Positions 1 to 64,000 are shown, numbered from the stretch's first letter. The stretch: DNA of 64,000 bases from Antedon mediterranea (GCF_964355755.1 NC_092680.1:14765045-14829044); one strand, 5' to 3'. Translations and numbers: made by a program. Notes: generated from the sequence alone by a model not told the origin.

Positions 1-1554
1 GATGCTGTTGCTGGTGTGGGCATTTCGCCAGACTTATGGGAAAGCAAAGTGATTTGTGCCAACTTCGATGGTGCAAGTGTAATGATGGGGGATGTTAATG
101 GAGTGGCAGGTAGACTGAAACGGAGAATACCACACATCGTAATTCTGCATTGTGTTGCCCACAAACTAGAGTTGGCAGTATTAGATGCTATTAAAAAGCT
201 GCCATTTCTACTTGAATTTGAAGAGACAATTAAGTCGGTATTCAAAATGTACTATTACTCACCAAAGAAAAGGCGTGAACTAAAGGAGATTGGACGATTA
301 ATCGAGGAAAAGGTAGCCCACTTCAGTGGACTTAAATCAACAAGATGGGTGCCAAGCCGCCTAAGAAGCCTGAAGGCTATTGAAACCAATTATGCAGCAA
401 CAATCATGCATCTGGAAAACATGTCCACATCACAAAGAGGTGAAGAAGCTGCCAAGGCCAGAGGCATAATGAAGGCCATGCAAACCACTAGATTTGTAAA
501 ATGTCTGCATTTCATGATCGATTACTCTACAATTCTAGCCAAATGTAGTGAGGGTTTCCAGCATGAACAAATATTCATAGGACATGTTAAAGAAATCATA
601 CAGTCCACTACATCAAAGTTGATAAGGCTCAAGACAGTGCCTGGAGAATCATCAGCTATTAGCTCAGTGACCTTTTGACAGGTAAATTATATTGTTTTGT
701 AATTATTTATGAGTAATGATTATTATAAATATAATATAATAAAATAGGATCAATTTATTTATCATAATTTATTGTCTTCTTCAGGTGAAAATCGGCAGAC
801 TTACAAGGGAGTAAACCTCACCAATAGACGGCAGTCTCGCTTGATCCCTGAAGCTATCCCAGACAGCAGTGATTTCAGTAAGGTCTTGGATGATACTGTT
901 AAGTACCTTGACGCACGATTTGCAAACTTCGACGAAGAACCATTGTCTTGTTTCGATATATTTGATATTTCGAAATTGCCCCATGATAGGCAGGCAGTGT
1001 CAACCTATGGCGACAGAGACATTGAAATGCTTGTAAAGCATTTTGAATCTGTGTTGACAGATGATGAAATTAAAGCAATCCCTGATGAATGGTCAGATTT
1101 GAAGATTTGGATGTCAGCCCACAGAGGAGTTGGACGATTAATTGATTTATATGGAGATCTTATAAGAGAGAATCCACCTCATCTGAGTAAAGTTCTTGTT
1201 TTGTTGCAGGTCCTTCTCACTCTAAGTCCATCCACAGCTGCTTGCGAAAGGGGGTTCTCCACTATGAATCGAGTAAAAACATGCCACAGAACCTCCCTAT
1301 TACCTGACACATTAAACAATCTAATGCAAATATCTGCAGATGGATGTAAGGTTGAAGAGTACTCCCCAGATAAGGCAGTAGAACATTGGTTTTTCTCTGC
1401 TAAAGGTACAAGACATCTTGAGCACAAGACCCCAGCAAAATCGAATGTTGTGGTTGATGAATCAGAATCTGAGGAGGAACAACATAGGCCTATTTTTGAA
1501 GCAGCAGCAGAATTTGAATCTGGATCAGATGAAGAAACAGATTCTGATTTTTAA
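1..1554 (+). pseudogene. hAT-family (ZNF862-like) transposase, 3' part, two exons
   Basis: Motifs NFDGASVMMG, HCVAHKLELAV, YYYSPKK, STRW and the C-terminal dimerisation motif PSTAACERGFSTMNRVKT. GT-AG intron 682-784. An apparent 1-nt frameshift near 660 is needed to join the exons. Confidence 0.9.
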
Positions 1555-2000
1555 ATTAAAATGTCACGTCCTTAAGTCTCCAGTCTCGCTACAACTAAAA
1601 AATACATTTATGTTGTTATTTTTAAAAACCAATTAGTTTTAACTTTACGTAATTATAATAAACAATTACGTTATTAAAGTACTTTTTATATTATATCTAA
1701 CATAAAGAAAAGAAATGTATACAAACCCAATATTACAATGGCTCAATCCAATACTTTTTTCCAGCTACTTTTGTAGAATATAGTTCAAGTTAGTTCTGTA
1801 ACTTTACATGCATGGTTTATTTTTTTTTATTTTAGATACTGAGTGTAAGTCACTCTCACTGTGTATTTGTGTTTATAAACTACTGTAATTAGTTTATTAA
1901 ATTGTACCTTTTTTTACATGATATTTGTGCAAGACTGTTTCATTTGTGTAAACTCAAATTATAGTAAAATTTTGGTAAAACGTTGAAATTAAGTTAAAAT

Positions 2001-2094
2001 AGTGGTGGGCAAGTAAAAAATGATGAGGGCAACTAAAACCCAAATCCTACTTGCCCGAAGGGCAACCAAATATTTTAGGATTCTGCGAGCCCTG
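2001..2094 (+). mobile_element. 3' terminus of the hAT element
   Basis: Ends ...TTCTGCGAGCCCTG (reverse complement CAGGGCTCGCAGAA, hAT-like TIR), with subterminal GGGCAA/TTGCCC motifs, and abuts a minisatellite. Confidence 0.7.
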
Positions 2095-2320
2095 GGAAGG
2101 CTACTGTACATTATAAATCATAGAAAGGCTTTATTACATAGGAAGGCTACTGTACATTATAAATCATAGAAAGGCTTTATTACATAGGAAGGCTACTGTA
2201 CATTATAAATCATAGTAAGGGTTTATTACATAGGAAGGCTACTGTACATTATAAATCATAGTAAGGGTTTATTACATAGGAAGGCTACTGTACATTATAA
2301 ATCATAGTAAGGGTTTATTA
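2095..2320. repeat. 46-bp minisatellite, about 4.9 copies
   Basis: Unit GGAAGGCTACTGTACATTATAAATCATAG(A/T)AAGG(C/G)TTTATTACATA starting at 2095, 2141, 2187, 2233, 2279. Confidence 0.95.
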
Positions 2321-3120
2321 TAAATTTTGAAACAAAGTATAAACAAAACCAAACATGTATAATGTTATAAATTAAATATAAATAAATTTGTGGAAAGAGA
2401 TTTAAAACTAATAGTCAACATTTAAAATTACATTTGAAGATACACAGAAGAGAGAAAACATACTGTACTGTATAAATGTTAATGTTCTGTGTGTTACTGT
2501 TTTTTGTACACACACACTTTCAATTTCAAAGTGTACACTGTTAGTAAATTGTTGTTTTAACATTTATTATAGTACTATGATACCTTTAGGACTTAATTAT
2601 TGTATTATTTTAATTCACTTTATTGTGTCTCTCCAATGTATATTTTCAAATGGCTTTTATTCTCACAATATTCAGATTCATTGTGCGAGTTCTAATGTTT
2701 TTTAAAAATTCTCACTTTATGGCAATGGTTTATTATTATCTATTTTGTTTGATTGACATTGTTTTATAGTATTAAATCTTTAAAACTCATAATAAACTTC
2801 AATGTATTATTTTTTTTTCTCTCTTTTGTGGCGTTAACCACTATTTTATGATTGAATGATTTTACAGTACACTTCATCCAAATATATATTCCCTTGTTAT
2901 TCTGTTCTGTTATTTTCTTGTACTTTCTTGTATCTTTTGGACAAAGGTATATATATAAATAAATAAATATTTACAATATATAAAATGCAATACAATTACT
3001 CAACTATTCTATGCTTTATAGATACAGAAGCATCCAAGAGAGAACATGTGTTGCTTCAATTCCAAACTTATATATGGTATAAACATTAATGTATTTCCAT
3101 AAATCATTTGCTTCAGTACA

Positions 3121-4199
3121 TTGGTAAAAGAAGTGTTTATCATCTATTATTACGGTAATATTGCATTTAAAGAGCCTTCTATTGGTAGGAATAATACAAT
3201 GCAATAGTTTGAAATTTAGCTGTTAAAGTTTGTTATCTTTAATATCATTTACTTTTCTTTTCCATGTCTTTAATGCCATAAACTTACAATATTTTGTTTT
3301 AAATTGTCAAAAATGACGGCCATTTTGAAATTGAAAACCCCCTTGCCTATGAACACAAAATGAGCAAATACTTTTTGGATTCAGTGATGTATATTCTACA
3401 ACATATCCAAATTTTATCAAATATAGCAAATAAAAATGCAACCTTCCAAAATATCCTAGACTATTATGCTGGCTTTACTTGCCAACTTCTTTTAAGTCAT
3501 GCGATATGTGGTCACTTTTATCAGGAGATGAAAAAAGAAATGTGGTGAAGGAGTGAAGGAGGTGCCAACTTTGGCCTTGATGCATACTGCGAAATAGAGC
3601 ATATTTCTGCTGAAAGGATGGCAACTGTTGACCATCTAACAAATATTGACAAATTAAGGAACAACATACTTTTGAAGGAAACCCTATCGGAATTGTTAAA
3701 TTCAACAACTAAACAAAAGATACCCTATTTGGCTAAGACGTTGACTGAAACCGATATGGTCTATATCGTAATAGGTGTTAAAGTAATGATGCGACAAACT
3801 GATATTCTAAGCACATCCCACTCACCAATATCTATGATGAAAACAAAATCCATCTATCAACATATATTGGATCGATATAGTTATCCAGCAGGACAGTATC
3901 TAATCAGAAGACATTCTGCTCAGAAAATATCATTGTAAAATTAAAAACCATGGCAAATACTGGCACAACATTAGTTCGAAGTAAAATAAAAGATTCCACT
4001 AGCAACATATATTTGACATCAAAGCAAAAGAAAGAAAAGAAATTAGAGGCATTGGCTGTAAGGAATACCAAAGTACAAAAAGTAGTTCAAAGTGAATTCA
4101 ACCTATGCCAATCTTTCCTGGACTGGAAAGGCAAGAAATTGGCATTAGGAAAGCATGCTGGTGTAAAGAAGTCATTACTAAACTTACTCATAACAAACG

Positions 4200-4231
<32 letters not shown>

Positions 4232-4839
4232 ATGCGAGAAAATGGGCCTCATTTCTTTCAGACTGCAAGGAAAGCATATACCACAAGTATTTAGAAATAC
4301 TATAATATACACAACAGTTGAATTTGCAGGCTCAAAATTTCAAGCAAAATGTTCAACTGGTCTTCAATATGTTGAACATGTACAAAGACTGCTTTTAAAG
4401 CCACGCAATAGCACCAACATCATAATATGCGAGGAAAATTTTTTTTTCACTCCAGATTTTTTTTAAATGGGCGAAAGACAAAATTTAAAGAAGGAAAAGA
4501 CCAAAGTGTCAAGCCTTCATTTGCTCATATGTAAGCAGCACAGAAATTAGACCCCTATAAAATTTAGTTCAAGGACCTGTGGAATCACATGACCTCCTTT
4601 GCAGCTAAGGTTGGGTCTCTGGAATTTGACTTATTATCATTAAATAGTCAGATACTGAGAAACCAACACTTGCATTTACTTTGTGTGTATTATTTCACAG
4701 ATCATTTTGGGACCCGGATAACAAATTTGGCGATCCTGCCAGGACCATACTTATATTAAAGAAGTTGAACAAAGAAGTACCACTTAGAGAATTTAAGTAT
4801 GGAGCAACAGAACCTGACCCAAAAGTTATTCCAGTTAAC
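3121..4839 (+). repeat. ~1.7 kb direct duplication, copy A (degenerate TE-like ORFs plus a truncated exon)
   Basis: Near-identical to 5677-7350. ORF 3618-3938 is identical in translation to ORF 6164-6484. Confidence 0.95.
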
Positions 4840-5676
4840 TTTTGTTTCTTTTATTAGACACAAGAAGAAATAACCAAATTACCCCACCATCCATCTCATA
4901 CCAAAAGGCAGTTAGTATTGCAAATGGGTGAACATTTTTAGTAGACTGCCAATCAATGATCGATGCTTCAATGTGACAAACTGTGGCATATTCCGTTTGT
5001 AGTATGGTGCTAACTTGAGTAACAGATCACTAGGTGCTTGCGCTTTACCCAGTGCACCAGCTCCTTCTGAATTGGCAAGTTGTTTTTCCATGTTTTGTGT
5101 GTAGAATTCTTTGTTGACGTCTGACTTGGGCATATCATGCTTAATATTTAACGCTGCATCATGCACCTGAATTGGTAAACCATATTCTAAATCTAAGAGA
5201 CATGTTTGGCAGACATTTTTAATCTTACTGCACGTTTGGCAAACCTCTGTTTTCTTAAACCTCATTCTGGCACCAGGACAGCAACAATATATAGTGAAAG
5301 GCCGCTCACAAATTTTGCATTCCTTTCCAAATTTCTCTTTAATCATTCTGACATACGGATTATCCCCAAGACAAGTCTGACAAAGAATCGGGAAATCTGC
5401 ATCTTCCCAACCTTGTCTATTGTAAGTATTTGCTCCCTTGCTTGTCGCCATCTTGGTTTTTGAAGTAAAAATCTAAAGTAAACAGGTTAAATATTTGTTC
5501 TGTTGTTTATATAAATCTATTAAAATCTTTCTTAGTATAGCCACATTGATAGGCCGTAAAAAAACAATTTGGTTTTCAATTTGAAAACCCCTCACTATAG
5601 AATGGCTTACAAATATAGAAAGCAATATAAAATATATCAAACCTCTGTCACGACGAGCAGGCCACGATGTAACCAA
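4840..5676 (-). pseudogene. RBM22: Internally deleted copy of pre-mRNA splicing factor RBM22
   Basis: ORF 4912-5451 ([36 protein letters not shown]...[16 protein letters not shown]...PYYKRN) is the RBM22/Slt11 N-terminus. Similarity stops before the CCCH finger and RRM. It is followed by UTR-like sequence, AATAAA (4850-4855) and an A-rich end. Confidence 0.92.
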
Positions 5677-7350
5677 TTGGTAAAAGAAGTATTTATCATC
5701 TATTATTACGGTAATATTGCATTTAAAGAGCCTTCTATTGGTAGGAATAATACAATGCAATTTAGCTGTTAAAGTTTGTTATCTTTAATATCATTTACTT
5801 TTCTTTTCCATGTCTTTTAATGCCATAAACTTACAATATTTTGTTTTAAATTGTCAAAAATGACGGCCATTTTGAAATTGAAAACCTCCTTGCCTATGAA
5901 CACAAAATGAGCAAATACTTTTGGATTCAGTGATGTCTATTCTACAACATATCCAAATTTTATCAAATATAGCAAATAAAAATGCAACCTTCCAAAATAT
6001 CCTAGACTATTATGCTGGCTTTACTTGCCAACTTCTTTTAAGTCATGCGATATCTGGTCACTTTTATCTGGAGATGAAAAAAGAAATGTGGTGAAGGAGT
6101 GAAGGAGGTGCTAACTTTGGCCTTGATGCATACTGCGAAATAGAGCATATTTCTGCTGAAAGGATGGCAACTGTTGACCATCTAACAAATATTGACAAAT
6201 TAAGGAACAACATACTTTTGAAGGAAACCCTATCGGAATTGTTAAATTCAACAACTAAACAAAAGATACCCTATTTGGCTAAGACGTTGACTGAAACCGA
6301 TATGGTCTATATCGTAATAGGTGTTAAAGTAATGATGCGACAAACTGATATTCTAAGCACATCCCACTCACCAATATCTATGATGAAAACAAAATCCATC
6401 TATCAACATATATTGGATCGATATAGTTATCCAGCAGGACAGTATCTAATCAGAAGACATTCTGCTCAGAAAATATCATTGTAAAATTAAAAACCATGGC
6501 AAATACTGGCACAACATTAGTTCGAAGTAAAATAAAAGATTCCACTAGCAACATATATTTGACATCAAAGCAAAAGAAAGAAAAGAAATTAGAGGCATTG
6601 GCTGTAAGGAATACCAAAGTACAAAAAGTAGTTCAAAGTGAATTCAACCTATGCCAATCTTTCCTGGACTGGAAAGGCAAGAAATTGGCATTAGGAAAGC
6701 ATGCCGGTGTAAAGAAGTCATTACTAAACTTACTCATAACAAACGTTTCAAAACAAAGAAAAAGAATGCGAGAAAATGGGCCTCATTTCTTTCAGACTGC
6801 AAGGAAAGCATATACCACAAGTATTTAGAAATACTATAATATACACAACAGTTGAATTTGCAGGCTTAAAATTTCAAGCAAAATGTTCAACTGGTCTTCA
6901 ATATGTTGAACATGTACAAAGACTGCTTTTAAAGCCACGCAATAGCGCCAACATCATAATATGCGAGGAAAATTTTTTTTTCACTCCAGATTTTTTTTAA
7001 ATGGGCGAAAGACAAAATTTAAAGAAGAAATTTGCTCATATGTAAGCAGCACAGAAATTAGACCCCTATAAAATTTAGTTCAAGGACCTGTGGAATCACA
7101 TGACCTCCTTTGCAGCTAAGGTTGGGTCTCTGGAATTTGACTTATTATCATTAAATAGTCAGATACTGAGAAACCAACACTTGCATTTACTTTGTGTGTA
7201 TTATTTCACAGATCATTTTGGGACCCGGATAACAAATTTGGCGATCCTGCCAGGACCATACTTATATTAAAGAAGTTGAACAAAGAAGTACCACTTAGAG
7301 AATTTAAGTATGGAGCAACAGAACCTGACCCAAAAGTTATTCCAGTTAAC
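5677..7350 (+). repeat. ~1.7 kb direct duplication, copy B
   Basis: Matches 3121-4839. Differences are the A-run at 4200-4229 and a ~30 bp indel near 4492-4520. Confidence 0.95.
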
Positions 7351-7413
7351 GAAAGATATCAGGGGAAACTCTATGATCTGGGAAAGAACCAGCTCCAAGA
7401 ACTTGGATTTTAG
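7212..7413 (+). pseudogene. Terminal coding exon of an unidentified gene
   Basis: Acceptor TTTCACAG, then SFWDPDNKFGDPARTILILKKLNKEVPLREFKYGATEPDPKVIPVNERYQGKLYDLGKNQLQELGF*. Protein-like composition but family not recognised. Confidence 0.5.
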
Positions 7414-7855
7414 GGTTAATTTTTCATTATATAATTTAGGCCTAAGTAGCATTTTAATTTTTATATCATTATAATGTTTGATATAAGGAACAATTATTAG
7501 TTGTATGTTATTTAGTTCTATAATCATGTTTTATATTCAAAATTGCCAAATTAAGATACCTATTGTTTGAATGCTAGAGCGAGCTGGGATTTACCATTAT
7601 CACTCGGGTGATGGTTATGTTTATTTTTCGGTGACCTATTTAATGTTCATATACTAGTTTATGTGATTTTAATTTCTTTGGTTAAAAACTGTAATCAATA
7701 ATTGTGGAAATTATTTTTAGTCATAATAATTGACCCCGCTTTATAATGGACGATGACGAGTTGCATATAAACTTAGTATAAAAAGTACATATTAAAAATC
7801 ACTGTTTGGTTGCAAAATTTGTACCAAGAGATTCATGTAAAATGTTTTCCTTTAG

Positions 7856-9128
7856 AATCTGGTCCACAATACCGTTCCGGTAACAATAGGGAGTCTACTA
7901 CTACTACTAGGCCTACTAGTAGTAGTGGTAGTAGGCCTACTACTACAACTAGTGGGCCACTTCCAACATCGTGGATGAGCATAGGAGGCTATTCCGAAGA
8001 ACACCAATCGTAAGGATATATATATATTTAAATTAAAAATGTGCTTTATAAACCTATTATATAATACACACTCTTAAAACAAAAGTGTTACATTTAACAC
8101 TAACACTACAAGGACGTTTGCAAAGTGTTACATTTAATAATGTGAGAGGGATAGATACCGGTACTACGTCGCGGTAGGATTTTTATACACTAAGTATACA
8201 GGAGTGTAATTGCTAACTTGTTGGGTAATGGATTGATAGCTGCTTCTTTAAAACGAACAATTATATTAGTCCGAATTATACTGATAATTTATCCATCTAT
8301 GCGCCAATCAATATGCACGTAGCCGCATTAAAATGAAACATTGACGTTCGATTGAATTTGCCGCTAATTGGAGGCCCTTCAGACCGTCATCATTATATAT
8401 TTATAAAAGATACCAATCCAAACAACAAACAAAGCCTATGCTCACATTGGCAAGACTAGTATTCCGTGATCACAGGAATGGTCGAATATTATAGAAGACA
8501 AAATGAATAAGAATCAATACATTTTTGAACAGTTAGGCCTATATTAAGGATGACGGAGATGCTTTTAAATGTTACACTGCCCGCCGCACACATCATTGAA
8601 TCTCCTGGGAAATACATTAACCATAACAAGATTTTCTATAATGTACACACTCACTTTCATTTTGATTCCAGAGATGTTTTTGGCCTCAGCCACTATGCTA
8701 AATGGGGAAAACTGTTTAAATGTTTTAATGAAATTTTTCATTTACGTGCGTTTATTTTCTATAGATTTAATCTTGGCTATCTCAGTCCGGCCTTACGCAA
8801 CTTCTTCACGCAACACAAGTAAGACTTTATTGTTGAAAATTTAGGCATAAAGAAAATAGGTACTAAGTCGTACTTTATTGATATAATAAAACATATAGGT
8901 TAGGTCTGCCATACTTTCTGCAGGTTTAAGCAGTAGAACTGAAATGAACAATATAATTTTGTTTTCAGCAAGACATTTGACAAAAGAAATTATGTGTCTG
9001 CCAACAAAGGACTGCATTGAGGTACCGTCTCTAGCATACCAGCGTATACTGCAGGCGAACGGCATTGGAAAGAAAAAGATACGGTTTACCTGTAATGCAG
9101 ATGCCGAAGAGGTCCGAAGTATACTAAG
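7856..9128 (+). pseudogene. N-terminal exons of a G2E3-like HECT-associated gene
   Basis: Exon 7856-8009 is S/T-rich. Exon 8969-9128 reads EIMCLP...VPSLAYQRILQANGIGKKKIRF...EEVRSIL, resembling the N-terminal domain of expanded G2E3-like genes. Canonical splice sites. Confidence 0.5.
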
Positions 9129-9514
9129 GTATAGATTTTACATTCTGACTTTAGCATGTTATTAAAATATTACTCTCGGCCGAAGAGTATTGTATGCAAA
9201 ATGTGGTTATGTAGGTCTATGCCTGTTCTAAATTCTGGAAATTTGAATTTACTTTTAAACACTTTGGAGAAGACCTATAGTGTTTCAATTCTATAGCGGG
9301 GCCTTTCATTAATTTTTCTGACATCGGTATTAAGTTTCACAATTTGTAATCTTTCTCCACAAAAATAAGACAACAAAAACCTTATAGGCCTACACTATAT
9401 TATCATATTGCAATTTAATTGAAAGATTATTTTCTATAAACTGATGTTTTCTGTTACGGTATTCAATGGAAATGTTTATGTAATGTAAGTGTGACATTAG
9501 CCCAAACGTTTTAG

Positions 9515-10240
9515 GCAATACATTATGATGTCAGAGCTGATGGATTCCCCTGTGAAAAGGAAAACGTCCGTGTCCGGAGTTGTAGAAGAGGTATCTGAAT
9601 AGTGAATGCATTACCAGGGTTAATAGAGAAGCCAAATTAATTATATAATGTTGAAGGTTGTGAATCGACCTTTAGGAGTAATGGTACAACGGTATTGTTG
9701 TACTGTAGTAATTAAATGTGGACAAGATTGGTCTTTCATTTAAAGACTAATATCGTGTGATGTTGAATGCTCATGCAAGACATAGAAATTGATGTTCTGT
9801 TAATTAAGAGATATGTTGTGAAATAAATGTTGTTTTGAATGTTGCAGGTGTACCCTATGAGGGTTGATAGCAAATGGAAATGACTCGATTTCCGGATTTC
9901 GGACGGGGGAGTAACAGCATTAAGTGCAAACTATGGAATCAATGTTCATCACAACTTGATGAAGAAAGTGTTGGAAAGAAAATTATAGTTAAAAACGTTG
10001 AGGTTGACATGTTCAACAATGTTAAAAGTGTACAGTCAACTGATTTAACCACGGTGGAGGTAATGTTTAGTCAGAAAATATGTTATTTAAACGGTGGTCA
10101 CAATTTGTTCAATGCAAATGAAGACTGTTTCGTTTACCTATTTCTTTAATTATTAAAATAACCAGGAAGTGTGTTTATTTCAGTTCGTAGAAGAAGAATG
10201 TAAAGTAAAGGTGACCATCATTGGTGTAGATGAAGAAGAG
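9515..10240 (+). pseudogene. RPA-like OB-fold gene fragment (paralog 1), three exons
   Basis: Exons 9515-9590 (DSPVKRKTSVSGVVEE), 9848-10059 (IKCKLWN...GKKIIVKNVEVDMFNNVKSVQSTDLTTVE) and from 10184 (VKVTIIGVD). Confidence 0.65.
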
Positions 10241-10469
10241 TACTTTAACGTTATTACATTACTGCATGTACATGCCATAAGAATGTTTACTGCGTTAGAG
10301 AATAATTGAAAGTTCATCCCACTTTTATTTCCATAAAAACATATATATTGTACAGTTCTGTTATACATCACTTTATATGTTTTGACCCATTGTGTTTTTA
10401 AATACGTTGACAAAAATCTTATCTTATATACTTTAATTTATTTTATTATTAACTATTTATTATAAAAAA

Positions 10470-10820
10470 AACCTCCATCCATTAAATGGAAACCACAAAG
10501 GCTTCCAGATTTAGTACAAATTCTACACAAAATTGCGAAAATACAATATGCACACGACTGGCGGGCAATTCTTACGTTATCCCTAGATTAAAAAAATATA
10601 CAGTGCCAAATTCGGTTTGGATAGGGAAATCTGAAGAAGAAAAAAACCATTATGTTTCACGATTTCTGAAAATATCACTGAACAAAACAAAACACAGTTG
10701 AAAAAACAACAACATCTAAAGACAGGAAATTAATTATTCCTGCAACACCACAATGCGCTAAAAAACCAGGACAAAAAAAGTACCAGAGTTGCAAAAACCA
10801 CATCATTCAGAAAGAAATAA
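10470..10820 (+). mobile_element. C-terminal fragment of a Mutator-like transposase
   Basis: Frameshifted IKWKPQRLPDLVQILHKIAKIQY...GNSYVIPRLKKYTVPNSVW...AKKPGQ. Confidence 0.4.
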
Positions 10821-10955
10821 GATTTGTATCTAGGTCTGACGGAAGTAATGGTGAAGATTCTAATGACATAATGTAATTGGTGTAATAATCAATAATATGT
10901 GTTCCATTTTTGTACAATATACTAAGCAAAAATTATGCAACGTTTACCTTTTCAG

Positions 10956-11270
10956 GCTGTTCAGGTTCTTCTAAAGTCTTCCATAATATGCTACTGAAGT
11001 ATATGCCAAAGCAAAGTCACGACAGCCACGAGTGTATGGTGGCAAGAGGCTGTTCAGCAGTATTAGACTATAACGAGTGTATGGTGGCAAGAGGCTGTTT
11101 AGCAGTATTGGACTATAACTTGCATACTTGCCGAGAGGCTGAAATAGACCACAAGTATTCGGTCGAATGGTCAAAGCCTTCAAAGAGATATGTGGCAAAA
11201 TGTGTCAGGAAGCCAAAAGATTATGTGTTCAGGACCGATTTAATGAAGGGCGTATTTGAACAAGCTATTC
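10956..11270 (+). mobile_element. Kolobok-type transposase C-terminal fragment with an in-frame 45-bp tandem duplication
   Basis: KVFHNMLLKYMPK...MVARGCLAVLDYN...WSKPSKRYVAK...KDYVF. The segment ECMVARGCxAVLDYN is duplicated at 11028-11117. Confidence 0.65.
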
Positions 11271-12158
11271 AAGTCTTCAATATTTCTACAATATACGGTG
11301 GTTATAAGCAGTTTATGCACTGTAGCACAGAATTACTATTAGGATACAGTAATTAATTTTTTTTAATTCACATTGTGTTTTAGTCAAAACGGTTAAATTG
11401 TGGACTTCGAACAGTATCGAACGTTTAAGAGGGTGTTTTTAATGTACTGATTGGCAAGTATTTTATGAGTCGTCATCAAATGTGAATGAAATGGTGGATG
11501 TTATAACATCATATAATTGATAGCAATGGCCCTGGTGCATGGTGGAATATCTACGTTTTTTCGACCTACGACAAAGCCACAGTCGGTCAAGAGTTTCTAA
11601 ATTATTTGTGAAGAAATTCAACGGTTCCGTATTCTCCTACCCACCTACCATTCAAAAAGGTAAAAGGTTCGCTGATGCATTCAAGTTTAATTACCTCTCA
11701 CCATTTAAGTAAGCACACATAGTTGATCACAAAGCAACCCCTCTCTAGACTAGTCCTGCTATGTTTATTTTACTCAACTTTTTATGTAAAAACCGTACAT
11801 ATCATAGTTTTATTCACTACATGCCTGTGTTGATTACTATATTTTCACCACTCAAATGTGCAGTTATGCAATTTGTTCTTAATCATAGACTTGTTTTAAC
11901 ACACTAAAAACAAATAAAATAATGATGCAGAATTCTTTTTTAAGTACAGTCTTTAAAATTAATGAAAAATGGAGGTACGGTAATGTGGGATCCAAAGTAA
12001 TTTACAAGATTTAATAATGTTCCTGATAAAGTTGAAAACAAATGTGACAATGCTGAAAATAATATGATTTTATGATGATATTAATGTGAATAAAAGTTGT
12101 ATTTACGAAAACAAAAGAGAAAAAAAACATGATAAATTATTAGTTGATCTATAACTAA

Positions 12159-12169
<11 letters not shown>

Positions 12170-12189
<20 letters not shown>
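12170..12189. repeat. (AAT)n microsatellite
   Basis: Direct reading of the sequence. Confidence 0.8.
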
Positions 12190-12747
12190 CAGAATAAAAA
12201 TAATTATAATGATGATAGTCGACCTACATCAAGCGATTTTATTCATATTATAATACAATTAAAATTTTGTTTAAAACAATTCAGATACAGTCTGTAACTC
12301 CAATAGATGGCCTAAGAACCAGTGGATGAGACTGAAGACTTCTTATATTTATCGGAACACATATGTTACATCAATGGATGTAAAAACAGTTAAGAGAGAG
12401 AATATGCATTGTTAATTAAATATATGTTTGATCGAAACAAATGTATACGATGATATAGTTAGAATAGATTATATGTATACAAAGAAGAAATCAGTACTAG
12501 TAGAAATTATATAAGAACAGGTTACGAAATGAATACAACTGATTGCTGTAATCAGAAGAAAAAACAAACATTGTTAATAGAAAAAAAAAGTAAAACTACT
12601 GAGGAAACGGAAATGTAATATATTATATGAAATGAGAGTATATACAACAATTGTAATATATTTATGAAAGATTGAATGATGAATAAAGGTGGTGGCTACC
12701 ACAAAAGATCCAAAAAAAAATCAATGGTTGTAAAAACCCATATAGTA

Positions 12748-13128
12748 AAGCGCCGTTAAATTTTATGTCTTGGACAGAATACGTTCCAGATTTGAAAGGT
12801 TTGTAAATAATTGTTTTATAACTTTTCACAAATGTCTATTGCTAAAAACATTGTTTACGCGGTAACATAATAACTCAAAATCGTCGTTTGGGCAGTTCAA
12901 TTAGTTAAATTGATACATCAGACTTATCTCCAATGGGATTTGACAGAAAAATCAAAGTGAATTTCTTCACAAAAGAGGGGCCTTCAGCTAAGGGGTATCC
13001 TAAAGTTTCAACATGTGCATCAATTGTTCACTTACCAAGGGGAATAGAAGACCCAATTCTCTATTAACTTATATATAGAAATATTTGATGACGCAGTTAT
13101 ATTGGGAAAAGGTTTTGGTAAGTTGTGA
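12748..13128 (+). pseudogene. G2E3-like HECT E3 ligase fragments
   Basis: AVKFYVLDRIRSRFER|gt is homologous to 55214-55263. The C-lobe PMGFDRKIKVNF...YPKVSTCASIVHLP...GKGFGKL* carries the catalytic Cys motif. Confidence 0.7.
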
Positions 13129-13799
13129 GTATGTTGCAACATATTCTACATCAGTATATTCTGTTGTTCTGTATACAAGTATACATACAGCAGTTTTAAC
13201 AGGTTATTTGGTTCATTCAAACTTGAATCTTGAATTTTAATTTAAAAACGTTTAACTGTACTGAACAATTACAAAATAATAGATGGTTGATCAATATGAC
13301 ATAAATAATCTTGATTTATCTTTCTTGATTTTCTATGCTAATTGTAACAGCATTGTACACTATGTAACATTTTTTAACTTTTACAAACAATGTATGCTAG
13401 AAAAACATCATTTTTGGTAGAGGAATGATTGGTTATTCAGATAATTTAAATGTTTAAGAAAGATATTTTGTTATAATTGTAAGTTCCACACTATTCTGAT
13501 AGTTTACTTTGTTACCATATCTATATTCTATATAGAGTATCAATAAGAATATATGGTAAAATTTAGTGTCTTGTAATAAATTGTATTATATCTAAATATA
13601 CATGTAAACCATTTTGAGTACTTTCCTTCATATGGTCTATTTCTTGAGTCAAATGATCATATGCCATTTCAAGTAATGGGATGTTAGGCTCCTCAACAAT
13701 AACATGTGGATTTGTATTGTATTTCACAATATAATGAGAAAAACAGCATATGAATAAAAAATTGTTTGTGAATTGTGAATCCACGGAAACAGCAAGATA

Positions 13800-14220
13800 C
13801 TATGCAATTGCACTCAAAGCTCTTTTACGCCGAGTATGTGGCCAATCAAGTCACAAAATTCTGTCAAACTGATGGATCGAGATGGCCTGCGAGATGTAGA
13901 TGTAAAGAATCAACTGGCTCTGGCTCACCCAAGGCAGATGACATTTGCAGCTTTACGGGAAGAACTACACATCATCTCCTTTGAATTGGCACAGGACCAA
14001 TATCGGTTTGGCGGGGGTCTCACCAGAAAAGCTGTAACAAGACCCAAAGACCGTTTTGCAAAGAGCGAAGTGAAATCAATACCAACCACAAATATTTACC
14101 TCAAAATATTAGATTAGTTAAAGGCTTTAGAGGTATGCATTCAATGGATCGAAAACAAGCCAGAAAGTTATGACAGACCTCGGGCACAACCTCGAAGAAA
14201 CACCTGCTTCAAATGCAATT
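13800..14220 (+). mobile_element. LTR retrotransposon gag fragment, partly duplicated at 14950-15130
   Basis: DGLRDVDVKNQLALAHP... and the zinc-knuckle start RNTCFKC. 14032-14180 recurs at 14949-15080. Confidence 0.55.
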
Positions 14221-14730
14221 AAAGTAACTGTAAGGTCCAATTTGGTAGCTTCATATGTCCCTATTAAGTCTAGGTACCAATTTGGCTACTCCTTAAGTTA
14301 TAAGGAATAAATATTCCAGGTGGCTCACTTGAGGTCAGTTGTATTTGGAAAGCCAGTGGAAAGCTAGGTGGATGTGTCCTCACAAGAAGAATAATAGTAT
14401 TAGTATAGCTATGTTCAATTATAGTAGATGGCAATATAGGCCTATATGTTCTGGTACAAAGTATAGTTAGCACAATCTTTGTTAATCTGTTTATGAATGG
14501 ACATTAAAGATTCGCATTAACAGTGTGCTTAAAATTATTGATTTGGCCAGAACAGTAACAACACTTACTTTTATCTATGTAGTCCATTTCTGTTCATTTA
14601 TTAGTCATTTCATCTCAACTTTTGTGGTTAGTAAGAGTAGGCTGTCCTATCTGGAATTGATTAGTTAATGTGTGCTTTATTCAATTGTAGCATTTATCAA
14701 AATTCTTGTCTTTTTTGTTTTTCTTTTCAG

Positions 14731-14885
14731 ATATCGAAGTGTAAGTCTGCAGCGGAATACACACTTGTTGCACAAGAACTAGCAGACTGGGCAGCAGACC
14801 ATGGAGTAATGTCGCTGTATGCAGCAGATTTTGGTAACCGACAAGAAGTCGTTGCATCATTGATAAAGAATTTTATGTTTTACAG
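14731..14885 (+). pseudogene. Isolated exon, probably HECT N-lobe of a G2E3-like gene
   Basis: TTTCAG|ISKCKSAAEYTLVAQELADWAADHGV...VVASLIKNFMFYR|GTGAG. Confidence 0.5.
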
Positions 14886-15195
14886 GTGAGGAAAGCGCAA
14901 AACTTAATACTAAATGGTTTTATAACAACACAACAATTGGTTGATTGACTGTAACAAGACCCAAAGACCGTGTTGCGATACCAACCACAGAAATCAACCT
15001 CAAAATATTAGAGCGGTTAAGCTTTAGAGGTACGCATTCAAGGGATTGAAAACAAGCCAGAAAGTTATGACAGACCTCGAAGAGACACCTGCTTCAAATT
15101 CGGCAAGATTGGTCCACACCAGAAACTGTTATCAGACAACTTTTCAGCCACAAAATGTAAACTCTTACCAGACCGGCAATCACCCTGCACAAAAC

Positions 15196-15695
15196 TTACA
15201 ATAGGTAGCTACGACGGTGCCGAGACATGCGAGTTGATTGGTCTATTTCTGTTAGCCAAACTAGAACCCAAGTATGGTAATAATATAGGATTATACAGGG
15301 ATGACTGCTGCATTCAATGAAACTCCCTGCGTTATTCAACAAATAAAGATCTCTGCAACACGATTTGCCAACAACAATTTACATTCACATGAAAACAACG
15401 GTGTCACGATGGAGTGCGTCTACTTAACATCATACCGAGACAACAATGAGACAGAAATGTGAAAATTATTGCCTCAGCCACAAGGTATGCAAATAAATAT
15501 CACATATTAGGTCACAATATGCAATGAATTAACTTACTTTTGTTATACTGTAATATAACGTAATGGACGATAGGTCTGATTATTGAGATGCGTATGTGCA
15601 ACAACTTGTCCAACAAGGCTATTTATTTATTAAAAATAATTAATTTGAATAAATGTGCTTTGACTTGAAAATCTATCATAGATGACCTCCCAAGA
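15196..15695 (+). repeat. ~0.5 kb duplicate of 17805-18280 containing Penelope RT
   Basis: Near-identical DNA, translating [19 protein letters not shown]...IGLYRDD. Confidence 0.85.
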
Positions 15696-15730
15696 GACCA
15701 GATAGTGTTGATGATAGAGTTTTAAAAGGT

Positions 15731-15997
15731 ATGTCAAAATCAGTGACACAACACATTACAATACAACAGGGGGTTTCAAACATGCCAAACAATTTTCGCT
15801 CCTATGACACATATAATAAGGAATCCTACCACCATCCTAGATCTGAAATACCAACTGGATTTTGTCAACTCTACCACAGTACAACACAAAGATGCACAAC
15901 CCACGACAATATAAATATTCACACAAATGCTGGATATGCAAAGACAAGCGACCACACCATACTTCTTGTGCAAAAAAGGTACACCTTACACAAATAA
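15731..15997 (+). mobile_element. DIRS/Ngaro-like gag C-terminal zinc-finger fragment
   Basis: IPTGFCQLYHS..RCT then, after a frameshift, KYSHKCWICKDKRPH. Confidence 0.45.
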
Positions 15998-16779
15998 ATG
16001 TTTTAATTTCTTGTCATTTATTGTGGTTATAGGTGTTATGCGAGTGATTTTACTATTAGTATAATCAAGATGTTGTGGATAGATTCGTGTTTAAAGAAAA
16101 AAAAAGTTACAATAATATGACTAACGGCCTAATTGCGGCTACTTTACACTAATTGTTTATGGATTAATTAAACCACGGAGCTATAATTGATTGGCTAGAG
16201 AAAAATTGACAGTTCCATTTGGTTGTTTTTGAAAGCAATACTGACGGTAAGTGGATTATATTATAGCGACGATTGCGAACAACCAGAATACATTCTTAAA
16301 ACTATAGGCCTACATTAAACACTGAGTGCGTTATATTTTAAAAAGAAAACGCTGTATATATGTCAAACTTTGGGATTACCATCTAGTGATCTAGCTCTCT
16401 GAATAAAGTACAGTACAATTTCCGAGCACATATTAGTATAGTTCCTACAATATTCTCGCCTCAGTTCAATGGTTGGCTGAGGTTATTAATTTTGTACACA
16501 TTTAAATATTGTTTACATTTTAATTTTACACTCAAGAAAACACACCAAAAAGGCATTGTTTGGACGAAATAATATAAAACCGAAGACTGATAACAACGGT
16601 AAATGCAATTATTCTGGCATTGAACTCATCGCCAAATGCCAATTCTACGACCGCTGCTGCTGTAGCAGTTCCAGCTTTAACAAACCATGCCCCTGTAGAA
16701 ACACATTCCAACATTGACGGGTTTATCGTACTTGGAAATGTGCAGCCAGAGATACTCTTTCCTTTAAACATGGACAAAC

Positions 16780-17010
16780 ACCAACTTTATTAATTAAAGG
16801 ACTCGTGGAAGAAATATTTACCAAGGCTGAAATGGCTGCAAGTAACGTAGGCGATAAACGCGGGAAAGATTCGCTGGAACATAACAAAATCTCAGCAATT
16901 TTTAGCCAGACTTGTAAGTAATTTACAGCAGCCGACAGCAGTTTGCCAAAAGTGCTGACATGATAAAAGCGGTAAATGACAAATGCCAATACTACAGATT
17001 TTGTTCGCAA
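16780..17010 (+). pseudogene. BEN-domain gene fragment
   Basis: LLIKGLVEEIFTKAEMAASNVGDKRGKDSLEHNKISAI...KAVNDKCQYYR matches the BEN pattern LFTxEExxxSNxxG..K..LDxxKIxAI..KC. Confidence 0.65.
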
Positions 17011-17569
17011 CAACAAAATAACAACTAAATAAATATAGTAAGGTATAATGCATATCTGCTATTGTTTTTATGAATGTATAATATAAACCTAATTTGCTGA
17101 AAACTTTAAACTACCTGTTTGTTCTCTGTTTGTAATTTAAACATTTTGTTCCAAAAACTTCAACTATTTATCTGTTGTGATCATCATGCAAACTAGTGTA
17201 TTATTGTCATTTATTATTTGCGTATAGTTAAAACTTTTGATCTTTTAAATATCAACTTTTTTAAACTACTGTACTGATATTATTTTTGGCAGGTTTTATC
17301 AAACAATAAATAAAAAGTAATGTAAACTGATTGTTTGTTCGGGTTTAAATGGTCTTGTTTGTTGATACCTGATGTAGTTTCTCAATTATTTAATTAATGC
17401 AAGGTTATTTTACAGTAATTTGTTTATTAATAAAATAGGCGTACAAAATATTTTGACAGGCGCTTGTACAGAGGGGCGCAAAAACAATATTATTATGCCC
17501 AATATTGTAGACACTATAGATAAATGTGGAATATATCAAATATATTATTACTGGTGTCATAAACACTGA

Positions 17570-18000
17570 ATGGCAAAACACACAAAAATAGAATCAACAA
17601 CCATGCGTTGTGGGCTGTCAATAATAATAATAAACAATTCCTAAGAAACTATTAACTGGTGCAAGGCAAACCTTTCTAATCCTAGTGGAAAGTAAGCCTT
17701 AACTTTTCAAAGGAATTAAGAGATATAATAATCAAGGCCAAACATACCCTGTTATTATTCAGCGATGAGTCAGCTTGGCACAAAAGAAACACCAAAATCG
17801 ATGTTACAATAGGTAGCTACGACGGTGCCGAGACAGGCGAGTTGATTGGTCTATTTCTGTTAGCCAAACTAGAACCCAAGTATGGTAATAATATAGGATT
17901 ATACAGGGATGACTGCTGCATTCAATGAAACTCCCCGCGTTATTCAACAAATAAAGATCTCTGCAACACGATTTGCCAACAACAATTTACATTCACATGA
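17570..18000 (+). mobile_element. Penelope-like retroelement RT fragment
   Basis: [53 protein letters not shown]. Confidence 0.8.
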
Positions 18001-18261
18001 AAACAACGGTGTCACAATGGAGTGCGTCTACTTAACAACATACCGAGACAACAATGAGACAGAAATGTGAAAATTATTGCCTCAGCCACAAGGTATGCAA
18101 ATAAATATCCATATTAGGTGACAATATGCAAGAATTAACTTACTTTTGTTATACTGTAATATAACGTAATGGACGATAGGTCTGATTATTGAGATGCGTA
18201 TGTGCAACAACTTGTCAAAATAATTAATTTGAATAAATGTGCTTTGACTTGAAAATCTATC

Positions 18262-18405
18262 ATAGATGACCTCCCAAGAGGGTTATTTAGCTTTGCTGTT
18301 AGATTAACCATTGATTTTCTCCCCACGTTCTCCAACCTTAACAAATGGGGAAAGAGAACAACCAATATTTGTAAGATGTGTAAAAATAGGGAAACCTTAA
18401 TGCAT
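18262..18405 (+). mobile_element. Non-LTR retrotransposon C-terminal CCHC fragment (R2/Hero-like)
   Basis: LPRGLFSFAVRLTIDFLPTFSNLNKWGKRTTNICKMCKNRETLMH. Confidence 0.6.
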
Positions 18406-20829
18406 GCTGCAGAAAATAAGAGAGAAGCATCAAATTCCTTTTTTCAAATTCTTTGGAATTGGAATTGTTTTTTGGATGAATGATGAAGAACGAACAGAGT
18501 TACTATAAATAAAGTTGTATAAGGATAATAATAATTTCCATGCAAGAACTGCCTCTGAAAATGACAATGACATGATACATTTACGGTTAACAAATTTCTT
18601 TTGTAAATTTATAATGATTTGATGTGTGCCAACTATCAATGAAACTCCTGGCAATATCTGATGTTTTGGAAATAATCAATATTGTTTCATCTATCAATGC
18701 TCACTAAATAAGTTTTTAGATTTGTAGTTCAGATGTTAACAACAAGTGGTAATAAATGACCGACAACAAGGGTCTTTTTCATATTCATTGTTCTTTTTAA
18801 TTTTTGTTTATGATTTTGATTCATCTGTTTTACAGTAGCCACATAATTTTTTGTAGACAATTAATGTTTACATTCTCGTGTTGTCATGTGGTATGTAATG
18901 TTAAATGATATTCTCATTCATTCTTGTTATTTACCTATTTCACAATCATATTGTGTTTACAAATTTCCATTTTCAGTGTTTTACTAAATTTCATCTATAT
19001 ATTTCCCCAAGATATAAAAATCCTATTCTACACCTCTCCACATGCTTTGTTTAGCTGCAATCCTTAAATTTCTTGATGAAAATCTGCTGCTTTTAATCTG
19101 TTCCATTATCATCTTGCTCATTTGTCATTTTGAAGATACAATTGTCTTGAAATAGTTTGGTTTCTTGAGTTTTAGTTATTAATCGTAATTAATAATATGA
19201 CAATTGTACATGATTCTATAACAAATGTTGAATACATTTGTTTAGTTTAGCCATCTTGTATGGATTAATGTTCATACAATGTATGTAGTGGATGATTCAA
19301 CAGCAATGTTCTGGCAATGTTCTATCTACCAATAGACATAAAGACATCAGAAAACGTCAACACCTTCAAAATACGACTGAAAACCCACTTGTACACAGAA
19401 GCATTTCCTGTTTAACTTTGTCAAGCACCTTTAAACATTATTTTTATGGATACTGGCAGTGGCACTATATATAACTGATTGATTGATTGCTTGCCTGCCT
19501 GGTTTTCCTTCTTAACGCATCATGATTTGAATTCAATTTGATGTTAAGATGGTCAGTAAAAAATCTCTTGTTATAAGTCGTCAACATAGTTCTATAATAC
19601 TCTCGGTCTTCAGCCGTTTTCCTCTAAAAAAATGTGGCAGAACCACCATGTAGCCATACAAAACTTAATTTGTATATGTTATCTGAATGTCAAATATGTA
19701 GTTTCCATGAAATCCTCTTACGGTAAATAATGTTCTTTCGTGTCACATTTGAACAAATACTGGTGTTTAATTATTTTGAGACAAAAATATATTTACAAAA
19801 CAAGTAGAACACTGAAAATGTGAATAAGCACACAAAAATGTAGTGTAAAAAGGTCTATAGGGCTACAACAGAACATTAATTTAAAGGGAACAATGAATAC
19901 ACAATATAATATTAACATCCGTACCAAAACAACATTAACAAATATGTTGAGCATTTGCAATGGAACAATATCATGAACCTGTACAATATAACAAAACTAC
20001 AGTAGTAGTACAAGCCTAGGGTACCAGGCTTGGTATTTTGACAATTTTCTCATGAATATGCATCATAATTATTGACATATTGTTATTACTGGAAAATCTA
20101 AACAAAAATTATTTTAAATACTTCTATTAAATGTTTACTTTTGTTATAATCCAAAAAGAAGCTCAATCTCATCAGATTTAATTATATAGCTTTGGTCTAC
20201 CATGACAGTAGCAACTAAAAACTAAATCACTCAAGTGAATCTAGTCATACACGATGGAAAAAATAATAATTGCGAAATGAATTGCCTACGCATTTTGGTC
20301 CCTGGATGTAACATGATATTGACGCGTGTATCTTACCCATACTCGGGGCACGAACGATTCGTACAAAGGCCACCGCCATACAACCGCGTATGAACATCTA
20401 AAATATATAGCTATTAAAAGATTAAAGATAATTCTAAAGTTATTGGAATTATTAAAAATTAAAATATATATCCAACAAAATACTATAAGATAAAGATGGA
20501 CATTCTTATATGACCAAGAATCTGAGCAAGACTTTGGGTGTCGTTTAAAGATTTGAAAGATTACCAGAAAGAATTTGATACATATTTTATGGGTGTAAGC
20601 ATTTTGAGTCGCTTAGTACTGGTATAATGTCACCAGGAGCTTAAATGGTACGTACAAAGAAATACAAAAATGTTAAAAATAGTCAACTTTGTCTATAGAT
20701 ATCTCACATCAACATAGAACTTGGTAATAGATCAGAAAGTCTAGTAGGCTATTTTGCAGTACAACAAAAATTGACCTTGAAAAGTCATTTTAAAGATTAA
20801 TGTTGAACTTTTATGAATTATATTACAGA

Positions 20830-21470
20830 ATGGCACCTCCCACTAAACGTAAAAAGAAACATGTCACGACTTGCAGATCTCCATATTGGACTTTGGGGCA
20901 ATCAAGAGTAAAGCATGTCTACACAAAAACAGCAAATATATCAACATATACATCAGGTACACCAAGTACTTCTACACCAAATACATCAAGTGTAATTGAT
21001 GAACCTGCTTTTGAAAACACTACTTAATATTCCTTTATTCAACTGATGTCGGGCCTGGTTACAAGCCAAGCATATACTAACAACCCATGTGTTGTATGTA
21101 GTAGTGAATTTGCAGAATACAGATGCTTGGATTGTGGGCCACATGCTCAATATTGTGAGGAATGCATCACTAAAACTCATGTATTTCAGAGGTTTGGGTT
21201 GTGAGTTAATATATTTTTCTTGCACTTCCAATTCTGGCCTAAATTCACAGCTCCCTGAAACTTTTACCGTTCATTGGATTTATTATAGATTTTTTAAGAA
21301 TTTTATTAAATCTGCAGATTCTTTCTTCAAACCTTTAAATATGAATTGATTATTCTTTAAAGGATGGATGATATATCCGATTCCGAAACAGGTATTTGAA
21401 TCTTGCAACCACTGAACATTCATGCCAATCTACAAGATTACAGGAAGTATTACTGTATTTGATGATAAAG
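20830..21470 (+). mobile_element. CxC3-like cysteine cluster of a KDZ/Zisupton-type transposase
   Basis: MAPPTKRKK... and PCVVCSSEFAEYRCLDCGPHAQYCEECITKTH at 21085-21183, with a following exon at about 21362-21470. Confidence 0.6.
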
Positions 21471-21496
21471 GTAATAGGTTTTATTTTATATAAACA

Positions 21497-21840
21497 GTTA
21501 TTGTTCAAATAGATGAAAGTTTGTTCAGTTTCAAGCAAAAGGTAAAGAAAAATACCCTAGATGTTAACATTAAATTACACTATCCCATTTGAAAAATATT
21601 CTGCCCGGTCCTTTGCATGACTATGTATTTATTTCATCAGTAAATACAACAAATAACATTAAATACATGTCTCTAAAAAAATGGCCGGGGCAGGGAAGCT
21701 GAAACACTTTGGGTTTTTTGGACTTGCAGACACATCATACAAGCCAGCTTTGGGGTATTAGAAGTGGTTGGTAACCGGGCAGCTGCAACTCTTTTACCAA
21801 TAATTCAGGACCATGTGAGGGCCAAGCACAATCGTCTGAA
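21497..21840 (+). mobile_element. Merlin (ISXO2/IS1595-like) transposase fragment with intron
   Basis: VIVQIDESLFSFKQK|gt...FGLADTSYKPALG..VVGNRAAATLLPIIQDHV. Confidence 0.7.
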
Positions 21841-22809
21841 TACTTTTTCCAAGAATCTGAACAAAGGGGGGTTTTTTTTTTTTTAACTTTTAATTAGAAA
21901 CTGGTATTTTTTGCAGTGCAGTGCATAAACCAGTTAAACTGCAACCTTCACCCCCTCGAGACTATCACAAAAGAGTGCAAGAAAGTACTGAAACAGCACG
22001 AAAACGATAATAACTTTAGAAGTTGACAATGCTATGGCACAGACTGCTTAGCTGGCAATCTTGTTTTAAAAACCAACCAGCTAAGACACAAAGATGGGAC
22101 AGGAGATCCGAGAAAATCAAACAGTAATGTATCTAGGCAGACTTGAGTTATTCAAGAAAAAAAGAGATAGCATATTGGATGCCACATGAAATGAAGAAGA
22201 TGCTGCTGATGATAATCAAGGCGTTTATTCATTAGATCTCATCATTCAAAAATTCTTAAAAAAAAACAAAACAAATTTTGTGAGTTTCACAGAATTGCAT
22301 TTTACGTGACATTACAATATAAAAGAAAAATATATATATTTTTTTTTAATTGAGTCAAAGGTCATTTAAAATGCGGGTCTCAGGAGGGAGAGGGGTGTTG
22401 ATGGTGGGAAGGGGATGTGTTTCAGGTTCAATCCGGTGTAAACTTGCATCCAAGGCAGTGTTTGGGAACAAGGAGAAAGCAACAGAGTTGCGAGTAAGAA
22501 CATTGCTTGACATGGACAATCAATGCTACATTTGATTGATGATAAAATTGATTCCAGAAATGTACACTTTTTAAACATTTTCTTCAAGATATAATGGGCA
22601 GTCAACTGCAGTTATGTTGTTCACAGATTTTTCCAGGCAACGCACCGATAGACTGCTGATTGATGTATCCATCGGGAGTTAATACTGATTTGTGATGTGC
22701 AGCAATTACCATAAGAACATTTTTTTTTCACAAAAAAAGTTGTAGTTGCCTGCCATCCACACGTAAGTCTCAAGAAAGAGAAATGAGGATATCGGGATCG
22801 GAAGGTGAA

Positions 22810-23590
22810 GTAATCCTTCGTGGTGATGGGAGAGCAGACTCACCTGGGCATTCTGCCAAAACGGTTGCTATCCAATAATGAATTTGCGAAGTGGAAAAAT
22901 TGTTCATGTTGAGGTTGTACAGGTTAAAAAAAAAATTCAAAAAAAGTTATTTTTCATGTAGCTCCCCCATTGCATCTGGTCCAACACTGTAATAGGCAGC
23001 TTCACACATTGTTCATATGCAAAATGGTACCTTTAATAGGCGACAACAAATTTAATGTATTTTTTTTTATAGTCGAACAAAGTTGGCAGTGTACCAAAGA
23101 TGGAAAAGGAAGGGTTAATAAGGTCCATTAAGAAATTACAGGATGATGGTGTGAAAGTTGATGTGCTGGTGACGGACAGACATGCAAGTATTAAGAAATG
23201 GGTTTGTGAAGATATGGAAGACACCAAACACAAGTTTGACATTTGGCACATGGCAAAGCGTAATAAATCAGTCAAAAGTAGTATACAATAATAATAAGTC
23301 TTGTTAACAAACTAGTTGAACTAATCAATCAATCATTTGTAAAATTTGCAAATTGCTTTCAATTTCAGCAATAAAGAAAAAAATTGTTAAAGGCTGCGGC
23401 CCAGCGATCTTGCGCAGATCTGTAATTTGGATTCCAAGTATCATGAAGCACTTGTACTGGTGTGCTACATCAAATGACACTGGGAATGGGGATGTTGCAT
23501 TTGGTCAAGTGGTTATCCATCGCAGGACACGGTGTGTTATTTCCCAGGTGCTTGGCATCCATGTATGAGAATGGCGTGGCTAGCTGAAAG
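22810..23590 (+). mobile_element. Kolobok-type DDE transposase core, multi-exon and decayed
   Basis: LRGDGRADSPGHSAK, MEKEGLIRSI..VLVTDRHASIKK..HKFDIWHMAK, WIPSIMKHLYWCA. Confidence 0.75.
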
Positions 23591-23869
23591 TATTTAATGA
23601 CAGTTTAATACTGTTATATATAAGAAATTTGTTGTCATGATGTTCTTGTATAACTTTTTTTTACTGAATTTGTTTTCACACTTGATAATTGCAGGCAGCA
23701 CAGCAGCAAATGCCTTAATTGAAGTGGTCAAGCGAAACCTAAAAAAAAAAGTTGTAGATGATATAATGCGTTCCGAAGCAAGCAACATACCCTTACAAAA
23801 TAAACCTCTAGATACCTTGTCTTCTATACTAGACAATTATCTTTTGATGGCATAAATGTTACACTATTA

Positions 23870-25740
23870 TCTGAAGGTGGTATTTTGATGCTGCCTGTCA
23901 AAGACATTTTTTCATACGTAGGGTTTGATAAACATATCAAAAAAGGATGGAAGTTTGTAGAAAGTTGTCTTAATATTAATCATAACTTAGATTCTGCAAC
24001 TTGCTGAATTAGAGATCCTACAACAAAAATAAATACATAAATATTAGTGTTGATGGCTTTAAGGTGCTACTTTCAGAGTTTTCACCTGGTGATTTATTAC
24101 GCAAAAAATCTGTACTTGATGGCCTTAAAAAACAAAAACTCCATCTAAAACTCAATCTAAACCACAATTTTCAGAAAGTGCTCGAAAAGGAATCTACAGT
24201 ATGTATAAAGACTATAATCATCCTGTTCAGGCAAAAGACCTCGTGTATATTTCTGATATTTTTAGTGGCAAACAGTTAATGGAAGAATTGCATCATAAGT
24301 TACCAGGAATATTACCTGGTGTTAAAGCAGAAAGGAAAACTAAGGTTCGATACCTGTCTGAATTTTCCAGCGTACTACTTCCCAGACGTTGTTCCACGGG
24401 TTGGTGTGTATATCCATCACATCTTTTAGATGTAATTTCTTTTCGATCCTTTCCTCACAGAGCATTTACATGTTCGAATGTGGGAAGATGGCCGTGAAAT
24501 TGGTGGGCGGCATAGTACATTTATGACATTATCAATTGTAAATAATGAAATTTTGCTAAATAATTTGTCGTTTCAACAGCCAGGTCATATAAACCTATTC
24601 TGTTTATTTTACAAAAGCAACTCGAGGGATAACCTTGAAATGAATTTAGGTGTTACATCTAACTATGTTGATCATATGGTGGCTAATAAAAATGATTGCA
24701 CTTTCAAGCTTTCTGGAGATGAGATGTTTCTTATCAAAGTTCTTGATGGTTCTAAAAAGTTAAGTCCAACTTCAGAATCTGGTTGGAACTTTTACAGACA
24801 GGTTTCTAAAAAACAGAATTCAGAAGTTTCAGCTAATGGGTTACGCACAGATATACCGGTTGTGCTAGACAGAAACATCTAGAGTCTCTCATTCCATCAA
24901 TTCACTTAAAACACATCATTTTCAATGTCATACATAGCTTAGCACAGATTTCAGAAAAACTACTGTCTCTTGAAGTGGAGAAGATAAATTCCGAAGGCAA
25001 TAAAAACCAACAAGTTCAAAGTTGTGTTACATCCAACCAGCTCTTGGAAAATGTTGTAGCCAATATTTACAAACGAGGTATACGTTCAGGCAATTTTAAA
25101 TTGTTCTTTGACAAAGTTGGAAATTAGAAGCGATTACATTAAACAAGGATCATACTTTAGTCATAATATGCCCACCTCCAACGTTGTATGTGCGAGAGAC
25201 AAGATTCTCTCTCTTGGAAAGCAGACACAAACCCCGAAGGACATAAATAGAAAACTATACCCATCAAGTTTACCAGCCTAAAGGATTAGCTTAAGTAGAG
25301 AAACTGATTTTCCATGCATTATCGATAATGTAGTACCAAAACGTAAAGTACTTGCGCCTACAAAAGAAAAAGTCAAAGATTTCCTTAATAGTGAGGTCAT
25401 CACCGAATATGATATTGTTCGAAAGTTGTGGGAAACTATGTATCACATGTACGTGATTTTGAAAGACGAGCCGCAGCCACATTTGCTTCCAGGCAAACGT
25501 CAAGAGTCCACAATTGCAAGCGACTACGAGTTTGGGCATACGGAGGCTACAAAACTGATATACAAAGAACATGCTAAGTGTTTTTATCAACTGTTTTGTT
25601 TTAGACACACTTGCAGATATGAACCCATACATGATCAAATTTGTTGATTACGCTCATTATTTCCTAGATAACCTAGCAATTCCCTTTAACAGATTCCAAG
25701 CCGAAGGTGGGGAGCATCCTAATTACCATCATATTACTGT
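23870..25740 (+). mobile_element. Decayed Transib/RAG1-like DDE transposase
   Basis: Ordered motifs WEDGREIG, LSGDEMFL, IHSLAQISEKL and PYMIKFVDY...RFQAEGGEHPN, comparable to the RAG1 motifs SCDG, GYDEKL, DALH and ASEGNESGN. Several stops and frameshifts. Confidence 0.5.
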
Positions 25741-26984
25741 TACTGGCCTATACTATGTCTACGGCTGGCGAAACGTGAATTGAGCCTCATCTCATAGTTG
25801 TGATTGAAATAATATTTTCTAGATGGCCATAATTAAAATGAAGAAATGGCTTATTTTATGTCAAAGTCTTTGTATAACCTAGGTCACTTATTTTCATTTT
25901 ATGTAATGTAATTTTTATAGGAATATAAAAGATATGTTGAGTTCTTAGGATTTGGTTATGTCAGCTGTACTATTGTTATTATTTTAAGAAATCAAATATG
26001 TTCGTGATACAAAGGAATGGACGGACATTTATAGGAAAGCGCTTGGAATTTGAAGGTTTGCATTGATTTGATGGTGTCATCGATAATGTTGGTGAACCTT
26101 GGTAATATATAGGCCTACTTTTGCAATTGTAGTATAACTAGGATCTGTGACTGATAATGGACTCCTGAACTTTTTTATCCTGTGTTATTGTTCTCTCTTA
26201 TAACCTTAAAGTAAATAGTGCCTTTTTAATTGACAAGATTCAGATAATAGAAATAGCCTGTTGAAAGTTTAGGAAAAATTAATTTTGAAATTCAAAATGC
26301 GCGTTCGCTTGTAATTGTTTGTGAAATGTAGGAAGGTGTATTATATATTAAACAGCATTTCATGGAATTATGGGACCCACTTGTATTACAATATACTAAT
26401 ATGACGACATCTTAAAAAAATATGAATGATTGACATTCTCGTAAAAGAATGTTCAAGGCAAGAATACCTCTATGAAGAATGTAATGATATTTGAAAGGAA
26501 GTAAGTATGAGCTTGATGTGCGTGTTCTTTGAATGTGACACTTAATTCTGTTTTTTTATTCATTCTGACGACGTTATAATTTCAAGGAGGGCAAATTTGT
26601 ACATGCATTCATTATCTATAATGGTTTGTTTTTGGGTTTTTTTCTTTGGTAAAGTTGTTGAATGTAAATGAGTAAGTACAGGAGTTGATGGTGAAGTTAA
26701 AAGTTGAGAATTTGTAATGTTTATAATATATGGCTAATGTAATGGGAGTCCGATACAGGCTGTCAGTTCAAATGATACCAATGATTGTTGCTAGATTTTG
26801 ATGTCAGGAAGTTTTATCTTGAGGTGAATTCCCATGGGGTACACCATTATTGCCTGTACACTGTAAACTGTAAGTATACAGGTCATTTGTTGTGTGAATG
26901 TTACTGTAAATGTTAGAGATGAGTATCCGAAAGATTGTAAAGTTCGTCGTTGCATAGCGATTTAACAAAAGAGTCATATCGAGA

Positions 26985-27876
26985 GATGGTAGGCAGTTTA
27001 TTCAAGGAAAGGTGTTGGCGGAAGGGAGCAATGAAGTTGTGGGGGTGCTATGAAAACAATGTGAATAGTGCTGTAGCAGCGAAATTGTTGGAACTAGAAG
27101 TTCGCCAGCCAGTGTTGATAACGGACGTTTCCGAAAAAATAAATGTCTTGATAAGGCTGTCTGCGAAATCGAAGGTACTAATCAATGTTGGTGTGTTTGA
27201 GATAAATGAAGATGTGCTAAACGACATACACTTTTAGTTGTTGTATACATAGAAAAAAAAAATGCTCTTTTTCAGAAAGCATTCTCAAACATACTGAATA
27301 TAAATAAAATAAGTTATTATACCAAAATATGATATATGTTATGTGTGGTTGAAATGTTTATATTAAATATAGTGTTATTTTATATATGTAGGTAGGTGCA
27401 CTGGTGGAAACACAGACGTTGTTACGGCAGTATGCGTAAACTAGCAAACAATTACGTAATTGTTGTATCTGGGTTAATTTGCATAAATGTCAGGCGACGT
27501 CAACGTATAATAGAATCTAACTGGCTAGTGTGGCTAGTTGAGATGATGCCAGTGTATAGACCGGAGGTCTTAGTATTAAGAAGTTACACTATATTGAGAA
27601 TTTACACAATAAAATATCTCGAGTCGATTGTTGCATATGATACAAGCTTCTGTATTCTTTCTTACGTATTATCTCAACTCAAAGAAATGGCCAGTGAGGC
27701 CGGAGTTACAGATATTAAAATTGGGCACCGAAGGTTGTAGTATTGGTGTGATGTTGTGGGGTGAGGTTGCTGTGGGTGTTCCAAGCAATCTGAAATCATG
27801 TGATGTCTTGATTTCTGCAGTTGAAGTCGAGGAGGAGAATTTCAAATTGAAAAGCTCTCCTTCCACTGTTGTGGAG
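26985..27876 (+). pseudogene. RPA-like OB-fold gene fragment (paralog 2; copies at 28223-29110 and 56960-57442)
   Basis: Exon ...VLITDVSEKINVLIRLSAKSK|gt and exon LKLGTEGCSIGVMLWGE..DVLISAVEVEEENFKLKSSPSTVVE|gtaagt. Confidence 0.65.
27516..27710 (+). mobile_element. 195-bp solo-LTR-like insertion in the OB-fold exon (present in all three copies)
   Basis: TCTAAC...GTTACA ends with an internal AATAAA. It separates TSTYNR from ILKLG, which are contiguous in the paralogs (TYKRRCLKLG). No clean TSD. Confidence 0.45.
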
Positions 27877-29520
27877 GTAAGTTTAATATTTTGAGGTAAA
27901 ATAACTGAAAGAAATGTTTTTTTTTTTAATTGAAATGGAAGATGCTTTGGGGTACGGGTTGCAGTATATATCTTATAAAGACATAAGGTAGTGAAGTGAA
28001 ATGATAACAAGAAATGTCTATAATTGGTTATTTTGATGTCAGGAAGTTTTATCTTGAGGTGAATTCCCATGGGGTACACCATTATTGCCTGTACACTGTA
28101 AACTGTAAGTATACCGTAAGTCATTTGTTGTTGAATGTTACTGTAAATGTTAGAGATGAGTATCCGAAAGATTGTAAAGTTCGTCGCTGCATAGCGATTT
28201 AACAAAAGAGTCATATCGAGAGATGGTAGGCAGTTTATTCAAGGAAAGGTGTTGGCGGAAGGGAGCAATGAAGTTGTGGGGGTGCTATGAAAACAATGTG
28301 AATAGTGCTGTAGCAGCGAAATTGTTGGAACTAGACGTTCGCCAGCCAGTGTTGATAACGGACGTTTCCGAAAAAATAAATGTCTTGATAAGGCTGTCTG
28401 CGAAATCGAAGGTACTAATCAATGTTGGTGTGTTTGAGATAAATGAAGATGTGCTAAACGACATACTTTTAGTTGTTGTATACAAAGAAAAAAAAATGCT
28501 CTTTTTCAGAAAGCATTCTCAAACATACTGAATATAAATAAAATAAGTTATTATACCAAAATATGATATATGTTATGTCTGGTTGAAATGTTTATATTAA
28601 ATATAGTGTTATTTTATATATGTAGGTAGGTGCACTGGTGGAAACACCGACGTTGTAACGGCAGTATGCATAAACTAGCAAACAATTACGTAATTGTTGT
28701 ATCTGGGTTAATTTGCATAAATGTCAGGCGACGTCAACGTATAATAGAATCTAACTGGCTAGTGTGGCTAGTTGAGATGATGCCAGTGTATAGACCGGAG
28801 GTCTTAGTATTAAGAAGTTACACTATATTGAGAATTTACACAATAAAATATCTCGAGTCGATTGTTGCATATGATACAAGCTTCTGTATTCTTTCTTACG
28901 TATTATCTCAACTCAAAGAAATGGCCAGTGAGGCCGGAGTTACAGATATTAAAATTGGGCACCGAAGGTTGTAGTATTGATGTGATGTTGTGGGGTGAGG
29001 TTGCTGTGGGTGTTCCAAGCAATCTGAAATCATGTGATGTCTTGATTTCTGCTGTTGAAGTCGAGGAGGAGAATTTGAAATTGAAAAGCTCTCCTTCCAC
29101 TGTTGTGGAGGTAAGTTTAATATTTTGAGGTAAAATAACTGAAAGAAATGTTTTTTTTTAATTGAAATGGAAGATATTTTGGGGTACGGGTTGCAGTATA
29201 TCTTATAAAGACATAAGGTAGTGAAGTGAAATGATAACAAGAAATGTCTATAATTGGTTATTAAGTTTGTTTGAAATTGAACTTTGTATTATTTTTATTT
29301 ATTTTTAAAAAATATTACATGCATCCAACAGCGAACACATTATTATTATAATTATTCCTTGTACTTATAAACTGATTTGGGAGTGGAATTAAAAGAGTCG
29401 TGAGTTATTTGCACTAGGTAAGGATTGAACCATGGACCTTGGAATTAGAAGTTTGTGACAGCGATATGATGTACTTTGTATTTGGATGTCTTAAACTCTT
29501 TTTTTTTCCTTTTCCTATAG

Positions 29521-29700
29521 CGAACATACCTTTCGATCTCGATCTATTATGAGAATTGTTGTACGAAGAGGCGGTAACTGTTGGTATCAATGCTGAACTT
29601 GTATTCAGGGAGATCATCCTGCGAGTACAGACAACACAGGCAGCAGCAACCAATGCAAGATTAAGCAGAATGTGGCAAGAGTACAGCGTCGTGAGGTGGT
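29521..29700 (+). mobile_element. Mutator (MULE) transposase C-terminal exon; copy at about 57850-58030
   Basis: NIPF..LL*ELLYEEAVTVGINAELV..RVQ...NARLSRMWQEY resembles the tail of animal FLYWCH-MULE transposases. Confidence 0.5.
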
Positions 29701-30244
29701 TTCCCGAAAGATCGTAAAATCAAAACGGTACTGGGTATGACCAACTGGCGTTTCATTCATATCTAAAGTTCAATAGCTTCTATAATACGTTTTAATTATG
29801 ACTATACATTTAAATTCAAAGAAAAAAATAAAGAAGACTAACAACGACTTTTACAATAGCAAGAAGTGATCTTTTAATTGTAAAAATCACGTAATAAATG
29901 GTGTTTACATTAGTTATATTGAAATTGTTGTTGTTTAATTTAAAGTTAGCGTCATGTTGCATTTTATAGTTGGTTTGCGTTTAAACGTGTAGTCAACAAC
30001 TCTATTATTAATAACTTTCCACTGTTTGGCTCTTAAATACGCAGGTAAACACCGTCCAAGGCAGTCACCCAGATTAACATACCATCCAAACAAGTCATTA
30101 AGGGGGTGTTATTAAGACAGTAAAATGACTTTGCATAGTAGTGATTGGTGATTAACACAACCCCACCCCGTTTTTGGCCAAACAATATTTTTTTTTTTGT
30201 GTTTTCAATTAAAATGTTAAAAAAAATGTACATCGTGGAGAAAT

Positions 30245-32170
30245 TTGAAAAACGAAAGGGGGGGTTATTTTGGAGTGGGCATGATAATTGAAGAAGGGGG
30301 TAAAATGGTTATCAGTTGTTATGTAAATGATGTTGAGTCTCCAAGCATGAGCAAATTGATGACTTTGGAAACTGGTGTAAAGGTGATAATTACAGACGTA
30401 ATTGGAGGAAATGATTGTTTGAGGTTAACAGCAAAATCTAAGGTAATGTTTTTAGTTCGTTATTATTTACTTGTTTAAAATGATGTTTAGTTTTGTTAAC
30501 TGCGCATGGATATAGAAAATCTTGTAAATTGAAGACCTAGTCTAGGAGGCCTAGTCCTGGAAGAAATAATACAGAAGTTACAATATAGGCCTATACTGTA
30601 GTATAAAACTTAATTGAGTTGAGTTTAGTCATATTATCAATACTTTAGATTTTAGATTTTAAATATTTCATGAGAATTTGTTAGGCCTAATTTCCGTTTT
30701 TTATTATTTGCGATTGTAGGTCATGACGAAAGTGGCAAACTTCAATGTTGACATGGGGGTAATAAACAATTTTATCCGACCAGAAGTTGTGTCTCTATCG
30801 GAGGCGAAGGGTAGTCCACAGAAGAAACGAATTTCGGTGCAGGGATGTGTTGTTGAGGTAATTTTATATTTCATTTATTTATTTTTTTACATATTTATGA
30901 ATAGGTTTATTAAAAATTGTTGAAATTGAGAATAATTCAGAATTTCGGATAATAATGCTGGGGTAAGTATTAGGAATTTTGTTTAAATTCCTAGTTGAAA
31001 TGAAAGTGTGATTGATAGTTTTGAGTTATGTAAAATTATGAAATGTTATTACTAATTCGTATAAGAGAAGATCGACAACGTTAGGAAATGGAGATACAAA
31101 GATGGAAGTAGTGCTGTGGGGTGAGGCGGCAGCATCCACCTTTGACTTAGTGGCAAATGATGTGATAATCAGTGCAGTTGTTGTGCAGGACAGACAACTA
31201 AGAAGTACGCCGTCGACGGTGGTAGAAGTAAGTTTTGTTTTGTTATAACTACTTTAAACTGAAATTCTATTTTTTTATATTGGAACAAAAAATTATTAAT
31301 TATGATTTAATTTCCAGCTATTGTAAATGAATATCGAGTAGAAAGAATTGTATAATCGACATCGCTCTGTATTGTCAAACTCCATTTGTTTAACCAATTA
31401 GTAGTGTCATTTAAATTACTAATCAATATTAATTATATTTTATATTTGGTTTGTATTATAGGCGAATGGTATGGATAGCGTAGAGGGTGCGATTATTGCT
31501 GTTGGCGACACCAGTGATGGGTATGTAAAATTCTACATTATTGTATTGATGCTTGTACAGTGTTATTGAATGTTTTAAAAGGGAAATTGTGACATAACCA
31601 TATTTTTTAAAATAAACGCCCCGGAGTGTTATTTGTTAAGTGGTGGTTGCGCTCCCTCGATAGCCTAGTAAAAAAAAAACAATAAAATCAGAGACTTCTG
31701 TTACAGTGGGGGACTCAAACGCTCACATTATCTTATCAGTTAAAAATTGACATGCACCCCCACATTTTGCTTCAAGGATGGATCCACATGGATGCGCCAT
31801 CCTGGCGCAAACGCGCTGGATCCGCCCTTGAACATGAAGTTTCATGTTTAAGATTATTAAACATTTAACATGTTTAAGATTATTACTATCGTTTTTTAAT
31901 GTAAATCCACAAAAATATACAATAACTTTGAAAATGAAAATCAACATATTTGTGTTAACAAGTAATATAAAAACTGTATATTTTTTTTTCATTAAACTTC
32001 ACTTCACTTAACAGACATGGAATATTTTAGTATTAAATTTATAACACAACAATATTTGAATGCTATTTTGTAGTAATGCTGTTTAAATTTATTTTTATTT
32101 TAGATATCCAGTCGATATTTATTTGGAAACAGAAGAATGTTTAAAGCTTCCGGAAAGTGCACATTTTCAT
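30245..32170 (+). pseudogene. RPA-like OB-fold gene (paralog 3), five exons, most complete copy
   Basis: Exons ..VIITDVIGGNDCLRLTAKSK| VMTKVANF..SPQKKRISVQGCVVE| TNSYKRR..MEVVLWGE..VIISAVVV..LRSTPSTVVE| ANGMDSVEGAIIAVGDTSDG| YPVDIYLETEECLKLPE, with GT-AG boundaries. Confidence 0.7.
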
Positions 32171-32241
32171 TTTCAGAAAGAGAGTACCAACGAGGATTAA
32201 CCGAACCGAAAGTATTACATATCAGCAACAATGAAAGCAAA

Positions 32242-32377
32242 ATTTAAAGCAAAATCTCCACTGGATGAATTATTTAAAGCAAAATCTCCACTGGATGAAT
32301 TGAAACGAAATCTTAAATCTTTTTATAGACAGCAGTCTATTATCTATCTATCTATCTAAATCTATCTATCTATCTAT
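32242..32377. repeat. 30-bp tandem duplication followed by (TATC)n
   Basis: ATTTAAAGCAAAATCTCCACTGGATGAATT x2, then a TATC tract at about 32337-32377. Confidence 0.8.
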
Positions 32378-32576
32378 AGAAAGTTTATCAAGGCTTTTGC
32401 AGAACCAAAAAAATTAGGCATAGTGAATATAAACATTGTTGTCTCGAAACACAATTTGGAAAGATAAATATAAGTTTAGCAGAAAAAAAACATATTTGTA
32501 TAAAGTAATTACGAAGTAGAATACATCAATTGTATAGAATTTGAAAACAATTTCTGGATTTGATTGTCCATACATA

Positions 32577-33158
32577 ATGGATACACAATTAATAACCGCT
32601 ACTATTGGTATGTTGTTTTTAATGTTCTTCTTAATGTTATGCTGCTTTTTTAAGAATAATAAAGAAAATACAAACAAAGAGTACAATAATGTCAATACAG
32701 CTGGTAATGTTGATAGTGGTATTATAGATACAACAGAATTTGAAACAGTCATTGATGAAATCTTGAACCTACTTGACCAATGTTGTTTATCTAAGAATGT
32801 CAAAGACATGAGCACTATAAAACTGGAAAATGATGATACATGTAATGTCGATTGTGAAGTTATCAAAGATACAACAGAATTTAAATATGATATCCTAAAC
32901 TTATTATCTTATGGTATAGCGCTTGCCTCAGAGTTTAATAAATGTGTTCTATGTAGTATTGAAGTGAAAGCAGACAATACGTACATAACATGTGACTGTT
33001 GCAGTAAACATATCCATGTGACATGTGTAAGAGATATTTTTGAAGACAAGCTATGTGATTCCAGAGTAATTTGGATTTGCCCAATGTGTGGAAAAAGTAA
33101 TTTTGCTGGTAATTTGTTGGGCGATAGAGGTATTCCTTGTCATTTCAATAGTATATGA
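32577..33158 (+). pseudogene. Helentron N-terminus: predicted transmembrane/signal helix plus PHD finger
   Basis: MDTQLITATIGMLFLMFFLMLCCFFKNNK, and CVLC..ITCDCCSKHIHVTCV..WICPMC (C4HC3). Confidence 0.75.
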
Positions 33159-34596
33159 TTCTAGAACATGATGAGTATGTCACTAACTTTCAAGAATTAA
33201 CTAAAAATGAGTCCAAGTCCAACCAACAGAATATAAAAAAGTGAAGATTTACTTGATAGTAAATGGATAAAGGTAAGATCAAGAAAAAGTACCAATAACA
33301 GAAAAAAAAGGAAATAAAAAAAGAGGGAATAAGAAACGAAGAAAGCGGGTAATAAATGGTATAACTATAGAGCCAAAGTGTTACATATATTGGTAAAGCT
33401 GTAAAAGATTTCTATGAAAGACGAAACAAGAAAATGAAAGTGAATCAAAATGTGGATAGAAAAAACAATGACGGGGATGTACTAGACAATTCACAAACAA
33501 TAAGCGCTGATGTAAGTAGGCCTACAAGTGGTGTTTTTTCAGAAGTAAACAATACAAAAATAACGAACACAATACAACAAGTTTCTGGTGGTGGTGGTTT
33601 TAACATGAAACAATTACGAAAAAAAGGTCGTTTTGTCAAAAGTAAGAGGTCAAATAAGAAAGAATCACAAGAAAAGAATGATAGTGAAAATAATATTTCA
33701 GATTACTTGGCTAATGATGACAATTTAAAAATAAAACGTAATGAAGACAACATTTACACAACAGCTAGTGATGAACCAAAGAGTAATAACAAAATTAATC
33801 ATCAACTAACAATCATTAGATAGTAGTTTTGATGATCATAAAATATTAATAATTGATAAGGAACAAACAAAAACATCCAATGGAAAAATTAGGCAAAATA
33901 CACAACCTAGAAATGAATTTAAACAATATAATATGAATGATGATAACAGTGTCGATATTAAAGTTTCAACCAATGCATGCAATATATCTGATGATGATAC
34001 TAAAGACGTTGCGTCGTTTAAAGAATATAAAAGTGTTGTAAACCCATGTAATAGTATTACTAATAATAGAACTATAGCACAGGGTAGTTTTAATCAAGGG
34101 AATCCTAGATTTGGCTATGCACATGGTAAACAGTGTGTTGCAAATAGTCTTGTAGCTATTCTTTATTCAACTTAAAGAGGAATGGAAATGTATTTTACAC
34201 AAAAGATCTTGACACAATATTGACTCTTTTGGAAATGAATTGTACTACTATTGTAACACACAAGAGAATATAAATCTATTAACTGTTTACAAGTTGGTAT
34301 TTTGTGGAATGTATAATTGCTCTAATGGGAGTTACTATAAACACTTGTTGATGTCCAGTGGTCCAATTTGCCCTAGCTTTCACTGAGGTGAAGGTGATGT
34401 GACATCCCCCCCCCCCCCCCTTAATGACTATTCCTCATCATCAAAGAATGTTCCTTTGTTCCAAATAGTCCCCTCCCAGTACATGCATATTAATTAGGAC
34501 TGTTCCTTAAATATGAATGTACTGGCTAAGAGGGAGAGAGTTAACAAATTTATAAAGAGAGAAGAAAACGTTTATAATAGAGAGGATACATTATTA

Positions 34597-36430
34597 AGCT
34601 CGAGTCCCAAGATCAGGTTTTTTCTTCCGTCTTCCAAAGGGACTTATATTGATTGATAGGACGTCAGGAGAAGAGTGTTGCAATCCCACAGTCATTTCTT
34701 CACTTGGTCACTAATGACCTACTTTTTGAATAGAATGTCATAAGCTTGCAATTTAGGGACAATCTTTGTATATTGTAGGTATTCAAGGATTGACCTTGTC
34801 AACCATTGTGTAAATACTTTCTATGCTCTCTGCTTTGCTATTCATTTATCATTTAGAATTCAATTGTGATATTGTATATTCTTAATACAAATCAAAATGG
34901 ATTTAGTGTTACTTTCGAAAGTTTTGATCATTTTGTATATGGTAAGAGAACTAAATAAACGCAAGCAGAAGAAAAAACGATTGCAAAAGAAACGCAGTGT
35001 GTGGGTGAAACCATGGATACAGCGGCGAAAATCCCATGGAGCATACCATGATTTAATAAAGGAACTGGAAGTAGAAAACATAGAAAAATATAATAATTTT
35101 ATCTATAATTATATATAAATATATAATATATTATGACTTTTAATAACACTTTATAATCTTTGTATTCAACTCCTAACTAAAGTTATTTCAAGTATCTATA
35201 ATCAAAAGATATATAGTGAACTATATTATATCTCTCTGCTACAATATTCAGATGTTGATCCCTACCAAGCCAAATTCCTGCCCATCTGATTGGCTATTGG
35301 TGTAAAAAACTGGTGTCAGTTTCGTTAATAATAGGACATGCACTAAAACTATTACTAACTACCGTATTTTCCGGAGTATAGGTCGACCCCAAGTATAAGT
35401 CGACCCCCAACTTTGACCTAGAATATCGTTGATTTTGGTATGACCTGAATATAAGTCGACCCCCAAAATCGGCTAATAACACAACTTACTTTAAAGTTCA
35501 AAGAAGGCTAGAAATGTATGAAATGTGGTTGTTTGTTTATACAATTATTAAAGTGTAGGCCTAATCAATATCGGACGGACGTAATCACAACGGCTTCGCC
35601 GCCGTCTTCGCCAGCCTATAATAAATGACAGCGATGTAGCGTTACAGTACTTGCCATCAGCGATGTTTTTTCGCGTCACTCGAATAAATTAAAACGAGTT
35701 TTTCGTTAGGAGGCTTATTAATTGTACAGGCGAGTAGTTGTAAATCGCGTTATCTGTAAATGTACACGCGCCGGACTGAGGAGAATTTATTTTATGAATA
35801 GACATGCGCAGTAATTGTAATTACGAACAAACAAACAAACTGCGCATGTGTATAGATGAAAATATCGCGCAATAACAAACATGCTGCATGGACATTCCAA
35901 CATCGTGTAGTTCGTTTTGTGGTGTGTGTTACGAAGCATATGAAACACAAACGAAAACTATTTATTCTTAATTATTTTAATAAAAGCGTAATATAAACAT
36001 CAAAATTAATCTTTGTTATATATTAATAGTACTTGTACCAGTACTTGTTGGAGTTGTATTATTTTGTACAATGTAGGTATTATTAAATTGAAAACTCCTG
36101 TGAGTGATTGATGATAGGCCACTGACCTTGCTAGGCCTTGACAGCTGACGGCTTTTGAACGAATTTTTTCGGCTTGATTTTTTTCAAAAATCGCATGGTC
36201 GGAGTATAAGTCGACCCCCCGATTTTGCAATTAAAATTTTCCCACAAAGTCTCGACCTATACTCCGGAAAATACGGTAAGTCACTATTTTCTCTCTTTTA
36301 TACACAAGGGAGCAGTTAAAATAATAGATTTGACCCTAAAGGTGACTGGAAACAGGCACTTTCCATCAATCAATACAGTGTCCCTTTGGAAGACTGAAGA
36401 AAAAACCTGATTGATCGTGGGACTCGAGCT
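34597..36430 (+). mobile_element. PIF/Harbinger deletion derivative
   Basis: TIR AGCTCGAGTCCCA(A/C)GATC, TTA TSD, and a Harbinger transposase N-terminus KRSVWVKPWIQRRKSHGAYHDLIKEL at about 34940-35100. Confidence 0.88.
35362..36276. mobile_element. Tc1/mariner (pogo-like) MITE
   Basis: Perfect 25-bp TIR CCGTATTTTCCGGAGTATAGGTCGA, TA TSD, subterminal TATAAGTCGACCCCC repeats. Confidence 0.92.
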
Positions 36431-37369
36431 TTAGTATTGGAATAAAACTGTTGTCACTGGACAAAACCATATTTACTGTTTGTATATTCTGTGACTGTGT
36501 GAAATCCTGCCACTGAGACTATATGATATAGTAACGGATACAACAACCGTTACACTATATTCAAAAAGATTCCACTATGAATGAGGACCTGTTAATGATT
36601 TCTGAACTGCCAAAAGAATTGGATATTTTTGATAACACATTTGTAATATCTCCCAAAGAATCAGTGTTTGGTATAATAGATGGTAATCTCGAATTGATGG
36701 CTGAATATGGAGCCTTGTCATTAAATCAAGCTCTAGAACAAGAATTACACCAATATGATGCATGTTTCATGAATTTTAACACAAGTACATTTGCTGTAAT
36801 TAAACGTGTAAATGGTTTCCTTATTATTTGATTCACATGCAAGAGATCGTGTTGGTTGTGTTAGTTAAAATGGAAAGAGCATTTTACTTTACAGTACATC
36901 TTGGAAAGGTGTGTACAGTTATTGTTCAAGATTAGCAAGGTCAATGAACTGTAATTTAAATAAAACTGAGTTTGAACTGACTGGTGTAAATGTTCAAAAT
37001 AAGTCTATGGTTTTATGTTCCGCTTCTTCTGTCATATTAAATGATAATTATGAACAAAACAACTCAGAACATTTTGATTTTGATGAACCTAGTACGTCTC
37101 GCCGATATAGTACCACGACATTACCCGACAAGAATATTGATTCTAAATTTAAAGTAAAAAGACATTGTAATAAAAAAGGTCATGTTTCAAGAAGTAATAG
37201 ATGGCACACTAATGACGACATTGAAATTGTTAATGTTGAATATGGAGAAAAACAAGACAAGAATTTTGAATTTATTCCGATCTTAGAAAAACAAAAGAAA
37301 AACAGGTGTAATAAAGTAGGCATTAATACAAATTAAGCAAATTAATGGTGTATGAAATTGCACGATAAA

Positions 37370-37735
37370 AACAATTACCATCATTATTTCAGGAACGGAA
37401 AATAATCATTTAATTCTAAGAAAAGCAATTGTTAATCATTTATTGGAGACCGATGAATTGTTTAGTAATACATTAAGTCATGAATATAGAACAGTTAATG
37501 AATATGTGTTTTAAAAAAAAGTAATGGATAATGGAACATGGGCTTCTAATACTGAAATAAGTGCAATGGCAGACTTGCTTAATGTAGATATTTATTCATT
37601 CAATGATCAACTTTTGACTTGGCAATTGTTTTCAGCACGAAAACAAGGAAGAATAAATGACGTTACAACTGACAATGGTATATATATTCTGTACGCCAGA
37701 AATGTGCACTTTAATGTAATAGAATCGGTTGACGT
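37370..37735 (+). pseudogene. OTU deubiquitinase domain of the Helentron (catalytic Cys segment deleted)
   Basis: ISGTENNHLILRKAIVNHL..GTWASNTEISAMADLLNVDIYSF..IYILYARNVHFNVI. Confidence 0.75.
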
Positions 37736-38417
37736 GAATCTAAATTATGTTCGAAACAATAACAATTGTAGATAGTGATCTGGATATCTCATCAGAAATG
37801 AATGTACATGACCCTACTGTTATAAAAGATCATTTTTCAAAAGATGACAATGAACGCAAAAGAAAAGAAAGTCATAAAGTACTTGAAGACGCTATAGGAC
37901 CCACTGAAAAACGGAGTAAAAATGATGAAAGAGTTTGTTCTAATAACAAAACAAAGGTATCAAAAAGAAAGAGAAAAACAACTAAAAATATTAAAAGACA
38001 AAATAAAAAATTACGAATGAGGATGAAACGTTCAAATGAAACTACAAGTAATGTAGAAAACGGACAAAAAGTAGAACAATATAACAAAGCGGGTGCCCAG
38101 CGAAAGAAATATCAAAATGATTTTGTCTACAGAGAAGAAAAGAAACGCAAAGTTAAAGAAGCACAGAAAATAAGATATGCTGATGATGATTGTAAATTTC
38201 ATAAAACGAAAACAGAGAAAGACAAAAGAAAGCCTACAACTGAGAACCCAAATATAGTCTTAGGGTACGAAGTAGGACGAGAGAAAATTACAAAACTAAT
38301 TTGGATTACAGAACAAACAAAAAAGCAAAAAGTGTGAAAAATTATAAACTTAATGACAAATTTAGGCACAATTTAAAAGAAAAAAAGAAAAATATCAAAA
38401 TAATAAACAAAATCTAT

Positions 38418-38740
38418 CAGCAAGTATCGCAATAATTTGAGGCAAAAATTAGCAGCAAAGTATCGTAATAATTTGAGAAAAAAATTAGCAGCAAAGTATC
38501 GCAATAATTTGAGAAAAAAATTAGCAGCAAAGTATCGTAATACTTTGAGAAAAAAATTTGCAGCAAAGTATCGCAATAATTTAAAATTCAGAAAAAACTT
38601 AAAGAAAAAATTCCAAGAAAGTATTGGAGTAATTTAAAATTCTGTGAAAAGTCGTAAGCAAAAGTTTACAGAAAAGTATTGGAGTAATTCAAAATTCTGT
38701 GAAAAGTCGTAAGGAAAAGTTTACAGAAAAGTATCATGGT
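38418..38740 (+). repeat. Coding tandem repeats in the Helentron ORF (36-bp units, then ~56-bp units)
   Basis: KYRNNLRKKLAA x ~4.5, then AGAAAGTATTGGAGTAAT...AAAAGTTTAC x2. Confidence 0.85.
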
Positions 38741-40758
38741 AATTCAGTGTTCCGCAAAAATGTTGTTAAAAAAACATGAAGCAGCGTAAAATAAGGAAAG
38801 GAGAAAAGTTTAATTTTGAAATTGTTTTAACAAAATTTAGGGAAACAATTTCTCATGGTCCTGAATATGTTTGTTGTGTATGTTTTAAATGTTATTCAGA
38901 AATCAAGTTGTACAATGCACGAAAGCTAAGTACGAAAATAGAACGTGCATAAATGAAAAATATATTTACATATTTGCAACAATGAATGTAATAATCCATG
39001 TCAACTTGCCAAATTACCAAGAGGATATCTATGGATTTGTTTCACATGTCATAGGAAATTGCGTAGTGGAAAAGTTCCTGCAGAATTCAAACAATTTAGA
39101 ACTACATGAAATTCCTCCTGAGCTAAACTGTTTAAATAATTTAGAGCAGAATTTGATTGTTTTAAATATTCCTTTTATGAAAATAATGAATCTACCAAAA
39201 GGTGGGCAACATGGAATACATGGACCAGTTGTATGCGTACCATCAAATACTATTGAAACTGTAAAAATTCTCCCTAGACCGGAAGCTGAAGATCAGTTAA
39301 ATATCAGTAAAATTGAAGCGAAAGTTGTCTTACAAAGGTTATTATAAATATAGATTTGTTAACACAGCCAATGTTATTCAAGCTCTTGAATATTTACAAG
39401 ATCATAACAAATGGTATTTTGATGTAGCTATTGATGAAATATGGCACAATTAGTATTTATCGAAAGAAAACATTGAAAGTGCAACTGCTAATGTAGATGA
39501 TCAACAAACATGTGTAGAAAACAGTGGTGTTGAAAACAATGATGAAGAAGCAGAAGATCGATTGTGTGGTGTTGCGTTCGACACAAGTCTACAACCTGTT
39601 GATAGGCGACAAAATTTGATTGATGAATATTTTCGTGATATAATTTGTTGTGCGCCATGTGAAAATAATAGCCCTATTGCATTGTCAACAGGTCAACCAA
39701 CATTCCACGACGCCAGAGATGTTAAAATAACGCTTGGACGATATTTACACAATAGATTAATGCATGTAGACAACAGGTTTGCAAAAAATACAGAATTCAT
39801 ATTTTATGCTCAATCTATTTATGAACTTCAACAAATTTTATCGAGTATTTCCATAGCGTTGAGAAAAGGGTCAGACAAAAAGGATGATTTTAGTAAAGTA
39901 ACTGTTCATATGTTAGTATGCTCCTGTTTTTAATGAAGATGAAGATAAAAAGTTATTAATTTTGTTGATAAGTATATCTCCTGTGCTACGCCATGTGAAA
40001 TTGTAGATCCTGAACTAAATGAAATTGTTAACAGTGTACAGATTCACAGTAAAAGACATTCAAAATCTTGTAAGAAGAAGGGAACCAATTGCAGATTTAA
40101 CTTTCCAAGACAACCTTCTGAAAAAACATTTGTTATGAGACCTACAATTGTAGTAAAAAAAAAAGGAAAAGAAAACAATGATGATAAAAATGCCAATGAA
40201 CAAGCGAAAGAATTATTAACCTCAGTAAAAGATGCTTTGACTAATGAAAAAACGTATCAAACTGCATATGAAAATGCAAGTAATCGTATAGCTACTAAAG
40301 AACAGATTGTTTTAAAAAGAAACCCTCAAGATGTGTGGGTAAATTAATACAATCCTTCCTTTACTTAGAGCATGGAATGCTAATATGGATATTCAGTATA
40401 TAACAAGTGTGTATGCATGTGTTGTCTACATTGCACCATATATGTCGAAAGGTGAACGAGAAAAATTAAGTAAAATTGGTCATGTGTATATGAACAATAG
40501 AGAAGTGTCTGCGCAAGAAAGTGTCTATCGTGTCTGTGGATTGAGATTGAAAGAATGTTCAAGGAAAGTTGAATTTATCCCAGTAGGACCTAATCCAGTT
40601 AGAAAGAGTTTACCACTATTAATGTAATTCAAAACAAAGTGGATGATAGTGGAAGTGCATGGTTGCCAAATAAGCTTGATAAATATAAAGCTCGACCAAA
40701 AAGTTCTGAATTTGATGAAATGTGCCTTGCAAATTTTTGTTCTCATTATAGAATGTTA

Positions 40759-40917
40759 AGCCGATTTTCCACTAGGCGAATTTGTTCGAGCGAATCGAAT
40801 GCGTCAGGTTATACGCATGCGTAGATAGGGATTTGGAAGATGGAAACATGAATACGCATGCGTATAACCTGACGCTTTCGATTCGCGCTAACAAATTCGC
40901 CTAGTGGAAAATCAGCT
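40759..40917. mobile_element. 159-bp Harbinger-type palindromic MITE
   Basis: Long TIR AGC(C/T)GATTTTCCACTAGGCGAATTTGTT..., TTA TSD. Removing it rejoins YRML-STSEMKRN in frame. Confidence 0.92.
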
Positions 40918-41449
40918 TTAAGTACATCAGAAATGAAAAGAAACGCGCAAAGAAAGAACGTATTTCAATTTAAAAAAATCCAAAAAAGAACAAGAACTGG
41001 CAATGCTATATTAAGATACCCTAAGTTTCCAGAAAACAGAGCACCTGAAAAATACTATTTGAGTATATTGCAGTTATTTCTGCCATTTCGAACAGATAAA
41101 CAGTTAAAACCGCCGACATTTGAAACATATCAAGAATTTTATGAGAAAGGATCTGTCAAATTATGTGGCAGTCAATTGCAAAAAGTAGAGTATATAGTGC
41201 AGAGAAACATGGAAAAATATGACAAAAGTGCTGATGATATTAAACAAGCAGAAGAGGTTTTAGAAAAATTTGGACCACAAGAAGATGCATGGGGCCTATT
41301 ATGTCCAGAAAATGAAAAAGAAAGATTAGAAAATCCACTGCCAAACGTTGACATTGATGATGAAGAAGATGAATTTTTTATTCCAGATTTTGGATTGAAC
41401 AAAGAAAAGTGAACAAAGAAAAAGTAAACATAGAAAAGTGAACAAACTA

Positions 41450-41676
41450 TTGAAAAAGTTAACAATTTTTAGAACAAGAGAACACATTTTTAGAACAACT
41501 GAACACATTTTTAGAACAAGTTAACAAATTGTTAGAACAAGTGAACAAATTTTATAAAATCATACGTAACGATCTTTTGTAAAACATACGTAACGATCTT
41601 TTGTAAAACATACGTAACGATCTTTTGTAAAACATACGTAACGATCTTTTGTACAACATACGTAACGATCTTTTGT
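41450..41676. repeat. Tandem repeats near the Helentron 3' end: ~21-bp units, then 5 x 24 bp
   Basis: TTTTAGAACAAGTGAACACAT-like units, then AAAACATACGTAACGATCTTTTGT at 41557-41676. Confidence 0.9.
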
Positions 41677-42765
41677 AAAAGCATAGTAACAAGTTTTGTA
41701 AAAAGGAAAGTAAACAGTTTTTTAAACTAACAGTGACAAGATTTCTCGCAAATTTTTTCCTAGTGTTAATAACAGAATTAGGTTGCAGTAGCAAACATTG
41801 AGCAGAAACTGAAACCAATATAAATTATTTGTAAAAACAAAAACCCAGGAAAAGTCTCATATTGGTGGTATACAAGATATACATAGGTGTTTAGTAGATA
41901 ACTTTGCAGAAGCACATTGTAAGCAAAAGTACAAATAATTTGTAGAAGCAAGTATTAAGAAGAAGCTAACAACAGAAATACTTTGTAAAAACAAATACTC
42001 AATAAAAGTAATGGGTGGAAGTTGTCACACAGCTGTTTACTGTACTCGCTTGTTTATGAATATATTGCTGTGTGCACTTTCACTGTGGAAATAATTACTT
42101 AGGACTTTGGTATGTCCGAATCGACCCCCTCCCCCAACTGGGTCATCAATTTGACATATTGATGACCATGTTTACCAACTTTGTATAATTATCAGAATCA
42201 GACCACTTTCTATTTTTAAATTGTGTTACCCAGTGAATTCTGATTGGATAGTTACCTACGGTATATGTAAAATAGTTAACTACCCCCTTTAAATAGCAGC
42301 TACACCCAAAAGATTGTTAGTTGTTGTGTGGTTCTTCTGCTGCTTTCTCCCACCAACTCACTCCATCCTTAAGTTATTTGTGGATGTTACTTGGCTTCTT
42401 ATAGTGCAATTCTGGGTAAGACTACATTTTTGTTCTTTAATGTTCACCACCTCCTAAATTGACCAAACTCACATATATTTTATGTTACTTTATGTGGTTA
42501 TCGTTGTGTAAATAAATTGTATATATTACATAGCCTATGTAAATACGCTAACGTGATTGGTTGAAACTGCATCACATGACTACCGCTGCGAGGATCGTAA
42601 ATCGTATATATCCTCGAGAACGATGATATTGACTGTGTAATTTTCGCGTAATTATCGTGTCCCCTGTCATTAAACATATAGATTCTTGAGTACGATGATA
42701 TTGACTGTGTAATTTTCGTGTGCCAACACTCGCGTTGCCGATAAATAAACAAAAGTCATCTACTC

Positions 42766-42832
42766 GATCTTGAACTCGGGTGGAATTGTCACTCAATCGC
42801 AAGACAACGCTTCAACCGCTGCGCCACTGAAC
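42766..42832 (-). mobile_element. tRNA-derived SINE head
   Basis: Minus strand has A box TGGCGCAGCGG and B-box-like GAGTTCAAGATC, but no complete cloverleaf. Confidence 0.5.
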
Positions 42833-43242
42833 TTGCTTGAAGAAATTAATCATCTAAACTATTTAAACTATGCATACATAGCGCCCTCATTTGTTATAAG
42901 TCCACCCTAAATGTGATGAAACACCGTTTGTGATTGGTCAATACTCACGGTAGTAACCTAGTAACTAGCTCCTCGAAGATCGAGAAGAAGACGAATTGTT
43001 TATTCGGCCTACCTGATTATAATATTATTTTTAATAGGCTTATTGATGGAAATTCTTCTGTTAATTTAAACGACCTAGGCCTAAGTGAATATTTTATTGC
43101 CAAGGAATCATTAATTAGTAATTATCTGTATATTATTCTTCGCAAGGTAAGGTGTCTAGGCAGGCTTGTTTAAATACAATACAAATACTATAGGAGGCCT
43201 AGCCTAGCTTCACCCAACCCAGCAGACTTGTTCTTGGCTATA

Positions 43243-43410
43243 TAATATAACAGATATTGCCTTTTATATCGGTTAAATATAAGATTTGACATCCCCTCGG
43301 GAATGATATTAAGTTCTCGGGGAATATATATTTCCCTCAGCTGGATTTGATATCCCTCGGGGATATCAAATCTTATATTTAACCTCTAAGCAGTCAATAT
43401 CTGTATAATA
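43243..43410. mobile_element. Palindromic MITE
   Basis: Imperfect ~60-bp inverted arms: ACAGATATTG..GGTTAAATATAAGATTTGA..CCC / GGGATATCAAATCTTATATTTAACC..CAATATCTGT. Confidence 0.75.
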
Positions 43411-43439
43411 TTGTAACTCCAGTTCTTACTTCTTTCTGT

Positions 43440-43771
43440 ACATGTGTTATTGAGCCGTGCATGTGACAAAGTGTAAAACAAAAGGAGTGAGATATTCACA
43501 AAACAATAGTAACAGTGAAAATATAAACTGTGAATTGTAAAAACGGATTATTTCTTGTTGCAGAATAAATATATTATTAATTGTTAAAGAATTTGACACA
43601 AAATTTGTGGACTTGGTTATTACAGGCATACATAATGGATACACAATTTATAAGTGTTGTTATTGCTATGTTGTTTTTAATGTTGTTAATGATGTGTTGT
43701 TTATGTAAAAATATTAAAGAAGTTCCAAATAAAGAGTACAATAATGCCAACACAGCTGGTATTGATGATAG
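43440..43771 (+). mobile_element. 5' fragment of a second, related Helentron
   Basis: MDTQFISVVIAMLFLMLLMMCCLCKNIKEVPNKEYNNANTAG is homologous to 32577-32720 and is truncated by the element starting at 43772. Confidence 0.8.
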
Positions 43772-45030
43772 CATAGAGATATTATAGTGAACTGGAGAAA
43801 CAACTGTTATTGTCCTTTGACGATCATTCCGACCGCCCTGATAATAATCAACTAGCACGCGACCACCTAATTAGTTAAGATAAACAATTAGCTGTGCATG
43901 GCCGATTGACCATTACGTCATACTTACCCACAATTCATTTTGATTGCATCGCGTCGCACATCGGAAAATGGCGAAGTACTCAAAGGAAGATTATTATACT
44001 GGCGAAGATTTTGACAATTTAAGCGATTTTAGTTTTGATGAAGAGGATCTAAATGAATTTGAACGGGAGTGCTTAACTAATGAAAAGAAAAACACCGGGA
44101 ATGATGGCAACGGTATGGTTTTAATATTATTTTAGGATCTACTAACGCTAGGCCCCGTAGCCTAGGTTAGCTAATAAGGCCATAGCACTGTCCTTTTTTC
44201 GGTGTGCGGGCAGGGCGGTGTTAACGTGGTGGCGGGGCCTGCACATCGGTACAGTTAATTTTTCTTTCAATGCTAGCTAGGCCTTGTAACATAATGATAT
44301 GAAGGTTGTAAAATAAATTAAAAATGTCCAAATAATAATTGTTTTGCCTTTTTTGAGAAAACAAATAGGCCTAAAGTTAGGCCTAATATTATAATTATTA
44401 ATATCTCTATTATGCTTTATTATATATATGATTCGGCCTAAAGATATTATCATTATTGATTGATTTTATAGTGAACTGGAGACCACTTTTCAGGCAGTTA
44501 CCGCTCAGTTATTTCTTTACCACCACTGGGCCTAGGCCCTAGGCATAGAGATATTATAGTAAACTATAATATCTCTTTGACCTAGGCTATGCAGTAATAT
44601 TAATTATTATTATAATAATAATATCTATCTTTGACTAGCCTAGGGCATAAGTACTGGGCTATAAAGAGTTCGCAATTAATTTATTTATTTCACAATACAA
44701 AAAAACACTCGTAATTTATATGAATTATTATTAGTTTGATATTTTTTTTATAGGCCAAGTTGAAGCAGAAAATGAACCGACCACAGAAAAAACAAAGAAA
44801 CGTAAACAGTGTGGTACATCAAAACCAAAAAAAAAAGAGTAAAGGTAATCTGCTGTCAAAATCAACACTCACAGAGAAAACAATTTTGGAAAAGTGTGTG
44901 CTTGCCGACGATGTCTTGGGAAAAATAAGAAGAAATCCTTTGTTTGCCGAGTCAGAAAATTGTAATATATGATATACTTTTATAATTAAGAAATCAACTT
45001 TTGTATTAGAATTCAAATAAGTTCACGAAC
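43772..45030 (+). mobile_element. 5' part of a CATAGAG-terminated (P-like) DNA element with exons of an acidic/basic ORF
   Basis: Starts CATAGAGATATTATAGT. Exon MAKYSKEDYY...GNDGN|gt at 43968-44111 and a second exon from 44754. Right end not found. Confidence 0.5.
44544..44579. other. P-type excision footprint (17+2+17 bp)
   Basis: CATAGAGATATTATAGT-AA-ACTATAATATCTCTTTG, flanked by CCCTAGG / ACCTAGG. Confidence 0.7.
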
Positions 45031-45120
45031 TTGGCCCAGAAAGTCCAGAGGAGAGTTTGTCCAGATGTTTTTAATGTCCATTTAGTTTATAATCGAATCC
45101 ATAAAGAAAACACTTAATTT

Positions 45121-47545
45121 TGTGACCTTTCCCATCATTAAACCAGGAGAGATTGACACTATTTAAGTACAGATTTGACAGTGTTATCCATCATAGAAAT
45201 ACCTTATTATACCGTTAATCACTTCTACTTAAACACCCCTGGACCAACTTAGGACCAATAGTTACCCTCACAGATGACGTAGTGACATATGCAAATGAAC
45301 CGAAGCCAATATACCCCCAAGTTTCAGAAGAGCCCATCTACACCTTACAGCCACCTCACAAAGCACACACCTTACAGCCACTTCTTCAGAAGAACATCTA
45401 CACCTCACAGCCACTTCTTTAGAAGCAGACCTACACACTTCACATCTCACTGATCCTCCGTTCCTCATCCTTAGTTATAGTTGCATTATCCTTATCCTTA
45501 GTTATAGTATATTGTACTGAAGTATTATTGCATCAAGTATTATTGAATAAACAATATGTGTTACTACAGTTAAGTGAGTAAGAGTCTTCATTACAAGTCA
45601 GTACCTCAACACGTACTATATTACATGGTGGAAGACCCAAATTTTATAAGGAACAGAGTGAGCAAACACAACAAGAGACGAAGACGAAGAAGAAGACAAC
45701 CAGATATTTGTTTGAAAGGAGAAAACAAGAAATTTACTTTTACACAAAGACCAGCTGAAATTATATTTGAACGAGAGAAGCAGAATTTGTTTTCAGGTAA
45801 GCATTTTAACTCGATCAAGAGAAGCAGAATTTTTTTGTTTTCAAGCATTTTTTAAGCATTTTTAACTGGATCGAGACAAGCAGAAATTTTCTTAAGTAAG
45901 CATTTTTAACTGGATCGAGACAAGCAGAATTTTTTAATTTCTTATAACCGTTGGATGAAGACAAAGAATAATCAAGGAAGACACAAGAAGAATCAAAACG
46001 GAATAACAGAAGCAAGCGGACAAGAATTGTTTCGTTTGGACACTTTCAACTTTTTTTTAAACATTTTTTAAATTTTGAACTTTGAGCATTTGAACATTGA
46101 TTGACTTTTAACATTTCTTTAATTCGTTATTTGAACATTGTTGAACACTTTTTGCATTTCCTTTAATTCGTTTTTAATTGGATCGGAAGCATTTGGGGTA
46201 AGTCAAACCATTTTGATTTTTGATTTGTAACCTTGATTGAAAAGTGAGAGTTTATATATATACACTAAATTGTTTTTGATATTTTGATTAATTAATATTA
46301 TAAAGTATGGTTGACGTTGATAACGAAGTAATTGTAAATGAGCCCGTCCATCCTCATCCCGTGCCCCATCTAAGACAAACCGATTTCCTTCCCAAAAGAT
46401 ACAATGGTTCCATCACCGATCACGACCAATGTAGTGCACACTATTTATCATTTACCGACTACCTTGAGGCCCACACTTTAGAAAACCCTGAAAATAATGC
46501 CCAATTGCTTAATGTCATAAGTATTTTCAAACGTAGCCTTCAGGGGCAAGCTAGACTCTGGATTGAGGGAAAGCAGTTCGATTCACTGGAATCCTTGAAA
46601 ACCCAATTCATTTAACAGGTTTAGTAAAAACAAATCAATCTATGCGCACATAAGAGAATACGATTCAATTACATACACCACTGGCGACAATGCCGAAAAA
46701 CACTTAACCAGAATCAAACAAGCCACAGACAGAATAAAGAATAAATTTATTTCGACCCTTCCACCAAAATGTAGAGCAGCTGTAGCCATGTCCACCCCAA
46801 TCGATGCCACTATTGACAATATCGTAAATAGCGCACAAGATTACTTTGACCTTTCCGTAGATGATTCTACACGGGAAGTTTCATTCAACATCAACAAGGA
46901 AACAGATAATAGTCTCGAATCGCTCCAACATGAGATAAATTCTCTTAAGTTAGATATAGCCACAACAAAACGATCCCTTAATGATGATACTCGACGCTCA
47001 CGTTCCCCCACCCGAAATTATATCCCAAGACAAAACCGAAGCCCAAGCCCTTACAAACCCCGATTCCAGACCCCACCGACTCCAACCTGTTATTACTGCG
47101 GGAAGCCAGGCCACATAGCAAGGCACTGCCAACAACGAAACCGTTCTTACGGAAATTATCCCCCGCCATACCCATACCAACAGTCAAACAATTATTACCC
47201 TAGCCACCAGCAGGATTTTTAAAAAGGGGACTAGATGCCGCCCATAATCTGGCCCCCCATACCAAAAACAAAAATTTTCAGGCAAAATATTTAGGGAATT
47301 CAGATAAGATTGATTTGTTACTTAACGACAGAAATTATGTTAAAGGAAATTTACCAGACGGAAGAAATGTTTTAACTTTATTTGACAGTGGTTCAACTAG
47401 AACTATAATCTCACAATCGTACGTTAATTCCTCACTTTATTTATCGCGTCTAAAGCCAGTTAAAGTGAACACAACTTAGTGCAATTCGAATTATTTATCC
47501 AAGGACACAAATTTAACATTTCAGCATTAATCATTAAAAATTTGA
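45121..47545 (+). mobile_element. Gypsy LTR retrotransposon, 5' portion (LTR, PBS, gag, protease)
   Basis: LTR about 45121-45625 ending ..TTACA, PBS TGGTGGAAGACCC at 45626. gag 46307-47222 is frameshifted and has the knuckle CYYCGKPGHIARHC. Protease LFDSGSTRTII lies in the -1 frame. The LTR 5' boundary is uncertain. Confidence 0.88.
47213..47257 (+). promoter_or_regulatory. Putative -1 ribosomal frameshift signal (gag/pol)
   Basis: G_GAT_TTT_TAA at the gag stop, followed by an imperfect stem GGGGACTAGAT..ATCTGGCCCC. The -1 frame is open into the DSG protease. Confidence 0.7.
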
Positions 47546-47699
47546 CAGATACTGTAAATTTCAAAAGAGTACATGTTATTGTTATAATCCAATAATATAC
47601 TAAATAATGTTGTGTATACTGATGACACTGTCTTTTATATCTGGATATTAATTATACGTGTTGGTAGTTGGTTATTACTGAATTTGATGTCAATTATGG

Positions 47700-47960
47700 C
47701 TAGCATTTTTTAAGCATTTTAAACCGGATCGAGACAAGCAGAAATTTTATCAAATTTGTATTTAACTGGATCGAGACAAGAAGAAATTTTCTTAAGTAAG
47801 CATTTTTAACTGGATCGAGACAAGCAGAATTTTTAAATTTCGTATAACCGTTGGATGAAGACAAAGAATATAATTAAGGAAGACACAAGAAGAATCAAAA
47901 CGGAAAAACAGAAGCAAGCGGACAAGAACTGTTTCGTTTGGACACTTTCAACTTTTTTTT
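47700..47960 (+). repeat. Second copy of the gypsy 5' leader (matches about 45840-46055)
   Basis: Shared TTTAACTGGATCGAGACAAGCAGAA repeats and downstream GGATGAAGACAAAGAAT...GGACACTTTCAAC. Confidence 0.85.
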
Positions 47961-48539
47961 GCGAGCCTTCTTTAGCTTTCTTCTACAAGGAATTTAAGGA
48001 TCTTACAACGAGAGTGAAAAAACTTAAACTTGAAGATTGCAGCTTGTCAGTGGCTGATGATCATTGTCTGTACAAATACTTCAAAAGAACTGATTATATT
48101 AGTGACCGTTTTAAACCTCCTTCAAAATATAAAAAAATTTGGCATTTGTGCAGGACACAGTGCTCTTTATTTTTCAGGAAGGACAATAAGACACGCCATT
48201 CCAATACAGGTTAATATTGAAGATCAACCATTTGGTTCAAAAGATTTGGTGAAAATAAATGATTACATAAATGGTTGAAGAGAGCTTCGAAGTCGTACGA
48301 GTAGATCAGGATATAATAAAGGATTTCCGCGGACACCTAGCTTAGTTCTTTAAGAAGTCAACCAAGCGAAAGTATGAGCGTTACCTTGTATCGGAGTACA
48401 AGCAGTTTTGTTTCAACAAGGCCCATCCCAATGAAGTTGAGGTTACTAGAGCAAAGATGCTCAAATGGAAGACGATACCATCTTATGATGAACCTGCTAT
48501 TCAAATCCGATTGTAATAGGCACCTGTTTTTCATTCAAT

Positions 48540-51410
48540 TCAACAGTACGTTACCGCACTTCAGCAGTACGTTACCGTAAACTACAATCAATGGCTGCTA
48601 TCAACAAAAAGCGTAAACCTGTAGCTAAAGCTAAGCCAGAGAGCACCCAAAACCTTGATGGCCATTCGTCAGATATGGACGAGACATTGCATCATAAAAA
48701 ACAAGGTAACGAAGTTAACATAGCTGAAGTAAAAGAACTAATTGACTTTGAGTTACAAAAGTGTTTAGCTTCTGACTCAAATTTTACGCTAAAGATTGCC
48801 GAGGCTGTATCAAATATGGTACATGATCAACTAACCGGGAAACTAACTGACCTTATCAAAGAGTCTCTAAAGTTTGATACAAACGTTATCAATGATTAAG
48901 TTACTGTATGTAGTCTAGAAAACAAAATCTCTGCACTTGAAAATGAATTAGATCTAGCTGAACAGTATTCTAGAAGAAACTGTCTAGTAATTCACGGAAT
49001 ACAAGAAAATCAAGAAGAAAATACGGATAAAGAAGTGATAAAGATCTTTATAGAAAAATTAAATGTCTCTGTAGATTCTATCGACATTGACAGGTCTCTC
49101 GCCTTGGACGAAACATGGCGGCAAACACTAACAAGTCCAAAACTAGGCCGATGATCATTAAATTTGCCAGCTACAAAATGAGAAATGAAATCTTTAGGGC
49201 AAAGAAACGTTTCAAAGATTCACCTTATTTTATTCATGAAAGCTTAACATCAAAACGATCTCAACTGCTTCGTGAAGTGAAACATACATTCAATGCAAAA
49301 TCGATCAAGGCCACCTGGACCCAAAACGGGAAGATATGTATACTAACCAACAGCATGAAGAAAGTAGTCGTCAATTCCCGATCCGATCTGTCTCGCCATC
49401 AGAACGATCTTAAACAGGCCTACTCGAAGCTTACTTTATGGACTTTTTAAAGTAGCAGATTGTACTTGATTTATTTCTATGTCAATGCATACGAGTGATA
49501 AACAATATCACTTAGTTGTCATACCGTGAACCTTGTAATTACATATACACATTTTTATTCTTATTCTTTAATTTGTTATATATTTATGAATGTAAATGGA
49601 TCTTCTCATCTCCTTTTGTATTCATCTGTTGGCATTCAGTCCACTAGTGATAATTTAAATTCAACATTTGAACTAAATTTTAATCCTTTCATTCAAAATG
49701 AAAATAGGTAAGATACTCAGGCTGATATGCTAATTAATCACTTAACCACTAGATCCAATACACTTGATCATTATAAATATTATGATATAACTGAATTTAA
49801 CACCTTGCATGACTCTTTAACCAAACCCAAACTATCTTTACTGCATTTGAATATAAGAAGCTTCTCAAATAAGTCTGATGCTTTTGACAGTTTATTATAT
49901 TCTTTGCACACTAAACTTTCCATCATTGGTTTATCAGAGACCTGGCTAAATGATAACACACAATCCCCCTTTTTAAACAATTACACTTTTTTTGCAAGTA
50001 ATAGACAATATAGTACTGGAGGTGGCGTATGACTGTTTTTACTTAACGAGTTAAATATCCGTGTTTGAACCGACCTTGCCCTTCCAAGAAATATTTGTGA
50101 TTTGTGTTGAAATTATATTAAACAACAAGAAAAATATAATAATTGGTATTATATATAGACCCCGAAGTTCTAATATTACTGATTTCTCTATATGCTAATA
50201 GATGAATTACTTACTCGTATCAATATTGAAAACAAACATTGCAACCTAATGGGTGATTTTAATATTGATTTACTAAAATTCCACAATCAAAACTCAATAA
50301 CTAATTACTTAGACATTCTTCTATCCCATTCGTTTAATCCTACTGTTTCCAAACCTACCCGAATTACTACAAACAGTGCAACTCTATTAGATCATTTTTA
50401 TACGAATCAGATTAATATAAATATAACTTCTGGTATTATAATTTCGGACATTGCTGATAATCTTCCTATTTTCCAACTTATTGACCACAATTTCGAAAAA
50501 AAGTCTAACAATAAAATTTCTTATGTAATAAATGATCATAACTCATTTTGTATCAGTTTAATGCGAGAGGACTGGTCTGATGTATACAACTCTGATCCTA
50601 AACTCTCGTTTGATATTTTTATTGATAAATTTACTTATATACATAATAAACATCTAATTACTAAAATTATTCCGAAACACAAAGCTTTTAAACAGCCTTG
50701 GATGAGCGCCTCATTAATTAAATCAAGTAAACATAAACATAAATTATACAAAAAATATATCTCTTCACAAAATGCTAACCACAAATTAATTAAGTTAAGT
50801 TAATGGAAATATAAAAAGTACCCAATAAAATAAATTCAATTAAAATCGATAATTAATAAAATAATAAAAAATGATAAATCTATATGTGATCATTTTAACA
50901 ATTATTTTTCATCCATAGGGTCTGATATCAATAAGTCTCAATACCAGCTTCAGCAATTGATCCGTTAACATTCCTTCCAACACCAACCATTAATTCATTC
51001 TATATTATTAGTCCAATTACTGAATCTGAAATTCTTTCTATAACTCTTAATTTTGATTAAAAAAAAGGAGGTAGGCATGATAACTTTCTCCTCGCACATT
51101 AAAAGCCATTAACATTTGCCATAAATTCATCTTTTTGCTCAGGTACAGTACCAACTAAGTTGAAATTGGCAAAGGTAGTTCCTATAATTAAGAAAGGAGA
51201 CACCTGTTTATTATCTAACAGACCTATATCTATTTTACCAGTGTTTTCAAAATTATTAGAAAAACTCATGCATAAAAAGCTTTAGACTATCTAAAACAAT
51301 TTGATATCTTAAACCATCATCAATATGGTTTTCCACCTAAACATTCCACTTGTCATGCCATCCTTGAACTTATAAATAATATCACTGAATCTTTTGAAAA
51401 TAATTTATTT
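48540..51410 (+). mobile_element. CR1/L2-clade LINE, 5' end present and 3' truncated
   Basis: ORF1 48591-49450 (EQYSRRNCLVIHGI, RPMIIKF). APE endonuclease (HLNIRS, GLSETWL, MGDFNIDLL, PTRIT, LDHFYTN). RT start (AKVVPI, RPISILPVFSKLLEK, QYGF). Confidence 0.92.
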
Positions 51411-51417
51411 CAGTTAA

Positions 51418-52100
51418 AGGACAATAGACAGATGAAGTCATTCCCTGTTTAAAACACCATATATACATAGAATACATTCATTCTTGGCATTATTTTTAAT
51501 TCGTTTTGGGGAATAAGAAAAATATACATTCTTATCTGCTCGATCGGTTGAACTCTACTTCCGGTTCATATGCTGACATCATATTACTAATTAATTAGCT
51601 ACGTCACGAAAGCGACACTAGACAGCGCTCTACCACGACCATGTGCAATGTGCTGTAGCTGCCTGCTGTGTATTGTGTTGTTTGATCAGCCGAGTGATTC
51701 TTTTGTTCGAAGTTTTCGCAAACTTTTCTTCATTTAAACTTAGTTTTGTTACTCAAAAATGCCGTATTGTGCAGTATTTGGGTGTAGTAACAAGAATGCT
51801 CTTTTAAAAGTAGGATTCTTTCGTTTCCCAAAAGATAAAGTGTTGCGGAAGGCATGGATCCATGCAATTAAGCGTAAAAATGTTGAGGCTAGCGAACATT
51901 CAAGGGTATGTTCAGCACATTTCAACGAGGAGGATTTCGAAAGATATCCACCCAGGCTGGCTGAATTTGGTTACCCTGGCGCTAGTTGGAATTGAAAGTG
52001 GATAGAATTCCATCACAAGTAAACCTAAATCCTGTAACCACCGGTAGTACGGAAGAAAAGACACGAAGTGCGTACAAAAAACGAAGACGCCGAGAGGCAA
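51418..52100 (+). mobile_element. Kolobok-type element 5' end with THAP domain
   Basis: TTAA|AGGACAATAG terminus. ORF 51759 reads MPYCAVFGCSN..FFRFPKD..AWIHAIKR..RVCSAHFNEEDF (C2CH THAP). Confidence 0.75.
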
Positions 52101-52589
52101 GTATTGCTATTTTCTGCATGTCTTTTAGTTAGTTTAGACCTTACTAGCCTAAGGGGTCTATGATAAATTCGGCCGCCACTCGTTTCAGTCGCAAGTTTAG
52201 GTCTAGAAAATGTAGGCCTAAGACTTGAAATTATAAAAAAAGATGTAAAATGTTTAATATAGTAATGTATAGGCCTAGCAAGGCTATAATTAACTTTAAA
52301 ATAGTACGCCTACATACTACAGACATGCGTATAATTGTGCTGGGTGGAGGTGGGCAGGGACTTCAATAATTTTAAACCCCTGAATAACCTAAATTATTAT
52401 TGTTTAAACTACCAGTCACCCTTCCTTACATTTTTGTAGCTATCCCTGATCCTATGTACAGTACTAGGCCTCTTATATAGTTATATATATACGGTATCAT
52501 TAATGGAGCATATATTGGCATTATTGCTCCAAGTTAACACTACATTTTTTTTTATTAACAACAAGCAAAAGGCCTACTTAAATAATGAT

Positions 52590-52830
52590 AATGAGATCGG
52601 TTGGAAGTGAAAAACTGGCGTAAAAGCACCGGCAAAAAGATGTCTGTGTTCAACGAGATGGCGGACACGTTAGCAGATGGGCCATCCTCATAAAGAAGGA
52701 TTTAATATCCAAACGAAATTGAAGGGGTCGTCGTATAAATCTGGAGCCGGTGCAAGTACGGGATTTGAACATTTTTCTGCCATAAATGATATTTTAGGTC
52801 ATAGACCAAATATAAACCCAAACCCCAAAA
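52590..52830 (+). pseudogene. Myb/SANT (trihelix) fragment of Harbinger accessory type
   Basis: KKMSVFNEMADTL..SGAGASTGFEHFSAINDILGHRPNINP. Confidence 0.5.
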
Positions 52831-52973
52831 CGATCGGCTGGTTGGTATGCCTGACAACCAATCGATAATGCCGAGCGCAAGTGTTCGGTCTAGGCCTGTA
52901 ACTCCTAAACCAACCACTACTACTTTTAATAACAACGAAGGTAGTCACAAAGCAACTTTACTTTATAAATTAG

Positions 52974-54665
52974 GTGGGGAAGTTAGTGGAGACACCCACT
53001 TATAAGAGACGATGTCTGAAGTTAGGCACACAGGAATCAAATATTGATTTAGTCCTTTGGGGCGATAAAAGTCAGTTGATTGACTGGAAAGCACTGAAAC
53101 AAGTGACCGTTTCGGCGGTAGTGGTAGAGGAAACAAATAAACTTAAAAGCACAAGATCTACTGTTGTAGAAGTACTGTAAGTGTTGTGATGGTTTTTTTA
53201 TTTTGCATGCCAAGTTTGAGGTTTATGGCGGCTTGATATTTACCAAATAGGCATGCTCTCGGCCTAATTCTGTCTATTGTCGTCTGGGCAAGGTGTCTCG
53301 GGTTGGAGTGCGCTAAAATAATTGCACTACGATGTTGTTCTTTATATTAGTTTGTTGGTTGTATAATTAGTATCGGTAAAGTGATATTGAATATTGTAAG
53401 CTCAACATATTTTGTGTTATAATTTAAGCTTGAGATGTGTAGGAAGGCTTGACTTTTTAAGCGTATAGCCTACTCAAATGTTATTTAATCATTACCAATA
53501 TATTTTAGTTAAATTGAATAAATAAATATGTCGGTTAACAATGGCCATATACATGGCTGTTTACCGACCGACCAACCATAGTGAGCTGTAGAGACGCATT
53601 GCACGCGATTTAATACGAAGATATTTTTATTTTGATAGTGAAGTAAATAAAGGTTATTAAGAAAGAATGAAACATGTCGTAACTGGAATGGAAATAGCGT
53701 TATTGAAATTAATAAATATTGAAAAAAAAATGAATTTACTTGGAAAAATGATGGTGAATTACTTTGTATTTTGAGAAGAATTAGAATTAGATATGATTTG
53801 TACGCTGTATTTATTAAACAATGTCTAATTTAAGACTGATTCTGATTCTGAATTTTTAGAAGGGGTGGTCATCAGGCTTGGCAATGAGAACGAAGGGTGT
53901 GTACTTCTATATTTTATATTACCCAGCAGGAATTTTGTGTAACTTTGGCGTTTGGATTTGGGAAATGGGGAGGTTGTGTGATTGGTTTTAGATGCGTGTA
54001 ATAATAGGCGCTTTTTTTTGGGGGAAAGGTAAGATCGATCGATGACAAACAATACTTTTCAGGGAAACGTAACCAGCAGAAATACGTCAATATAGCGGGA
54101 CGAGCATATTTTTGGAGGGCAATTGACATAAACATGTGTAATTTCTTATTTAATCGATTTATAGACATATTTGGACTATAGAATGTTTTTAAAAGATTAA
54201 CTGGCATCATCAATAAATGTGAAATTTTTGTGGTCATTTTAACAGTGTGGTTGCTTCAACACTATGTCTCTTTTCTTTTATTTTAGGCGCTCAACAACAT
54301 TTTTCAATTATTTTTTTTAATCAAAATTAATAATGTAGGGTAATATTTTTGCAACATTTAACGCTTTTTGTTATACGATTTTCTGTTAGTTTCGCTGGCA
54401 AGAAATGTTTTTCGTGAAAGATGTTTTCCGTTTCATCCATGGAAAGATAAGGAAGGTCAATGTGTTGGTTTATAAAAAGAACCGGCAATGTTATTTTTTT
54501 AATGTTTCATTGTTTTGTTATTATTTCATTTTTAGATATCCTGTAGACGTAATCCTCGAAGATGGTGAAATTTTAAAAATTCCAGAGGGTTTTTATTTTG
54601 ATTTGGAGATTGAATTGCCTGCCAAAGTCAACTATCAAAATGACGGAGATACTGTAGGTTGTTAA
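52974..54665 (+). pseudogene. RPA-like OB-fold gene fragment (paralog 4)
   Basis: Exons VETPTYKRRCLKLG..DLVLWGD..VTVSAVVVE..LKSTRSTVVE, EFLEGVVIRLGNENEG| and YPVDVILEDGEILKIPE, in the same exon layout as 30245-32170. Confidence 0.7.
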
Positions 54666-55090
54666 CCGCATTAGAAGTGTTTTAAAAGCATGGTATGTAT
54701 TTTTGTAGTGTATAGTGCATTGTTTTAAATAGTTATTTTGCATGCATTGACATGTTTTAGTTTAATATCAAACAGGTTATGTAGATAAACGGATACAAAA
54801 TGTAGTCTTAGTTATAAAGAAAAGTTAATTGAAGCCTTGAAAGAAAACATCAGTGTGGAATTGCAAGCTAGGCAACACATTCAGTTGCGTAACCAGGGAG
54901 CTGATTTTCAACATGTGTAATCAAAGAATGCTCTCTTTTCTGATATTATTCAACATTCTTATTTATAGAATTTATTTAATATCCAATATGCCACTGAGCA
55001 TTTTAGATTTTCCATTTTCCAAAGTTCAAATATACTTAATGTTCAATTCCAGTTTGATTCATTAATGTTTTTATTTTTATTTCTGTCTAG

Positions 55091-56235
55091 ATTCAGTCTT
55101 CTACTTCCGTTGAGTCACTACAATCAGCAGTGGATGAGGCTGAAGATTTTTTGAGTTTAGCGGGTGTGTTAACACACATAGACTCGCTAGATAAAAAAAA
55201 CAAAATTGTGTCCAATGCTGTAAGATTCTATGTCCTTGACAGGACACGATCAGCCTTTGAAAGGTTTGTAAATTTGTAAGAAATTGGTATATGTTAGATG
55301 TTATTTAGAATCGTTATGCAGAGATCAAAACAATCTGTAGACAAAATAGAAAAATTTATGTGATCACGAAATAGACCATGCATTTCAATGTCAACATCGT
55401 CGAAATGAAGGTAAACGATAAATATAATTTCAATTCAAACGGGCAAAAATTAAAATAAATGTAAAATCTGAAATATTGTGTGTACTTGAAAAGTCAAGCT
55501 CAGCATCCCATAATTAGATTTCCTTGGCCTGACTGTCCTTTATTCATTAATTTTAAAATTCTATGCAAATTCTTATTTATCCTTTTTTTTGTAGAATGCT
55601 TTCCGGGCTTGAGACACTGGGTGTCCTGCAAATTATCAGAGAAAATCCTGTAGCATGCAGGAAATGCTTCCTAAATAGTGAAGTTCCTGCAATAACAGCA
55701 GAAACGCTGAGAGACCTCTTTTTTGTTGCTTATAGCGAGAGAGGAAGCAACAAAAGAGCAAAGGAAGAGGTAACTGCCGCTTTCTGGTATGATTACCTGC
55801 TTGACATTGAAGGTACAGTGTGAACAATTTTTAAATTGAGTGTATGTATGTAATGCAATTAGTGTATTAATTGAACTATTATGTTATTGTCTATTGTATC
55901 TTTTAGTTAAAAATACTTTGGTTGCATGGGATTTTCATAACATAATAAAAAGTGTCTAACTACGCCTGTTTCTTTTTTTTTCAGAGGGAACAACCCAATC
56001 TACTCTAGCTGATGTATTGGCTTTTTCCAGCGGAACCACCAGCATCCTCGTAACGACATTTACGGAATTACCCACAATAAACTTCTCACACAGCGATGAC
56101 AAATTTCCAACAGCAAACACATGCAGTGTGGTCCAACAGCAAACACATGCAGTGTGGTGCTGAGACTTCCAACTATTCACTTGGAGTATATAAAATTTAA
56201 AGAAGCTATGGATTTTGGTATCCTAACTGCTCAAA
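55091..56235 (+). pseudogene. G2E3-like HECT E3 ligase, last three exons
   Basis: Exons 55091-55263, ~55595-55812 (GLETLGVL..YSERGSN..FWYDYLLDIE) and from ~55985 (LADVLAFSSG..FPTANTCSVVLRLP..FKEAMDFGIL). A 26-bp duplication at 56107-56158 frameshifts it. Confidence 0.82.
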
Positions 56236-56810
56236 AAACGACTAAAAGATATTAAAATCATCTATAAAATTGGCCAAATCTCAGTTTTTGCATCTTCATA
56301 AATAAAACCTTCATGAAGCTGACAAGCTGAAACTTTGAATCTTGTTTAACAACCCTCTCAAATAGTTGGGAAAAAAATATAAATATGGTATGTCAATTAG
56401 TTACGAAGATATTGTGTCTTAAACATCTTGAAAAGTGCAATTACAACTAAATAATTGTAATTTTTCAGTTTTCCTCACATACAAAATACTTATTTTTTAA
56501 ATTTTAAATTTTGGATAAGTGTTCACAATATACTGGACTACTCACAGAGAAAAGACAATTGCATTTGGACAAAGACTTTTAAAGATATTGGCCCATAAAA
56601 GTACCTCCAGACCTCAAAAAGTGCCTTTTTTGCAGTAGTGGGATACCTTTGAGAGGCCATTGCTCAAAAGTGTACAAGTATTTCATGGAGAACTTTTGAT
56701 ATAGTATGTGTAACATATTCATTTCACAATATCAACTTTCAAAATGTAGATCCAAGAGGTGGGAACGAAATCCATGTTCTAGGCATCTTTTGAGCTACTG
56801 CTTATGGCCT

Positions 56811-58075
56811 ATATACATAGAAAAAAAAATGCTCTTTTTCAGAAAGCATTCTCAAACATACTGAATATAAATAAAATAAGTTATTATACCAAAATATGAT
56901 ATATTTTATGTGTGGTTGAAATGTTTATATTAAATATAGTGTTATTTTATATATGTAGGTAGGTGCACTGGTGGAAACACCGACGTTGTAACGGCAGTAT
57001 GCATAAACTAGCAAACAATTACGTAATTGTTGTATCTGGGTTAATTTGCATAAATGCCAGCGACGTCAACGTATAATAGAATCTAACTGGCTAGTGTGGC
57101 TAGTTGAGATGATGCCAGTGTATAGACCGGAGGTCTTAGTATTAAGAAGTTACACTATATTGAGAATTTACACAATAAAATATCTCGAGTCGATTGTTGC
57201 ATATGATACAAGCTTCTGTGTTCTTTCTTACGTATTATCTCAACTCAAAGAAATGGCCAGTGAGGCCGCAGTTACAGACATTAAAATTGGGCACCGAAGG
57301 TTGTAGCATTGATGTGATGTTGTGGGGTGAGGTTGCTGTGGGTGTTTCAAGCAATCTGAAATCATGTGATGTCTTGATTTCTGCTGTTGAAGTCGAGGAG
57401 GAGAATTTCAAATTGAAAAGCTCTCCTTCCACTGTTGTGGAGGCAAGTTTAATATTTTAAAATAACTGAAAGAAATGTTTTTTTAAAATTGAAATGGAAG
57501 ATGCTTAGGGTACAGGTTACAGTATATATCTTATAAAGACATAAGCTAGTGAAGTGAAATGATAAAAAGAAATGTCTATAATTGGTTATTATGTCTTGCT
57601 TGAAATTGAACTTTGTATTATTTTTATTTATTTTTTTTAAATATTACACGCCTGTAACAGCGAACACATTATTATTATAATTATTCCTTGTACTTATAAA
57701 CTGATTTCGGAGTGGAATTAAAAGAGTCGTAAGTTATTTGCATTAGGTCAGGATTGAACCATGGACCTTGGAATTAGAAGTTCGTGACAGCGATATGATG
57801 TACTTTGTATTTGAATGTCTTAAGCTCTTTTTTTCCCCTTTTCCTATAGCGAACATACCGTTCGACCTATTATGAGAATTGTTGTACAAAAAGGCGGTAA
57901 CTGTTGGTATTAATGCTGAACTAGTATTGAGGGAGGACAACCTGCGAGTAGAGACAACACAGGCAGCAGCAACCATTGCAAAATAAAGCAGAATGTAGCA
58001 AGAATACAGCGTCGTGAGGTGGTTTCCCGAAAGATCGTAAAATCAAAACGGTACTGGGTATGACCAACTAGCGTT
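56811..58075 (+). repeat. Dispersed third copy of the OB-fold/MULE-tail segment
   Basis: Matches 27244-28029 and 28479-29752 with scattered substitutions. Confidence 0.93.
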
Positions 58076-58084
58076 CTTGTCACC

Positions 58085-59115
58085 AACTACTCATCCATTC
58101 ATAGAATGAATACCATCCTATGATCATAAGATAGTGTCTTGCAATTGCATCTAAATCTTCTTATGCATATGTTGAACTCAGAGGTACCTTTACAGGAACG
58201 GGTACAATTGAATTACCAAGCCGACGGCAATTGAAAGATTACATCAATGCCATTAAACTTAAAACTGGTTTTAACCCAGCTATTATTGAAACTTAGACAA
58301 ATATGGTGAAAGATTACATACCACTAGAGAGATATGTTGCAATTTTGTTTGATGAAATGAAGGTTGAAAGTGGATTGGTATGGGACAAGCACTCAGGTGA
58401 ATTGATTGGGTATATTAGGAGATCCTGTTACAAACTATGCAACACTTTAAAGTCAAAAAATATAGCCACCCATGCGCTTGTTTTTATGGTAAAGGGCATA
58501 TGCTCCAAACTGCAGTTTGTGATCAGGTATTTTGCAACAGGAGCAAATGATTGAGCAAATACATCATTTCAATTGTTCCCAATCTTTTGGAAGGCAGTCT
58601 CAATTTTAGAGACTTCGTGTGGACTTGCTGTAGCTGAAACTACAGGATAGGGCATTAGTAATCAGACGGTTCTTCAAAATGCATGCAGAAATGAGAAAGA
58701 TGTTGTGTACAAAGTTAACAATTTCTACGCTTTAAATCGCAACATATTTTTCTTTAGTGATGCTCCCCATTTGTTAAAAACAAGTAGAAATGTTCATTCC
58801 TTGGCAGACACATGAGGGACTCAAAATAAGCTCTTTAATCCGTTTGGTGCAGTTTCTTTTGCTTGAGAATGGAGCCATTGTTTTGTCAAACAAATTATGG
58901 CAAGATTCTGTTGAAGAGTATTTTGGACGACAAAGAAGGCTTGAAAGGTGGCGTGATAACCCAGATATTCGCGATTTTTAATTAAAGGAAAATAAACTGA
59001 GAATTCAATGCTCCATTCTGCAATTAAATGGAAATACCCAAGGAAGAAAAAGAAGAAAGAACGAAACAAGATGGCACAGTGTAAACAATGATCAAATTGC
59101 TAAAAAAAAGCGTTA
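58085..59115 (+). mobile_element. P-element (THAP9-like) transposase, decayed and internally deleted
   Basis: HPMIIR, LPSRRQLKDY, ILFDEMKVESGLVWDKHSGELIGY, ATHALVFMVKG, FFSDAPHLLKTSRN, QDSVEEYFGRQR..DNP. Confidence 0.88.
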
Positions 59116-59778
59116 ACATTTGAAAATGCATACAAAATGCATTTAGATTTGACAGTAAATTGCAGTATGAATTGCAACTTTGGACATAAATTTTGGACAA
59201 TAATTATAAGAAACTAAGTACTAGCATTATGATTATTTCAACAGTCAATTGATAATATATACTATATTGTAATTACCCTAGCCTAGTCCTACTACTACCT
59301 TAGGCTAGGCCACTAATTTTAACAAAAATTAATAAATATAAATATAATGTATACATAACTAATACATACCTGTTCACATGCTTGTTAATATGTATTGGAT
59401 GTGATACAGTAGAGTTTGGCCTCTAAAAATTCGCTTTATAAAAGGTTTAAAATCAATTCTTCGTCACTCCTTGAAAAAGCCATCTTTATAATTACAAAAA
59501 ATTGCAGTGTGCACGGTCACGCTTCATTTAACAGCATAGCGCAAGGATTCAACATTGCGCGAGACCGCATTTGATCTTTACAGTGTTTTCAGACCATTTA
59601 CTTTCTACTGACTATGGTATTATGAATATATTTACGTACATATTCCATGACGACTTTATAAATTAGCTTTTGTAAAATTGAGAATTCCTTAAATTTGGGT
59701 TCGTAATTGAGGGTTTTTAATGTATTCATCAAACTCCATTATCACATACGATACGGTTTACATAATAATATACTGTAC

Positions 59779-61568
59779 TAGGCTCGCGCTAACCGCTCGC
59801 CAATTCGCCAATGGCGACTGGAGTCTCCATTTGGCGAAAATAATTATTGCCTCGTTCGCCAAATTGGCGAAAACACATTTCCAAGCCTAGGCCTAGCCTG
59901 ATCGGCGTGACTTCTTATGGGAGCGACAATTCGCCACACTTCGGTACTTTCTGACTCGGGTACACTTTTTACCACCACAGCATTTTATGTGACGACGTCA
60001 CGATCGCCTTATTCATTTTTTTTTAGTTCTGTTTAAACATGCTCAGAGCGTGCCTCGATGACGTTTTAATGACACACGGTTAATGTGATTGGTTCGTGGC
60101 CGGCCGTCGTCGACGTGATGATGAGCGAATAAAACTAAAAGGGGAAGTCCCTATTCTTCGACGTAGAAAATGAACTTCGAGAAGAAAATGTAAACAGCAA
60201 CATGTGGACGAATACTTCCGTAAACGAGGCTGTTCTGTTATTTAAAAAGGGGAATTTTAAATTTAACAAAGTAATTACCTCAATAGTATAATGTTAACAT
60301 GTTTAATTTTATTTCCCTTTCGATTATTCTAACCGAAAGTTGCGCTTTAAATTGAATAGCTAAGAAACAGCGTATACTACAAGTACAACGGGAACCCTGG
60401 CCAAAGCGCGTTTCGGCCGCCTACATAGAATGGGTTACGGCCGCTGCATAGCAAATTCAAAGCTTCTTAAATTTCTGCGGTACATTTCTTCCTAACGTAC
60501 TTGTTTTATATAATAGATTGATAAATATTCCACTTATTAAATAATTTAACAAATCGGTAAAATTGACGTTTCGAAGCAAATATTCCATGATGAGAGGCGA
60601 CATTTTTCGACATGCCTCGTGTGCGGCGAAGACTAGTTCAGAAAATGGAACAGTCCACTGCGGGGGTTATCCAATCATTAATTAACGCGCTAATACATGC
60701 ATACCATGCACATTGCCTGGGCGACGGTAATTTAGTAATAAGCGGAGAACTGAATCCCCCGTAAGGAAAATGGTAAACACTGATATTTATGGTAGGGATT
60801 ATTTTTTTCAGTGGTTGGTTTTGTTGGCTTCTTCGCACGAGGTCCACGCAAAGTCAAATAAAACGATGTGGTTTTATCAAACAGAAATATAAATTAGCTT
60901 TAATTCACTACTAAATTAGCCAGATTTTGATAATGAGAAAGACTCAAAAATTCAATTTTTATCGTTAAAATTGACATATGAGGCGGATGTACATAATAAT
61001 AATAACCGATTTACATATCAAAATAAAGAGTATTTAAAGCCTGATAACATGCAACAAAAATTACGCCACCACTTATTATGGACCTCGTGCGATCGGGTGC
61101 GAAAATGGGTAGGTGTTTTCCAAAGTTATTTTTAGCGCGCGGATTTCGGCTCGCCGGCTTTTGTACCTCATTTTTAACTCGCGTTTTCTATTAAAATATT
61201 TAATAAACATAGATTAAAAATATATAAAAACAATCCCTTAAACAAGATCTTTCCAGGCATATAATTTTTATTCTCATGGGTACATAAGAAATAGTATATT
61301 TTTAACTTCAAAGACACGTCACTTTTTGAAATTTCACGAACGTGTTAAAATCGCAGTAACGAAAATCAGCTTTATTGGGATACCTAATAATAATATAAAT
61401 GTAAAAGAAGTAAAATAACAAACAAATACATGCATTATTTATTTAATAAACATTTTTGCAAATTTTTATGGTTTTTTAAATTTGGCTAAAGGATTTTCAT
61501 TTTGGCTAATGTTTTTCAAAACCTTTCGCCATTCTGGCGAACGAAAATTTGACCTTAGCGCGAGCGTA
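59779..61568. mobile_element. Non-autonomous hAT-like element
   Basis: TIR TAGGCTCGCGCTAA / TTAGCGCGAGCGTA (one mismatch), subterminal TCGCCA/TGGCGA repeats, and CTGTAC on both flanks (degenerate TSD). Confidence 0.7.
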
Positions 61569-61867
61569 GCTGTACATACCACTGTTGAAGCACTTCTGTC
61601 AGCAAACTTGATATCTGCATTGAACTCTATTAATCACATAACAATAGGGTTTACATACCATTAGACTATTGTTGTTGATTGCAAACTTGATAAAGTATCC
61701 CTATCATCAGCAAGTGACATACAAATCAACAGGTTACCCTAATATAGGCTGACCTACAAAAATATAACCACAAAAAAAGGTTATGTACCAACACATAATG
61801 GTATCGGGGATGTTTCGACCCAGGAACAATTGGGCCGGAAAGTTGCAGGGCATAAATGTATCGGCAA

Positions 61868-63410
61868 GGGTTCGAGGCTCACTCGCTCCATGGTTCTGGT
61901 GGTAGAACGAGTCTTCTCGCATAAGGACTATAAACCGTAGGTCCAGTGTACACATAGCTCATGCGCACTTTAACCGATTCACCACGATAAGCGCTTAAAG
62001 CGCTCAAAAGGTTAAAAGTCAAGGTCATTGTAAACAAATTAACAAAAAAAAAGTAAATCGAATTTACATGCGCAGTTTGCTGTGCATGAATCGTAACAAC
62101 AAATTATACAAAATACTCACAACTTTTTTTTAAAAAATATGCTTCTAAATATATAAAAACAATTGTTGAAGTTAGTTTGAAAATAAAATTCGAAAATATA
62201 ACCGTTTTTCGAAGCACGCTGTTCGAAACGCGACAGGCTCGTTGAATGAATCTAGGCCTAAACATACAACGTAAAATCGTCTAAAATCCATCTTTATTTC
62301 TAATAATCACTATTTTGAAGCTTGTAATTGTATACAATAAATGTATAATAAATTAAGATTATGTATCAGTTACAGTGTCTAAATCGTCATATTTCCATGT
62401 AAAAATGTGATTTTTCTACCGGAGAAAAGTCGTGAAGATGTCCACACGAGGGCCGCGCCATATTGTTTACCTTTGATTGTAATATGAACCCTAACATGTC
62501 AGATGCATTATGGGCATGAAATATTTGTTCAAACTCTGTGCAAAGGTCAGTTTATTGAAGCATAACTTTTGACAAACATTTTGATACCAAACTTGTTTTA
62601 ATTTCATAAGTTTTCGACGCATTTTCGTCAAATTTTCTGCAAGCTACACGTCTAAAACAGCGGACTAAGCTCCCGAGGGATGCCGGTGCGCGTGAGAATT
62701 GCGAATTCCAAGTCGCTTTCGGGATGTTTTTTTTAACATTCCCGGTGAACAAACAGCGGCGACGACGCTCTCGGGGCGGCTCCCGATAGGCCTAGGCCCC
62801 ATATGGTCATCGTCGGATGAGTCAGTCTACTAATTTCTTCATAATTTCGAAACCGGTCATTCATAATGGTCAAGTTTGGTCTTATTTTGAAGAGAAGAAA
62901 TAGGTTCTGATGAAGAGATGAGTTTTATTATGAAATATTTATTAATTTTTGTGCATTTGGTAGTCAAAGATAAATTACAAATTTTTAATAATTTTCCTAA
63001 AATATTTCTAAAATTTGCATAATCCATACTCCGCCAAAATAAGTTGTAACACAAATTTGATAACATATTTGGAAATAAAATGTCCTCTTTGCATTATTTT
63101 TGTTTTTTAATTTTTTTAATGTCTGTGTTTAGAAAAAAAGTTAGGGTTAATTATATGACATATGCTTTTTGGGTCCCAGGGGAGCAAAATAAACTTAGGG
63201 GTCAATGGGTTAAAGAACCTAGTACATCTTTCGAGACGAGTAGGGGTTTACCCCGGTGTACTAGTCCACACAAACACAGCCACTGTCACACACAGCCACT
63301 GTGCAAATTGGGACTGGGCCGTTTTAGAGGTGTTTACCACCTATTTATTCGACTTCTCACTAAAACTAACTGAGTTAGTGAGAAGTCGAATAAATAAATA
63401 AATAAATAAA
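61868..63410 (+). mobile_element. tRNA-derived Nin/Deu-domain SINE split by a TTAA insertion
   Basis: B box GGTTCGAGGC, core ATAAGGACTATAAACCGTAGGTCC..GCACTTTAA|AGAACC..GAGTAGGGG..CCCCGGTGT, and (AATA)n tail at 63389-63410. Confidence 0.8.
61974..63209. mobile_element. piggyBac-like non-autonomous element
   Basis: TTAA TSD (61970-61973 and 63210-63213), imperfect TIR CC(G/C)ATT(C/G)ACC. Removing it restores the SINE core. Confidence 0.8.
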
Positions 63411-63417
63411 AGTATCG

Positions 63418-63600
63418 GATTCCCAATGTATCATGGGCCAAAATGTATCATGGGCCTGTCACGACAAATATGGTCCAGGGCCAAAATCGGTCTGGCCGGA
63501 CCTAAATTTGTGACCAAAAGCAGAATCATGGGCCAAAATGCATCATGGGCCAAAATGCATCATGGGCCAGAATGCATCATTGGCCAAATGCATTGTGGGT
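63418..63600. repeat. 17-bp subterminal-type repeats, probably a DNA-transposon end
   Basis: AATG(C/T)ATCATGGGCCAA units, about 7 copies, after GGATTCCC. Confidence 0.65.
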
Positions 63601-64000
63601 TAACTTTAAAATACTCATTTCCTCTTCCACCAGAAACAAGTTAAAATCAGTTATTTTCTTAATTTTCAATAAAAGCATCTCATTCTCAGTTGATGCAAAA
63701 TGATATTGTGGACAGTCAATTTTGGAACTGTTTGGCAGTTTTTTTACATAAAAGAAATTAAATAAAACGAGCAATTAAACATCCAAATATTAATTACATA
63801 TCCAAATAATTAACATTAAAACATGTTAGCATGTGCTTACTATTGAATTTAGTTACTGGATCGAAAGCTTGTTATTTAAAAAAACAGTATAGGGAAATAA
63901 TAGCATCTAGGCCTAGAGGCCTAGGCCTAATAAAAAAAAAACAGGTCATGAATTTCCTCAACTAAACAAGTTTAAAGATTGTATAGCGTTCCTTATTTTA

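Follow-up and report, generated by a model that had tools for sequence, protein, structure and literature searches.

Co-oriented transposon relics in a 64-kb window of the crinoid Antedon mediterranea: a putative uni-strand piRNA source

The window analysed here, a stretch of 64,000 nt from the crinoid Antedon mediterranea, carries a stack of transposon and cargo relics of cut-and-paste, rolling-circle, LINE and LTR classes, together with a piece of the host gene RBM22 (Table 1). Coding relics stop at about 59.1 kb, and the final 4.7 kb consists largely of high-copy, non-coding repeats; no tRNA genes were found in the window, and all four Rfam matches fell under the gathering score.

Table 1. 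Features of the window; "at" gives the position of each of the 12 Pfam matches counted in the strand census.
Feature	Position	Strand	Evidence and remarks
Transposon and cargo relics stacked in one orientation	1..59100	+	putative − precursor; left end outside window
hAT transposase relic (3' part)	1..1551	+	Pfam Dimer_Tnp_hAT E 1.8e-6 at 748-1551; 32 related loci by tblastn
Direct duplication of 1.7 kb, 3120-4839 / 5676-7350	3120..7350	+	self-BLAST, 96%; brackets RBM22 piece
RBM22 copy, intronless, 3'-truncated, ~first 165 codons	4915..5472	-	STL11_N E 4.6e-27
Exon relics, OB-like and HECT-like; paralogous to 52974-56252	9871..13064	+	
Possible coding relic, weak exception	13566..13799	-	Atlas recognition 2232, below 2300
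Two copies, 15196-15696 / 17804-18280	15021..18280	+	self-BLAST, 94%
Non-LTR retrotransposon C-terminal zinc-binding relic	18253..18480	+	zf-RVT E 0.0015 at 18253
Tract A-rich on −, possible exception	18430..19300	-	no family named
B-box/RING-like cysteine cluster (KDZ only as candidate label)	21028..21201	+	Pfam E 3.1e-5 at 21028
Mutator/Kolobok-like transposase relic	22696..23584	+	MULE E 0.001 at 23073-23288
Transib/RAG1-like transposase relic	24129..25644	+	Atlas lead, 0.92 to RAG1_RNase_H clusters, 24436-24879
Intron-containing gene, tandem and diverged copies	26795..32182	+	recent copy also 56812-58075
Helitron/Helentron-type relic, PHD, OTU and DUF6570 pieces (presumed grouping)	32538..41409	+	PHD at 32538; DUF6570 at 38889 and at 39301
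tRNA-derived SINE head	42766..42832	-	A-box and B-box-like motifs read on −
Broken gypsy-type LTR-retrotransposon relic	45280..47476	+	LTR-like end, gag zinc knuckle, protease start; zf-CCHC E 9.6e-6 at 46599; Asp_protease_2 E 0.09
LINE relic, ORF1 and ORF2 start	48492..51449	+	Baculo_FP_2nd E 2.6e-4 at 49091; RVT_1 E 0.035
THAP domain relic	51744..51992	+	Pfam E 2e-16 at 51744
OB-like plus HECT cargo gene relic	52974..56252	+	HECT E 6.9e-4 at 55960; + strand splice sites
Second tRNA-SINE head fragment	57740..57780	-	B-box on −; duplicate ~29410-29450
P-element-type transposase relic, last coding relic	58135..58978	+	TNP-like_RNaseH_N E 3.6e-15 at 58297
CpG-rich block, high-copy non-coding repeats	59342..63411	.	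CpG o/e 1.42

Several of these relics deserve a comment. The one at 9871-13064 gave Ssb-like_OB at E 0.1 in relaxed Pfam, and its stretches 12322-12375 and 12749-12808 pair in matching orientation with 55130-55273 by self-tblastx, where only motif-level pairs were used because linking inflates the E-values; the portion at 10889-11353 we take to be a Kolobok/Mutator-like C-terminal piece. The duplicated piece at 15021-18280, presumably a Penelope-like reverse transcriptase, is bridged by a contig from another sample (run X1; joint 15193-18218). As to run X1 itself, its use as RNA was set aside, its flat low depth, rising at repeats common to other runs, being DNA-like. Homolog searches with the MULE-like piece and with the OB-like pieces of 26795-32182, whose gene copies we assume to be OB-like cargo, returned no match, which is weak evidence, and the Transib/RAG1-like relic matched neither Pfam nor PDB. 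Non-coding TIR elements are nested at ~34600-36430 inside the Helitron/Helentron-type relic, the gypsy-type relic shows high depth in DNA-like runs, and the LINE belongs presumably to a CR1/L2-type clade.

All stop-to-stop frames of at least 45 aa in the window (n=504; 231 on + and 273 on −) were scanned against Pfam at E<=0.01. Matches were obtained for 14 of the 231 + frames, 12 being of transposon or cargo type and two (IL3 and PGA2, E 0.007-0.01) unrelated, borderline and discarded as noise, while the 273 − frames gave three, namely RBM22 and two borderline ones (DUF6355 and Cation_ATPase_C, E 0.007-0.009) discarded likewise, and none of transposon or cargo type. Six of the 12 + matches (zf-RVT, B-box, MULE, PHD, HECT, Baculo_FP_2nd), plus the second DUF6570 piece, lie under the curated Pfam cut-off. 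With the Helitron-type pieces collapsed into one, a grouping of our own, and with the one Atlas lead added, we count 11 units, all of them on + over ~59 kb (two-sided binomial p=0.001 before window selection, or p=0.006 allowing one weak − exception), p-values that overstate significance as the window was chosen for its strand bias; moreover, several + pieces are local duplicates or members of a single cargo family, hence not independent. Among 27 hand-picked read-through frames, which are not an unbiased set, OTU (E 7e-6) and the RVT_1 start were gained on +, and none of the nine chosen − frames matched. ORFs taken from 32 metagenome loci, used as tblastn queries, contributed matches to hAT and THAP only, all orientation-consistent.

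The first-pass annotation had claimed that every assignable coding relic reads on +, which agrees with our census. Of its roughly 20 family labels, about half were not confirmed by the tools, Merlin, KDZ, DIRS-like, Myb, BEN, Harbinger, Penelope, the second Helentron, two of three Kolobok and the Nin-SINE having no family match. When 26 chosen frames were put through Pfam at relaxed settings, weak OB and protease hints were all that emerged in support of the labels, and none of four PDB queries matched. What we take to be Kolobok-like, Penelope-like, BEN-like, Harbinger-like and Deu/Nin-SINE-like motifs were recognised on + by eye.

A strand-blind scan for protein-likeness led in the same direction. 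At score >=10 it returned 36 segments on + vs 6 on −, with block-shuffle means of 2.1 and 0.7, the shuffles themselves retaining a skew of about 3:1; with shadows removed and score >=8, the count was 51 vs 6, and protein-like sequence amounted to 15.1 kb on + vs 1.4 kb on −. The + strand was ahead in seven of the eight 8-kb bins, the last one being level at 3:3, and the identical scan applied to flanking DNA of other organisms (41 kb, drawn from 15 out of 32 hAT-anchored loci), a weak control, gave 8 on + vs 5 on −. The strand bias of the window is real.

Exceptions on the − strand do occur. Of the two exceptions listed previously, the SINE head is now confirmed from its sequence motifs and the tract at 18430-19620 stands as a possible one, but the list was incomplete, since two SINE heads and two unassigned tracts are found. 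Other genomic copies of the second head, seen at loose contig ends, extend into an A-box-like end, and by strand the short SINE heads number two on − and one on +. The tract at 13566-13799 had no Pfam match and scored in Atlas 0.95 to unnamed clusters and 0.83 to Helitron_like_N clusters; that at 18430-19300 gave no Pfam match in three frames and no PDB match in one.

The − orientation assigned earlier to RBM22 was upheld by STL11_N on a − frame. The piece matches Antedon mediterranea RBM22 at 91.7% in a single contiguous ungapped-frame tblastn match of ~165 codons, and the intronless call rests on this contiguity rather than on intron positions of the crinoid parent gene; the copy is likely processed. 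It shows neither an A-tail nor a short target-site duplication, the 1.7-kb direct duplication flanking it instead.

Signals of transcription were considered over the same interval. On the − strand, the putative precursor strand, AATAAA occurs 90 times in 1-59300 vs 71+/-7.5 expected, and depletion of poly(A) signals was not found there. Acceptor-like splice motifs are enriched on + (34 vs 21+/-4.7) and not on − (22 vs 25+/-4.8), therefore we see no exon signature on −; nor did the 273 − frames of at least 45 aa, which shorter exons would escape, reveal any host exon in 59 kb besides the RBM22 piece. The right-end block, with CpG o/e of 1.42 vs 0.68 (depletion) over 1-59.3 kb, contains a TIR element (59779-61570), whose target duplication is 5 bp long, and also a SINE on + (61860-61955 / 63210-63411) that is interrupted by a 1.25-kb insert, with contig joints 61955-63210. 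A promoter CpG island at 59.7-63 kb was ruled out: depth is 30- to 2500-fold over baseline in six of six bins, and because all six are high-copy repeat the CpG-rich right end is not a unique promoter. Between 7.4 and 26.7 kb, 22 of 30 bins are near baseline contig depth (run X4, 93% likeness), the relics there being mostly old fragments with few close copies, although depth is no copy number. With few close copies of many relics elsewhere, present-day piRNA targets may be few.

Taken together, the strand bias, the relic mix and the lack of any − host exon apart from the RBM22 piece fit a piRNA-cluster architecture, and with modest confidence we favour the reading that the window is a putative uni-strand piRNA source read on the − strand. 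We propose that the stack would be transcribed as one long − strand RNA, whose processing would supply antisense piRNAs directed at many transposon classes. Insertion presumably takes place in either orientation. A copy lying antisense to the precursor would be retained, its piRNAs silencing the family, and a sense copy would be lost because its own splice and poly(A) signals would shorten the precursor; later deletions probably reduced what remained to short pieces that abut one another. The RBM22 fragment, one case only, has the same sense as the precursor and may be tolerated because no antisense guides to this essential gene would arise from it, and SINE heads, short and non-coding, may evade the orientation bias. 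The promoter would sit to the right, beyond 59 kb and possibly beyond 64000. In favour of this piRNA source stand the 11 co-oriented units and the segment counts sustained over seven of eight bins; against it stand the undepleted AATAAA on −, the lost promoter candidate at the right end and the more numerous − exceptions.

The alternative that survives best, although we hold it to be unlikely, is that the window belongs to an ordinary − gene or lncRNA, as part of a very long intron or of a read-through tail, with little or no piRNA output, sense insertions having been purged because they disrupted transcript processing. A 70% intronic bias, if assumed, would yield 11 of 11 units with p=0.02, and the CpG depletion of the first 59.3 kb is compatible with gene-body methylation. 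Such a gene would, however, have to run for at least 59 kb with no exon, and seven of the 11 named units are of DNA-transposon, Helitron or cargo types, whereas intronic orientation bias of DNA transposons is weak. Mammalian intronic LINE and LTR elements are indeed biased antisense, and the purge of sense elements gives the same direction of bias, but, in the available text of that study, the bias is strongest near exons, and no flanking exon was seen in our 59 kb, and DNA transposons were omitted from the orientation analysis (PMC3088655). If the window is merely a long intron, it would be a modest example of orientation purging.

It is less probable still that the polarity arose, without any host silencing role, from local co-oriented duplication and from a small number of large composite DNA elements, perhaps just one (Helitrons or other cargo carriers), which collected fragments in the same orientation as themselves. 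All long internal duplicates are direct by self-BLAST, three or more diverged sets of OB-like/HECT cargo share one orientation, an 8.9-kb Helitron-type relic lies mid-window and the 1.7-kb duplication brackets RBM22, all of which would suit such an origin. The 11 units were nevertheless counted with duplicates already collapsed, contig depth varies >100-fold between pieces, unlike in one multi-copy element, and the LINE, LTR, hAT, P and RAG-like relics come from superfamilies with no relation to one another; a Helitron capture paper, in its available part, gives no co-orientation rule and includes reverse capture (PMC4224331).

An ordinary gene-poor transposon graveyard, one-sided by chance and by the choice of an extreme window among thousands, appears quite improbable to us: in a genome of several thousand windows a few could reach the p-values obtained, but the 51 vs 6 segments and the corresponding lengths speak against it, coding relics so many would be expected in few windows, and the motif-level relics that we believe to recognise by eye are likewise on +. 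Transcription of the region on +, where it would act in ping-pong amplification as a decoy or a sense substrate, we regard as very improbable. Intact + strand splice motifs in several relics speak for it, but they are the relics' own signals; the RBM22 piece would then run antisense to a gene that is essential, and known uni-strand clusters hold TEs antisense in the available text of PMC10643416, PMC11615739 and PMC10495008.

Among known systems, the accessible parts of the literature offer two kinds of comparison for our putative piRNA source. With flamenco and flam-like clusters of Drosophila, of which D. melanogaster flamenco is 79% antisense (PMC10495008), the window shares being long, gene-poor, TE-dense and strongly one-stranded, with structural turnover; the strand bias of the fly clusters is due exclusively to Gypsy elements (PMC10643416), whereas only one of our 11 tool-named units is gypsy-type (a gag relic), most being DNA-transposon, Helitron, LINE and cargo, and our locus is known from sequence alone. 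The label "flamenco-like" given before is thus too specific. The other comparison is with the mammalian pre-pachytene piC-DoG read-through clusters, which capture antisense TEs, and the mostly uni-stranded clusters of planarian and slug (PMC11615739): what is shared is a single-strand precursor, putative in our case, with antisense TE fragments of more than one class captured as in the mammalian clusters, the difference being that our host is a crinoid. Starfish transposon piRNAs have 5'U and 29-30 nt (PMC6085071); the available text of a mollusc piRNA paper (PMC6128900) yielded nothing on TE orientation in clusters, and we found no paper on crinoid piRNA clusters in the open-access literature.

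A bolder version, which we regard as tentative and rather doubtful, is that of a crinoid master piRNA locus trapping all classes strictly antisense, cut-and-paste and rolling-circle elements included, that would grow partly by template-switch duplication (a fragment between long direct repeats, as RBM22) and let in pieces of host genes in sense only, where they do no harm. If this were true, the one-strand trap would reach the deepest branch of the echinoderms and would hold for more than the Gypsy elements to which it is limited in flies. The putative uni-strand source, if confirmed, would itself be a defined one in a crinoid, on which it would be possible to test the antisense trap on DNA transposons and Helitrons, apparently not acted on in flies, and to test whether orientation filters host-gene pieces; it would also support the prediction of clusters from genome sequence in non-model animals.

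The coding relics of the window (64 kb, ~34% GC, zero N) lie almost entirely on the plus strand, and its short SINE pieces show no strand preference (one on plus, two on minus). When every stop-to-stop frame of at least 45 aa (231 on plus, 273 on minus) was scanned against Pfam at E<=0.01, families of transposon or cargo type were found in 12 plus frames and 0 minus frames: hAT dimerisation, zf-RVT, B-box/RING, MULE, PHD, DUF6570 (twice), zf-CCHC, Baculo_FP_2nd, THAP, HECT and TNP-like RNase H. Seven of these 12 matches fall under the Pfam curated cut-offs, and borderline matches to unrelated families (2 on each strand) were excluded as noise. Among the 273 minus frames RBM22 is the sole strong match, in agreement with the first-pass annotation. 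Read-through frames of a hand-picked set gained OTU and the start of RVT_1 on plus, with a match in 0 of the 9 picked on minus. As a lead, the Atlas puts one plus frame close to RAG1 RNase H clusters. No tRNA genes were found in the window, and its Rfam scan gave nothing above gathering score.

In a second test, which uses no family library, the six frames were scored for protein-like composition. At a score of at least 10 there are 36 plus and 6 minus segments, while block shuffles that retain the skew give 2.1 and 0.7. At a score of at least 8, with opposite-strand shadows removed, 51 plus segments stand against 6 on minus (15.1 kb versus 1.4 kb of protein-like sequence), and plus exceeds minus in 7 of 8 bins. 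The six minus segments are RBM22, one overlapping a plus segment of similar score, one in an LTR-like region and three at the non-coding right end. A small control in other organisms (41 kb flanking 15 of the 32 hAT-anchored loci) gave 8 versus 5 segments and indicates that the scan is not one-sided by design.

The earlier claim that every coding relic it could assign reads on plus was largely right, although the minus-strand exceptions outnumber those it listed: its SINE head on minus is confirmed, and two more are added in the table. About half of its family labels lack tool confirmation, namely Merlin, KDZ, DIRS-like, Myb, BEN, Harbinger, Penelope, the second Helentron, two Kolobok copies and the Nin-SINE label. 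Also visible on plus is what we take to be Kolobok-like, Penelope-like, BEN-like and Harbinger-like motifs, an L2-like 3' end and Deu/Nin-SINE-like motifs.

Features of the window, in window coordinates
Feature	Position	Strand	Remark
Repeat-flanked RBM22 region	3120-7350		RBM22 piece (~835 bp) exactly between two 1.7-kb direct repeats
Duplicated frames, ~130 aa	3549-4463; 6095-6997	+	no family match in Pfam
RBM22 frame	4915-5472	-	
OB-like exons, then HECT-like part	9871-13064; 26795-32182; 52974-58075	+	intron-containing gene family; co-oriented diverged copies
Frame with weak Atlas lead	13566-13799	-	towards Helitron-like clusters; exception new here
Interval between 0.5-kb direct repeats	15194-18217		15193 joined to 18218 by one contig of run X1
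Tract without assigned family	18430-19300	-	exception
Short repeat	20281-20390		very high depth
Frame near RAG1 RNase H clusters	24436-24879	+	Atlas lead
Nested non-coding TIR elements	34600-36430		within Helitron-type relic; arms 34612-34643 / 36380-36411 and 35360-35386 / 36252-36278; one bears a presumably Harbinger-like N-terminal piece
Hairpin, 66 nt, 94%	40758-40918		in Helitron-type coding relic; sole inverted self-match at protein level
SINE head	42766-42832	-	exception
Second SINE head fragment	~57740-57780; duplicate ~29410-29450	-	exception new here
High-copy non-coding element, 1.8 kb	59779-61570		short terminal inverted repeats; 5-bp target duplication

Coding relics span position 1 to ~59.1 kb. 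Contig depth, which is no copy number and was taken at likeness thresholds that differ between the two regions, is near baseline in 22 of 30 bins of 7.4-26.7 kb (run X4, 93%); in 44-64 kb (88%) high depth marks as repeats the entire 59.3-63.3 kb block, the gypsy-type relic and some of the OB-like cargo, and the pieces of LINE, HECT and P type stay close to baseline. On the left CpG o/e is 0.43, and it climbs to 0.7-0.8 across the right half (in 2-kb bins Spearman 0.56, p=0.002; 0.44-0.73 depending on bin size, 1-59000), a rise that is possibly an age or methylation gradient and may mean older material at the left. The CpG-rich stretch at 59.7-63 kb (o/e 1.42) has a fitting position for the promoter of a minus-strand precursor, and we rejected it because its depth marks a nested high-copy repeat.

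From what is read directly off the window, namely orientation, mix of classes, duplications, the direction of RBM22 and acceptor-like motifs enriched on plus only (34 versus 21 expected; on minus 22 versus 25), the best reading in our opinion is a candidate uni-strand piRNA source read on minus, which we consider plausible. There would be a single long minus-strand precursor; copies antisense to it would be retained and sense copies lost, and RBM22 would be tolerated as sense to the precursor. The piRNA pathway is present in echinoderms, starfish transposon piRNAs being described in PMC6085071 as 5'U and 29-30 nt. Against such a source count AATAAA on minus, which is not depleted (90 observed, 71+/-7.5 expected), the failure to find a promoter in the window and the many relics with few close copies remaining as targets. 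A giant intron or read-through tail giving no piRNAs (cf. PMC3088655) is, we judge, rather unlikely.

It would be more doubtful still to derive the polarity from local duplication or composite elements. Duplication is evident: two inserts are flanked by long direct repeats, the RBM22 piece by 1.7-kb copies and a 2.1-kb stretch by 0.5-kb copies, and the OB-like/HECT cargo is one family, present as three or more diverged sets and as recent local copies, probably carried by a large DNA transposon (homolog search with the OB-like exon gave none). All 11 tool-named units are nevertheless on plus once Helitron-type pieces are collapsed, by our own grouping. The RBM22 piece (best match Antedon mediterranea at 91%, next <=80%) is intronless across ~165 codons, 3'-truncated and without an A-tail, and a plus-strand exon-like frame truncated in the left 1.7-kb copy is completed by the right one; the region looks like a tandem duplication, the piece resembling a templated insertion at its junction more than a standard retrocopy. 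The contig join across the 0.5-kb repeats is likely a within-species deletion haplotype.

Chance combined with window selection seems to us very improbable. For 11 of 11 units the two-sided p is 0.001, rising to 0.006 if one weak exception is admitted; these values take no account of the window having been chosen for its strand bias. A plus-strand transcript is the explanation we find hardest to credit.

As a candidate minus-strand piRNA source, the stack of relics, known here from its sequence, is similar in architecture to uni-strand clusters, such as flamenco (79% antisense, PMC10495008) and those predominating in planarian and slug (PMC11615739). The term flamenco-like, used in the first-pass annotation, is better dropped: PMC10643416 defines it by a bias that is exclusively Gypsy-driven, unlike that of the stack. 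We found no paper on crinoid piRNA clusters in a search of mainly open-access literature. A bolder and only tentative suggestion is that the stack may be a crinoid antisense trap for all transposon classes.
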